Origin: Corallochytrium limacisporum Hawaii
Lineage: Eukaryota; Protista; Pluriformea
Assembly (NCBI GenBank): GCA_002811645.1
Contig: PDIP01000028.1
Location: 194,939 to 258,938 of the forward strand
Length of the DNA: 64,000 nucleotides
Direction: 5' to 3'
The position numbers and the translations under genes were made by a program. This document shows positions 1 through 64,000 of this stretch, in pieces. Every line of letters starts with the position of its first letter. The first letter of the stretch is position 1. Below the pieces are notes generated by a model, which was not told the origin of the DNA, made no database searches, and worked only from the letters and a program-made list of their open reading frames with translations.

Positions 1-2319
1 GATGAAATTGCGGGTGCGTTTTTTCTTCAAGTGGGGGCGACACGACCGGAGTATTGTTCGGTATGGTGTAGTCAGGGTAGAGACACTTGGGTACCTGAAA
101 TGAGTGAAGTCAAACTTCCGGAACAAAGAGCAAAGTGGGACCAGCCCCACAGAGAGAGAGAGAGAGAGAGCGAGGGAATACACACAATGGCTCTTAGCTC
201 TTGGCGCAGAGGGAGAGAGCGAGCGGGACACACAGAGTCCAAAAAGTATTCGTGCTTCTCTGTCCAGTATGCCCACGTTTGGCTCTCCACATTCTGCTCC
301 CCTCCCCTCCCTCCCCCAACTTCTTGTCCCTTGAGAGGGTTGATGAGATATATCTAACTCAATTGCCAAGACGTGTGCCAAAATGTACATCTTGGCTTTT
401 ACAAAATCAAAATTTTCTGACACCGGTCGAGTCGGCAGGCAGAATCACAATTACGTCTTGGTCAGGCACGACACGGCAAGAGAGAGTGAGAGTGAGAGGA
501 GATGCAGAAATTTGTACACACAGCTCGCGGTTCCATGGCAGGACTGCTGTCTTGTTTTCAAGTCTCATCAAAAAGAAACGCGCGAATACTCTCATTACCA
601 AAGATGCCTGGCGCGCGCGCGGGTTACCGCGCATCTATTTGTCCTCACCCCACCTTCGGTGCTGGTGGTACTCAATGACACGACCGGTAACTCTCGCCCG
701 CCTAATCATTTTCTCTGCCCAGGTCAGGGTGTGATTGCTGAGAGACAGAAGGGTGCCGCGGGAGAGAGCGAGGGTAACGGTAGAGAGAAAAATTGACCCA
801 AAAAAAAAAGGGGGAAAGGCGGTGGAAAATGAAAGCCTATCGAAAAAAAGCAAAGAAAAGGTGAAAGAGACAAAATAGCGAGGAGAGTCTCAGCACAGAC
901 GGCAACGATAAGAAAAAAATACTAGCGAGCGGGAGAGGAAGAGCAGGGGGAGGGGGGGGGGAGGTAGAAACTAAGAGCACCGGAATGAGGGAACAAAACA
1001 AGTCCGAAAAATGGGAGGGAGAGAGAAGTAGGGGGCGTGTATACTGTGCGAAGGAGGGGTTGGGAGCCAAAATGGCATACAAAACGGGTGAAAGGGGACG
1101 GGGGAGGGGAGAGGGGGGGCCTACCACACGGCGGGAGAGTCTAGGGACTGAGTCAAAAATGAAACAAAAAAAGAAGCAGGAGGGAAAGAAACAGAACGAA
1201 AAAAATTAGAGAACCACGGGGACGGGGGGGGGGAGGGTGGAGGAGGGGCTTCGGGGACTATTGTAGAGCTGCTGCTGCTGCTTGCTGCTGGGTTGCCGCC
1301 TCTGTTCCTTTTTCCCTCCTTTCTCGTCTCTAGCCCAGTACACCCCCCCCCCCCGGGGGGAGGGGTTGTTCGAGCAAAATCTGGCCCCTTTCCCCCTCCA
1401 TCTTTTACCCGTCGGTGCGTGTGTGTCCGACAGTTGTCTATGCCCATCCCTGAGCCTTTCTGGGAGTGCGAGACCGTTCCGGTGAGTCTCATGTACCGGG
1501 AAAAATTAAACTGATGGTCGCCTGGAGAAAAGTTTAACCGGAAGAAGAAGGGGGAGTGAAGAGGACGCGGAAACTGTGAAAAGGACCAATTAAAGGGGGA
1601 AGGGTTTGGTGGTGGTTGTCTGCTTCGGTAAAAAATATGGGAAGGAATCAGGCATAGAGAGAAAAAGAGAGAGAGAAAGGGGTGAAAAGGGGGAGAGGGA
1701 AAGAGAAGGGGGGGAAGGGAGGTTGAAGATGAACAGACTCCTTTTCTTGCAAGAGGTGTGACTTTGCTACCGCTGATGGTGCCGTCGTGTATGTCTGTGT
1801 GTGCGTTGGTGCCAACGGAACCGACGATGGGCACCGCGTCGACGACAATCGTCTTCTCCGCGTTCCATTTCGGATGACTTGGGGGGAAAGATGACAAGAA
1901 TTGAGAAGGATGAAGATTCGAATTGTTTCTGGGTTGCGTCGTCACCGGACGCACCAGGAGCGAGCACGGGATCGGCAGGTACATGGAGGATGATATCAAA
2001 CGAATACATGGTGTCAGAGGAGAAAAGGTAAGTAAAGTGACATTTCGGCGAAAGTGAGCTGATAAAGAATACAAATCTAAAACGAGTGCAACGTCAGAGT
2101 GCTAAGATAGTATCAGATCGAAACCAGCAGTGTGTGATAGGCAAACGGATTGAAGGTTTTGGAAAGTACCGAGCTATGTCTATTATGTGGAAGTACTGAT
2201 ACGGAACAAAGGGATCGATTATTCAAGTGTAGGCTGTCAGTTATAGTAGCTTGTGCTTGGGTCATACAGCTCCCATATTTGAACAGAAAAAGAACACAAC
2301 CAATCATATATAAGCAGAA

Positions 2320-4650
2320 ATGGAAAGGGCCATGAACTTGAGGCGCCTTTCGCGGCGGCGGGACTCATTGCCCACCGCAACATTACCAGATCTCAGCAAG
2401 GGTAAGGAGCGCGAAGAAACAGCTCCTACACGAAACAGTATCAATATTCCGAACTTGAAGCGTCAGCACAGTGATGTCAGTGCACCTGACGCAGATGTCT
2501 GCCTCTGGCAAGACGATGACGTGCCCGCCATGGGAGAGACCGGAAGCATCAGTAGTTCACAGGTCCGGAAGAAGACACGGTTCGCTCTCGTAAAGGAATC
2601 AGACAGCACTAGCAGTAGCGCAAGCAGTGGCTCGAAAGGCAAAGGCAAGGATAGCAATATTCAGTCTGATGCTGTCGATGGCAGCAATGTGGACGAAATC
2701 AACGGTGAGATTATGGCTACCTTGGCGGCTGTCCGCGGCAACGACGGTGCCGAGTCAGTTTCAGCGGAGCAGTGGCTTGAGAAGCGCGGCTCACTCGGAT
2801 CTATGCATAGCAATGGATTTGAGGGTTTGCTGGCGGGCCAGCGCCTGAGCATGACCGAATGGTTGGAGGCAAACGATGAGAGCAACGTCGAGGACAGTTC
2901 GAACATGGACGAAGACGGTCGGTCGTCCACGAGCTACTACGAACACCACAGTGAAATTTGTGCCATGCCGGACGGCAAGACGTCAGATGATATGCAGGTT
3001 GCCAAGAGCGCAGAGTTCCGAGGACTGGCAGATCTGCCTGGCGATGCCATTGTTAATGTTGTTGAGTACTTGGACGAACTTCTTGACGTCCGCAACCTCT
3101 TCTCATCGTGCCCTCAGGCTGGCTGGGACACCAGCGACCTCCTGACTCGTCGCCTCGTCCACAAGATTGCCAGCAAGAGCCGTCGTCCGTACATCCGTGC
3201 CCACGCGCGGGACGTGCTCCACAGCCATCGCCAGCCCCTGGAATGGCTTATGTTCTTCACTACCACCAGGCGTACCCTACCTAGTGTACAGAGCAACGCG
3301 TTCTGGTATATTCGTAGTCTGGAAGCCTTCAAAGAGGTAATGAAATCCGAGGAGGTTGGCAATGTTGGTGAATGGTATGACCATCCCATGGTCATGGAAC
3401 ACCTGATGAACATCGCTAGCCTGCGCAAAGTTGTCAACCAGGACGTCCTGGAGCTGACTGCCACCAAGACCGCTCTCCTGGAACTGCAGGCCAGCGTCAT
3501 GCTGCGCGCTGCTCACCAGATGCTAGACCGGTGCGTGAGATTGTGGATTGATCTTGGTCTGCTCACGGAAGACCTGAACACCATCAGTGCTCGTCTCCAT
3601 ACACAGGCCACTGCCAGCAACAATGACCACCACCACAACCAAGGCTCCCGCAGCACCTGGCAGGAATGGAAGGACAGTGGTTCCCGCTGGGTCCACTCCG
3701 TGTCCGGACTCTTCACCGCCTTGTCTGTGGCCAGCGGTAAGCCGATTGACCTCATGGCCCTGCGCAAGACCCTGCTTAACAAGCGCAACGGTTGCAAGAT
3801 CTGCCGCAAGCTCATCAGCGGCCGCGACCTCGAACTCATGCTGGCAGCCTTCTTCGCCAAGGGAAATCCTGAGGTCTATCGTCAGTACTTGCGTCAACGT
3901 GATGCTGAGGATGGACCGCAGTTGCCTGAAGGCCTGGTCATTCCGCAGCAGCATCAGCCACAACCTCAGCAACAGCAGAGTGCAACTTCGACGGGTCCGC
4001 TGGCGGACCCATCAACACCTTTCAGTGCACACACATCGCTGATGTCTCCTTCCACTGTCGCAAACTCATCCATTCTCGACGTCGCCAAGGACCCTATCGC
4101 TCTGTGGGTCGACCTCGCGGTCTGTCTACAGAAGACAGTGAAACAGGTTGAGCTCGTCTGCCCCGACGGGGTGGTCACAATGCCCACGAATCATGCCATC
4201 GGTGCCCGCCCCGGAGCTCTGAGCATTGACTTTGCCGCCCAGGCCGCAGGCATGCGCGAGGGCCGCAAGGGTAACACCGGCAGTATCATCCAAATCCTTC
4301 TGTCCGTGGCCCATTGCTGCCGTCAGTGGCACACGCGCGCTCCGGCTGCCAACTACGAGCCCTATAACCGCAGCGCACCCCCAGACTACTGGCCAATTGC
4401 GCAGCTGCTCGGCGGCAGGGGTGTATCGTGGATCTGCCAGCGCCTGCGTGAAGGTACCAGTCAAACTACGCTCCAGAAGCGCCTGGATCGCTGTGTCTTC
4501 CGTCGCGCTGCTGTGGCTCACATCGAGGATCCTACTCCTGCGCGTCATGTTGTCGCCAGTGAACCGACCAAGGTCATTGCCGTGCCCGTGCCCCAGTTGC
4601 TTACATCGCAAGTGGCCGTGCCCAACATGACTTTGTGGAGCCTTCCCTGA
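2320..4650 (+). CDS. 776-aa protein with a low-complexity N-terminus, a probable F-box motif and an unrecognised C-terminal region
   Basis: Long ATG-initiated ORF with coding-like composition; 'LADLPGDAIVNVVEYLDELLDVRNLFSSC' fits the F-box pattern (L..LP.E....I..YL). Confidence 0.7.
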   Translation: MERAMNLRRLSRRRDSLPTATLPDLSKGKEREETAPTRNSINIPNLKRQHSDVSAPDADVCLWQDDDVPAMGETGSISSSQVRKKTRFALVKESDSTSSSASSGSKGKGKDSNIQSDAVDGSNVDEINGEIMATLAAVRGNDGAESVSAEQWLEKRGSLGSMHSNGFEGLLAGQRLSMTEWLEANDESNVEDSSNMDEDGRSSTSYYEHHSEICAMPDGKTSDDMQVAKSAEFRGLADLPGDAIVNVVEYLDELLDVRNLFSSCPQAGWDTSDLLTRRLVHKIASKSRRPYIRAHARDVLHSHRQPLEWLMFFTTTRRTLPSVQSNAFWYIRSLEAFKEVMKSEEVGNVGEWYDHPMVMEHLMNIASLRKVVNQDVLELTATKTALLELQASVMLRAAHQMLDRCVRLWIDLGLLTEDLNTISARLHTQATASNNDHHHNQGSRSTWQEWKDSGSRWVHSVSGLFTALSVASGKPIDLMALRKTLLNKRNGCKICRKLISGRDLELMLAAFFAKGNPEVYRQYLRQRDAEDGPQLPEGLVIPQQHQPQPQQQQSATSTGPLADPSTPFSAHTSLMSPSTVANSSILDVAKDPIALWVDLAVCLQKTVKQVELVCPDGVVTMPTNHAIGARPGALSIDFAAQAAGMREGRKGNTGSIIQILLSVAHCCRQWHTRAPAANYEPYNRSAPPDYWPIAQLLGGRGVSWICQRLREGTSQTTLQKRLDRCVFRRAAVAHIEDPTPARHVVASEPTKVIAVPVPQLLTSQVAVPNMTLWSLP

Positions 4651-5336
4651 AAGTACGGGGAAACTTGACAGAGAATTAATAAACTTGAAAAGCCAATACA
4701 ACATGATTCAAAACAGTCAGTTAGATCCTCCTCTCCCTTTCTACAATGGCAGATTGCTCAACGCAGAGAACTCGCCCCTTTCGATCAATGTTCCTGTCGC
4801 CCGGTGGCCGGAGCGTTTCCAGTTTTTGTGCCGGGTTGTATACCAGTGAATGCCAGGGGCCTCTTTTTGTTCTTGGCCCCCCCCCCCCCCAAACCGCCGT
4901 CGCTGTGTGTGTTAGTAATCTCACAATATGCTTTCTGCTTTCGGGCGCGAAATTTTCGAAGAGATGGGGGGGCTACTGCGCGGCTGCGAAAGGGGGTGGG
5001 GTCTGTGGCGAAGGGGAGGTGAGGGGGGAGAGATGGTGAAAATAAGGGGGGGGAAGAGACCAGCGGGATATGGGTGAGTGCGAAAGGAGGGAGGCGGTCC
5101 AAACCTGAAAGAACCTCCACACTTGTGCAAGTCAGGTCTCACCCCCCACGCTATCAGTGGACGCAAAGATACAAAAGTGTTGCTTACCAGCGGTCCGGTT
5201 TGTTTTTCTTCTGAATGTGCAATTATTTCAGACGTCCGGATCAGCCTGAACGTGAATTGTGTGCAATGATACTGTTGGCCGAAGGAGAAAGGGACGTGAC
5301 TTCGTGTTGTGTGGCCTAGGTTCGTATGGCGTGATT

Positions 5337-7871
5337 ATGGGTGAGCCGTCTGAAAAGGACTGCCACTATGGATCCAATCCGTTCGGGACCCGGAAATACT
5401 TTGCATTTTGCAGCCAGTTCTGGAACCATCCAAGTTTTGTCGATCTATGCGAGAAATTCGATGACACATTTCCAAATGCTTCCATAGGACGTGCACTTGG
5501 CGTGGACGGGTTCCAGGTCAGATACAAGGATGATCTTTCCTCCCGTTCCATCATCGCAGCCGGTTTGTATGCTATGACATGTTTTCAGCCGCCGTGGCCT
5601 ATCACCGACCTCCCTGTCTCGGTCGAGGAGGAGGAAGAAGAATGGTCGGGACCCTCACAGAGCGCTGAGCATGTAATCTGTTCAACAGAGTCTCAAAGGC
5701 AGAGTCGAGCCTCATCGACACAAGCAGCGACGGAAGTGATTGGGGACGATGCAGCAGAGGCACCGGCACCAACGACCTCTAACATCCAGCGAACTTTGAA
5801 ATTTAGTCCAGAAAGTGCGGATGTTATGCCGTTGAAACGGAAGATTGATTTTGGAGAGACAGCGGAAGATCCACACTCGCCACGCATGTTGTCATTGAAA
5901 CGACGAATGGACTCAATTTTATCCGATGACGAAGACAAGGCAAACAATTCTCCTGGACATGGAACTCATCAGCATAGTGAAATACTTACTGACAGTGCCA
6001 GTAAACGGCGTCGGGATGCCAAGGAGAATGTTCGTGACTCCGTGGACTTCGGACGGGACGAGTCATCGTTCGAACTTCGCCAGGCCAACGTGTCTGGTCA
6101 CCTGCTTGACCAGAGCGACATTCCCACAGAGGCGTCCCTCGTCGATTACCTTCCGACTCAGCACTCCAACAATCCAATCCCGCCCAATTTGCGGTTCCAG
6201 CGAACCCCATTCAGCGAGAACCGCATCCTGGGCAATATGCAAGACGTCATTGCCGTCCCATTGGAGTCCAGTGGTGTGAAGGATGTCAAGAACCAGCGCA
6301 TGATTGCCATTCGGAGTGATCCTTCACAGATGCTTCCCGGGGAAGTATGGACTCGAATCTTTACCTTCCTCGACTATAAGACCTTGAAGCAGGTGGCGCG
6401 CACCTGTCGTCTCTTTAGAGCACTTGTTTGGCATCCCGCACAGTGGGACAAACGTATCTTCTACATCCAAGACAATCACATTCTAACCAGCGCGTACTTG
6501 AACAGGATCTTTGCACTTGGTCCGGAGATGTTGCATGCAGGGTACCTGGTTCGGCATAGGGAGGATGATCGTAAGGCGGAGGGCCAGGGGTCGGCGGTTT
6601 CTGCTGGTCTGAAATTGGTAAAAGATCTTGTCGTGTACAATGTCTTGGGGCGGCCGCAAAGCGGTCTCGCGCGGACGGCAGAGATGGCGGCGGATGGCCT
6701 GAAAATGATCAAACATCTGGACCTCCACTCACATAGCATGTGGCGATATGTACTCGGGCTGCTGCAGTATGTGGATTACTTGGATCTGGAGACCCTCAAC
6801 GTGAGCACTCATACGTCCAGTGCTGACGTCCAGCGGATTCTAAATCTGTCTCCGAAGCTCCGAACTCTGGTCGTTGACAATTGGGGACCTGATCTCGTTC
6901 TGCCAAAATCACTTGTTCATCTCAAGATAACAGCCCAGATTCGTTTAGACGGAAGAGGATGGCCACCCCTGCCGAACCTGCAGACTTTGCATTTAGATTG
7001 CCGCCGATTCAACAGGAACAACAACGTCCAGGGCCCGGTTGAGATTGGTTCTAACTCTTTGAGTCGGCTGGCAGAGATCCCGGAGCACTATCCCAACTTG
7101 CGCCATCTGGACTTGACCGGACTGTGGAGCACCTTATTCGTGGATGACTATATGGTGCCTGAGCAGCAGAATGTTCTCAACATGTGCAAGACTTTGTTGC
7201 AGGGCCTTCCAGAATTGATTTTCTTCAACATGAACGTACCCACTCCATTCTATAACAGCCGCACAGCTTTTCTTGATACGGTTGTACGCCACCCGAGTCT
7301 GCGTACACTCGTGATGAACCACGGTGTATTCGAGTTTGATGACCTTGGCCCAGTTGCTCGATTCTACATCAAGCTCATGAGGAAAGCACCCCATGTGTAC
7401 GTTGCCCGCGGTCTGGGCCTGGAACAATTGTTGGAATTCGACCACTTCATGCCGGAACCGTACCAATTCATCCGCTACCATCGCATGGATGGGCTGAGAA
7501 TGCAATGGCAGGATCCGCAGACAATGCCAGTGGATCGGAACACTGGAGTGGACGGCAGCTCTTTTGCCGATCACTGGTTGCATCGCATGTACAAATTGAA
7601 TGCGACTGAACCCTGGTCTCGTGTACCGCTTGAAACCAGAGCCCAGATAGACAGTTTCTGGGTCACCATGGGCGAAGCGTACCACGACTTGATTGAGTGG
7701 GAGCACCGACGGGATGACGAACCCTCGTACACGATGGAGTATGTCTGCTTCGACGACGACGACGAAGAACAAGAGTCTGTCATATCCGGATCAGAGTCCG
7801 GGTCGAGACCCGAGTCCGAAGATGAAGATCGGGTGGAAGATGACGAAGACGACGAAGATGATGTGGACTGA
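5337..7871 (+). CDS. F-box/LRR protein (SCF substrate receptor-like)
   Basis: Clear F-box 'MLPGEVWTRIFTFLDYKTLKQVARTCRLFRALVWHPAQW', then LRR-like units (LPNLQTLHL, YPNLRHLDL, HPSLRTLVM) and an acidic tail. The ORF track starts at GTG 5259; the first ATG is 5337. Confidence 0.85.
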   Translation: MGEPSEKDCHYGSNPFGTRKYFAFCSQFWNHPSFVDLCEKFDDTFPNASIGRALGVDGFQVRYKDDLSSRSIIAAGLYAMTCFQPPWPITDLPVSVEEEEEEWSGPSQSAEHVICSTESQRQSRASSTQAATEVIGDDAAEAPAPTTSNIQRTLKFSPESADVMPLKRKIDFGETAEDPHSPRMLSLKRRMDSILSDDEDKANNSPGHGTHQHSEILTDSASKRRRDAKENVRDSVDFGRDESSFELRQANVSGHLLDQSDIPTEASLVDYLPTQHSNNPIPPNLRFQRTPFSENRILGNMQDVIAVPLESSGVKDVKNQRMIAIRSDPSQMLPGEVWTRIFTFLDYKTLKQVARTCRLFRALVWHPAQWDKRIFYIQDNHILTSAYLNRIFALGPEMLHAGYLVRHREDDRKAEGQGSAVSAGLKLVKDLVVYNVLGRPQSGLARTAEMAADGLKMIKHLDLHSHSMWRYVLGLLQYVDYLDLETLNVSTHTSSADVQRILNLSPKLRTLVVDNWGPDLVLPKSLVHLKITAQIRLDGRGWPPLPNLQTLHLDCRRFNRNNNVQGPVEIGSNSLSRLAEIPEHYPNLRHLDLTGLWSTLFVDDYMVPEQQNVLNMCKTLLQGLPELIFFNMNVPTPFYNSRTAFLDTVVRHPSLRTLVMNHGVFEFDDLGPVARFYIKLMRKAPHVYVARGLGLEQLLEFDHFMPEPYQFIRYHRMDGLRMQWQDPQTMPVDRNTGVDGSSFADHWLHRMYKLNATEPWSRVPLETRAQIDSFWVTMGEAYHDLIEWEHRRDDEPSYTMEYVCFDDDDEEQESVISGSESGSRPESEDEDRVEDDEDDEDDVD

Positions 7872-10800
7872 AGGAACCGGGCAAATCCAGGCGAATAATC
7901 TGGAGTCTATTTTCGGGTACCAGAAACCGGGTCTCCATAGGGGCCCCAACCAGCTCTACGAATATTGATCTGTTTTGTGCATAAACCTTAGAAAATGGCT
8001 AGACACACAACTCTCACTCTCTGTCTCTCTACTACGAGACCTAAAGTGACGCCACAATTCTAACCTTGCAGTGGTGCCCCCCTCGGTGGGCAAGTAACCA
8101 TGAATGGTACCTTTACGGAGGCCCGTTTCACTGGCGTTCCGTTAGTTGACTACTGTTCCGTGTTAACCATGTCTTTCGATGTGATTCCCAGTTCTTGACG
8201 TAAAGTGACGATGATGACGACGCTTGTGTCCACAAACATAGGCAAAACTGTCATTGACCGGCACGAATGTGAGAAAAGAAGTACTCTATCAAACGATGAA
8301 AAGGCTGTCCCGTTCCCGTCCTGCATCATGTTTGACTGACTTGTCTCGAGTTGTGGTACAGATGTCATTGCTTTGATCTGCCCGATCACTTCATTGCTGT
8401 GCATGTACGTAGTCAGTAATACAATCAACCTCCCACTAATAATCACGAGCGTTTCATCCGCGGCCGGGACGTGCATGCAAGCCAGCAACTTTTTCATGCA
8501 CACACAAAAAACACACGCCCCAGAGCAATAAATGAACTCCAACATCTCTCGCTGAATCTAAAGCCCAAAGAAAAAGAGGACGATGATGTACGCCTGTCTG
8601 TGTCCTCGCCACAAAGAAAAAAAAATCCCACCACCGCCTTTGGCCCGTCCTTCTGTCTCCCTGTCTCTGTGTGTGCTTGTGTGTGTGTATATATATACAT
8701 GTGTAACTCTCTGTCTCGCTACAACTTGGGTCCACCCACACACTCCTTCTACGGATCTTTCCTTTCCCGTTCGAAATCTGGGCCACATGCAACACTTTGA
8801 ACTCGCCTCTCCCCATCATTCGATACTTAATATACTGCAGTTGTTGAGAATGATTGCACCGTCAGGAGGATCCACCCCCCGGGGCACATGCACATCGCCA
8901 GCATCCAATGTACTGGAGCGATGATGCACATGGGCAAGGGTACCGGCCGTGGATTCAGGCGGACTGTTTTAAGTATTGAAAGTATGGACTCATGGCCACA
9001 GTCTCGGGGGCTAGCGCAAGGACCCTCTCTACAGAAAATCCGTGACACATCCTGCTCGAAATGATTTTTCAGTCCATTCATTATGTACGTAAGGCACGTC
9101 AGAAAATGTTCCACTCGACCGTTTTGGTACTCTCGTCTTCCTTTCTCTCACTACTCGCGTGTCCTCCTTGTCTTTTCCCCGATCTCTATACTGAAAAAAT
9201 GGACCCCGTCCTGATAAAAAGTATCGTTCCCAAAGGACATCGCGGATCGCGGGTTCTTACTCGCCACCCACCCCGGGGCGCCTTCCTTTGCGCGGAGAAT
9301 TTTCTTTCCCGTTTGTTTGGCATAGGAAACAACGGGGCAGAGTGGTGGTGGGCGGAGGAGACAAATCACAAAACAAAGAAAAAGAAAGGAAAAAGAAAGG
9401 AAAAAGAAAGGGGAAAGTATAAAAAGTGTTGTGGGTTGTTGCCGCGGGGTCGAGGGGACGATGGCCAGCCGCGTTGCAACGTCAAAAGGGAAGAGTGGGG
9501 TGTTTACTTGCTTTTGAAAAGGGGGGAGGTGGGGGGGGGAGAGAGCTGGACGTTTGTGTGGCTGGCCGGTGGTGGCTTTTGCCCCTTTTTGTTTTTACTT
9601 GGGGCTGGCTTGCTGCTCTGCTCTCATTCTTTCTTTCGGACCCGGGACAAAACCGAAAATTTAATTTGGTTTGGCTTGGCTTGGCAGCAGCAGCAGCAGC
9701 CACTGGTGCTCACCACCCAGCACCCCAGTAACCCCCCCCCGTCCTGGCTTTGACGTTGGTTCCTGGGTAGTCTCGGTTTTGTTTTTTTGTTTTTCCCCGC
9801 GCCCCGGTGTTTTCCTGCCCCCCCCCCCTTTTTTTCTTTGTCTTTGGTGGAAAATCGCTTGGAGACCCAGGGAAGAGGGGGGTGGGAGACGACGGGTTGA
9901 TTGGTTAATAGTGAAAGTACGGCATAGTCGGAGACTGATGGGAAAATTTGGAGTCGCGGTTGGCGGCTCGACCCTCCCCCCCCTCCCGGCCGGGGGGAGG
10001 AGGAGGAGGTGGGAGAGACCACCCACCAAAGGGAAAGAAGGGAAACCCGAACGGTAGGCACGATGATACCATCGCCTGCAGCGGCTGGAAATCAGATAGG
10101 TCCTACCAAATGTCAGAGCATATATTTTCATACTTAAACACCTACTAGAAAGATGAAAATGTGATAATATAGTACCCCCTCCTCTTCCCCAAACGCAGGG
10201 CTGATGGAAACAAGCAAAAGGGGGCCCCCGGTGAGAATGGCCTCTTTTTCGGTTACGGTGCTGCGTGCGTGGGTGGCGAACGATAGAACGAAGAGCGGGG
10301 GTAGGCCAGCCACTACGGGGGCAGGTGCCCTGTTGCCAGAAATATGCGCGCACAGAGGAGAAAAAATAATAGCACATTTACTATCGCAAATGGGGCAGAA
10401 AAACGATAGGTAAGTAAAAGAAGAGGGAAAAGTGGAAGAAAGAACGAGGAAAAGCAAAAGGAAGGGGAACGAAAAAAGAAAAAACCAAGGGCCAAATGGG
10501 CGGGCAGGGCAAGTCCACTCTGCACAGTGAGCAAAGATGGGAGTCAGTTTTTTCGCCCGGGGAAGTGGTAGTTTAGTAGCAGTAGTAACTATAAAAAATC
10601 GGTGCCCGTTAGCACCGGTTGGCCCAGCCTTTTTTGGGCCTACTCCTTTAGACAGGACCAATGGCCCAAAAGAGCGAGAGAGAGAGCGCGGCAGGCCTCG
10701 ATAAAGAAAACAGGAGGAGAGGGGGTGTGTGTGTGTGGACACAGAGAGAGAGAGAGAGAGATTGCATGGTAGCTTTGCTATGAATAAAGTTTTTGCCTCG

Positions 10801-12310
10801 GTCCAACGACACCTATCCCACTCCCAGGGAGACGCGCTCCCAGCCCGAGATAGAAAAAGAAAAGCCAAAAAAAAAAAAAGTAAGTGACCCAAACGTTCTA
10901 TAAGTTCACTACTACCAAATTTTCTTTCCAGCAAGGGCAAGGCCGCTGTTCGACTGACAACGTCCCATGGCAATGGAGGTCACTGATCATCCTACTACTG
11001 GTCACACAGCGGATGGTCATCCAATCAACTTACTATTCAATAGCTAAGCAAGCATGCATGGTGTGTGAGGACAGCTTGGACTCATCACGCAGTTGCACGC
11101 CCCGGTGGTCATACACCCCTCGGGTTTGTTGTGGGTTGCTTTGCGGTCGGTATTGCCTGCGCACTCCTTTTACTATATACTTTCTTAGTCATTTCTACTA
11201 CACTCGGTTATTTCTGAACCATCGCTGGGCATTTGATTGCCGAGCCCGGGCGTCATCCATGTATGACCGACCCACCATGGCCTGGCAGCACTGGGCAGGC
11301 TTCTGCAATGTGACCACCACCACGGTCGGTCATTCAATCAAGCCACTCAGGTCACACCCACCGAAATCATTTTTCTTGATCAGCCAGAACAGCAGTGTGT
11401 GTCTGTTGCCAGACAGTCTAAATCTAACGCACACACAGCAGCCACCACGGTTTTTTCTCGTTTTCTGGTCTTTGCCCTGCAGCAACCCCCTTCGTCCCGG
11501 CCGTCTTCGTTTAGCTTAAAACACCCACACACCCGCTACTTTCGTTCCTCAGACCCTCGGCCGGCCCCCGGTGTCCCACTGGCACGCAAGCGAGGAGCAA
11601 AAAGGTATGCAAGTCACCCCTCCTCCATCAGACAAGCACGACACGCAGTCACGGCGTACGGGCCTCTCATCACGACACGGGGGGTTAGGGGACGGACCGG
11701 ACCGCCCAGTGAAATAGACAAACCACGGGGAAGGGGGGGGGGCCTGCAGCCAGCCAGCGAAGGTGAGGCCAATGACAAAGAAGGGGGGGGGTGTGAGGGA
11801 GGAGGAGGAGGAGACAGGAGCAGCAGCAATAGCTCGTTCGGTCCGCTACACACTGCTCTTCTCCGACGGCACCGCCCGGTGTAAAAAAAAACACATGGCA
11901 TGCTACGCATGATATTAATTTATTATAATGAATGTACGGCAAATATTCGACGCGATTTAACGCCTATGAATGGAATGCTGAAATTTGAGCCTCCATGTGG
12001 GATTGGCAGTTGGACCGTGATAATAGATCTTACTGCTGCCCGACAAGTGCCCAGTGAACCCGGGAAATGCACACACACACACACACACCGCGCTCTCTCA
12101 TCGTGCAAGGGGGGGACGAGAAATGACAAGAAAGTGGTAGTTGCACATTTCAGATTGTGTCATCCATTAACTATGGCCGTGGTGGCACGGTGAATGGCTC
12201 TCTTTCTCTTCTTTCACGTCCGGGTTTGCTTTTTTCTGCGTGGGCCCTGCGTACGACACACGCGGGTTGTGTACATACCGCTGCGTCCAATTCTTCCCCT
12301 TCTCGGCAAA

Positions 12311-12372
12311 CCCCCCCCCCCCCCCCCCCCCCCGGGGGGGGGGGGAGGGGGGGGGGGGGGGGGGGGGGGGGG
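12311..12372. repeat. Giant C23-G12-A-G26 self-complementary homopolymer tract
   Basis: Read directly from the sequence. Confidence 0.9.
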
Positions 12373-13336
12373 TGTTTGGCTGGTTGGCTGGTTTGGTGTT
12401 GTTTTTTTGCTGTGTATATCAAATATATGGTTTGTTTGTGTGTTATTTAAAAATGAAAACAAAACAAGGGGGTTTATTTTTTGCCAGTGTTCACAATATA
12501 TTGATAGAGGAACAGGGAAAAAAATTGGACAAAAATCTTGAGAAGGAAGAAAAAGCAATTGCATATATATAGTAGGTACGACCATAGTGAAGAAAAAGAA
12601 AAACACTTTACCGAGTTGTCCGAAGTTTTGTCCAATATGCTTCTCTCTGCACATCACGGGTTTTCACAACCTAATATTTCACGGTACCCAACACCGCCGG
12701 CATATCATGTCTTCTAGAGAGGGACGTGTGTATTACAAGGAGTTTATTTTTTTCTTCAGCAGGTCAGCTAACCAGGCCTGAATCGGGCTCGGGGGAAAGG
12801 CAGGTAGTACCACCACGGAGAAATCTGGATCTAAGTTACTCCGGGGGTCGTGTTATGCGCAGTGCATTCCAATAGCCAACTCGGCAGTATTCTCCATAGG
12901 ACCATGCCAGTGGGGTGGTGTGTCATTGTCATGTCGGGAGACATGCACACCCCCGTCTGTCAGAAGAATTTCCTTAAGGAACGTTCTCGTCCCCCTTTCG
13001 GGCCTGTGTAGAGTGACGATTATTTGGCCCCTGTGTGGCAATGGATTTTTTGGTTGGGTGGGTGTGTGTTATTTTCGGCTGACCGAGGAAAGAAAACAGA
13101 CTCCGTTGGTTCGTGCCCACAGCCCCCCCCCCACAACCTTCGCCCCGGGAAGAGAGTGAGGGTTTTACTGCCTTTGCCTTCGGTGAAGGAGTCGGTCAAA
13201 TGTCTCCTTGGTTGTCGGTCACACAATGTTCTACGGTGAATACGTTTAATATGCGTAAAAAAAAACAAATGAAGCAAATGAGAACCGAACGAACAGGTGA
13301 TTAGCGCACGGTCTCCACTTGGCCTCTCTGCTGACA

Positions 13337-13338
<2 letters not shown>

Positions 13339-13398
<60 letters not shown>
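13339..13398. repeat. (CT)30 microsatellite
   Basis: Read directly from the sequence. Confidence 0.95.
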
Positions 13399-13401
<3 letters not shown>

Positions 13402-15814
13402 CGCCCGCCTCCTTTGGCCCGGCCGGGGTGGTGGTGGCTGGTATTTCCTTGCTTGCTGCCCTCTCCACCAAGTCGCGGGGCCCCTGCTCTCCGTCCCGCA
13501 GGAATGTCGTTTTGGCTCAAACGCATCCCCCATTATGAATCGCTATAGTGAATGTATATACTAAGTTCTGACCTCGTCTCGGTCATGGACATTTTGACCT
13601 CATGATATTTTCTGAATTTTTTTCTTTTGGTCGGTGCGATACGACAGGAATGCTGGGGACCCCGATAATGAAACCCCGGGGGTGGTGGTGCACCTCGGTG
13701 TCGTCAGGGGATGGGCCGTGTCGCATATAGTGGTAATTGCAATAACACAGCTGGCAATATTTTCTTCTGGTGCATCACACCACCGCCTCAACCTCCGCCT
13801 TGTCTCCGAGTTTTCTGGGTCCCGTTGGATTTTTTTTTCTTCTCTTTTTTTTTTTTTTGGTTTTGATTTCCCTGGTGTCTGTCTGGTCTCTGGTGAACCC
13901 CCAAACCCCGGGGGACCCCACTTCCTTCGCTGTTCTTCCCCATTTAGCCACTACCAGTGCCGCCGCACCTTACCCCCCGGAGCCCTTCCCAGCCCACCCC
14001 TCGTTCTCCGGCAGCGCCCCCCCCCCTCCTCTCTCCGGGCGCTGTGGTAGGGGAGGGGGGGCCTCTCCTCCCGGGTAATCTCTTCGTTCTCTGTCCGGAC
14101 TGTTGATTGATCCTTGACATCGATCCGACATTCCCTCACGAGCGCCAAAAATACAGCGATGAATGGAAGAAGGAAGAACTCCAGGGGGTAGAGGGAGGAA
14201 GACGACAACACAAAAGACACCTAATCGATGGCGGCCGTAGTAGCGCTTTCGCTGCACCTGGCTGCTGCTGCCATCGTTGCTCGCTTGGCTCGCTCATCTT
14301 TCGCTAATCTCTCGTTCGGCGCTTCTGTGTCCACCGCCTTCTCCCTTGCCCCCGCCCCTCTCTCTGTCGTCGTCTCTCGTTATCTCTGACCGGTGGTGTG
14401 GGGGCCGCTTCGTTCTCTCTCTCCGTTGCCCTTCCTTCAATATTTGGATGCCTCTCCCTCTTTTGCCAGTGTGTATGTGTTAGGATCTTCTCTCCATGAC
14501 ATGGTTGTAAGGGTACACACGGATGGATGATGGTACGCAACGCAGACCCTCATTTTTGTGTGCTTCATTCTTGGAGCGGTATGGACACCGGGCATGGTGC
14601 CAACAGTACCACCCGGAGGTTTGCGCGTACCGAACATACTGGACAAATGTCCCGTACTGAAACATGTGTATACTTGGATATAGAGAGAGAGAGAACGAGA
14701 GCGCGAGGTGCGAAGCTCTCTCTCTGTTAACATTTGCCAAGAACGATAACGAAGAAAAGCGAGGGCTCTCTTAACTTGAGCCGGACCGGAGAAGTGTTGG
14801 GGGAGGGGGAGAGGAGAAAGGGGGGGAGGGTGGGGAGGGACACACACACTGTGCGGTATGGTACTTTGTCACCGTCCCTGGCTCCACCACCCAACCCACC
14901 CACTCCCCAGGCTCGCTCGCTCTCTCCCTGTTTTGCTAACCCCGCTCACCCCGAACGGGGGCCGTCCCTCCCTCTTCCCCATCCATCCATCCAATCCTCT
15001 TCGACCGCTCATGCCTCTTGCCCTCCCCCTGTCTCTCTCCCCCCCCTCCCTCTTTGCCCCCTGTGCTGACGAGTTGGCTCATTATCCTCCCATCCGTACT
15101 GTCTCCATTGTCAATTGCTTCTTTCCTTTGGTCATATTTTTTTTTGCCAGTTCGGCTCGTTTGGTGCCCTAGAATAGAAAAAATGAAGAAAATTTGAGCA
15201 AAACGGGCAGAGAGACACACGCAGGGAGAGGGTATGTGCGGATATCGAAGAAATCTTTTCGTCCGTGCAGTATGTTCACACCGTCGGTGACAAGACAAGA
15301 ACTATCTGCAGAGGGTACCAAAAATTTTCCTGGATGGCCCCTTGGCTCGTGTTGTGTTTTTTTTTGGCATGCGTTTCGGATTTTCTTTCTCCCTCTCTCC
15401 CTTTTTTGGGGGATTGCGTGAACCTTTTGCCTGTCGAGGGTCCTGCCGTGGTGCTTGCTCACAGTTAGTCTATCACTTCCCCTGCTCTCCTCTCTTCAGT
15501 TTTTTTCTCTGTTTTATTTAATTTTCTTCTCTGCTCTGCTCCTCTCTCTCTCCCTCTCTCTCTCTCCCCCCTTCCTCCTCCACACCCACACACACCCCCC
15601 CCACCGCACCTTTCGTGGCCGTACCTCCTCCCTTCGTCTCTCAAGCCCCCCTTCCATAACTGTTTCTCCCATTGATTTTATACGCTCATTTCATTGCCTG
15701 AGAGGGAAAGGAAGGAAAGAACGCGGGGGGTGGGGTGGTGAGCGAGGGAAGGGGGGGGGAGGGGGAATGGGGGCAAAGGCGAAACAAAAAATGACACACA
15801 AAAAAGAATAATTA

Positions 15815-15865
15815 AGAGAGAGAGAGAGAGAGAGAGAGGAGGGGAAGAGGCGAAAGAGAGAGAGC

Positions 15866-15927
<62 letters not shown>

Positions 15928-15959
15928 GGGAAGAGGCGAAAGAGAGAGAGCAAAAGAGA
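15815..15959. repeat. (GA)n polypurine microsatellite containing two copies of a ~38-bp unit (gaggaggggaagaggcgaaagagagagagcaaaagaga)
   Basis: Read directly; copies at about 15836-15873 and 15922-15959. Confidence 0.9.
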
Positions 15960-16832
15960 AGAAAATAAAAGGAAGAGGGAAGAGGAGGAGGAGGGGGGGA
16001 GGCCCCTCTGGCTTTCGCGTCGTTTGCTGGACACAGCTTCTTGCTTGCTGCTCTTTGCTTGCACAGGGTTTTGCCCAAAAAGTGTTTTTTTTCTTGGGTC
16101 CTCCAAGGCCACGTCCTAGCTGTCATTCATGACCCGGTCCTTTGTCTTTCTCCGTCGGTTTTGACATTTGCGTTTCGTCGTTATTCTGGGAATTGATTGA
16201 CTATTTTGTTCACCACAAGTCATCCGGCTTTTGGTTTTTTTTTTAGGATTCCATTGTCGGAATGTAATTGTATTGGAACCTATGGTTTCTGCTTTCACGA
16301 AGACATTTGTGTCACAGGTTCGTACTAGCAAAGAGAAGGTACATCAAACCTTGGGGTCCCAAAGGTCAGCTGATCCTTGGGCATGCATCAACGTTTACCA
16401 TTAACAGGGTGAGAGCTAGAACAAACCAAGGGAACCAACAGCAGAACCAGACAAAGGACCACAAATCTTGGTTTAGCATTTGCAATCCTTTTTTGCTTTC
16501 ATTTTTCTTAACACACCACTACCTTACGGAACCGACTATCAGGGGACAAGTTTTTGTTGCACGAGCAAGAGAATGCTGTAAACTTTTCTTTCGTGTTTTG
16601 AGTAGCCAGCATTTCATTTTCTTATTCCATATTTCGGTTTTACGCCAAACAGATTTTGTAAAGAATTCTGACATCTTGTTGAAACTTTGTACCGGGACTT
16701 AAGTCAAGGTTTGACAGCGCCTAACGCAGGAGTACATATCCGCCTAAAGAAGAGAGGAGACGGAGTGAAGTACAGAACTCTTCTCCCACATACACAACAA
16801 CAACAGACAGAACAGAACAGACAGACAAAACA

Positions 16833-18437
16833 ATGACAGCGGAGTCTTTGCTGAAGTTTGTCTACCGCCTCAATGGTCAAGACACCCGCAAGAAGCGCGG
16901 ACCGAAGCCCAAGCGCCAGCAAGGGGAAGGCACCAGCAGCAGTGCCGCCGCATCAAGTTCAGCAGCGGGTGGTGCAGGGGGTTCTGGTAGTAAACCTTCT
17001 CCCACCCGTGGCTCACAGCCCCAGGTTGATGCCCTCAACGATCTGCCCATGTTCAACGTTGACGTCCCTCCGGAGTACTCCTCCCGTATGGGCCGCAGAT
17101 CTTCTCTCCCCGTCCACGCCATGCCCCATGGAGCCCTGGGCATCCCTGGCCACGTAGGAAGTTCAAACCTGGCCGGTGGAAAGTCGTCGCCTTATCTGCG
17201 CACTCCCCACCACAAGATGAGGCGCAGCGGCAGCGGCGCCCTGAACGAAGACACCGACACCTCTTCCAACGAAGTCCTCGGAAAGATGCCCGAAGGCGGT
17301 ATCAACCCTGCCTACCACGCCCGTCGCCGTAGTTCCTTGGTCGCGGGCATGCCCATGGGACTGCCACTTGCCACCGGTTCGGGCGGAGACCTGTCCGAAG
17401 GAGCGGGCAGTGCCAGCAACATGACGGAATACGAAGCTATGCTCTCTCGCGCGCAGGAGGGCTTGACCGGCGCCAGCGGTGACCACCACCACGAAGAGGC
17501 ACGTGATACGCTCGGAAACATGGGACGAAGCAATGGAGCAGGACCAAGCCCCATGGACCACTTGCCGCCGGGCTTTATGGGAGGCCGTCGCCACTCTGTG
17601 GCTGGACCTTATGCGGAAGGGGTGATTATGGACGAAGAGTTCAAGATGATGGCAGCACAGCAGCACGAGTACCTCTCCCAGGTGCGCAAACTGGACCACA
17701 TGCAGCTCCAAGACGCCACCAGAACCTCGTCCAGCGGACACATTAGTCCGTCCCAGTCTGGAACTGCACTGGGTCAAGTCGTCGAAGAGGACCTCAACGG
17801 CGGCAACGTAAGCCAGGACCAGATCTCTGCAGCGCTCAAGATTCACCGCCAGCGCATGCTCTTGGAGGGCCAGCAACATCAGGCCGTGCTGGATGCACAG
17901 TTCAGTGCCCTGGAGGCTGAGCAGGGTCCTGGACCTGTAAAGAAGGGCAAACAGCGCTCGGCGGCAGGATCTGGAGCGGACCTCTCACGGCAGCACAGCG
18001 GTGTGGGCGCTCCTGGAAGCAATCCTTCCCTCCGTTCCGAGCAGAGCTACCACTCCGTCGCCAGTCCCAACGGCAGTGCGACCGAGCAGCAGCAGTTCCA
18101 CCAGCCCTCAAACATGCAGCAGGCCCAGGCAGCGGCCGTCGCGGCTCAGCAGCAGCAGCAGCAGTTTATGCGGCAACAACAGGCCGCCCAAGCCGCGGCT
18201 CAGGCCGCAGCTGCCGGCGGAGCACCTCTAGGACAGCCTGCGATGGACGACAATGACGAGCTCATGCGTATGTTGAATGGAACCGCACCCGTCCCTGCCG
18301 GCAATGGCGCGCAAGGGGGCGACGTCCTAGATGACATTTTTGAGTTTCTCGGAGACAAGGAGTGCCGGAATTACGGGGACAATCCCCTGACAAACGCACA
18401 GCACATGCAGAATCGGGGGCACATGGCAGAGCTATGA
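16833..18437 (+). CDS. 534-aa intrinsically disordered, Q/A-rich putative transcriptional regulator
   Basis: Long ORF with N-terminal basic RKKRGPKPKR, several RRxS motifs, a poly-Q/A tract and acidic-hydrophobic C-terminal 'DVLDDIFEFL'. No recognisable folded domain. Confidence 0.75.
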   Translation: MTAESLLKFVYRLNGQDTRKKRGPKPKRQQGEGTSSSAAASSSAAGGAGGSGSKPSPTRGSQPQVDALNDLPMFNVDVPPEYSSRMGRRSSLPVHAMPHGALGIPGHVGSSNLAGGKSSPYLRTPHHKMRRSGSGALNEDTDTSSNEVLGKMPEGGINPAYHARRRSSLVAGMPMGLPLATGSGGDLSEGAGSASNMTEYEAMLSRAQEGLTGASGDHHHEEARDTLGNMGRSNGAGPSPMDHLPPGFMGGRRHSVAGPYAEGVIMDEEFKMMAAQQHEYLSQVRKLDHMQLQDATRTSSSGHISPSQSGTALGQVVEEDLNGGNVSQDQISAALKIHRQRMLLEGQQHQAVLDAQFSALEAEQGPGPVKKGKQRSAAGSGADLSRQHSGVGAPGSNPSLRSEQSYHSVASPNGSATEQQQFHQPSNMQQAQAAAVAAQQQQQQFMRQQQAAQAAAQAAAAGGAPLGQPAMDDNDELMRMLNGTAPVPAGNGAQGGDVLDDIFEFLGDKECRNYGDNPLTNAQHMQNRGHMAEL

Positions 18438-18779
18438 TCTGTTTTTAAAAACCTTTTATGAAATCGAAAAAGCCAATGAGCCACTTCATCTTGTCCCTTT
18501 TGTCAACAAGAATATCAAGCTAACAAACCCACAACTCACAACAGAAAAAAGGACCCCCAAAAAAAGCCAAATCGTACAATACCATAACCTACTTGTTTTA
18601 CATCTCTCACCTTTGCGGCCTTTTAATTATATCTGCTTTTTTCTTAAAATAGGGGTGTTGGTCACAAATAACCACACTGTCACTGGTGATTACGTTGTGG
18701 TATTGGCAGTGCTGGTGACCGTGGAGAATTCACACGAGGCACGAAAGCACAAGAGACTAGGGTTACAAACTTTTTGAAT

Positions 18780-19892
18780 CTAACGTTTCAGATCCACCAC
18801 CGTACGGCCCCTGATCTTACCACTCAGGATTTGTTCCGCGATCTTGGCCACCTCGCCAAGGCCGACCGTGGTGACTACTGTCAGCTTCTCAAGGTCCACG
18901 CCCGACAGTTCTTGACCCAACCGCGCCCAGGCCTCCAACCGCAATTCCCGCGGTGCCCACACACTCTCAACCCCGTGTAGCGTCACCCCGCGCAGAATGA
19001 AGGGCGCCACCGACGTGTCTAAGTCCATGCCCGCCGCTAGACCGCAGGCAGCCACACTCCCGCCGTACTTAAGCTCGGCAATCACATTGGCAAGAATGTG
19101 AGAGCCAGTGGTGTCCACCGCACCATGCCACCGGCTCTTGGCCAGCGGATGGCTCGGAGGTCGCGGTTTGTTGTAGTCTTCGCGCCTCAAAATGTCTCCG
19201 GTCAAGCCCAGACCACGTAGGTAGTCTCCCTCTAGCTCGCCACGACCGGTAATGGCGGAGACGGTGTAGCCAGCTCGGGCCAGCAGCACCACCGCCACTG
19301 ACCCGACCCCACCGCAAGCACCAGTCACGACGACGTCCTTGTAACCCTGGTCAGGCGTGCAGCCCGCGGCCTCCAATTTCATTTTGCACAGCATGGCTGT
19401 ATAGCCTGCGGTGCCCATGGCCATGGCCGTGTGTCCGTCCATGCCCGACGGAAGGGGAATGAGGTGCTCAGCTCTGCACCGCGCCTCGGTTTGCAGTCCA
19501 CCGTGGTGGTTCTCGCCCGATCCCCAGCCAGTGAGCAGGACCCGATCACCCACCTTAACATCCGAGGAAGAAGTCTCTTTGACGGTGCCTGTAAAGTCAA
19601 TGCCGGCGATCATTGGGTTGATACGCATGACGCTTTTCACCCCACGCAGGGCGAGCGCGTCCTTGTAATTCAGGTTCGTGTACTCGACCTCCACCACGGT
19701 GTCTGCGTTCGAAACATCTCCTGTTTCCGGTGGCGTATCGATAATTGTGTGCTTGACACCCTTGCCGGCTTCTTCCTGGCGGGTGAGCAGGGCTCGGTAA
19801 TAGCGGGTACCGAATACACCCGATGCCGCAGCCGCGGTCCGTGTCGGGGCCAGCCCCCACAGGGGTGTTCTGGCGAGTACTGTTGAAGTCAT
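18780..19892 (-). CDS. acuI: Zn-independent MDR oxidoreductase of the YhdH/AcuI (acryloyl-CoA reductase) family, with a probable mitochondrial presequence
   Basis: Family motifs LNYKDALA, GIDFTGTV, GDRVLLTGWG..E.HHGG, AMAMGTAGYTAMLC, VTGACGGVGS, AACGLAAGMDL.TSVAPFILRGV. First ATG at 19892; the first ~35 aa are R/T/A-rich with no acidic residues. Confidence 0.85.
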   Translation of the reverse strand: MTSTVLARTPLWGLAPTRTAAAASGVFGTRYYRALLTRQEEAGKGVKHTIIDTPPETGDVSNADTVVEVEYTNLNYKDALALRGVKSVMRINPMIAGIDFTGTVKETSSSDVKVGDRVLLTGWGSGENHHGGLQTEARCRAEHLIPLPSGMDGHTAMAMGTAGYTAMLCKMKLEAAGCTPDQGYKDVVVTGACGGVGSVAVVLLARAGYTVSAITGRGELEGDYLRGLGLTGDILRREDYNKPRPPSHPLAKSRWHGAVDTTGSHILANVIAELKYGGSVAACGLAAGMDLDTSVAPFILRGVTLHGVESVWAPRELRLEAWARLGQELSGVDLEKLTVVTTVGLGEVAKIAEQILSGKIRGRTVVDLKR

Positions 19893-20235
19893 TCCTTTCG
19901 TTTTACTAGTCTCGTTCTTTTTTGCCAAACGCGTCCCGAATGTTTGTGTCTAAATGAAAGTGAGTGTCTGCCTCTCTCCCGCAACCGAGTGAAAAAATCA
20001 AAGTCACGTCATCAACTTCCCTGTTCCCTAGATCACTCACAGACCTTTGCTCACCGTTCACACAGTGTAGTGTTTCAGATTCACTGCCATATACCATCTC
20101 TAGATCAGTGAGCACAAGTGAATGTAAAAACCATGGAATTAGAAACCCGTACTGGCCCTCCAAGTGGACAGGACGATGCGACCGGCGATGGCGCAGGCCG
20201 CTTTGCGCTTCTCAAGCTCCGCGCTGTCTCTCTCG

Positions 20236-20238
<3 letters not shown>

Positions 20239-20276
<38 letters not shown>
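20239..20276. repeat. (TG)19 microsatellite
   Basis: Read directly from the sequence. Confidence 0.95.
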
Positions 20277-20278
<2 letters not shown>

Positions 20279-21131
20279 GCTTTTCCTGTGTTCTCCCCCA
20301 CAACCCCCCCTTCGGCCGTAGCACAACAAAGCCGGGCGGCGGGTAAGGGGGAAGGACGAGGAATCTCTCCGCAGGCCGGGTACTGGCACCCTCTCTCATC
20401 GACACCCTCTCCCGTGCACAGGGAAACCCGAACTGGCGTTTTCGGAAGACCACAAAGGAGCGAAGCGGAGGGTGGAGGAGGAAGAAGTATAATCGGCTGG
20501 CTGGCTTATTCTTTTTTTTTGTTATAACGGAAAGAGAGTTCTCGGCACCCCCCCCTTGGTAAGGACTGGCATCCACGTAGTAAACCAACGAGAGAAAAGA
20601 AAAGAAAAACTTATGGACTCGTCTTATCGCCCGAACCAACCCAACCAACCAACCCCTCCTTTCTTCCTTTCCGCTTTGTTTAGGGAAACGGGGGAAGAAT
20701 CGGACCCCCCCCCGGGGGTGGGGAGGGTTTGGGCGGTGTAGGCCCAAAGGAATGGCAAGCGATTCCTACCCCACCTTCCCCCTCCCTCGGGGTCCAGGCA
20801 GAGGAAGAGAGAAAAGGAAAAAGCTAGAACCCACAGACCGTCCCGACAAGCTCAGGCCCTTGGGGGGGAAAAGCAAACCTCAAATCCCCCCGCCCCCTTG
20901 GGGGAGGGGGGGGGAGCCACAGCGAGAGACGGGAAGGAGAGCGTGAGTGATGTCTGTTGTGACGGAGAAGCGCGAGTGCAGTGGCGAGGCTGGGCCAAGG
21001 ACGCTGTAGACGGAGGTAGCAGCAAGCCTCACAGAAGACATGGAATAAGGACATGCAAATCCGGACACATACAGTTATACTATTGTGAAAGAAGTAGTTT
21101 TAATACAGGCATTGCATCAACTACCTGGCCT

Positions 21132-23936
21132 TTAGTCGCCACCTCCGGCGCCCCGAATTTCCTCCTTCTCAGTCTCAGACATTGACTCAAAGTTTTCGTC
21201 CTCGGACAGAGGGATGGCGCCTGCGGCTCCGTCAAAGTCGAAGTCCTCGTCATCGTCTTCTTCATCATCGTCGATTACCGGTTCAGGAGGGGCAGCAGCA
21301 GGAGCTGCTCCTCCATTGACTTCCACGTGAATTTCAGGAAGATCATCTTCCATGGCTTCCCCTTCAGATGTGGCATCTCCACCAGCAGCCATCGCCTCAG
21401 CAGCGGCCGCATCAAAGTCTCCATCGTCGTCATCATCATCCTCATCGTCAGCAAGGTCATGTTGCATGCCAACGTCTTCGTCAAAATCATCCGGCAAGGC
21501 CAGGAGTTCTTCACCACCGACGCCACCACCCCTGCGTCTAGAGCGCCGAGAAGAGCCCATGGGAACAGGTTCCTCGCCTTCGCCCTCTCCTTCCACGCCC
21601 TTGGCCTCCTGTTTCTCCTCTTCCTTCTTCTTTTTCTTCTTCTTCAGTTTCTTCTTCTTCAGGACTAACTTCTTGCGCCGTTTCGTCTCCGGCACGTCGA
21701 GCTGGTCGTTGTAACCGTCGCCTCCGTCCTCGGGGATTGCCGGCTCCCGCTTCGCCGCCGCGAACTCTGTCACCTTCTTAGTTGCTTTCTTGGTGGGCGT
21801 TGCCCCAAAGCCACCGGCGGCCAGGGCCTCGGCGGTTGCGTAGAATCCAGCACTCTTGGCCACGGACCGGCGCCGGCGACCTGCGGCTGTGTACTGCGCC
21901 TCTTCAGTGCCAGTAGCCTTCGGTGCGGGCGTCTGCTCTCGGGTAGCCGGACCACTGAATCGACCGACGCCGAGCGAAGCCATCGAAGCGCGCGTGTCGG
22001 ACGTGAGGCCGGCCTTGGCGCGCGCGGTGGCCTGCGCCGTGTCCCAGACACGCGAGTCCACCACGATACCTCGAATGGACAGAGGCCGTGTCTGGCCGTA
22101 CACTGCAAAGTAGTCGCAGCACGCTCGGCACTGGTCGTCCTGGTCTGTGTCAGTGAGGGGCCGTCTGCACGTCGAGCATGTTCCATACTTACCCTTCTTT
22201 GACTGTGCATCATCGTCGACCATTGCAAAGTGATGGGCCCGATTCAAGCCACCAGCAGCAGTACTGAGGGCGTACTTGGACAGATAGTAGTATAGCACCA
22301 ATTGCTGTGTGCGGCGCCAGGGCAAATACAGTTGTTGAACCTTCCATAATTTCTTTCCCACGCTGCCAACCGTACTGCGGACGACTTCAATCTCTGTGAG
22401 GGTAAGTACGTCGCTCACGTCCCGTGACAGTTTCTTGCGCAGCGTAGTCAGAGCCTTGCCAACGTTCCCCTGGTTCGCCATGAGCGTACCAAAGGCGAGA
22501 TCGTAGACACGTAACTCACTGCGGGGGCCTAAGGCGTTACTAAGGGGTACATGCCAGGGCCGGAACATGCCCAGTCCACGCCCAGAGTCATTTGCGTGCG
22601 CGGACCCGGCCAGATCCTTGGCTGTCTGCACGTATGCATCGAGGTCATCCTCCCCTAGTTCCGGTGCCATGTCCTCGAGGGCCTGCTTGCTGAATACGCA
22701 GATGCCGCGATACTGTTTGCGCCGACGCCTGCCTTTACGTCCAATCGTACCGCGACGGTCTGCTTCGGATGCCCACTGTCTCTCTCGCAGTTTGGGACAC
22801 TCAATTTGAAACTCAGGACCAACCCGTGTCACGTGCTTCGGAAAGAAACGATGCTGGCGAGTGGGATCGTCCCTGGCGGCGTTTTCGACGTGTGTGCCAC
22901 TGTCGTCCCAGAGCCATACACTGTTGACGACGGTCGGGTCATTCTTGGCCAGGTGGGACACGGCCTGCATTGGAGTTGGTAGAAGGTCCGGATCGTCTGG
23001 GTTCGCGGCCTCGGTGGTGGTGGCAGTCACTCCGACCTTCGAAGGAGAGGACGGTGCTGTTGCTTCCAACTCTACCACAGGGGCTGGGTGAGTCGTCGTC
23101 AGCGGTGACGTAGGACCCGCACTTGGTTTCGGACTCCGCATGGGACTACGTGCAATTTCGGCCTTGAGCTCTCCCGTGCCGGTCACTGAGGGTTCTAAGG
23201 CTGCTTGCTCCGCTAGAATTTCCGCTGTGGGTGCCGTCGGAGACATTGCCGCATAGGCCGGTGCCGTCTCTGCTGTGCCAGTTGTTCCTGTGGCTGTCGC
23301 TGCTGTGGCCAACTCTCGGGCCTCTGCCTCTTCCTCCTCCTTACGAAGACGCTCCACCAATTCCTTCACAGGGCCAGGGCCAAGATCATGGTGCGGTTTC
23401 ACTTGGCGGTACTCTGCCCGTGCTGTGTCAAATGAGGTGGCGTAGTGGAATGAACGCTCGCCCCGACAGTACTCGCGAAGATCGTTGAGCGTTGCTGTAT
23501 GTACCACGGTAACTCTGCATACTATACTACCGATCGGAATCAGATCAGTGTCCACGCTGACATATACTTCTCTTTGCTTGATCAAAGCTGGCCGGCGGGA
23601 AGATTGGCTGCTCATGCTCGTCATCGAAGCCCGCAGAACGTTCCCTGACCCCGGTTCAGTCTCGCGTGCTTTTCGGCAGATCTCTTCGGTCTCCTCCAAG
23701 CGATAGACCCAATTCGCTTCGACTTTGCCGTCCGCACGGTCACTATCGATTATCCTCAGGATCCGTGCAATGCCTAGTGGCTCTGTCTCGTCTATCCGCA
23801 CAGTGACAAAGTCGCCAGAGGCAATATTTTCGTTCCCAATGAGGACTGACTTGTCCTCCTTCGGTACAAGTGGCCCCACGCCAAGAGACCCCTCTCCGGT
23901 GGCCTCAGCGATTAGTCTCTTGGCCAATACCGGCAT
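21132..23936 (-). CDS. MTA/RERE-like chromatin co-repressor: BAH + ELM2 + SANT + GATA-like zinc finger, with a basic/acidic tail
   Basis: BAH (GDFVTV..IARI..NWVYRLEET..REVYVS..IPIGSI), ELM2 (TRVGPEFQ..P), SANT (GKKLWKVQQLYLPWRRTQQLVLYYYLSK) and CSTC...CRAC..F..YG, in the MTA/RERE order. First ATG at 23936. Confidence 0.8.
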   Translation of the reverse strand: MPVLAKRLIAEATGEGSLGVGPLVPKEDKSVLIGNENIASGDFVTVRIDETEPLGIARILRIIDSDRADGKVEANWVYRLEETEEICRKARETEPGSGNVLRASMTSMSSQSSRRPALIKQREVYVSVDTDLIPIGSIVCRVTVVHTATLNDLREYCRGERSFHYATSFDTARAEYRQVKPHHDLGPGPVKELVERLRKEEEEAEARELATAATATGTTGTAETAPAYAAMSPTAPTAEILAEQAALEPSVTGTGELKAEIARSPMRSPKPSAGPTSPLTTTHPAPVVELEATAPSSPSKVGVTATTTEAANPDDPDLLPTPMQAVSHLAKNDPTVVNSVWLWDDSGTHVENAARDDPTRQHRFFPKHVTRVGPEFQIECPKLRERQWASEADRRGTIGRKGRRRRKQYRGICVFSKQALEDMAPELGEDDLDAYVQTAKDLAGSAHANDSGRGLGMFRPWHVPLSNALGPRSELRVYDLAFGTLMANQGNVGKALTTLRKKLSRDVSDVLTLTEIEVVRSTVGSVGKKLWKVQQLYLPWRRTQQLVLYYYLSKYALSTAAGGLNRAHHFAMVDDDAQSKKGKYGTCSTCRRPLTDTDQDDQCRACCDYFAVYGQTRPLSIRGIVVDSRVWDTAQATARAKAGLTSDTRASMASLGVGRFSGPATREQTPAPKATGTEEAQYTAAGRRRRSVAKSAGFYATAEALAAGGFGATPTKKATKKVTEFAAAKREPAIPEDGGDGYNDQLDVPETKRRKKLVLKKKKLKKKKKKKEEEKQEAKGVEGEGEGEEPVPMGSSRRSRRRGGGVGGEELLALPDDFDEDVGMQHDLADDEDDDDDDGDFDAAAAEAMAAGGDATSEGEAMEDDLPEIHVEVNGGAAPAAAPPEPVIDDDEEDDDEDFDFDGAAGAIPLSEDENFESMSETEKEEIRGAGGGD

Positions 23937-24456
23937 CCTTAAACTTAGTAAGGTTGATATGACACACAAACTGGGACTGGCTACATATTTTCAGCCGTTC
24001 TACATGCTTCACCCACCCAGTCGGCTCACTCGGTTCCTTTGCTGCCGATGCATGATTTCGATCAGTGTCACATTGGACAAAAGCGTAAACCACGAATGTA
24101 ACGCACAAATTTATCACCGTTTATGCTGCAGATCCCAGTGGCCTTCATGTACCTCTCTCGCTAAACCACAGTCTCCATCGGGGTCCTCTGCTCCACAGTG
24201 CTTTTGCTATACTACCCACAGCCCCTTCCACCATGCGCTGGGAAGCGCGGAGCTGCATATTCCTCCCCCTTCACCCAGCCGGGGGCTAGGCCCTGCAATC
24301 AGCTGTGTACTGCCTCGGTGCATTCACAACCGAGACCAGTCCCCGCCACCGCCCTCTGGGGCGAAACAGCAGGGCCCGCCGCCCCGAAAGACTTTGGCAT
24401 ATTCACAGTATTTTATATACTCTTTTTTTCACTCACCTTCCAAGAAGTTAACCACT

Positions 24457-24530
24457 GTTCGCGTGGTGTAGATGGTTATCACATCTGCTTAACACGCAGA
24501 AGGTCCCCAGTTCGAGTCTGGGCGCGAACA
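24457..24530 (+). tRNA. tRNA-Val (anticodon AAC), intronless
   Basis: Acceptor stem GTTCGCG/CGCGAAC with discriminator A; D-arm region TGGTGTAGATGGTTATCAC; anticodon stem TCTGC/GCAGA with loop TTAACAC; T-loop GTTCGAGTC. Confidence 0.97.
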
Positions 24531-24538
24531 GGCGCTTC

Positions 24539-24552
24539 TTTTTTTTTTTTTT
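24539..24552 (+). terminator. Pol III oligo-T terminator of the tRNA gene
   Basis: A T14 run begins 9 nt after the tRNA 3' end. Confidence 0.8.
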
Positions 24553-24646
24553 CTTTTCTTTTCTCTTTCGTTTCTCTCTCTTCGTTTCCTTTCCCCTGTT
24601 TTTTTTTTGGGTTCCCTTTTGGACCGGGTTACCTACGTGCACGTCC

Positions 24647-25063
24647 TTGGGTCTCAACTTTAGGACCATTCCTGACATGGTAGAGGCCTACCAAAAGCTC
24701 AGAGTGCCGAAGGAGACTTTGACGCTGATCCCTTCGCAGTTTGACACACCGCAGCCTTGGCTGGAGCCGGTGGTCTTTGATCCGGAAATAGTCGAGTTAC
24801 CATCGCCGGCCATGGACTTGTTCGACCTGGACACACATTTAAGCAATGACCTCTCGAAACTTGCGCAACTGACGAACAAGTGCACCAATAGTGACCCGGA
24901 GTTCTGCATCATTGAGTGTGGCAACATCCTCGGCGTGGCATGTGAGATACCACTGGACAAGCAGACCAATGCCAAGGCCATTATGGCGCACATCCTTCGA
25001 TCTGTAATTGACTATAAGAAACCGCTCACTTTGAGACAACAGGAGCAACGTCAACTAAACTAG
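24647..25063 (+). pseudogene. IFT52: C-terminal fragment of IFT52 (IFT-B core), lacking the N-terminal GIFT domain; a truncated gene or pseudogene
   Basis: 'AYQKLRV..ETLTLIPSQFDTPQP.LEPVVF.P...ELPSPAMDLFDLD......KLAQLTNKCT..D.EF.I.ECGNILGV......NAKAI..HI...VIDYKK' matches the remembered IFT52 C-terminus (QFETPLP..QPAVFPP, LELFDLD, LAQITNKC). The tRNA lies directly upstream, leaving no room for the rest of the gene. First ATG at 24677. Confidence 0.8.
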
Positions 25064-25195
25064 TTTGTGCCAAACCAAAGGAAGGAGAACAGGAAAATTT
25101 CTATTTTGTCATTTGTTTGCTTTTCGGTACCAGGATTCTTTGCCTACCCCTGCAAATCGGTTGTCGCGAGGCATGTCACTGCAGTGTTGTTTCAT

Positions 25196-26209
25196 TTACT
25201 TCTCAACGCCGTGCTTCGCGTACAGCTTCTGGACCTCTTCGACATCCTCGGGAGAACCCAGGAAGATGGGACAGCGATCATGGATGTGCTCAGGCTCCAC
25301 GTCCAAGACGCGGCGGCTGCCAGTGACGGCCTTGCCGCCGGCTTGCTCGCAGATGTAGGCCATGGGGAAACCCTCATACAGAATACGCAGCTTGCCCTTT
25401 TTGCTCTTGGAATCACCTGGGTACATGAAGATGCCACCGTATAGGATTGTACGGTGCACATCCGCGACCATTGAACCAATGTAACGCAGGGACTTCGGCT
25501 TGTCCTTGCACGATGCAATGTACTCCAGAGTTGGCTCGTCAAAGTACTTTGTGTTACCCTCGTTGATGGAGTAGACCTTGCCCTTCTTGGGGATGCGCAG
25601 GTTCTCGTTCACCAGCACGAACTCACCGATTGACGGATCCAGAGTGTAGGAGTGTACACCATGGCCGTAGGAGATGACAAGGTTGGTTGACGCGCCGTAC
25701 ATTGCGTAACCGGCGCATACCATCTCAGATCCCGGCTTGAGAACATCCTTAACATCCGCCCCGGCCACATCCTCAACGTGGTAAACTCCGAAAATGGTGC
25801 CAATGCTAACACCAGCGTCAATGTTTGAGCTACCATCAAGCGGATCGAAGACAACGCAGTAAGCACCGGGAATACCCTCCTGAAGATCCTTGACGAGGAT
25901 GGCTGTCTCCCGTTCCTCGCTGACCATCACACTGACACGACCACTGGTAGCTAGGGCATTCACGAAAACTTCATCAGCCAGCACATCGAGCTTCTTCTGG
26001 TCGTCACCGGTGGAATTTTGGGTCATGCCAGTGGCCAAGCCAGTCAGGCTGATGACGCCAGCCTTGCGCACGGCATTGGAGATGTACTTGCAGGCGAGTT
26101 GGATAGAGGCCAGCAAGAGGGTGAAGTCACCACTACCCTTGAACTTCTGCTGTTGAGAAATGGTGTGACGGGTGAGCGTCACCAGATTGGTTTCCAAGCT
26201 TTCTGCCAT
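25196..26209 (-). CDS. FBP1: Fructose-1,6-bisphosphatase class I
   Basis: Motifs NSTGDDQKKLDV, VSEE, FDPLDGSSNID, SIGTIFG, YSINEGN, RYIGSMVADVHRT, GKLRILYE. Confidence 0.97.
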   Translation of the reverse strand: MAESLETNLVTLTRHTISQQQKFKGSGDFTLLLASIQLACKYISNAVRKAGVISLTGLATGMTQNSTGDDQKKLDVLADEVFVNALATSGRVSVMVSEERETAILVKDLQEGIPGAYCVVFDPLDGSSNIDAGVSIGTIFGVYHVEDVAGADVKDVLKPGSEMVCAGYAMYGASTNLVISYGHGVHSYTLDPSIGEFVLVNENLRIPKKGKVYSINEGNTKYFDEPTLEYIASCKDKPKSLRYIGSMVADVHRTILYGGIFMYPGDSKSKKGKLRILYEGFPMAYICEQAGGKAVTGSRRVLDVEPEHIHDRCPIFLGSPEDVEEVQKLYAKHGVEK

Positions 26210-27513
26210 GACTACTGACTTGTTGTGCGGTGTTTACCCTTTGTAAACAGTATCACCCAGGGCCCTTTGCCCGTGAAGACCAGTTCCGATGGGAGCCTCC
26301 TTTGTACCTGGAGTCGAAAACCAAAAATAATCCCCGTCAACGGCACATTCCATGCATCACCTCCTGAAAGCCAAGGAACAACCACAGAACAAAATAAATC
26401 AACAAAGTCGCTCGCACGCCCGACGGCCGAAGTCCTCCGTGCTCAACTGGGCCCCGATCTCGCTGGAGGGCATTCTCGTGCGGCAGAGAGAGAGAGAGAG
26501 AGTGAGACAACCCCTCCCCTGGGGGCGGGGGGCTCGCAAGCGCCCAAGAAAAGGACCAACACAGTGGGAGAAGAAACAAGAAAAAGTCCCCGTCAGCTGC
26601 CCATTTTTCGTTATGCCCATTGCCCTTTTTGAAACCCGCTGGCATCCTCTGGCCCTTTTATCCGCAAGGAACAAAAATAACACAGCGCAGACAAATCGAA
26701 AACACACAACAAAGCTGGATCAAGTCCACGGGAGCTTACGAGCCTGGGGATGGTCTCACAGCGGTATCCAATGGGGGACCCTGGGACCAAGTTTCAGAGC
26801 GGCCTGGGTGGCTTTTCATCACCACCATCGTAACGAGTTTCGTCATCGAAGGTCGCGTTCATGAACCCGAGATCCTGCACACCCTTAGCATGGTATCTCA
26901 TACATGCACATGCCTACGCTGAACTGTGTTACGTTTGACATGCCAACACCGTTGCGCGGTTAGTTCTATCCAGTTGGCTGGCACAATCAAAGTTGTTGCT
27001 TGTCTGTGCCGGACTGCATTCCTGAGGTGTAAGTTCACACATACTGCGAACGTCTCTCCTCCCTCCGTGAAAAAATGGGCCCCCGATACCTAGAGTTCTC
27101 TGAGTGAAGAAAAATTTTCACGGCCAGGCCGGCCCGTTCAGCTAGCTCATTTAAAATATTCCGTATATAAATATTAAGGTATTTATTTAACTTAGTTCAT
27201 AATTTTATTAATATTCAGTATATCAAATATCAACTTGCTCCCACCCCTGCAGAGAAGGCACGGAACGGGGAGGGGCGAGCGTCTGGAGTCATATTTTTTT
27301 CACCAGTCCCCAACTTTGTGAACAAGCTAAATTGCCGTACCACTCTGGGTGCCACACGCTATACCACCGTACTTTTCACCAGGGGCCTGTGCTTAGTGAA
27401 ATCTGAAATCTGGACTCCGGTGCTTTCGTGGTTTTGGCTTGCTGCGCTTGGCGGTGGGATGTGTTTGAACCATTATTTTAATTGGGGGCCGGGAGTCGAG
27501 GAGGAAACGGAAG

Positions 27514-27592
27514 NNNNNNNNNNNNNNNNNNNNNNNNNNNNNNNNNNNNNNNNNNNNNNNNNNNNNNNNNNNNNNNNNNNNNNNNNNNNNNN
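27514..27592. other. Assembly gap (79 N)
   Basis: Run of n characters. Confidence 1.
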
Positions 27593-28791
27593 GGGGGAGA
27601 GGGGGGAGAGAATGCTCGGTAATTATAGGTGGGTGTGTTCCTGCATTTCAGTAGTTGCGGCCCCTTACATACAAAGTCAGTAGAGCCAATCAATCGGTTG
27701 TGAAGCGACCGACCAGGAATTTATTCCAAGGGGGGTTGCAAGTCATGGCACGCACACGCAGCATGCGGCACCGGCAGCAGCGGCAATAGAAGTCAGTAGC
27801 GGCAGTTGTTCACCGGAAAGGCCCATGTAATGTCCGCGCTGCTGCGAATACGGACGGAAACCATGAAAAGGAATGAAATGGCACAAGGACCAGGCAGTTG
27901 AGAGAGCTCGGAGCGATCGGAGGTGAGCGCGAGGGAAGTATGGAACCTTCTCCTCCCCCCGGGGAACTGAGGAGCAGAGGGGGGGGGAGGGGTGGAGTCA
28001 GTGGAAGGGACCCGGTACGCTGCAGAGCAACGGGGCCGGGATTAGGAACCCGGGGGAACGAGGTGGGTTAGTAGGACGGAAGGAACCATGTTGGCTCCCT
28101 CTGTGCAATTGTACACTCACCCCGTCAGAGCTCTACCTTCTCCTCGCCTTCTCAATCTTCCCGTCTACAAATTCCGTGAACTACAATTAGCGGAAATCCC
28201 GCCTTTTTTACCATTTTTTAGCTGATGATTTGACCGTTCCATCGTCGTTGTTCTCCTTCCTCCTCTGCTCATAAATTTTTCATGACTTTTGTTCGTCAGC
28301 GATCGTCTCCAAATTATCCCAAAAGGCAACCAGCGCTAATACACTTATCATAATGAAATTGACCGAGAGGAAAGGGTAGGGCATTCCTAGGGACCAAGGG
28401 AGATCGAAAGGGAGAAGCATTGGCCAAAGGACAGATGGTGCCGATCTGACACCGACCGCACGTAAGCAGTCTGGTGTGGAGACCAATTTTAAGAAAATGG
28501 TTTAGGAAGGACAAGGATGACCATGTGATTTATGTGATCTAGCAGTTACGCCCGTTGTAGTGGCACATAAGGTACGAAAGAACATCGGAACAGAAGATGA
28601 CCTCCTTTCCTTTGGCCAGACACGTTAGGAACACATTTAATACAAACAGGGTGGCGGGATATATAGCCAGAGTGTATGAGAATGACATGACGAAGCAAGT
28701 ACAGTAACGGGTCTAGGAGTAAAGAACAGACGTGAACGTCTAGAGATAGAACAGGAAAACTTATTGAAATCCGAGGCTGGCAGTCCGTAGA

Positions 28792-31254
28792 ATGGCAGAG
28801 CGGCCTGAGAGACCTGCACCGGCTCCTCCTGGGCCAATGGCGCCAATTCGGCCGCCACCTTTGGCTTCTCCCACACTGCCTGGAGACAAGCGCAAGGAGT
28901 CGCTGCGGTCTACAGCCGATTCGGCTGCTACCTACCCGCAGCGGTCGTCTCTAAACAGTCTGTTCGATGCCCAGGGAGTATTCAACCACAGGCGTGTGGA
29001 GAGTGACATGTCACTAGACGAAAACGGGAATCGCAAGATCCCAATGTTGTGCGATGCGGTGCTGTTGATTGGGTTACCCTCCAATGTGTCGCAGGATAAC
29101 CCGCTACCACGCCAACCGCAGATCTTGAAAATGTTTACCCGCCCGAATTCATCAGATGAGGAGCTCGAGGTCTTGCGCAACCTGGCCATATTTTGCTACC
29201 CGGACGCAGAGATCTGGACAGATCCTATCAATCTGTACCCCTCAGAGGAGTTCAGCTTTGTCCTCACTGACTTTCGGGGTAACAAACGGTTTGGGTATTG
29301 CCGTAGATTCCTGCCAAGGGGGGAGGGGCCTTCCATACCGATCACATACTGTATCGTTAGCAGAGGATCAGCACTGTCGCTATATTCCACGATCTTGCAG
29401 CGCCTGGAGCTCCGCAGAGCCGTCAGTTCCGAACACAGCAATGCGCTGGCCGCAAGACTTCTCGAACTCCCGTTCCCAGGCCGGGGACAGAAGATGATTG
29501 TAGACATGAACGTCGGTTCCAGCCTCAAGAGAAGCACTCGGGAGGACAACGAGTACGACCAGAAACAGGTGTACATGTTTGAACGGAATCGTGAATTAGG
29601 GGCTTACGAACATGTTGACCTTCACGACCTCTTCACGAGTCTCAGTCCAAATCAGTTAGTCGATCTGCTACTCGCCGTACTTTTAGAGAAGCGTGTCTGT
29701 CTGTTAAGCGTAAGCATCAGTGCCTTGAGCAGTAGCGTCCATGCAATTGTGGCGCTACTCTACCCTCTACGCTGGCAGCACACATACGTGGCTGTTTTGC
29801 CTACCCCAATGAAGGACTACCTAAGTAGTCCCGCACCCTTCATCATCGGCTACTTGGGTAGCCAAAATATCCTCGGATCAGTATTTGAGACCATGCTGGA
29901 GCACATAGAAGACGGCAGCGGTAGGACTCTCGAACAGCGTTGTTTGGATGATCCACCGGATGACCATGATGTGTTGGTGGTGGACTTGGATAAGGGTCGG
30001 ATGTGGACCCCGTACACATTCTACTCACGGGTCCAACGACAGCGAGATTCAGCGGCTGTTCTGAGCGAGTGGAAATCAACATCCGCCCTGCCTGCAGATG
30101 TTGAGGCGCAGAGACTGTCCCAGGCGAGCAAGGCATCTGCGGGCACCACGGGAACCGATACTTTGTCTACGGGTTGGAGTACACGCGCGAGCATTTCCAC
30201 TGGTAACATTCCCAGGGCAGTGGGCGAAAGCAAGGCCGCCTACGGCTCCGACTTATCATCCACCAGCAGCTACCTTCCTCCGAGCAACTTAATCGAATTC
30301 CCGAAGACACCGCGGTCTTTGCTCGAACGCAATTTCTTTGCTCCAACCATTCATCTGAGCACCAGTCCCAGCGCTTCGGGTTCGCTGCGGGATAGCCTGG
30401 GTGTGTTGAGTCGCAAGTCCATGGCGTCCACTGCAGGCAGCGCGAGCTCGAACAGTATGAACCTAGAGATTTTTGACTCTATTTGCCCTGGCATTGTGCG
30501 GCTTCTATGTGGCATTGACACGGCTTTCGTGCGCGATAGCACGTCGGGCTTCTATCACTGGGATCGCAACATATTTCTGAGGCGCTACAGTGGCAGTGGT
30601 ATCGAACCAGGTGCCTACCAGTTCATGTCCAAATTCACGCAGACGCAAGCATTTGATGAAATGATCTTGGAACGGGAACACTTAATGAACACGCGCAGTG
30701 AGTCCGCTGGGGGCAATGGAGGGCAGGAGGCTCTTGATCGCCTCATGGATCGATACAAATTTAGCGCCGAAGACGATATAATGCTCATGGCGGAGAAGAC
30801 TTCCTCGGCCGCCCGCTTGACGTCTCGCGTGCGCAACATGCTTTCCAAGGCTAGCATTCGACCCCGCAGCAGGGAGGATTCGGATGTTGCAAGTATTGAC
30901 AGCAACAGCAGTGGCAAAGGCCAGCAGAACGGCAATGCGCCTTCCAGCCCCCGGTTGCTTATAAAGAGCAAACTTGGGACCGCCGGATTCTTTGGATCGT
31001 TTGGACGGCGCAAGAACACTGGGGGTACCGTTCCGAGTGTGCAGACTGACCCTATGCAAACCCACGACTCTGACGACAGCCTCGGCGCCGCCGTTCAGAC
31101 CCGCATCTCCGCACCTGAACGGCCTCCGCCACCAGAGGCACCGAGTGTCGCGGTGATCCTGGACGACCCTGCCGTCCCACTGGAACAGAGTAGCAACCAT
31201 AGATTGTCGGTAAGACCACCGAATCCGCCCCCCATGGCCCCGAAAATTGAATGA
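28792..31254 (+). CDS. Tripartite DENN-domain Rab GEF (DENND1/2-like)
   Basis: uDENN (FCYPD..FSFVLTD..GNKRFGYCRR), cDENN (LLEKRV..S...LSS.VHA..ALLYPL.WQH.YV.VLP....YLSSPAPFIIG; VVDLD) and dDENN (FMSKFTQTQAFDEMI). Confidence 0.92.
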   Translation: MAERPERPAPAPPGPMAPIRPPPLASPTLPGDKRKESLRSTADSAATYPQRSSLNSLFDAQGVFNHRRVESDMSLDENGNRKIPMLCDAVLLIGLPSNVSQDNPLPRQPQILKMFTRPNSSDEELEVLRNLAIFCYPDAEIWTDPINLYPSEEFSFVLTDFRGNKRFGYCRRFLPRGEGPSIPITYCIVSRGSALSLYSTILQRLELRRAVSSEHSNALAARLLELPFPGRGQKMIVDMNVGSSLKRSTREDNEYDQKQVYMFERNRELGAYEHVDLHDLFTSLSPNQLVDLLLAVLLEKRVCLLSVSISALSSSVHAIVALLYPLRWQHTYVAVLPTPMKDYLSSPAPFIIGYLGSQNILGSVFETMLEHIEDGSGRTLEQRCLDDPPDDHDVLVVDLDKGRMWTPYTFYSRVQRQRDSAAVLSEWKSTSALPADVEAQRLSQASKASAGTTGTDTLSTGWSTRASISTGNIPRAVGESKAAYGSDLSSTSSYLPPSNLIEFPKTPRSLLERNFFAPTIHLSTSPSASGSLRDSLGVLSRKSMASTAGSASSNSMNLEIFDSICPGIVRLLCGIDTAFVRDSTSGFYHWDRNIFLRRYSGSGIEPGAYQFMSKFTQTQAFDEMILEREHLMNTRSESAGGNGGQEALDRLMDRYKFSAEDDIMLMAEKTSSAARLTSRVRNMLSKASIRPRSREDSDVASIDSNSSGKGQQNGNAPSSPRLLIKSKLGTAGFFGSFGRRKNTGGTVPSVQTDPMQTHDSDDSLGAAVQTRISAPERPPPPEAPSVAVILDDPAVPLEQSSNHRLSVRPPNPPPMAPKIE

Positions 31255-31314
31255 AACAGGTCAGTAGTTAATAAAGGACAAGTTATGTAACAATACCACT
31301 GGGTTTCTTTTCAC

Positions 31315-31830
31315 TTATGACTTGTGCTTCAGTAAGACAGCTTTGTGCAGTTCAGCAAAGACGTTCTTCATATTTTCAAAACTGAGCTTCTCCAGAGTCT
31401 CCTCATACGTGCACCAGGAGTACGCTGAAATCTCCTGCGCCTGTACTTTGACATCTTCTTGGTCAGCCAACTGCCCTGCCCAGAACTCACTGATCTTAGG
31501 GACTGTTCTTCCATTCCCCATAGGTTTCTGATACTCAACCTTGAAGGTGCCAAGGTCCTCGTGAATGGTGAGCTTATCCTGTGTTAACCCAGTCTCTTCC
31601 TCAAACTCACGAATGCCACTGTCCTTTGGGCTCGCGTCAGTGGCCTCTGGGTATCCTTTCGGAAATCCCCAGTGGCCGCCACGCCTGTCTTTCAGAAGAA
31701 GGTAACTGATTGCAAAAGATCCGTTACCAAGCTTATTGGCCACAAATGGAATCACTCCGTAGGCCCGGTGCATGGCTCCGGAATCATCTGCTGGATTTGT
31801 AATGTTCTGCTGCTGATTCTCCTCTGCCAT
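31315..31830 (-). CDS. NUDIX hydrolase, Ap4A-hydrolase-like
   Basis: HWGFPKG.PE......GIREFEEETGL Nudix box and EISAYSW. An alternative upstream ATG lies at 31848. Confidence 0.85.
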   Translation of the reverse strand: MAEENQQQNITNPADDSGAMHRAYGVIPFVANKLGNGSFAISYLLLKDRRGGHWGFPKGYPEATDASPKDSGIREFEEETGLTQDKLTIHEDLGTFKVEYQKPMGNGRTVPKISEFWAGQLADQEDVKVQAQEISAYSWCTYEETLEKLSFENMKNVFAELHKAVLLKHKS

Positions 31831-32262
31831 GATAGAACTCCTGATCATACAACGAAATACCCTTTAGCAAATCAGTAGCTTTGTCTAATGGTCGCTTAGG
31901 AAGCTTGAAGTAACCGCCGCTGGTAGTGATCGAATAAGTCTGTGCATGCATAGGAATCCTGAAGTATGACCACAAAGTCTAGTGCGGTGTTGTGGTCTGT
32001 ATGCTTTTACTCAAGAAAGCACTTCCAAAGCGCCCCAAGGGGGGGGGGAATGGTCGGGGGGCGGCGGTCCGCCAAATACGTGAAAGGGTCATAGCGAAGG
32101 CAGAGGTTCTTTTCAGCCCATTTATTGGCTCGCTAGTCATTTACAATCTTCTTTTATTTTCAGAATCTACAAGTGGAAAGAGAAGGAAGGTCATTCCTAA
32201 TGGCACATGAGGTCGAGGGCAATAAGGACTTGTACTTTTGTGACATCTCTTGCTAATTCGCA

Positions 32263-33660
32263 TCAACAATCACCGACTTCAGCCGCCTCACTTGCCACTG
32301 AGCTACCACAGACTTCGTCGTGGACTCCCACCAAACTACTACAGTCGGAGATAATGTCCCATGACTCACGACTGGTCTGCTGTCCACCGTTATTACTGCT
32401 CCCACCGCCGGTTCTCTGCTTGATGAACTGCGACAGTGTCCGCAGATCGTCCTCAGTGAGCTGCGAGATAATATCTGCGGTCCGCGGCGTGCCAGTCTCC
32501 GAGAAAGACGGTGGCGTCGGCACCACACCGTCCAGGCACGGTGGGCCGTGCAGTGACGTAAGTTGTGAGACAGTGTTCCGTCCTTGCCCGTATCCTCCTC
32601 TGCTGCCGCTCTTCATGCTGTGTTGTGGAGATGCAGACGAGAGCCGACCAGACCCGCGACGGCGGCCTGGATAGGCGGCAGTAGCCTCGTTCTGGCCAGC
32701 CCAGGCGTAATGTAGTGTTTCCCTCCGCTCCGAGGCATAGTGCGCAATCTCTCCTACCCCCGCGGAAGGTCCGCTGCCGTAGCCACCGAGCAAGGAGGCC
32801 AGCGCGGCAAAGAACCCGGAGCCCATGCCCGAGGAATCATAACCTTCCGGAAAGCCAGCGTCCGCATTCTCCAAACGGTCGTTCAGCAGTGCTTCTGCAC
32901 CACATGCCATTAGGTATTCGTGCTCAATCTCACGTAGATACTTCTGTTCCTGCTTGTTTTGGTTCCGACGAATGATGTGGCACACTTCCTTGATCAGCTC
33001 AGGGTCAATGTCATTGCAGTCTAAATCGAGACGAATAAGCGAGTGGTTGTGTGCACTGAGCAGTCGAATTAGCGACCTGCAGCTCTGGTCGTTGAGGTCA
33101 TTGTCGACGAGGTTCAGGCGCTGCAGTGAAGTGTTGGCCCTGAGTGCGTCAACCAAAGCGGCACATCCACGGGAGTCGATATTACATTGGCTAAGATCCA
33201 AGTACCGAATACTCCGGTTGTACAGGAGAAGATCCCCAATCGCAGCCACCGCCTCAGGCCCTATTGTGTTCCCTGCCAAGGTCAGCCGCCGAATCCGTGA
33301 GTTACCTCTCAGGGCCTGACAGAGCTGCTTAATTCGCAGGGGATTAAGTGAACGCCGACTTAGGAACAAATGCTCACCAATCTCAGCACTACTGTTACGG
33401 AGTTTGTTGAGATAATTGTTCCAACGATCGTTCTGAGCTGCCACGTCGTTATAAACCCGGTTTCTGCAGCCCTTGGACGAGCTTTCAGTTCTCATGCCTT
33501 TTGAAATGTCAATGGCACGCTTGCAGTCGTCACGCGTGACTTCTGCCTGAGCTAAAACGCTCAAAGGGGGCATGCCCTGGGCGCCCACTTTCTGATCTCC
33601 GATACTGCTCTCATTCGAGAGTTCACCGGGCGGTCTCGCTCTGTCGTCAAACTTTAACAT
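32263..33660 (-). CDS. RNI-like leucine-rich repeat protein
   Basis: About four 28-aa repeats (NSRIRRLTLAGNTIG, NRSIRYLDLSQCNID, NTSLQRLNLVDNDLN, NHSLIRLDLDCNDID) followed by a disordered C-terminus. Confidence 0.85.
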   Translation of the reverse strand: MLKFDDRARPPGELSNESSIGDQKVGAQGMPPLSVLAQAEVTRDDCKRAIDISKGMRTESSSKGCRNRVYNDVAAQNDRWNNYLNKLRNSSAEIGEHLFLSRRSLNPLRIKQLCQALRGNSRIRRLTLAGNTIGPEAVAAIGDLLLYNRSIRYLDLSQCNIDSRGCAALVDALRANTSLQRLNLVDNDLNDQSCRSLIRLLSAHNHSLIRLDLDCNDIDPELIKEVCHIIRRNQNKQEQKYLREIEHEYLMACGAEALLNDRLENADAGFPEGYDSSGMGSGFFAALASLLGGYGSGPSAGVGEIAHYASERRETLHYAWAGQNEATAAYPGRRRGSGRLSSASPQHSMKSGSRGGYGQGRNTVSQLTSLHGPPCLDGVVPTPPSFSETGTPRTADIISQLTEDDLRTLSQFIKQRTGGGSSNNGGQQTSRESWDIISDCSSLVGVHDEVCGSSVASEAAEVGDC

Positions 33661-36521
33661 TGTTGCCACTACTTTGTTTCGATCTTCGCAACCTTAGTCC
33701 ATAATTCTTCTTTCAGGCCAAGGTGTTCGTATGTTTCTCGCGACTAGTACAGAGTACACATATGTAACAAGTAAAATATAATTGATAAATAGTAATAACT
33801 ATTGTTGCCTAAAACATTGACTAAACTGGATGCTAACGATTTCGAAATACCTGACTTTTCCCGGTCTATGAGATGCAAGAACTAACCGTCGACACAAAAC
33901 AAGAGTCACTTCCCCAATGGAATTGTACAAAAACACCGTACACAAGCAGTCTTCGGTGATAAAGAAGTCCACAGAGCTTCGAGCAAGCATGTCATGAATG
34001 AGAGTGAGAACACAGACTTTCAGCACGTAACGTGCTCCAAGGCTGTCCCGTACAGCCGCTACCATGAACGCAGGTGAGTAATGGGAGACTAAGAGAAAAT
34101 CCAAACTCCGGCAGGCGGGTCTTTTCCCTCTGCATATTCTTTTCCTCCCGCCCTTCGCTTCGCGCATTTTCCACTGACCAATGTACTGCACTCTCTTCTG
34201 CGCTTTGCCCGAAAGTCGCAACAAAGGGAAAACGACCGCAGCATTCCCTGACCGGCGCAGCGAGGACACAAAAAAAAAAAAATGAAAAGGAGTCGTTGCG
34301 GAGAAGGGCGAAGAATCAATTCAAGAGCCGAAGGGGTCACAAACTACGCGCGCGCGGTCTGCTCTTACTCATTCGCCCGTTCGGCTGATCACCATCTACG
34401 GCGCTCCCCAGTGGCCAGTTTTGTAAACCAAAGGAGAAAATAAAAAGTATGCCAGGCCTTGCAAAATGGAACGTCTTCTTCTCCCTCTGGTGACACACAC
34501 ATACAGACCCGCCCTGGACACCTCCCCCGTCCCTTTGCTTCGCAGCAGTAGGAACAACGGTTAAGATTCCTTGGCCCAAAACCCCAGCCGTCTGCCAACA
34601 ACCAACCACTCGGCTGATGCACCTGTCAGAAAGGAGCAGCCAAAAAAGAACCCACAGAAACAACCGGCACATAACTCTTAGTCTTGTCGTTTCCCTTGCG
34701 CGGCAAGGGAATTTTATTCGACATCCTCCCATCCCTTCACTGGGATACCGCTTTGGTTGTTTGACCCGTGGGGACCCCGACACGAATGACGGCGAATTGA
34801 CTAGGAGACTATGTTTGGGTCCTTGCCTGCCGTGTGCTTGTTTTGTGCTCCTATTGACTCTTACTTTCACTTCCTCCCCGTGCTCCCCCTTCCCTCCTTT
34901 TCCCTCTCGCACAAAACCCCTCCCCCCTCCCCCAACAAAACTTCTAATTCGTTCCTAACAGAAATCTTGCAATTCTGAACACTCGAAATCACATCATTTC
35001 CTGCCCCTGCCTCCTTGCCTTCTCCGTAAAACTCTGTCTACTTCACTGCTTGGTGGTGCTGTATTCACCAACTCCAGTGTTATATACTGCTGCCAGTATA
35101 GTCGATTTATACACAAAACATTCACCTATCGTCCGTACGAGTTACTCTGGCGGCCGGGCGGAGTGCGCGCTGACACACACAGTCCGAGTGTGACCAACAC
35201 AGAAGCAGCTCTCGCCTGTGAGCTCAGCTCACCGGTAACACACACACACACACACCCCTCTTCGCTTCCTGAGCTCTGGCTGAATATTAATATATTTAAT
35301 ACCGCGCAGTTGCAGCGGGTGAGAGAAGCGTGGTCATTCCACAATCGATTTGTTTTTCCCAGACCCGCAACAGAAATAATTCGAAACGTTAATCCATGTT
35401 CCGACCCTACGCGACCTTCCCCCTTTGTCCGTTCCCATACCCAATCACCTCATTTGTCCGGATCACTCGTGTGCATGCCGTCTGTCTTGGATTTTTTCTG
35501 CAACCGCAACAAGTTCCCCCAGCAGAAGCTGGCAGACTGGGCGCACATGCATTCAGTAGCCACTGTTGCGGTGGACTGGATGGTATCCAATGCTTGCGCA
35601 CCCGGCGTCTGTGGCTGCCCGCTTAATCGCATGTGACGGAATGGAAACGACCAAACCGTTTGCACACTATTTTGGATGTGTCAACCTATAATGCGCGACA
35701 AAGGAGCGGAACAAGCGAACCTAACCACCGTGCGCCGGGTGTATATTCGAACCGCCCACAGCGGTAGGTAAGGCGCGCAGGTACTACATGGTCGAGGCGT
35801 CCGAGCACAACAACAGTGGGCTACTAATATCGATTCGATGCATCTGTGGGCTTGTAAACTCCATCTTTTAACACAGCGAAAACAGAAGAAATACCGTTGC
35901 TCATCTCAAGAAATTCAAATACGCCGCACCTTGCCGAAGTCGGTTGGGCGGTGGTGATACTCTGCAGAGCGCAAGTATTGATGCTTATCCTCCAACGGGG
36001 CAGGTGTTCGCAACAGGCCGACTACCATGCGCACAAGGAACAGCTAAAAACTTAGAGGACGATTATCATCTGGTGGAATCTCTGTCCCCAATTTCACTTC
36101 CCAGCTGGCAGAGCTGCAGTATTCCCGGACATACTATCAGCCGCGCAAACGAAAAGGTCACCGCAACCTCATGTCGATGCCAATCTCTTCACCACAGAGC
36201 GGGAGAGATGTTTGAGTGAGCTTAATTTTCACTGTTCTTGGAAACCGGCCCCAAGTTCTTTTGTTTGTCATTACATGACATCAGTCTCTGGTAGGCAACC
36301 TCCCCCTCCCCTCCCCCCAGCCAAGGCAACCGAGGTACGGAGGAGATTGTGACATACGGGCCTGAGAAACCATTTCGGAGCCATCAGAGTTCCAAAGAAC
36401 CGCTCACAGGGTGTTGATCCCAACTAAATCACACCAGGCTGATGTCCATCAGTTCCTCACTGCTCAGCAAGCACAGAGTAAGCCACAATCAATAAAACAA
36501 GTATGAGAAGAATGAGACGAG

Positions 36522-37739
36522 CCCATTAAGATGCTAAAGTATGGTTGCTATTAAGCCATGCCAAAGAGCCCGCCTTTGGGGGGTACTCTGCCGAAGACCT
36601 GGTCCTCATGCAGAACAAACTCGACGATCCCGAACGTATGGAGTACATCGGGCTTGAATTAAGCAAGGCAGAGTAAAACATTAGAAAAGGAGCCTTTGAC
36701 GAGGCTCTGGTGGGAGTTCGTGGAGTAGCAAAGTACTTGTACGGCCGAGGAGAACATCGCGCTGCAGCTGAGTTCTTTGGCAAGGCTGTAGCCATCGTGG
36801 GACTGGAAGCCCCTGAACGAGGAATGCAAGGCCCGCTACGCTTCTGAGTTGGATTATTGCTCGCAGTTTCATTCACACAGGAGACTCCAGCCAGGCTGTG
36901 GGACACTGTAAGGAAGCCCACCACCCTGGCGATGGGGGATGCCCGGAACATCAGCGGTGACCGAACATCATTGGACGCTGGCGCCCTGTACGATGCATGT
37001 CAATTATTGGATGATGCGCTGTGGAATGAGGCTCTAAATGGACCCGAAGCGGATTGCAAAACAGACAGTCTACACCATGTCCTCGCACGTGCCAGTGACA
37101 TTGCTTTCGGAGGCCCCGCGCGAGGCTGGCTTGCCCGAGATTCTTTTCCGTCTCGGATCATTCTTCCAGACTCGCGGAGAATACAAGAAGGCCCAGTCTT
37201 CTTTTGCCCAGGCTAGCGATTTACCAATACCCGATGCAATTGAACGGGTACCCGCAGAATGGCCGCGCCTGTATCTGTCGCTCGCTCGGTCCATTATCGA
37301 CTCGGACATTGACCCATTCGGAAGATCGATGTCCCAGATGAACGTTGATGATAGTCGGATGGGTTTGTCCAACGCACCAGTTGGTAAGGCGCATCAACTT
37401 GTTGACCAGGCTGTTAAACTCGTTGACAATGTACAGGATGAGAGGAACGATTCTGAACAGAACCAGCGTCTACTCATACTACAGGAGGCCGGTCAGTTGA
37501 TGAACCGTCTGGGCCGTACCGACGAAGTCAATTCTCTTCTGCACAAAGTGCAGGATGAGGCTGGTGGCACTTCTGCATGCAATGCTATCCAGCGGGTCAT
37601 TGCTCTGGATCTAATCGTGGCTAGCACAGATACGATTTTTGCGGCCTACGCAGCAGCCTGCGGCGGTGTGGATGACGAATGCCTGGTACGTTTGGTGAAC
37701 TTCAAGCTAGGCTTTAACCATGATTTTGCCATGTCATGA
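36522..37739 (+). pseudogene. Disrupted TPR gene resembling the flagellar protein TTC29
   Basis: Protein-like segments in shifting frames: IKMLKYGCY* (TAA 36552); MQNKLDDPERMEYIGLELSKAE*NIRKGAFDEAL..VAKYLYGRGEHRAAAEFFGKA (TAA 36674); LLSWIIARSFIHTGDSSQAVGHCKEAH; ALYDACQLL; ILFRLGSFFQTRGEYKKAQSSFAQA; ...DDECLVRLVNFK. About four frameshifts and two in-frame stops. The TTC29 assignment rests on remembered sequence. Confidence 0.6.
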
Positions 37740-38840
37740 CCCAAGGCATCCACCAAGAGCAACGACCAGTTCGTCGTCAAACTACACATGGAACTTCATT
37801 CCAAGAAACTGGCTTCGACTTCTCCAAAGAGAGGGATGACGCATGGAAGTGCTCGCTACTACCGGATTGGCCTAGAGGCTGGTGGGGGTGACTGGTTGCT
37901 CCCTCCGTGCCGAAAGTAGTTCTGCGACTCTTGTATTAACATAACATATAGTAGAGAATTCATACCAATTCCCCGTATTCTGAAGCTTTTTCGAACAGAG
38001 GGAGCAACCAACCAACCCCCCCAACAAAATGGGAGTGCCCCCCCCGGAGGGGGGGGGGTTTTGAAAGAACTGTGCTCTGGTAGAAAACATTCCGCTCGTT
38101 CTCCTCCTTGGTTTGCGGGCCATTTCCTAATTCTTGTGAGGGTACCGTAGGTCTAGAGGGAATCCCCCCCTTACATTCTCAATTTCGTATCTTAAGAATC
38201 TTGTTGGAAGTGGTAGTTGCTGGTTGGTTTGGTCTTTCATACAAGACGAGGCAAGGAAATCAAAACACCCCCCCCCCATGCAAAGACGTACGCAAGCTAC
38301 TATTGGCTTCGTCCGCCTTCTCCCCTTACCACTTCCCAATGTCGCACAAGTGAAAATTGGAAAGCCCCACCACGGCACGGTTAATGATGATGAACCTTGC
38401 GCACGAATCACACCGTCACACAGCGGAGATAGAGGAAATAAGGGAGGGACGGTACCGAGGCGCAGTGTCCTTGCACAGTCCCCTCATCTGGGGGTGCTCC
38501 CTGTGCTGACACTATGGCAGGCCCGGTTATATGTACAATGGTGACACAACCATGAGATAGGTCATTGAATGCCTAGTTTTGAAGCACTCAGCTTTGTTGG
38601 TGAATCTTCGGACAACTTGTGTCCTGCGTTTGGATCAGGTCGGTAAGTAGTTGAGGTTATGCTACTTCACGGCGAGCAAGTCTTTGAGGAGTGGGTGAAT
38701 ATTGACTCCACCGGTTGTGCAAAGACAGAGAGTTCTTACGTCACTATATCCAAAGGTATCCAAGTTCTTTAAAAAACTTCGGCACACTTCCTGTCACATC
38801 TGTCCACTGTAACAGAAACGGAGATATCAAATTCAGAACG

Positions 38841-39626
38841 ATGAACGGAGTTGAACGATTGGCTGGTAAAGTTGTGCTTATCACTGGCTCGTCTGCTGGC
38901 ATCGGTGAAGCTGTTGCCCGCATTCTTGCCCCCCATGGTTGCAAACTGGTGCTTGTAGCCCGTCGTCGTGAGCGCCTTATTGATCTGAAGGAGCAGCTCT
39001 CCAAGCTCACAAGCGCAGAGAACATTTTCATTGAGAAGCTCGATGTTACCGACGGTGCTGCGGTGGAAAAGTTTGCTAATGAGGACCTCCCTGAGCAATT
39101 CCGCAATGTTGACATTCTCGTGAACAATGCCGGTGGTGCCCATGGCCTGGACCGAGTCCACGAGGTGCAGGACAAGGACCTGCAGACCATGATTGAAGTT
39201 AATGTTAAGGGTCTATTGTACATGCAACGTGCCTTTGTGCCCGGAATGATTCAGCGCAATACTGGCCATGTGATCAACATTTCTAGCATTGCCGGCCGCA
39301 ATCCCTACCCTGGAGGAGGTGTGTACTGCGGTACCAAGGCCATGGTCGACTCCATCACCTCTGCCTTGCGTATGGAACTGGTGAAGACAAACGTAAAGGT
39401 TACGTCCATTGCGCCTGGAATGGTGGAGACAGAATTTTCGATGGTGCGCTTCCACGGAGACAGTGAAAAGGCGGCGAATGTGTACAGAGGTTTAGAACCT
39501 CTTGGACCTGAAGATATTGCCGACAATGTCCTGTACGCCGTCACGCGTCCCGTACATGTTGTTATTGCAGACATGCTCGTTTTGCCTAATTGCCAGGCCG
39601 GCGCATACCACATCCACAAAGCTTAG
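38841..39626 (+). CDS. Classical SDR, YdfG/YMR226c-like NADP-dependent 3-hydroxy-acid dehydrogenase
   Basis: TGSSAGIG, VARRRERL, LVNNAGGAHG, NISSIAG..PYPGGGVYCGTK, PGMVETEFS.VRFHGD..KA..VY.G..PL. First ATG at 38841. Confidence 0.92.
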   Translation: MNGVERLAGKVVLITGSSAGIGEAVARILAPHGCKLVLVARRRERLIDLKEQLSKLTSAENIFIEKLDVTDGAAVEKFANEDLPEQFRNVDILVNNAGGAHGLDRVHEVQDKDLQTMIEVNVKGLLYMQRAFVPGMIQRNTGHVINISSIAGRNPYPGGGVYCGTKAMVDSITSALRMELVKTNVKVTSIAPGMVETEFSMVRFHGDSEKAANVYRGLEPLGPEDIADNVLYAVTRPVHVVIADMLVLPNCQAGAYHIHKA

Positions 39627-40889
39627 CTGAATACTCGATTGACAATATGAGACGCAAATCAAATTGACATTAAAGTGATTCATGTAAAGTACCTAAACTA
39701 AATTCAATTGGAAATTACAGTGGGTTCCCAAATTCAATTAGGAGAGTTGTATACTTTATCAAATAAATCTCCATTCAAAGCTTCACAGCAGTCAAAGGCT
39801 TATCTATTTAGGAAATATCAATGTGAGATCACAATAGAATCACAATACGTTTACTTGTAGTTGTTTGGATAGCTGATTTCCTCGAAATTGATCCTGTAGC
39901 TCTTAGTCAAATGTCCCAGGCGAACTTTTTGTTGTTGAGTGTCGTATGAATATCTGACTCATATTTCCAACGATGCACATGTAAACCGTTGACTGTAGAC
40001 ATTATACTCTATTTGATTTTGAAAGAATACGTATTTCTTATACAAAGAGGCTGTCATCCTCAGAGGAATTACGAGGGTATGTGTTTGGATAAGGGATCTT
40101 GGCCACTCTTGATCAGTTTGGAATTCCGTTGTGATGTTACGCAACATGTGACCATTGGCATATTCTTCAATTCAGAAACGGATCAAGAATTTGGTCAGCA
40201 TTGTTACGGTAGTTTGTTTTACTAATGTCGTGGACAAGCTTCCTTTCTGAATTTCGCCCAATGTGTTTTTGACCACCTCCTCACTGTTAGCACTGGCGAT
40301 CCAAATAGACTCCCGCGTCCGCGTTGCCAAAGGGGCCAGGGGACTACTGCCCCGCTCACCCTTTAACAGTCTTACCCCAACTCGCACCCGCTCCACAAAA
40401 TGCCTTCTATATCCAGGCTGTTACAACCGTGCAGCCCAGGCTCCATATAACCCACCCCTTACGGATAGGCGGCGAACCAACGCTCCTTTTGAAGGGGTCA
40501 ATGACTGTATGAAGCCGAGAGCAAAGAAGGCTCACAGGCGAAGGAACGGGGAGCGGGCGGGGGTCCCATTCCAGAACAAGTCAACTCGGAACCAACTGCT
40601 TTCAACCAACTAATTCTGAGCGGGCGGCCGGGTCGATGTCACATTGCTAAATGGAAATATTATCAAGGTAAAATCTATTGCGCAGCCAACCCGCAAAAAG
40701 AAAGAAAAGGCGGTGACGTCCCCCTCGCTGATAAACTGGGGTGTCACGGTCAGTCGAGTGGAGTTCGATAAGTAATAGTGCGCACAATGGACTGGCCGGT
40801 GTTTTCAATTTTGCAATACAGGATGCTACTTAGGTGAATCTTTTAAATGGTCTTTCAGGAGCGGAAAAATTCGAAAATTGTATACGTAC

Positions 40890-41546
40890 ATGAATATGTG
40901 TCTCCGTAAAAGTAATGGTGTGGCCATCGGGTCAAATACAGAAATGCTTGGGGATCGCGTCACTTCTGGACCTGGCGCACCGTCCAACCCAATAGATACT
41001 GACAGACATTCTGAACTAGACGTGGACGCAGCCTATAGGTATAGGGATGCTTTAGGAAGAGATTCCTATGGACGGAGGGGTGCAATGGTACCCGGCAACT
41101 TTGAATGGTCAGCGCTCGCAGCGGTACGTGACGAGCTTGAGGAATTGCCCCCCGACGAAGCTGACAGAACGGAAATTTGCTTTGGAGACGTAGTCTACCA
41201 CGAAGGAAATCCAGTACGAGCCACGATCAAAGATACTATGCACGACATTGGCAACGAAACTAGTCCCCTGGATTTGAGCGCCGACAATGACTCTGGGCTG
41301 GGAGGCATTGAAAGCACACCGCAAGAAGGACCGCCCACGGAGATGTACTCCACACCGATGACCTGGAACGGCAGCATTAACCACGGTAGGGAGCTTTATC
41401 AATATTTAAGTGGCAATGATGGAATTGAGAGACGGTTCCGTGATGTCACCCTGCACAGTGTGACGAGTCTGACTGGTGACGGAAGTCAGCGCATGTCGAC
41501 AGCTAGCGGGGGTTCTTCAGGGTTGCCTTTGAACAGAAATGGATGA
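40890..41546 (+). CDS. Hypothetical acidic protein (~218 aa)
   Basis: ORF with protein-like composition, convergent with WDR35. No domain recognised; start codon uncertain. Confidence 0.5.
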   Translation: MNMCLRKSNGVAIGSNTEMLGDRVTSGPGAPSNPIDTDRHSELDVDAAYRYRDALGRDSYGRRGAMVPGNFEWSALAAVRDELEELPPDEADRTEICFGDVVYHEGNPVRATIKDTMHDIGNETSPLDLSADNDSGLGGIESTPQEGPPTEMYSTPMTWNGSINHGRELYQYLSGNDGIERRFRDVTLHSVTSLTGDGSQRMSTASGGSSGLPLNRNG

Positions 41547-41770
41547 AATCTCAGTGCAAGAAACACAATTTTGAAACCAAGCTATTGTCATTTTGTTAAA
41601 GAAGCTCAAGCGCATACAGACACTGCAATCGAATAGACCACTTATCTGTAACATAAGTAAACGGAATGTGTTCACCATCACAATCACAATACAACACAGC
41701 ATCCCCATACACTTAACAGCACATATATATATTATCGCTTGCTAATCCAATTGAGGAAATATGGCTGCCA

Positions 41771-44700
41771 TCATTCCTGCTGTTCTCCGCATAGCCGACA
41801 GGTCCAGTCACCACTGTCACCCTCCGTTTCCTCCCAGTGTGCACATTGCCAACAACGGCGCAAACCATCTATGCGACGCCAACCTCGCGGGCTAGCCAGG
41901 TGCTCGCTGCTACGGTCCTTCGGCGTGCACGCTCCCACAGCTAAAGGTCGACCAGTCTTCATTGATGGCGGGAAGACAGCGTTGCAGCCAGGACAAAGAT
42001 AGGTTGTCATTGGGAACGAACTCTCTGGCTCGGTGGCACGCAAGCCGCAGGCTCCACAGGATGCTTGGAATGTATTGGGTACCAATGTAGGCCCCGAGAG
42101 CTGTGTGGAGGACCGCAGTGGGGTTTCATCGTTCATCCGAGTCTCCTCCATGACGGCCAGCTTGAAGCTCTCTACAAGTGTGCGGACGTTCTGTTCGTTT
42201 GGTCCGAGCAGCTGCGCGGCGAGATCACTTGCATCCGAGAGAAGCTCTGCTGGACGGTGCCTACCACTGCCACCCTTCAAGATTTGCTCATCAATAGCCA
42301 CCGCAGTGCCACTGGCACGTAGTACCATCCGTGCACGGAATAGGGCCCCGTGACAAGCTGAGATGTTTCCAGAAGCGTAGGCACTGATAGCATGTAGTAC
42401 ACAGAGCCCAGTCTCTGGCAGAAAGTCCGGGTAGCGGTGCAATCCGCAGCTCACAATGTATGCGGCCTTGAACTGATGGTCCAGGAGCAATCTACTGAGT
42501 AACCCGAGCAAATGACAGGCCTCTGCCCGGCGGTACAGTAAGGCGGACTCCCGCGGAAGCAAGTTCAAACCGTATTGATGGCCTTCCATGGGTGGTGTCG
42601 CTCCGGCAGCACCGTCACCATCAGATTTGCTATTCGTACCTGGAGCGGCCACCGACTTCCCAGCAGCCTCTCCCTCGGCGACTACTGGCGATGAGCCACC
42701 TGAAGCTATGAGCGTGGCCAAGTTTGATACCTCAGAACCAGGTATGCTTTTGCCATACGACTCCTCGAACTTGCGAGCCATGCGACCGGCCATAATGTAA
42801 AGGCGCTTAAGCGTGAGAGGAACAGACCACAGTTCCTGTGGTTGTTTTGTGACCAAGTCGACAGCGATGTGACAGAGCAGCAGTGCAGCCTTGCCGTACT
42901 CCCCACTGCGGCGGTAAAAGTCCACGGCTTGCATAAAACTGCCACGGACGACTAGCTGATCGCCGTAGGCATTGAAGATGGTTTCAACATTGAGCACTGA
43001 GTACTTCTGAGCAAGTTCCATGGCGATATCTCCTCGATTCAAATCGCAGCAGGACGCGATTGCACGTTCGTAGGCTCTGCCTTTCTCGAAGGCCCGTACG
43101 GCGTCTTCGACCATACCCACACTCGCAAGCTTGTGGCCAATTTCACAGAGCAGAGATGTAGCTTGCGACGGGGTCAAAGCGAATGGTTTGTTCTCCTTCT
43201 GGCCGGCGGCATCGGCATCAATGAGAACAATGAGTTTGGCAATTTCATTATAGTCCTCCATCATGAAGTAGCACTGGCTTAGGGTCTGGTAATCCTCAGC
43301 TTTGCGAAGAGGCATAGTGGCCTTGACGTACTGCTGGCGATCCTTTAGGTACTCTCCTACTTTGCCATTGCAGTAGGGCACATTGGCAATGGACTGGAGC
43401 ATGCCATTGTTTGATTCTTTCACAGCTGGGTGATTAGCATAGTCCAGTACCAGCAGCTTCATTCGGAAGTAGTCACCTATCTTGTGACGCATGATTATGG
43501 CTAGGTCCGGCCTGGACGCGCGCACGAAAAGATTTTCTGCACGGTCAAAGCGGCGGCGGTGGACCTCAATCTCTGCGCGGCGTAGCATTTTGTCATCTAT
43601 TCCGCGGATACGCTTCACAATCCGCAGGGCAGCCAGGTCCTTACTTCGTTGATAACACCTTTGCGCGATGTCGAGACGTTCTTGGTCAAGAGACTCGTCT
43701 GCTAGCAATTTCCATAGCCGCGTGTGAGCGTGTTTTTCCACAAATGCCAAGACATCATTCAGAGTAATAGGGTCTTGGTCCCTGCTGATGCCACTGGCTT
43801 TGCGCAGTAATTCGCCGCATTGGCGCAAAGAGGCTGAGTCCATCTTCACTATGGCATCCAAATTAGGTCGCGTTGGATTACTCAAAATCTCATTCAACAT
43901 GACTATCTTAATGTTGAGATCAGTAAACGCACAAACATGCCCACTGCATAGATATTCTTCCAGTTGGTTCACATTCCGACTAATGTATAGTTTGTTCTTA
44001 GCCATATAGATGAAGAGGCCAGGATCGTCAGCCGCCCAGGTCACGTCCCAGACATCCGGGACCTGCCAAGCCCGGGATCTGCTGCCGTTGTCGGAGGTCG
44101 GTTCTTCGAGCAGCCGACCAATACGAGTCTTCGATGCAACTTTTCCACTCTGCTTTTCATCGTGCCGGGTCTGTCCATTGCTTACCGATGCCACTAGATC
44201 GTCATCCAGCAAACAGAGAAACAGGGAATGATTGTTGGTGATCAGTGCCAACTGTGTGTCATTGCAGTTAAGAGCAATGTGGTACACAGGTGTTCTGAAG
44301 TCCTGCCTAGCCACGGGTTGGCAGGACGGGAGAGAAAATGCAGTCACAATCCCTCCCTGCCGTGCGACGAGCAGCAGATCATTGCTCACTGCGAGACAGA
44401 CGATCGGGTTGTCCGTTGGCAGCGGCTTGATGTCCATGGCCTGGTCAGGGCGCTGGAGCTGTTGGTCATCGATATGGAACAGGGCCTCCCACTCAATACC
44501 TGCGGTGTTACTGCTACTGTCGTGTGGACCACCACCCGATTCCGCCGACAGCGGCGAAGACCCGGCGCTGACCATGCGATGGCGGCAGCAGTAGACGAGT
44601 TCATTGCTGCCCGCAACAATCGTCTGATTTGTGGCACTTACGTCTATTGGCATGAAGGGCAGCAGAATCTCTAGCAGAGCAGCACCAATTGCATTGTAGA

Positions 44701-46144
44701 GCCGGAGCACGGCTTCACCACTGCCCAGTCCTTGCGGTTCAAAAGAAGTCTGTACGCCGCGCTCGGCCACTACACAGCACAAATTCCCCGCGCGCTTCAT
44801 AAAACGGAAACCTTCAATGCCCTTGAAGACAGCCTTACCTGTCACAGTATCAAAAAACACAACAATGTGCGAGCCGGGAGTGCGGTGCGGGCTTTGGAAT
44901 GAGTAAGACAGGATCTGTGCATCTGTCGGACCAAATACGCACGGTCTGTGCACCAGATTGACGTTGACCAAGAACAAGTTGTTACCTACGCTAACAGCTA
45001 AACGGTCGTCCCTAGCATGCCAGGCCACGTCTAAGGCAACTTCACCGGGTAGCTGCAGACTCCGAACATGGCCACCGTCCGCAGTGAAGAGTGAGACGAT
45101 TGCAACTTTGCTGTGCTCGATCTGTCCGCCTCTGTTGCGCACTCTACTATGCAGACTGCCGGTAATGGCCAGAAAGCGCCCGTCTGTGCTCCAACTGCAA
45201 TTGACACCGTCGCTGAGGCCGGTGTGGACTGCTTTGGCGGCGAAATGTGTGCCTCCTTCGGCCGTCACAGACTCGTCCTGCAGAGTGCGGGTGTGGAAAA
45301 GCACGAGGACCCCATGGTCTAGCAACAGTGCGACATTGTTTGAATAATCTCCAGAGCATTGCCGTAGGCAGCGGACAGAGTGCTTTGCCGCAATACCATT
45401 GCTGTCAATGCACAAATGTTCTGCCATTCGAAAGAGTCCCTTGCGCGCGGACAAGAACTTGCCGTCTGCGCTAGTGTAAGCAAGCAGAGTGCCATCCTCG
45501 CAAGCAAAGAGCAATCTGGTGTCATCAGTGTGCCAAAGAACCTGCATTATGTTCAAAACCGCTTTTTGATTGATGGGATCGTTCATAGTTTTGCCCCAGA
45601 TGCGATCCCCATCCCTGTTTCCAACCACGACAAGACCATTGGCCCATGCTAGGCAGATCATGGACTCGTCCGCAGACCAACACATGCCCCGAATTTTGCT
45701 GTTAATACGATCGTTGACCATTTCCTGGTACCAAGCACCGTTATGAAATGCCCACACAATGACACATCCATTCTCATCGGCACTAACCAACTTGCGGTGC
45801 AAGTGATTCCAGACGACTGTTGTAACTTCGCCTTTGTGGCCTTCCAGGGAAGAGTTCATTGCCACCGATGTTGGACTGGCATTACCCTCAGCAATCTTTC
45901 TTGCTTGAGCAGTGAGTTCCACGACATTCTCAGTTGCCTTCTCAGCCGTAGGTTCCAAGCGAATGACCCGCAGCATACCATTGTCACCACCCATGGCGAT
46001 CCATTCCCTGGACTTGTGCCAGGCCACTGCAGACACGCGGGTGCATTTCGGTACACCAAGTTTCTTTATCAATGCGAGATGAATTCGACGGGTGGGCACA
46101 GAGACTTGGCGCTCACCCTCTGCCAGGTTTCGCATGCTTGACAT
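41771..46144 (-). CDS. WDR35: WDR35/IFT121, intraflagellar transport complex A subunit
   Basis: N-terminus KKLGVP....VAWHK...IAMGGDNGMLRVIRLE...MNSSLEGH.G.V..VVWN....KL.SADENG..IVW....G.WYQEMVN.R...WSAD...GDRIWGK matches WDR35. WD propellers, a TPR-like solenoid and C-terminal CxxC zinc ribbons follow. Uninterrupted 1457 codons. Confidence 0.93.
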   Translation of the reverse strand: MSSMRNLAEGERQVSVPTRRIHLALIKKLGVPKCTRVSAVAWHKSREWIAMGGDNGMLRVIRLEPTAEKATENVVELTAQARKIAEGNASPTSVAMNSSLEGHKGEVTTVVWNHLHRKLVSADENGCVIVWAFHNGAWYQEMVNDRINSKIRGMCWSADESMICLAWANGLVVVGNRDGDRIWGKTMNDPINQKAVLNIMQVLWHTDDTRLLFACEDGTLLAYTSADGKFLSARKGLFRMAEHLCIDSNGIAAKHSVRCLRQCSGDYSNNVALLLDHGVLVLFHTRTLQDESVTAEGGTHFAAKAVHTGLSDGVNCSWSTDGRFLAITGSLHSRVRNRGGQIEHSKVAIVSLFTADGGHVRSLQLPGEVALDVAWHARDDRLAVSVGNNLFLVNVNLVHRPCVFGPTDAQILSYSFQSPHRTPGSHIVVFFDTVTGKAVFKGIEGFRFMKRAGNLCCVVAERGVQTSFEPQGLGSGEAVLRLYNAIGAALLEILLPFMPIDVSATNQTIVAGSNELVYCCRHRMVSAGSSPLSAESGGGPHDSSSNTAGIEWEALFHIDDQQLQRPDQAMDIKPLPTDNPIVCLAVSNDLLLVARQGGIVTAFSLPSCQPVARQDFRTPVYHIALNCNDTQLALITNNHSLFLCLLDDDLVASVSNGQTRHDEKQSGKVASKTRIGRLLEEPTSDNGSRSRAWQVPDVWDVTWAADDPGLFIYMAKNKLYISRNVNQLEEYLCSGHVCAFTDLNIKIVMLNEILSNPTRPNLDAIVKMDSASLRQCGELLRKASGISRDQDPITLNDVLAFVEKHAHTRLWKLLADESLDQERLDIAQRCYQRSKDLAALRIVKRIRGIDDKMLRRAEIEVHRRRFDRAENLFVRASRPDLAIIMRHKIGDYFRMKLLVLDYANHPAVKESNNGMLQSIANVPYCNGKVGEYLKDRQQYVKATMPLRKAEDYQTLSQCYFMMEDYNEIAKLIVLIDADAAGQKENKPFALTPSQATSLLCEIGHKLASVGMVEDAVRAFEKGRAYERAIASCCDLNRGDIAMELAQKYSVLNVETIFNAYGDQLVVRGSFMQAVDFYRRSGEYGKAALLLCHIAVDLVTKQPQELWSVPLTLKRLYIMAGRMARKFEESYGKSIPGSEVSNLATLIASGGSSPVVAEGEAAGKSVAAPGTNSKSDGDGAAGATPPMEGHQYGLNLLPRESALLYRRAEACHLLGLLSRLLLDHQFKAAYIVSCGLHRYPDFLPETGLCVLHAISAYASGNISACHGALFRARMVLRASGTAVAIDEQILKGGSGRHRPAELLSDASDLAAQLLGPNEQNVRTLVESFKLAVMEETRMNDETPLRSSTQLSGPTLVPNTFQASCGACGLRATEPESSFPMTTYLCPGCNAVFPPSMKTGRPLAVGACTPKDRSSEHLASPRGWRRIDGLRRCWQCAHWEETEGDSGDWTCRLCGEQQE

Positions 46145-49100
46145 CGTGCGGAAGATATGGAACTAAATTTCACGAGTCGACGCTCGCGTTGCTCTACGAG
46201 TCATATCGGAAGTCTCATGGCACCCCAAGTTCCCATCCTTATCGAAATCTCAACGGATCAGAAACTCAATTCTTCCATTTAATGCGAGCAGGACTGCGGC
46301 AATTGTACACCAAAATACCCATCGCACACACCAATCGAATACCGTGCCCTGGACCCGTATTTTTTCGCTAGCTTCCCGTCCAAACGCTCTGCCGTGCGCC
46401 GCGGGGGGAGAAACGCGGAAAAGGGCGGCCCAGCGGAGTGCCTTGGTTTCTTCTCTCCCTATACGCGCGTAGTTTGCGCCCCCGGGCCCGGGGAGGAGCG
46501 CCCGCTGCCACTATCCCGCTAGTGGGAATTTCGAGGATACAGTGAATGTATATCAAACTAAGACGAAGTGCCGGGTTCGGCACGGGCTTCAGGGAAGATA
46601 GGCCTTAGGGAGATCCCCATTGATCAACCATGTTCCTTTAGGCTCCTTACCTGCGACCATCCAAGTGTATGAAGTGTCATGCAACGGCATCGTAACGGAT
46701 TGACGGTCTGCAGTCCGAGAGGTTTGAAATGTTCCGCACGAAAAGACAGAAAGCCAAGATGTTGGGCCACTATGTGGTCGACACGCAGGCCGGGGATTCT
46801 TTAATCCCAACAACGAATTCCCTTCCTCCCCGCCGACTCCACTTGAACATTCTTTCATCCGAATGGGAATGAATGTGACGGTGATGGCATGGGGCCCAGT
46901 CAGTCCGATCAAACGCGCAGAGAATACGAAGGCTAGTCGAATCCCACCGCCACGATCTTCCAGGGAGAGGGATGCCCAACATAGAGCACACTGAGGTCCG
47001 AATGTGGCTTTTCTCCTCCTCAACAAGTTGATGCGAAACAGCAGCATCAAAACGCTTGTTGCGGGTACTGGGCTCATCCTCCTTTAAGGTTCTCCGACCA
47101 CATCCCCTAAGGTGCAACTTGAACAAGGTCCCCATCCTTCAACCATGCACACAAACGAAACACAGTCTACTTGCGAAATACTTCCTGACTGGGCCGGGAC
47201 TTAAAGACGAGTGCGAGGGGTGCATGACGTACTTGCTGGCAGCATGCATTGCTTGTTTCGGAGTTCATTTTGAGCCCCTGGTGCTGGTATGCGATAGACT
47301 TATTATTAACACTGTGCCTGGGTAGGTTTTTTCCTTTGCCGGCCAAAGCAATTGGGGATATCAATTTTATCGAGTTGGGGGAAGGTGGAGACCCGGGTGG
47401 GGGTTGGTTGCCAAAAGAGTGAAGCAACACTGGCTGCGAGCGCCGTGTCCCAAACCCTATTGTACGTCTGACGCGTATACAAACTCTATGAGACATTCAT
47501 TCGTACGTGATACCCCCCCCCCGGGAAATCCCCACCAGAACGGCGAAAAAAGTGTGTTGGATCTCGGATTGTTCCCACTCTCCAGCTGGAGGTATTTCTT
47601 ACCCTTCCCCACGGTCGGCGTGTTTCCCTGGGGAGAAACGTTAGATTAAGTTTTGTTTGGTACTCTCGTCACCCACCAAACCTCCCTCCCAGTCCAAGAA
47701 CAACAGGCTGGGTGACAATGCTGTGTACAGATGTATCCACTAAGATATGCATCACCAATGCTTGTGACACATTCCCTTATGTGTTGCTGATGGCATTGCC
47801 CATTTACGTGGCGGAGCTCACATTTAGTGGATGTGAGGTGCTCGTACGTCCCGTCCCTACGAGCCATCAATCCCAAATCGGGGCCAGCAAGATACGGGAG
47901 GTGTGTCTCGCTAGTCCTCACTACCGAAGAGAAGTTGCGCATATGCGACGTGCTATATATCCTTGCTATTGCAGGTGGCTTCTGTGGGTCTTTCGTGTAC
48001 ACATCATTGGCGCCCACATGAAAAAAGCCAAAAAGAATAGTGCTGTACGCTTACTTTTCCTATGTATTCTGAATTTGGGATGTGTCATTTCATTTAAGTA
48101 TTTTTCTTTTTGGACTTTTTGGCACAATGCAGAGAGTTTCATTGCAACATATCGCGGTCGTGGCATTTGCTGGCTACGGGGGGGGTCAACAGTTTTGATC
48201 CCATTGGTCCTGCGCATCATTCCCAGTACATAATGGTAACCAACAGTCGAACTGATTCATGGTCCCATCACCACCCACTGCTATTGGAGGGCGATTGGAA
48301 ACGAAGAAAAGTTCGGCAAGCGGTGCTGGGGGGGGGGATGTTGAAGACCTGTTGGCCCTGGTCTCTATGCATTCGTGGTACCATTGGGAACATACCCGTA
48401 CTTGAACCATGCTGTCTGGATAAGAAAAAAAAATATACGATTTGAAATGGGCGGTAGTGGTGGTGATGGTAAGAGATGTTGCGGGAGGAAGGTTGTCGAG
48501 TGCAGTTGCAGAGACCCGCCTCGTTCTGGGATTCTCTCTTGTTGTTGTTGGCCCAGTGTCCAAGTGCCCACTCTTTAAAACTGAATTCCTTGGATGTGGG
48601 GGTTATCGCCCCGCCCTCCCCCCCCTCCTCCCTTCTGCCAACATACACGGACACAAAGGGAAGCGCAAGTGCGACAAAAAAAGAACCGGACAGGTCTTCA
48701 GTCTGGCCAGACGTGCCACCTCCGTGTTCGGTTAAACCAGTATTAATGGTTCCATTCCGGACCCAGGGACTTGTATAGTTGGAGCGAGGATGGTCATAGA
48801 TAAAACAATGTCAGTGCAAAAACAAAAAAAAAAGGCCAAAGTGCGAAGCATTATCAATGGTGACACCCACTGTGAAGCACCGGGACACATATCCACAGTA
48901 CGGACTGTCAACGAATGTGAGCGATAGTGTCCGGGGCGTCGGTCGTGTGACCGGGTTCTTCTTCTTTTCCTTTCCTTTTTTTGCGTTTTTAGTCTGGCAC
49001 CGAACCGACTCTCAGCCGCCGTGCATGTCTCTCCTGCTCTCGCTTGTGCGTGCCACTCCCCCTCCCCCTCTGTGTACCCTTTGGGTGCGCATTGCCATCT

Positions 49101-50022
49101 CGTGCCCAGCCGGAGACTCGAGAAACAAAGTGCCCGGTCGGTCATCTCGGCTGATCGAGAAATGTTTATACGCCGCCCACCGTGGTAAGCGGCAAGACAG
49201 GCGGGGAGAATTCCCGCTCCCCTTACTCAGACCCCTCCCCCTTCCCGGGCGGGTTCCACACTTCGCTCTTGAGGCCGGTTCATATCGAAAAGCAAGAGGG
49301 CCCGAAAGAAAAAGGGCGGGCTCGAGGTGGGAAGCAGGGGGGCTGCGGTGGCTGCGGGCGAACGTGGTTGTGGTATGAGTTTGTTCCACGCTTATATATA
49401 TGCACAACACACCACCCCCCCGGGGGGGGGGTGTGGAGTCGAGGAGCCAAGCCGTATACGGACGAAGGCCCCCCGGGGGGGGGTGTGTGTGTGTGTGTTT
49501 GGACGAGCGAAATTCTTCAGTGTGTGACAAAGAAGAACACTGTCCCCGTGAGGTGCAGATCGCTAGTATTGGAACTTACCGCACAGAAGAGATAGAAAGG
49601 GTTCCTTCGACAAAAAAAATCAGTTTATCAGCCGCTGTCGTCTGCTGGTCCACCCATCCGCTTTCTTTCTTCCTCGTCGGCAGTGCTGGTAGGCTGTGTG
49701 GGGGTGTGTGTCCTTTGTTGAGAACTTCACTATTCATCGTCGAGGGTGGTGTCGGTGGCTGATGCTGCAATTGATAACAAGAACAGTCACGTAAACTGAA
49801 CAAGCAGAAGAAACGTCGGCCCACCAAGAAGGTATGAGACGTTGCGCTGGCTCTGGGATCAAAACTTAGCTCCTTGACCATACTCTATTCGGAAACAATG
49901 GCCAAAATAGAAACTCGTATGCGAGTACATTAGATGTGGACTAAGAAGAAAGTCAGCAAATCGCTGGTCTATTCCTGAATACACTATTCACAGATCAACA
50001 AAAGTCACGAGCTAGCACCAAA

Positions 50023-52506
50023 ATGGGCAACGAAAGCTCAAAGGCTGCAAGACAAGGTCTTGACGCCATGGCCAGGGAGGATGCCCGAAAGGGACACCAG
50101 GCACATAGACGTCCGACCGCACCTGAAACCAAAGAGAGCCGCCAAAGCAAGGAGACCAATGGACATGGATCAATTTCTGCTGGTAGAACTGGGCCGGGCA
50201 ATGGCAGTGTGAGCATGTCTCCACCCATGAACAGGATGGACTCTGCACAGACCGATTCCCTGGCCGAAAACTACTTTGACGAGTTGGAGCTGAAGTGGAT
50301 TAAAACCGTCTTCAAGGATCTTGCCAAGCGCTCTCCAAGTAAGACCATGGACAAAGAAACGTTCCTGCAGTACATGCACCTTCCAGGCATGCTTGGTGAG
50401 CGCCTGTTCGCAGTCTTCGACACGAAGAAAGATGGCGTCATCCACATGACTGAATTTATCGCCGGGCTGGCCGTGATCACGAAGGGATCTTCGGAAGAAA
50501 AGATTGAGTTTATCTATGAAATGTTCAACCTCGCCGGAGACGAAGGTGTTAGTAAGGAAGAACTGAGCACCGCTCTGAACTCTGTAGCCCAGTCCACATG
50601 GTCCGTGATGGGCGTAGTACGTGGCAAACGCAGGGGCTCACAGAATCTGCTCGACATAGATGATGATCACGATGCTTCCCCGGAGAACCTGCGGGAGGCC
50701 CAGCGCATCCGCGAACACGTCGATTCGCTTGTCGATCACGCGTTTGAGTCCTGCGACCTGAATAACAGCGGCAAGCTGGAACCGGAGCAGTTCAAGATGT
50801 TCCTCAGGCAAAATCCTAATATTATTGACCTCATCTTTGAAGATGAAAACTTCAAGAAACACTTGGACGAAATGGAACGGAATCGGCAGGTTGGTGGACT
50901 GCGTCTGGCACGCCAGAGCCAAACCGGTCGCATTGACGTGGACATGGCGGGCTGGTTATATCGCCCCACCCGGAATGCGATCAAGTACCCCAGTGGCTTT
51001 GAACCACGTCTCTATGTTCTGGTGGATAATTATCTCTACTACTTCAGTGTATCCTCCGAAAAGCAGACTGCGCCCCTGGAACAACTCCTGGAACGGCAGC
51101 CCGACGGTAATTTGTTCATTGGCGGCTGCTATGTAAGCTATTACCGTGGTCGCATCCCCAAACCGAATCGGGTAGTCAAGTCTCTGAACAAGAAATTTGG
51201 CCGAGGGTCCAACGGTCGGCTCCATGAAATCATTCGCGAAGATGGCACGGCCATCAATTCACAGATCAAACAGGGAGTCACGTCTCTCAGCATCAGCGGG
51301 CTGAGTCTGGACAGCGACCTTGAAGGCAGCGATCGGGACTCGCTCAACGAAGGCTCGGGCACGGACACACCGCGTGGCACGATGACGGGAGTAATGTACG
51401 ACACTCCACCCGGCACTCCCGGAGCTGGAGACAGCGATAGAGATAGCCCACCCGGTAGCGATGGTGGCGGAGATGGTGGCGGAGTAAGTAGCCGCTCCAT
51501 GCCGTCCGCTGGCCAATTAGCTGCAAAGGTTGGTAATCTAACTTTTAGCACCGCAGACGACCCTATCTGCACCCGCCACGAGGGCCAGGATTTGTACGGC
51601 ATCAGCATTAAGTGGCCTAAGTACGAGTACGTCATTTACTCTGACGACCATGATATTGCCAAGGGATTCTATGTCGCGCTGCGCAAGGCTGCCAAGGTAC
51701 GTGACGTTGAACACTTCTTTGACATTGACTACAAGGCAGAATTGGGCTCTGGCGGCTTTGCCACTGTGTACGTGTGCACAAGCAAGGCCAACGGCAAGCC
51801 GTACGCGTGCAAGGTCATCCCCAAGGCTGGCATGCTGGAGGAAGAGAGGCAGGGCATTATGGCTGAGATTGCCGTGCTTCGAGTCACCAGACATCCCCAC
51901 ATTGTCGGTTTCAAGGGCATATTCGACACGCCCAAGAAATACTTCTTGATAATGGAGTTGTGTCGTGGTGGAGAATTGTATGATCGCATCGCCAAACAAG
52001 CCTACAAGGAACCGGAAGCGGCGACGCTATTTGCCCAAATGGCTGAGGCCATTGACTACCTGCATGGACTAGGCATTGTCCACCGTGACCTAAAGCCATC
52101 GAATATTTTGTTCTCGGATGACGGAATGCTCAAGCTGGCAGACTTTGGTTTCTCCAAGTTTGCTGCCCCCACGGACACTATGGAAGGGCCAGCGGGAACC
52201 ATTCTGTATTACGCTCCTGAAGTCTGCAACGGTGAGAGCTACACGAGGGCTGTGGATATTTGGTCCCTTGGTGTCATTCTGTACTGTATGGTCACGGGCA
52301 TCTACCCATTCCGGGGCAAGACCGATCCCGAGATTATGCACAACATTACCAAAGGAGACTACAATCGGACAAGCAAGCGATATGTTCCTTTGACTGAGGA
52401 AGTCAAGGATCTGATCGACAAGATGCTGCAGGTGGAGCCAAGCAAGAGGTTGCCTCTCAAGGAAGTTGCGAAGCATCCCTGGATCGCACACAATGTACCT
52501 ACTTAA
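50023..52506 (+). CDS. CDPK7-like kinase: N-myristoylation site, EF-hands, split PH domain and a CAMK-group kinase domain
   Basis: MGNESSK; MDKETFLQY..LPGMLGERLFAVFDTKKDGVI; DLNNSGKLEPEQF; PH halves (MAGWLY..RLYVLVDNYLYYF..PDG.LFIGGC and LYGISI..YVIYSDD......FYVALRKA); kinase motifs GSGGFATV, YACKVI, HRDLKPSN, DFG, APE. Confidence 0.85.
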   Translation: MGNESSKAARQGLDAMAREDARKGHQAHRRPTAPETKESRQSKETNGHGSISAGRTGPGNGSVSMSPPMNRMDSAQTDSLAENYFDELELKWIKTVFKDLAKRSPSKTMDKETFLQYMHLPGMLGERLFAVFDTKKDGVIHMTEFIAGLAVITKGSSEEKIEFIYEMFNLAGDEGVSKEELSTALNSVAQSTWSVMGVVRGKRRGSQNLLDIDDDHDASPENLREAQRIREHVDSLVDHAFESCDLNNSGKLEPEQFKMFLRQNPNIIDLIFEDENFKKHLDEMERNRQVGGLRLARQSQTGRIDVDMAGWLYRPTRNAIKYPSGFEPRLYVLVDNYLYYFSVSSEKQTAPLEQLLERQPDGNLFIGGCYVSYYRGRIPKPNRVVKSLNKKFGRGSNGRLHEIIREDGTAINSQIKQGVTSLSISGLSLDSDLEGSDRDSLNEGSGTDTPRGTMTGVMYDTPPGTPGAGDSDRDSPPGSDGGGDGGGVSSRSMPSAGQLAAKVGNLTFSTADDPICTRHEGQDLYGISIKWPKYEYVIYSDDHDIAKGFYVALRKAAKVRDVEHFFDIDYKAELGSGGFATVYVCTSKANGKPYACKVIPKAGMLEEERQGIMAEIAVLRVTRHPHIVGFKGIFDTPKKYFLIMELCRGGELYDRIAKQAYKEPEAATLFAQMAEAIDYLHGLGIVHRDLKPSNILFSDDGMLKLADFGFSKFAAPTDTMEGPAGTILYYAPEVCNGESYTRAVDIWSLGVILYCMVTGIYPFRGKTDPEIMHNITKGDYNRTSKRYVPLTEEVKDLIDKMLQVEPSKRLPLKEVAKHPWIAHNVPT

Positions 52507-53106
52507 ACGCTCCTGCCTGAATGACACCCCCCGCAATCAAATTCAACATCTGCAATTCCTTTGTAACCATCATCATCATCATCATTACTATTACAATTAC
52601 CATTACTGTGTGACAACGCTTCGTGTGGGTCCAAGTACATTCTCTTTTCTGTTAACAATATCAACCGCCATGCTTCGCTCAAACAAGAGTTCATGCGAAT
52701 TGCTGATTTGCAGATCAGAGGAAGGTGGGAGGATGGTAAGGCGATATACCCTACCATGAACCTCTACCTTAGACCATACAGTTGTTTGACTCAGAGCATT
52801 CAGGGCTGTGCGGGCGTTGTCGTAGTCGCAAGGGAAGTGTCAGTCATGTGATTCTTCACTGTTCTTTACTAAATTTAATTCTCTTTCTCACATCACCAGT
52901 GTCGCTGTTACCAACGTCACTGCTTCTTTAAAACATTTTTCATGGCTGTACGGCTGTGCTCTTCGCAGGGTGAAAGGTGGCAAGCCCATCACACACTTCC
53001 CTCATCTTTGCCTCACGTACATAGCATCTTGAGGACCTTCGTGCACAGCCAGTGTGACCGGGTTACCAAAGTGTAGCATCCTACATTGGTGCATCATCCT
53101 CGGTAC

Positions 53107-56100
53107 CTAATGCCCTCTCGATTCCTCTTTCTCGTCCTCATCAGAGGACGTGTGCTGATGATGGGCGTTCGGAACGCTTTCTCCTTCGTCTTCATGGTTG
53201 ATCGAGGAAGACTCCAGAGTCCGGTTCCCCGCAGACAGGTGCCTAGCAGCCAGGTACCTAGCAGCCATCCCATCTGAGTAAGACACCGAATTACTGTCCA
53301 TTCCATCAAAGTCAGACACCGAGCTCAGATCCTTAACAAGCATGTCATCACCGTACCTATGGGCGCTACTCTGTGCGTTTGCGTCATCCACAGCAAGATG
53401 ACCACCTTGCATGCCACTAAATGCAGCCACCAGTTCAATTTCGTCTGCTACTGACGAGTTACGCATTCCGCTATGCTCTTGATGATCAAGCATTGTTTGT
53501 CGTCGCCAATGAGGAATCCTACCAACTGGTGTGAAATCAGCTTCTCCGATCAATAGGGGAAATGCATAGTCGTTCCACAGATTTCCGTCCAACACATGAA
53601 TCGCATGGTCAGGTGTACCAATTTCGGCCCGCACGGGCTGTCCGTCATCAAGTTCGTCCGACCTGGGTGCTCCATTATTATCCGTGATAGTCTCGTCCGA
53701 TAAGAAATCTCCATCATCATTTACGTTAGCTTCACCAGCCATGGATTCTCCGGCATCCATTTCGGCAACCATGGGCTCTTTGGCATCCTTTTCGGCTTCC
53801 ATGGACTCTTCGGCATCACTTTCGGGAACCATAGATTCTCCAGCATCCATTTCGGAAACCATGGCCTCTCTATCATCATCCGTATCAACCTCCCCGGACA
53901 CGGGTTCTCCATCATTAGTTTCGCCAAACATGAACCTGAACACGAGTTCTTCATTGTTCCTTTTCTGGTCCTCTGTGAGCAGCCACAGAACCGGCTTCCA
54001 AAAGCCCACGGGCCATGACGTTCGGTGGAATCGAGGTGGCACACCATATTCAATCATGCCTTGCTGAGTGATTGAGATCTTGGTGTTGATGTCCCGATCT
54101 GAAGCAACGTCGACCCTTTCCTGCAAGACCTCATGTGCTTCAGACGTTTGCTTGTCTCCGGCCTGGGACTCGTCCAGCGCATTTTCCTGAGGCCACACAC
54201 TCTGCTCATGGATCTCAAAAGATGAACTTGCCCGAATCTTCGGCGATGATTGTGCGTTGAGCTCAAGTGGTTCGAAATCAGTCTCAGTGAACATCTCAGT
54301 ATCAGGTAGAAGTGGTTGCTTGCTCTCGCCTTCGAATAGGTGCTTCCGATTGCTTCCAGAGTCCATCGTGTTACCTACCTCTGTCTCAGACACTAGCCTT
54401 TCGGAAAGAAGGTCCGTGTCGATATTGGCGGCTAAGATCTTATCATCATTGGAGACTGTGATCCACTCCGTGCCATAAAGCTGGTGCCCATCACTGTGGC
54501 GTGTGGCCCTCCTAATTGTCCCTTTGAGGGAACCACAATCAGTCCATGGAATTGGCTCCGAGTGTCTGTTTAGAAGGGGGAGTCTTCCAGTCTGTACACG
54601 GGACCCTGGGTCATCATCAGACATCTGCGCAGACTGAGTCGAGCTTGATGCGGTCTCCGCATGCGCAATAGAGCACGCTTCGTCGATGAAGTCTTTCACA
54701 CCTGCTACAAGTAGGTCATTGAAGACAGGCTCTTCTATTGTGCTCTCAACAGTCACACGACACCTTTCTAGTAGTGAAGCCAAAACCAACGGTTCCAAGC
54801 CACAGCGCAACGTTAGTATTTCCGGCTGACTATCGCCGTGAACCTCAATGTGGTCATTACCGAAACCCTGGTCATGCCTATTGTCACGTTGATCATCCTT
54901 TTGCTCCTCATTTTCTTCATATTCAAAGTATGGCACAGGGGACACTTGACTTCCAATAGAGACCACCGGCCGGTACCTCAGTGACTGATAGCGTTCTTTT
55001 GCCACGTGGATCTTGGATATGTTGCCCTCACGGTTTACGATCCAGACTTGGTCAGCTTCCTGTGGAATTCTTGAGTGGCCTCCAATGGAGTCAATGCCTG
55101 GCATCTTGTCATGATTCCCATCCTTCTTTGAGTGCAGCACAGCAACGATTGAGACAGACCGAGATCCGGTCAGACATCGCAAATACTCCATGTCCCTGGT
55201 CATCACATCCCAGATTCCTACACCCGGATGCTCAGCCACACTAAGCATATAGTTCATGTTGTCTAAAACGATGTGTCGTAGATTCTTGTGCTGGACCCGT
55301 GCCAACTGGTACGACCGAAGAATGGTATCCGTGCGCATGCGTTTGAGTTGGTCCGTTTTGGATTGAGCATAGCCAACGATGTCCACGTATTTTGAGGAGT
55401 GGGGACCAACTGTCAGTCCTCCAAAGCTCGCCATCCGCGCATGCATGTCCGCAACTGTCAATTCAAAACTAGCGTAGTGAACAGACTGGTAGAGTGCTAC
55501 ATGAGAGTAGATTTTTTGGAGCACCAGTGTCTTACCTTGACCTGTCTTACCACTCATTAGAGTGAGAGTGTTGCGTGCACCGTGGATAAGTCTTCCAAGA
55601 TCCGGAGTTCCTGACAACTTGCCTCGCCCACGCATCGTCCGACACATAGGCTTGAGAAGATTCTGGGTTTCCATTAGTCCGTCGGACGTGTCGGATTTGT
55701 CGTCTGAAGGGGTCTCGTATGCCCTATAGGTGCCACTTTCTTTGGCTGTTCCCATTGAACGCCTTTGGACCCATGTACCAGACAGGGAAACCGTTGAGAA
55801 GCGACTATGGTCTTGACTTGTGTTAGGTGTGTTTGAGCACTGTTTCTTCCACCTCCGAACATGATTGCTTGATTTTCCTCTATATGAAACCGAGTTATGG
55901 ACTATAGCATGGTGACCTTTGAAGATTGAACTACGAGACACGGGCATACATTGCCCAAGATGCTTAACCGACCGAGAATGTAATCGTTCCTGGACAGCAT
56001 TACTTAACGCACTCGGCTCTATACATGCTTCATTGTAGATTGATATCTTGTTTTGGCTCGCGAATGTCGCCGTACGCGGGCTCCGTCTAGCGTACCCGGC

Positions 56101-56121
56101 GCACCGCACTAGGAGCAGCAT
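53107..56121 (-). CDS. Divergent Twinkle-like SF4 helicase (helicase domain only) with a probable mitochondrial presequence and a long acidic tail
   Basis: H1 GARNTLTLMSGKTGQGKT, H1a ASFE, H2 HIVLDNMNYML, H3 VAVLHSKK, H4 SIGG.SRIPQEADQV and KERY at the Arg-finger position. The N-terminus is R/S-rich. Confidence 0.75.
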   Translation of the reverse strand: MLLLVRCAGYARRSPRTATFASQNKISIYNEACIEPSALSNAVQERLHSRSVKHLGQCMPVSRSSIFKGHHAIVHNSVSYRGKSSNHVRRWKKQCSNTPNTSQDHSRFSTVSLSGTWVQRRSMGTAKESGTYRAYETPSDDKSDTSDGLMETQNLLKPMCRTMRGRGKLSGTPDLGRLIHGARNTLTLMSGKTGQGKTLVLQKIYSHVALYQSVHYASFELTVADMHARMASFGGLTVGPHSSKYVDIVGYAQSKTDQLKRMRTDTILRSYQLARVQHKNLRHIVLDNMNYMLSVAEHPGVGIWDVMTRDMEYLRCLTGSRSVSIVAVLHSKKDGNHDKMPGIDSIGGHSRIPQEADQVWIVNREGNISKIHVAKERYQSLRYRPVVSIGSQVSPVPYFEYEENEEQKDDQRDNRHDQGFGNDHIEVHGDSQPEILTLRCGLEPLVLASLLERCRVTVESTIEEPVFNDLLVAGVKDFIDEACSIAHAETASSSTQSAQMSDDDPGSRVQTGRLPLLNRHSEPIPWTDCGSLKGTIRRATRHSDGHQLYGTEWITVSNDDKILAANIDTDLLSERLVSETEVGNTMDSGSNRKHLFEGESKQPLLPDTEMFTETDFEPLELNAQSSPKIRASSSFEIHEQSVWPQENALDESQAGDKQTSEAHEVLQERVDVASDRDINTKISITQQGMIEYGVPPRFHRTSWPVGFWKPVLWLLTEDQKRNNEELVFRFMFGETNDGEPVSGEVDTDDDREAMVSEMDAGESMVPESDAEESMEAEKDAKEPMVAEMDAGESMAGEANVNDDGDFLSDETITDNNGAPRSDELDDGQPVRAEIGTPDHAIHVLDGNLWNDYAFPLLIGEADFTPVGRIPHWRRQTMLDHQEHSGMRNSSVADEIELVAAFSGMQGGHLAVDDANAQSSAHRYGDDMLVKDLSSVSDFDGMDSNSVSYSDGMAARYLAARHLSAGNRTLESSSINHEDEGESVPNAHHQHTSSDEDEKEESRGH
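53739..53877. repeat. Coding 30-bp tandem repeat (~4.5 copies) encoding E(A/S/P)MxxExDAx
   Basis: Units start at 53741, 53771, 53801, 53831 and 53861 (partial). Confidence 0.9.
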
Positions 56122-58859
56122 GACTCACGGCGCATTTCTCCGCTTCAAGTATTCATGCACTTCTAGAAAAGAGAGCTCTATCGTCCCTGCTTCCTGGCAA
56201 TTATTACCTCCACATAACTCTCCCTGATTTGTACCGACTGGTTATACGGGGATCGCCCTCCTTTGAAGTATTCAAACCCTCAACTAGCCGATCTTCCAGG
56301 CACTATCTAACGCATAAACTATCCACATGCATGAGATTAACGCTCCTGTAGACTTGGTTCTCATATTTCCCAAATAAACAAGCGGGTGCATAACTACACA
56401 GGTAGGCAACGAGACCAGAGACCTTGCTACACGCAGCCATACACGCACACCCGGACCAGGCTCACAGCAGAGTAAGCTTGGGGTCTCATCGCTCATCAGC
56501 ACTCCGCTCATCGGAAGGTGTCATAGTGGTCGACAGAATTACCGCCATTTTTTGCGAACCCATTTTGATATAAAAAGTACTGCATTTATGTTTCCAAGCC
56601 GTTCGTGTTGTATATACACCGATTTGTACTCCTTGCACAGGCCTCTGAAACTTTGTGTGCGGGCCCCTCCCCACCCGCAGCAGTCGAACGGGCAGTTCGT
56701 TGCTCCAAATTATTCGCGCGCAAAACCCCACCTTGGACCTCCTCGCTGGTCCTTGATACAAACACAGTCGGTTCCTCCCCCCCCCCCACTTTCAACGCGC
56801 GGCCGGTAAAGTGGGCAATGTGAATTAGCCTACACTCTCGGGGTGAACCGGACACAGGAAGGAAAGGGGGACCCATTTTCTTGCGGCTAAGGGCCAACGT
56901 ATATCATGTGTGCTCGAGTGCGGGAACTTGTGTCCAAGTCACGGTGAGAATCTACGGTGCGCGGAGAGCATATACCCCCATACTAACCTCACCGTTTGTT
57001 TTCCTGGTTGGAACGGTGCACAACACTGGACATTCTGTGTTGCTTATGCGACGACTCAGCGACATCAAAGTCCCAAGAATTCCAAGGTTTCCCTGGGCTC
57101 TTCGTGCGTCACATTACTATTTCGGCCAATGTCAATTTTGCTATGCATGATCATGACAGCTGTGCAAGTGACGACAATCCGTCGGAGGTAGCAGACGAAC
57201 CCAAATGCAGACCATTCTCACACCACCAATGTGAAATCCTTGGCTGCCAACACCTAAGGCGAGGCGAGCCGATCAAGAAGAATTGCAGCAGACAGCCAGC
57301 AAGTTTTTGCCGTTCTTCGGAGCTCAGGGAAGACCGGTTCGTCACTTTCTTCTGGCCCGCCTCCTCTACTTGCCCACATCAAGCCCTTGTTTTAGGGTCC
57401 CCTATTAATGGTGGATCTCCTATGCAATTTCCTATCTCGGAGCGAAGGGGGCACAGGCGAGCGAAGTACTTGTAGGCAGACGGTGAAGTAAGCTACTGGA
57501 GGGGTGGAGGTGTGATATACTCCCTCTTTTCCTTTTGGGCGGGATCGCAAACAGAAGCGTGATGAAATGTATGGGTCGCAGTAGACTGCCTGCTGCTGCG
57601 GAGTTCATAGAGCTGTGCATAATACAAGTATCACAGAAAGGAATGGCGAAATTACAACCCGCAAGCATCACTACCATAGATATGCTACCAAGTCCTTTCC
57701 TATATGGGGGATCACCCCGCTGGGGAAGTCATAACATATGCGTCTACACCGGTGGGGTTTTTACATATGCGCAAAGGGGAAAAATGTGAAAGGTTACAGG
57801 TTGAACTTGTATGGACTGTGTTGTCGCGATCGGGTCGACTGATCATCGCCCTCGATAGGAATAAATTAGCGCACATCCACTTCGTGTATCTTTGTTATTG
57901 AATGGACTGGTAGTCGCCCGATACTGAATCGATTGGAACAAAGAGACTGAACCAAATCCACTGCTTTTCTCTGCTCAGGCACAATTGGTGGTGATGTTGG
58001 GGTGCGCATGTGTCGCTTGCGTGGCAGCACATGCCTCCCGTCCTCCCCCCCGGGGCGGTGGTGGTGTAGAATGTATGACAATTTGGGGATTTTTTTCTCA
58101 TGGTTCCAACTTTGGAAGCAGAAGCATCGTTGTCCTCTTGGGTTTGGCACCGAACGGTTAAAGCGGAGACCCACAGACTCTTGACCGACTTCGGGGCGCA
58201 CCCTGGGGGTTCCCCCGACCGTGTGCGGCGGAGCTACGGGTGACAATTGCGGGTTATTTGAGAGGCCTTGCTTGCTTGCTTTTCATTCCCAGGGAAATGA
58301 AAAAAAAAACCAGGCACGCAATAGAGTGTTTGTTAGCCGCCGAAGAGCAAGTGGTTATACGCCCTGCCTGTCAAAAAATTCGGAAAACGGCTGGGGTTTT
58401 GCGCAAGAAAAAACCCTTCTTCTTCTTCTTCTTCTCTCCACGGTTTCTTATGCACCTGCAGACCTTGGTTCACCTTTGGACCGGTTGCGTTCCTACATTG
58501 GGCAAAATCTACAAAGAAAGAAATGAACAAAGATGAAAGTTTGGAATTAATCAATAAATCGAGTAGTGCTACAATTGCTTCGACACAGAAGGAAAAGGCT
58601 TATAGTAGCAATAGGACATTTTGTTTTGTCCAACCGAAGTGGGATAACATGTGTGTAGATGCAAAATGAAGTTCTTTTGGTCTAAGGTCGGGTGATGCGT
58701 CGTAAGCGGTGGTGCCCAGAGTGGAAGCGAAACAATCAAGGTCAACACGCATTAACTTACGGCACAGACAGGTAAATTCTTATGGTCCAAGGTTGCATTT
58801 GCCGGACCACACAGAGTATAAAGCTGTGTGCAAAGGATGTGTGTGAGGGTATCTGTCTC

Positions 58860-58885
58860 TGTGTGTGTGTGTGTGTGTGTGTGTG
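58860..58885. repeat. (TG)13 microsatellite
   Basis: Read directly from the sequence. Confidence 0.9.
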
Positions 58886-59469
58886 GAGAATTCCACAGTA
58901 GCTGGGCCTGTGGGCAGAGCTCCCCTGTATTTTGGCCTCCTCCTCTCCCGCTGCTCCCCCTCCCCCCCCCTCTTCTCAGTTTCTCCGTCGGCCCACTCAC
59001 ACCCCGGGGGGGGGGAGCCCAGCAAAGTCAGAAGCCAGTCATGCTCAGAGGAATTTAGGCATAGTGAGAGGAGCGGACCGTAAGGCGGACCGGGCCGGAG
59101 GGGTGAGCGGGACGACCGTCGCTCGCTCCTCTTTTTTTTTTCCGGGATGAACCGCAGGATGTGTTCGCTCAAGGGAGTGCCCGATTACGTGCAGCGGGTT
59201 TCATCTTACTTGTTTATAACAGCGCGGGGAGCGAACTGAGGCAATGACAGACCCTTCTTGATGGTCTTGACCAGCTATAAGAGAAAAAACATAGAACATT
59301 AACTCGCGGAGACTAGGCATATGTAAGATCATCATAGACTGGGGTCCAACGAGACTTATGGTTTGATCGGCCTTGTCATAGAGAGAGAACGATATTTGGA
59401 AATATGTGAGTATTTTGGCCGGATGTTCTTTCAAACCAATTATCAACATAGACAGTTGTCCCGTCCAAA

Positions 59470-61596
59470 ATGAATGGGACAAGGCATGTGCCGACAGGCC
59501 TCACCGTTCGCGATGTGCCGGGGATGGGTGAGGTCCTCTTTGCGACGAGAGAGTACAAACGCGGAGACGTGGTCCTCGTGGAAAAACCTCTAATCATGAG
59601 CACCTCGTTTGCAGGGGATGATATTGAGAAATTGAACCAAATGCACATTACACTGAGTCAAATTGACAAGGTGGTGGATACCGTTGGCGCAGAATGCTAT
59701 GATGTGCTCGGGACTGTCCTTGCCTACATTTGCTCGCCACAAAATGTTAAAGAAGAATTGTTGAGATCGTTTCATACGCCGGACTATGAGTCAGCGGGAG
59801 ACTTAAGAAATCGACATGAGTACTATACTAAAGTATTGAAATCCCTAGCAGAGGAGATCCCCATTGTCGGACAGGTCAACTTAGAAGAACTGATTCGGAC
59901 CTTGTTCATTTTTATGCGCCACGGAGTGGAAATTGGTGATCCGTCGCGGCGCACGATTGGAATATTCCATTTGGCTTCTAAATTTAGCCATGAATGCACG
60001 AGTAATGTTCTTCCTGTCTTTGAGACAGACATTTTTGGGCAGCAGCGTGAAGAGCACGACATCACCACAGCGGCGGCAGCAGCAGGGAGTACCAACAGTG
60101 CCAGCAACAGTCGTCTGGCCAACGGCGAGTACCCCTCTATTGCTTTTATCGCAGTTTCGCACATTGCACAGGATACGCGCGTAGTTATGAACATTGTCCG
60201 GCACCACCAATTCTGCAGCACCCGGTTCCGCCAGGCGACAGTCTGGACGTACCGTAGAGCAATATGTCAGTGCAAGCTCTGCCAGGGGTACGATTTGGCA
60301 CGACCCATTGCGTGCATGTCCTGTCATCCACGGATCCAAGGCAGTGTCAGTCAGAATCTGCCACCTATTTATTGTGAGAAGCGGGCGATTCAAGAGGCCC
60401 TAGACTTCCTCGAGAATGATCTGGCTCAAATCAAGCCGGCGCTCTGCTTTCCGCAGATGAGTGCAGGTTTGCTAGCAGACCTGGAAGGTCTAGAGGGTGA
60501 TGTATCAGAGCAGTACTTTCGTGTGCAGTTTAATTTTATAGATAGTGTGAATTTCATGACGTGGTCCGCATGTCCACGATGTGGACAGAGACCCAGCCAC
60601 ATGGAACAGTTGCTGATGAATTTACAGAGAATTGAGGCAGACACAGAGATTCTGCTGCTACAGGCGGAGAATCGTACGATGGAACTGCCTGCTAAACAGG
60701 ATATGATGATGCAGGTGCCTTTGTTGTACGGTCCTTTACACTGGCTCACCCGTCGCATCCAACGCATGCGCTTTGATCAGTGGCACGACGAAGTCAACAG
60801 TGGACTGAATGTCAAGCGCAGGGACTGGGCGGAGTGCCTGCAGATAATGGCAGAAGAAGGGATCTGGTTGGCGTGGTGCTTCGAACGGAACGCCCAGCTC
60901 ATTCAACCCTCTGTACTGCAACATTTAGTTCCACTGTGGAATCAGGCAGTGGCCCTGCAAGCTACACCGGACCTGTTGGTGCACCTAAGGCGGCTCATTG
61001 TGGCACTGAGCGATGCTCGGATCGCAATGGTTCGAAATTCTCCACATGCGACGTGGCTAGAACTGCACCTTGTCACACACGGCTGTGCGGGTTGCGGAGC
61101 AATGCTGGCCGAAGCCCCAGACCCCGCCAAGGCAAACGTGGGACAGCAAGCATTCCAGGCGATTGCATCCAGCGGTGGATTGATTGGCAAGAATGTGTTC
61201 ACGGATGTTCCCTCCATCCCTCCAACAAATTTGGTCGGGGAGCGCATCACCGGGACTGGGGTGCTGAACATGCCAGATGCCTTTCTGAGCTGTCAAAAAT
61301 GCAAGGGATTGGTCTACTGTTCAGCAATGTGTCAGAAGACGGTGGAGCAGAGGGACACTGGTCGTCAGGGCCGAAGTCGACCCGAGTGCGTATGTTACTA
61401 CGAGACTATGGCGGAGCAAGTTCAGGACGACACAGTGGATGGTGACAGTGGAGCCATGGCCACGGATGGCAATGACGGTTCTGCCGCTGCCAAAGACGGC
61501 CACGGCCCAGAATCACGCAAGCGTGACAATCGTGTGGTCCAGTCACTCAGTGTTCTCTACAATATTTTGAGTAAGGAGATGACCGGTACAATGTGA
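59470..61596 (+). CDS. SMYD-like SET-domain protein with a C-terminal split MYND-like finger
   Basis: SET-N GMGEVLFATREYKRGDVVLVEKPL; GIFHLASKFSHECTSN; post-SET CQCKLC; C-terminal CAGC...CQKCKGLVYCSAMCQK. Confidence 0.8.
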   Translation: MNGTRHVPTGLTVRDVPGMGEVLFATREYKRGDVVLVEKPLIMSTSFAGDDIEKLNQMHITLSQIDKVVDTVGAECYDVLGTVLAYICSPQNVKEELLRSFHTPDYESAGDLRNRHEYYTKVLKSLAEEIPIVGQVNLEELIRTLFIFMRHGVEIGDPSRRTIGIFHLASKFSHECTSNVLPVFETDIFGQQREEHDITTAAAAAGSTNSASNSRLANGEYPSIAFIAVSHIAQDTRVVMNIVRHHQFCSTRFRQATVWTYRRAICQCKLCQGYDLARPIACMSCHPRIQGSVSQNLPPIYCEKRAIQEALDFLENDLAQIKPALCFPQMSAGLLADLEGLEGDVSEQYFRVQFNFIDSVNFMTWSACPRCGQRPSHMEQLLMNLQRIEADTEILLLQAENRTMELPAKQDMMMQVPLLYGPLHWLTRRIQRMRFDQWHDEVNSGLNVKRRDWAECLQIMAEEGIWLAWCFERNAQLIQPSVLQHLVPLWNQAVALQATPDLLVHLRRLIVALSDARIAMVRNSPHATWLELHLVTHGCAGCGAMLAEAPDPAKANVGQQAFQAIASSGGLIGKNVFTDVPSIPPTNLVGERITGTGVLNMPDAFLSCQKCKGLVYCSAMCQKTVEQRDTGRQGRSRPECVCYYETMAEQVQDDTVDGDSGAMATDGNDGSAAAKDGHGPESRKRDNRVVQSLSVLYNILSKEMTGTM

Positions 61597-61761
61597 ACGC
61601 ACGGGGAGCACGGATATTCGGAAAGGTCGGAAATTGTCTTCATAGAAATAGGAATAAACAAGGACTGTGGCTAGCAAGTGATGAGTATTCAGAACTGAAG
61701 ATAATACCACATGATTTATTGTGTATTGTGCAATCTGCACACTTCAACGTTTTTCTTTGGT

Positions 61762-63120
61762 CTAAGCATCAATCATACCATCCCTAATAGACTCAAAGAC
61801 ACCAATGAGCGTGTCGAGACCTTGGATGTGGCCCAAGTCTGGTTGGTCGTCATGATTTGCAAAGTCCGTCACTGCGTGCGCGAAATCAATGTAACGTACA
61901 TCCACTTGACTGACAAGATCCGGATCCCCTTCGTAGAGAATGAGTAGGCTACAACTAAAGAAACGGTAGGTATGCAGGTTTCTAAGCACTTCCCGCAGTT
62001 CCCGCAATTGCCGAATAATTTCTGTTACCACGTCTCTTCGCACCTCAATAGTATTGTACACAAATTCTGCCACCGCCTTCGGGAAGTCATCCACCTTTAA
62101 ACGGCGTCCATAGTATTTGTCCCGGCAAAAGAATGACTGAGCTCTTGGGTTGTAGACCTGCATGCCACATAGACGCACTCCTAGAGGAAGGGACGTGGTT
62201 CTGGCACACTTCTCTGTCTGACGCTTGGCCTTTGCATCACTCACGTCCAATCCGTGCTGCCGTGTCCCCATCTTCAGATCCAAAATGCATGGACATTCGA
62301 ATTTCTTTGTTAGGTCCTCCAGCATAACATATCTTTGGTTTGAATCCGGTACCCCTGCTGTTGATCCATCTGGGCTACCGCGATCAATGTTACTGAGCAA
62401 CTTTTTGAAGCACTGCAGACTCCATGGGTTGGCATTGAGACCCTGAGGCGACCCGCGCTCCAGGAATTGACGATGGCTGTTATTACGGCGCATTAGCCCT
62501 GCAGAGTGTGGAGCGGGTGCAGTTAAGCTGCCATCCTGGGAGAGTCCATGGTCCCCAGTAGGGTGAGTATAGTGGTGCTGCTGTCCACGACCGACCATGT
62601 GTGGCTTGCGGCTGCCGGCTGCTGATGCTAGGCTCTTTCTGAGCGGGCTATGGGTGCCGAGCATACTGTTGCTCTGCTGGTGATCCAACTGCAGCTCCGG
62701 TACATCGGTACCATCGTCTGTCTGGCTTAGCATGGACGCCGGGGACTGCATGGAGTTAAGCGAACTGACCTCATCCGAAGTTTCATCTGCACCGTCTGCG
62801 TCTATGTCAGCGCTGGCCAATTCCCTAGAAGGTGGCCCGGCTGTGCTACTGTTCCATGAAGATGCAAGGGTTCCTTCTTCAATGTCAAATTTCAACCGCA
62901 CCACTCCATAGTACTTCGGGACCCATTTACGAAGCGGTGAGTTCGCATCCTGAGATTGGTAAAACTTAAGTTCACGTTCTACAGCAGGCTTGCATAACTT
63001 GTCTTGTACTTTGAATACTGATCCATGACCACCGACCTGGTGTGCGAAGGGCTGTAATTTAACACCTTCAATGTATTGAGAAGGCGGTCGATTCTCAACG
63101 ACATTCTCGTCTTCCCTCAT
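61762..63120 (-). CDS. Inositol hexakisphosphate kinase (IP6K/Kcs1-like)
   Basis: HQVGGH, MLEDLT..F.CPCILDLKMGTRQHG, LGVRLCGMQVY, KYYGR, FFSCSLLILYEG, IDFAH. Confidence 0.92.
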   Translation of the reverse strand: MREDENVVENRPPSQYIEGVKLQPFAHQVGGHGSVFKVQDKLCKPAVERELKFYQSQDANSPLRKWVPKYYGVVRLKFDIEEGTLASSWNSSTAGPPSRELASADIDADGADETSDEVSSLNSMQSPASMLSQTDDGTDVPELQLDHQQSNSMLGTHSPLRKSLASAAGSRKPHMVGRGQQHHYTHPTGDHGLSQDGSLTAPAPHSAGLMRRNNSHRQFLERGSPQGLNANPWSLQCFKKLLSNIDRGSPDGSTAGVPDSNQRYVMLEDLTKKFECPCILDLKMGTRQHGLDVSDAKAKRQTEKCARTTSLPLGVRLCGMQVYNPRAQSFFCRDKYYGRRLKVDDFPKAVAEFVYNTIEVRRDVVTEIIRQLRELREVLRNLHTYRFFSCSLLILYEGDPDLVSQVDVRYIDFAHAVTDFANHDDQPDLGHIQGLDTLIGVFESIRDGMIDA

Positions 63121-64000
63121 TTCTGTTACTATTCACTTTGATCGAATTTTTCATCCCATTGTGCTCTAAGTGTCGTGGTCGAACAAAGTGAACTGAACGT
63201 TTCACTATTTTTCATTTATATTGGATGAATCCATCACTCAGAAGAGTGTAATGCTAATGTATTCTTGAAATACATGTATTGGTACCACTGGGACCTATTT
63301 CCCCATTTTCTTTACTTCTGTGGCTCTCTCCTGCCAGTCTTCATGGCACCCAGCGCGGCTGCGGCAGCGACACAGGGCGGGGACTGCGACGAATGGTCTC
63401 CCCGTTTCCCTGCGCGCCTCAACCCTCCCTCCCCCTGCCCCGGGCGCAGAGAGACTCACCATTTCCGAAAATTTGCGAACTTTTTCACCATATTAGCCGT
63501 ATACCCAACTTCGAACGCACCCGAATACACCCACCCCTCCCCCCCTCTCTCCCTTTCAATCTTCGACCCGGGGAATGAGGAGGGGGGGACCTGGAACGTT
63601 CTGGTATTTCTACGCGCTGATGTGAGCGCGCAGCAGCCGCTCGCAGGGGAACCTTGGACGAGAAAAATAGGAGAGAGAGTACAAAAAGACCGGAGGGTAG
63701 AGGAGGGCAAAGTTGCTTCCATCACCGCTAGGCCCGGGGGGGTTTCAACCGGGTTTCCAGCATTCAGCCCGGCCGCAGTTTACTTATTTCTTTCTTTGGA
63801 AAAGAACGGGTTCTTAAACAGTAGCAAAAGGAGGGACGGGGACTGGGGAGTTGGTGGGGGGAAGTGGGAGGGCTTGAAAATGAGAAGGAGAGGGAGAGAG
63901 AGAGAGAGTGGGAGAGAGACGGACGGGTGGTGGTGGGTTAGAGGAGAGGGGGGGGGGGTTAGAGACCGTAGCCTAAGGTCCCCCCCCCTCCTCGCCATTG

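Follow-up and report, generated by a model that had tools for sequence, protein, structure and literature searches.

Corallochytrium limacisporum has already lost its flagellum, contrary to the cryptic flagellate stage published for it, and every IFT-B, motor and transition-zone gene that could be detected in its genome is broken while four IFT-A subunits have stayed unbroken. The explanation that we consider likely overall, without regarding it as settled, is that after flagellum loss IFT-A has been kept by selection, probably as a membrane coat that is independent of cilia. What is new here is the tested contrast between intact IFT-A genes and broken IFT-B, motor and gate genes; modular loss of IFT was already known. 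The window, by which is meant the whole stretch of 64,000 nucleotides that was analysed, contains the following features.

24456-24531, forward strand: tRNA-Val(AAC) gene, then a T-rich tract (ARAGORN; sequence)
24620-25063, forward strand: 3' remnant of IFT52 (Pfam PF23352 and PF21178; similarity to other IFT52 proteins)
27514-27592, no strand: assembly gap of 79 N, intergenic, between the FBPase and DENN genes
36530-37739, forward strand: transcribed TPR pseudogene (TAA at 36674-36676, TGA at 36845-36847, frameshift within 37038-37213)
41771-46144, reverse strand: intact WDR35/IFT121, 1457 aa (Pfam, PDB similarity, RNA-type contigs)

Two sequencing runs were guessed to be RNA from contigs that are almost confined to genes, at depths of 3 to 280. 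The first of these RNA-type runs was identical to the window wherever it was covered and the second was about 0.5% different, from which it is inferred that the second run comes from the second known strain. The first-pass annotation had described an intact WDR35/IFT121 gene of 1457 codons, and this held up: the frame has no stop, Pfam recognised both propellers and the TPR domains (PF24797, E 2e-69; PF23390, E 4e-52; PF25170; PF25768), and the best PDB matches were IFT121/WDR35 chains (E 1e-123). The protein is enlarged by loop insertions and has four CxxC pairs in its last 100 residues (about 1360-1455), zinc binding itself being only presumed. The gene is also transcribed, with RNA-type contigs in both samples, one of 4543 nt at depth 51 in the run that differs by about 0.5% and coverage at depth 15 in the other, and isolate compared with isolate gave no difference over the 515 nt compared. 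Searches for WDR35 relatives that could serve for a tree or for dN/dS returned none.

The same annotation had IFT52 cut down to its last 135 or so codons, and Pfam, the point at which homology starts and the lack of IFT52 sequence further upstream all agree with this. Counted from an ATG, the open frame spans 24677-25063 (+) and has 128 codons, on which Pfam matched only positions 39-81 of IFT52_central (PF23352) and Itf52_C (PF21178). The central proline-rich segment and the C-terminal IFT46-binding domain are thus both present (Pfam; hhalign 99.8%), and the remnant is 35-51% identical to other IFT52 proteins. Because the similarity to metagenomic IFT52 proteins begins at 24620-24650, 5' of this ATG, the ATG at 24677 is an internal residue. 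Further upstream of 24620-24650 no IFT52-like sequence was found, and none of the GIFT domain upstream of the tRNA gene; the N-terminal GIFT domain had no match in the genome either, with PF23355 or with alignment A1. An intact IFT52 elsewhere had been named in advance as a refutation, and the search of the assembly found no second copy, 24620-25063 being the only IFT52 locus found; other assemblies that cover this locus were not found. The place of the missing 5' part is occupied by the tRNA-Val(AAC) gene, as seen in the assembly only, since the junction is without a read check. That the tail is free of lesions proves nothing, because under neutral decay a lesion-free IFT52 tail of 137 codons has a probability of 0.28. 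An IFT52 split between exons was rejected, since the similarity does not stop at the candidate AG (24662) and the search for a 5' part was negative. As separate observations, tRNA genes may bound deletions or shelter neighbouring DNA, and here tRNA-Val abuts the remnant, and the surviving piece resembles the C-terminal IFT52 fragment known from MDCK cells to act as a dominant negative on ciliogenesis (PMC4210449).

The TPR gene carries two stops and one change of frame in the overlap 37038-37213, and consensus error, which would have disposed of these lesions, does not account for them. The contigs of a DNA run were identical to the window across the gene at a depth of 195, and the main contigs of this run showed zero differences over 36300-42250 at a depth of about 200, although the run is possibly the source of the assembly itself. 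In the second RNA-type run a contig of 1413 nt is collinear with 36562-37975, keeps both stops and the frameshift and has no splice joint, and rescue of the stops by an intron or by editing is thereby ruled out. This contig also lacks one base at 36578, a less certain difference because it falls in a G run only 16 nt from the contig end. Between the samples there were four amino-acid-changing and three silent substitutions, too few for a test. The TPR gene is a transcribed pseudogene common to both samples. The annotation was therefore right about a broken TPR gene with real stops and a real frameshift, and its resemblance to TTC29 could not be confirmed as a name. TPR helical repeats were detected in the pieces of 36530-37739, with generic TPR similarity only; no TTC29-specific match was obtained when separate pieces were compared with phmmer (1.8 billion representatives), Pfam, the PDB (four pieces) and the ESM Atlas (two pieces), and two fold searches that started from an AlphaFold model of the product (single-sequence, pLDDT 51) likewise went no further than generic TPR. 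The pseudogene may be TTC29-like, which is plausible from its sequence although the name stays unconfirmed.

The neighbouring FBPase, DENN, NUDIX and SDR genes are clean by Pfam, just as had been claimed for the housekeeping neighbours. The gap of N lies 2.4 kb from IFT52 and outside all three genes; the distance of 21 kb spans it, without a read check of continuity, and that distance is all that the gap touches. The three flagellar loci within about 21 kb are real, and their clustering is not significant, for with 100-300 ciliary loci in the genome between 0.1 and 3 windows of 21.5 kb holding three such genes are expected by chance.

Genome searches were made on an assembly of 24.11 Mb in 286 contigs that is almost intron-free. 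IFT46 is broken by stops and a frameshift, IFT57 by a frameshift, IFT54 by a frameshift and an early stop, and KAP3 by several lesions. Most of the motor is deleted in the kinesin-2 on contig C171, and its neck motif was absent from all intact kinesins. Two B9-domain transition-zone genes are also broken. Among dynein heavy chains only one in the genome is intact, with an N-terminus that looks to be of the cytoplasmic type, and no intact axonemal or IFT dynein, dynein-2 included, was found; a second match to PF03028, on C182, was rejected as a dynein since it is midasin. The genome search did not find IFT172, IFT80, IFT81, IFT20, IFT38 or BBS9, and such calls are weak because the search misses diverged genes. 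A changed genetic code was rejected, as TAA, TAG and TGA stops and frameshifts all occur. A functional IFT train system would need intact IFT-B, kinesin-2 with KAP3 and dynein-2, and in the genome searches this set did not prove to be intact. The first-pass annotation had inferred a lineage that is losing its flagellum gene by gene; the broken IFT-B, motor and gate genes fit this, but the flagellum itself is already lost and only the erosion of relics is ongoing. Published figures for C. limacisporum are 24.1 Mb, about 0 introns per kb and 83.4% BUSCO completeness (PMC5560861). In spite of the nearly intron-free genome, the beta-tubulin gene (L015, contig C24) is interrupted by an evident GT-AG intron, branch site included.

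The other half of the contrast, that IFT-A was kept while IFT-B was lost, extends from WDR35 to the whole genome. The four COPI-like subunits IFT144, IFT140, IFT122 and IFT121 are all open, with 5,728 codons in total. IFT144 (1847 aa) and IFT122 (1187 aa) are intact; IFT140 is open at 1237 aa, about 230 residues shorter than in human, with similarity that ends near human residue 1047 and without the distal TPRs. The propellers of IFT144 and IFT140 have diverged so far that the Pfam models made for them no longer match; in WDR35 and IFT122 both propellers are well kept. CxxC pairs persist in IFT121, IFT122 and IFT144. IFT139 (PF25060) and IFT43 (PF15305) were not found in the genome, again weak negatives given that diverged genes are missed, and candidates for IFT139 on C111 and C77 proved to be unrelated TPR proteins, presumably CTR9-like and COPE-like. 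In seven relics about 17 lesions were counted in 1,820 codons, a count made by eye and biased to the best-preserved relics. At that rate about 50-53 lesions would be expected in the 5,728 IFT-A codons, about 14 of them in WDR35 alone, and 0 were seen (P about 1e-23, or 4e-8 at the rate of the mildest relic). This absence of lesions, with no dN/dS behind it, shows as far as reading frames can that IFT144, IFT140, IFT122 and IFT121 have been kept by purifying selection. Among the four genes transcription was shown for WDR35 only. The C-terminal zinc sites are known to stabilise IFT-A and to hold the complex together (PMC10066299).

Genes for centrioles are kept too. SAS-6 is intact, there are five intact tubulins including delta- and epsilon-type, and centrioles have been seen in C. 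limacisporum by electron microscopy (PMC11153136). Of two Tubby loci (L043 on C246 and L045 on C272), one is intact (489 aa from the first Met) and the other decayed. The intact Tubby gave no match to the N-terminal helix by which TULP3 binds IFT-A, and on these sequences the link of the known cargo adaptor (TULP) to IFT-A looks lost.

A probable course of events begins with a loss of the flagellum recent enough for relics to stay readable. Stops, frameshifts and deletions are shown to be wearing away IFT-B including IFT52, kinesin-2 with KAP3, the B9 genes and axonemal genes such as the TPR gene, all of them as unitary pseudogenes, a status that is only presumed for the TPR gene. The centriole genes would have been retained for a centriolar spindle pole. 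Human IFT-A is built from IFT144-IFT140 and IFT122-IFT121 pairs, and in trains the TPRs of IFT140 wrap the neighbouring complex (bioRxiv 10.1101/2022.08.09.503213); in Corallochytrium the same two pairs are inferred, and the four subunits probably still assemble by way of TPR dimer interfaces and zinc-binding domains, as the retained domains suggest. Their job would be one that IFT-A already does in animal cells without need of a cilium: to coat or tether Golgi-derived vesicles with beta-propellers and TPRs, perhaps close to the centriole. As there is no train partner, no IFT motor and no ciliary gate, a coat or tether is the most likely job remaining for IFT-A. The coat role itself nevertheless stays tentative, and we would place it slightly short of even, for it is inferred from architecture and there are no membrane-binding, localisation, interaction or knockout data. 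The wider proposal, that the whole of IFT-A is now a stand-alone coat without need of a cilium, a ciliary module that has naturally gone back to work as a protocoatomer where centrioles remain and IFT-B, IFT motors and transition zone are gone, is offered with somewhat less confidence again. The unmatched TULP helix, the decayed second Tubby and the loss of the distal TPRs of IFT140 count against a simple carry-over of the coat role, and relaxed selection could also produce both the diverged propellers of IFT144 and IFT140 and the short IFT140.

IFT-A could instead be under selection as a scaffold associated with centrioles or microtubules, or as a signalling adaptor, and not as a membrane coat. 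The persisting centrioles (PMC11153136), with SAS-6 and delta- and epsilon-tubulins intact, agree with this, the propellers of IFT144 and IFT140 that are the most diverged parts are the membrane-facing ones, and cilium-independent signalling roles are known in Drosophila (PMC6294004). The Drosophila role, however, needs kinesin-2, which is dead in Corallochytrium, and WDR35 and IFT122 keep both propellers well, so we regard a scaffold as unlikely. Slightly less likely still is a mere lag, in which selection let go of IFT-A after IFT-B and the complex, at present without a function, drifts. High divergence, the many insertions, the shortened IFT140 and the apparent loss of the TULP link are what drift would leave, but 5,728 codons without a stop or frameshift, the kept zinc ligands, the transcription of WDR35 and the identity of the isolates over the stretch compared are not. 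IFT-A is not known to have any ciliary function that survives the loss of IFT-B.

Two further explanations concern the relics and not IFT-A. The C-terminal pieces of IFT52 and IFT46 both keep an ATG-started open frame over their mutual binding domains, an IFT52C/IFT46C heterodimer is known (PMC4210449) and IFT52C is up to 51% identical to its relatives, so that these pieces might be a retained mini-module that works with IFT-A. We consider this very unlikely, because the rest of IFT46 is still present upstream and decays in place in the ordinary way, frameshifted and stopped; the lesion-free tail of IFT52 is no obstacle to neutral decay, as calculated above, and a codon-usage test was uninformative. 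It is hardly tenable, finally, that the cryptic flagellated stage is real and that the lesions come from faulty assembly, from introns or recoding, or from damage that arose in culture. This has on its side the published inference from the presence of transcripts (Torruella et al. 2015, as reported in PMC7147346) and the fact that genes can be missing from an assembly of such BUSCO completeness (PMC5560861). Against it, the TPR lesions stand in deep DNA coverage and, unspliced and unedited, in RNA from the sample that differs by about 0.5%. The lesions include all three stop types as well as frameshifts, the broken loci number at least nine, and the searches yielded neither an axonemal nor an IFT dynein that is intact.

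With IFT-A kept by selection as the preferred reading, the IFT-A of ciliated eukaryotes (IFT144/140/122/121/139/43) is the closest comparison; the first four of these subunits have orthologues here, with two propellers, TPRs and zinc-binding C-termini. Corallochytrium differs from it in having no intact IFT-B, kinesin-2 or B9 and no dynein-2 that could be found, and its subunits are enlarged and diverged, with a short IFT140 and an unmatched TULP N-helix. WDR35 and IFT-A have been given a coat role on Golgi-derived vesicles (Quidwai et al. 2021, PMC8754431), and this WDR35-dependent coat, like COPI alpha/beta', offers the same protein and fold and a proposed activity that precedes the cilium and is independent of trains; the mouse vesicles are, however, bound for the cilium, whereas Corallochytrium has no cilium and its coat activity is only inferred. 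Modular IFT loss during flagellum reduction is likewise described for Thalassiosira, which lost IFT-A, for Toxoplasma and Neospora, which lost part of IFT-B, and for Plasmodium, which lost both (Nevers et al. 2017, PMC5850483, citing van Dam 2013). In those cases a motile flagellum persists, whereas Corallochytrium has lost motility along with all of its detectable IFT-B and has kept IFT-A.

Molecular data had led to the proposal of a cryptic flagellate stage in Corallochytrium (Torruella et al. 2015, via PMC7147346). It concerns the same organism, in which sequences and transcripts of flagellar genes are indeed detectable, but many such sequences belong to pseudogenes with continuing transcription or with an annotation as short proteins. 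Both the 128-aa piece of IFT52 and the 233-aa piece formed by the last 233 codons of the TPR pseudogene are entered as proteins in EukProt, and therefore presence counts overstate the flagellar toolkit, which is what had been predicted for a cryptic flagellum counted in this way. The result contradicts the cryptic flagellate stage inferred for a relative of animals, and it shows how transcribed or annotated pseudogene fragments inflate presence counts. A literature search that left out most subscription papers and the 2015 study turned up neither a case in which IFT-A alone is kept nor a description of flagellar pseudogenes in Corallochytrium. Ciliated cells make it difficult to find out whether IFT-A acts as a vesicle coat outside the trains. 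In C. limacisporum, apparently a natural knockout of IFT-B, motor and gate genes with IFT-A kept, this question is directly testable, and stable transfection works in it (bioRxiv 10.1101/2020.11.12.379420). From the relics one can besides read off the dismantling of a flagellum in a cell that retains its centrioles.

Some minor observations remain. Not every cilium-linked family is dead, for a PACRG-family gene, PACRG-like by score, is intact (L065, C250:130244-130741). In the window, between the SDR gene and the next ORF, a frame at 39854-40270 (-) is broken only by two TGA codons (40172 and 39959) and is possibly a fourth relic; it had no RNA contig, and over the 188 nt that an environmental contig covers, three differences change an amino acid. 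It is faintly CFAP20-like, a reading that has no support from Pfam. Canonical CFAP20 of about 190 aa was not found genome-wide with PF05018, which gave only two long CFA20-domain proteins (on C246 and C171). The window also holds an intact LRR protein of 465 aa at 32266-33660 (-) and, at 40890-41543 (+), a transcribed ORF of 218 codons without a Pfam match. A 2021 DNA run labelled as another organism contains short pieces of the locus that are 98-99% identical, possibly a third, environmental sample of Corallochytrium.
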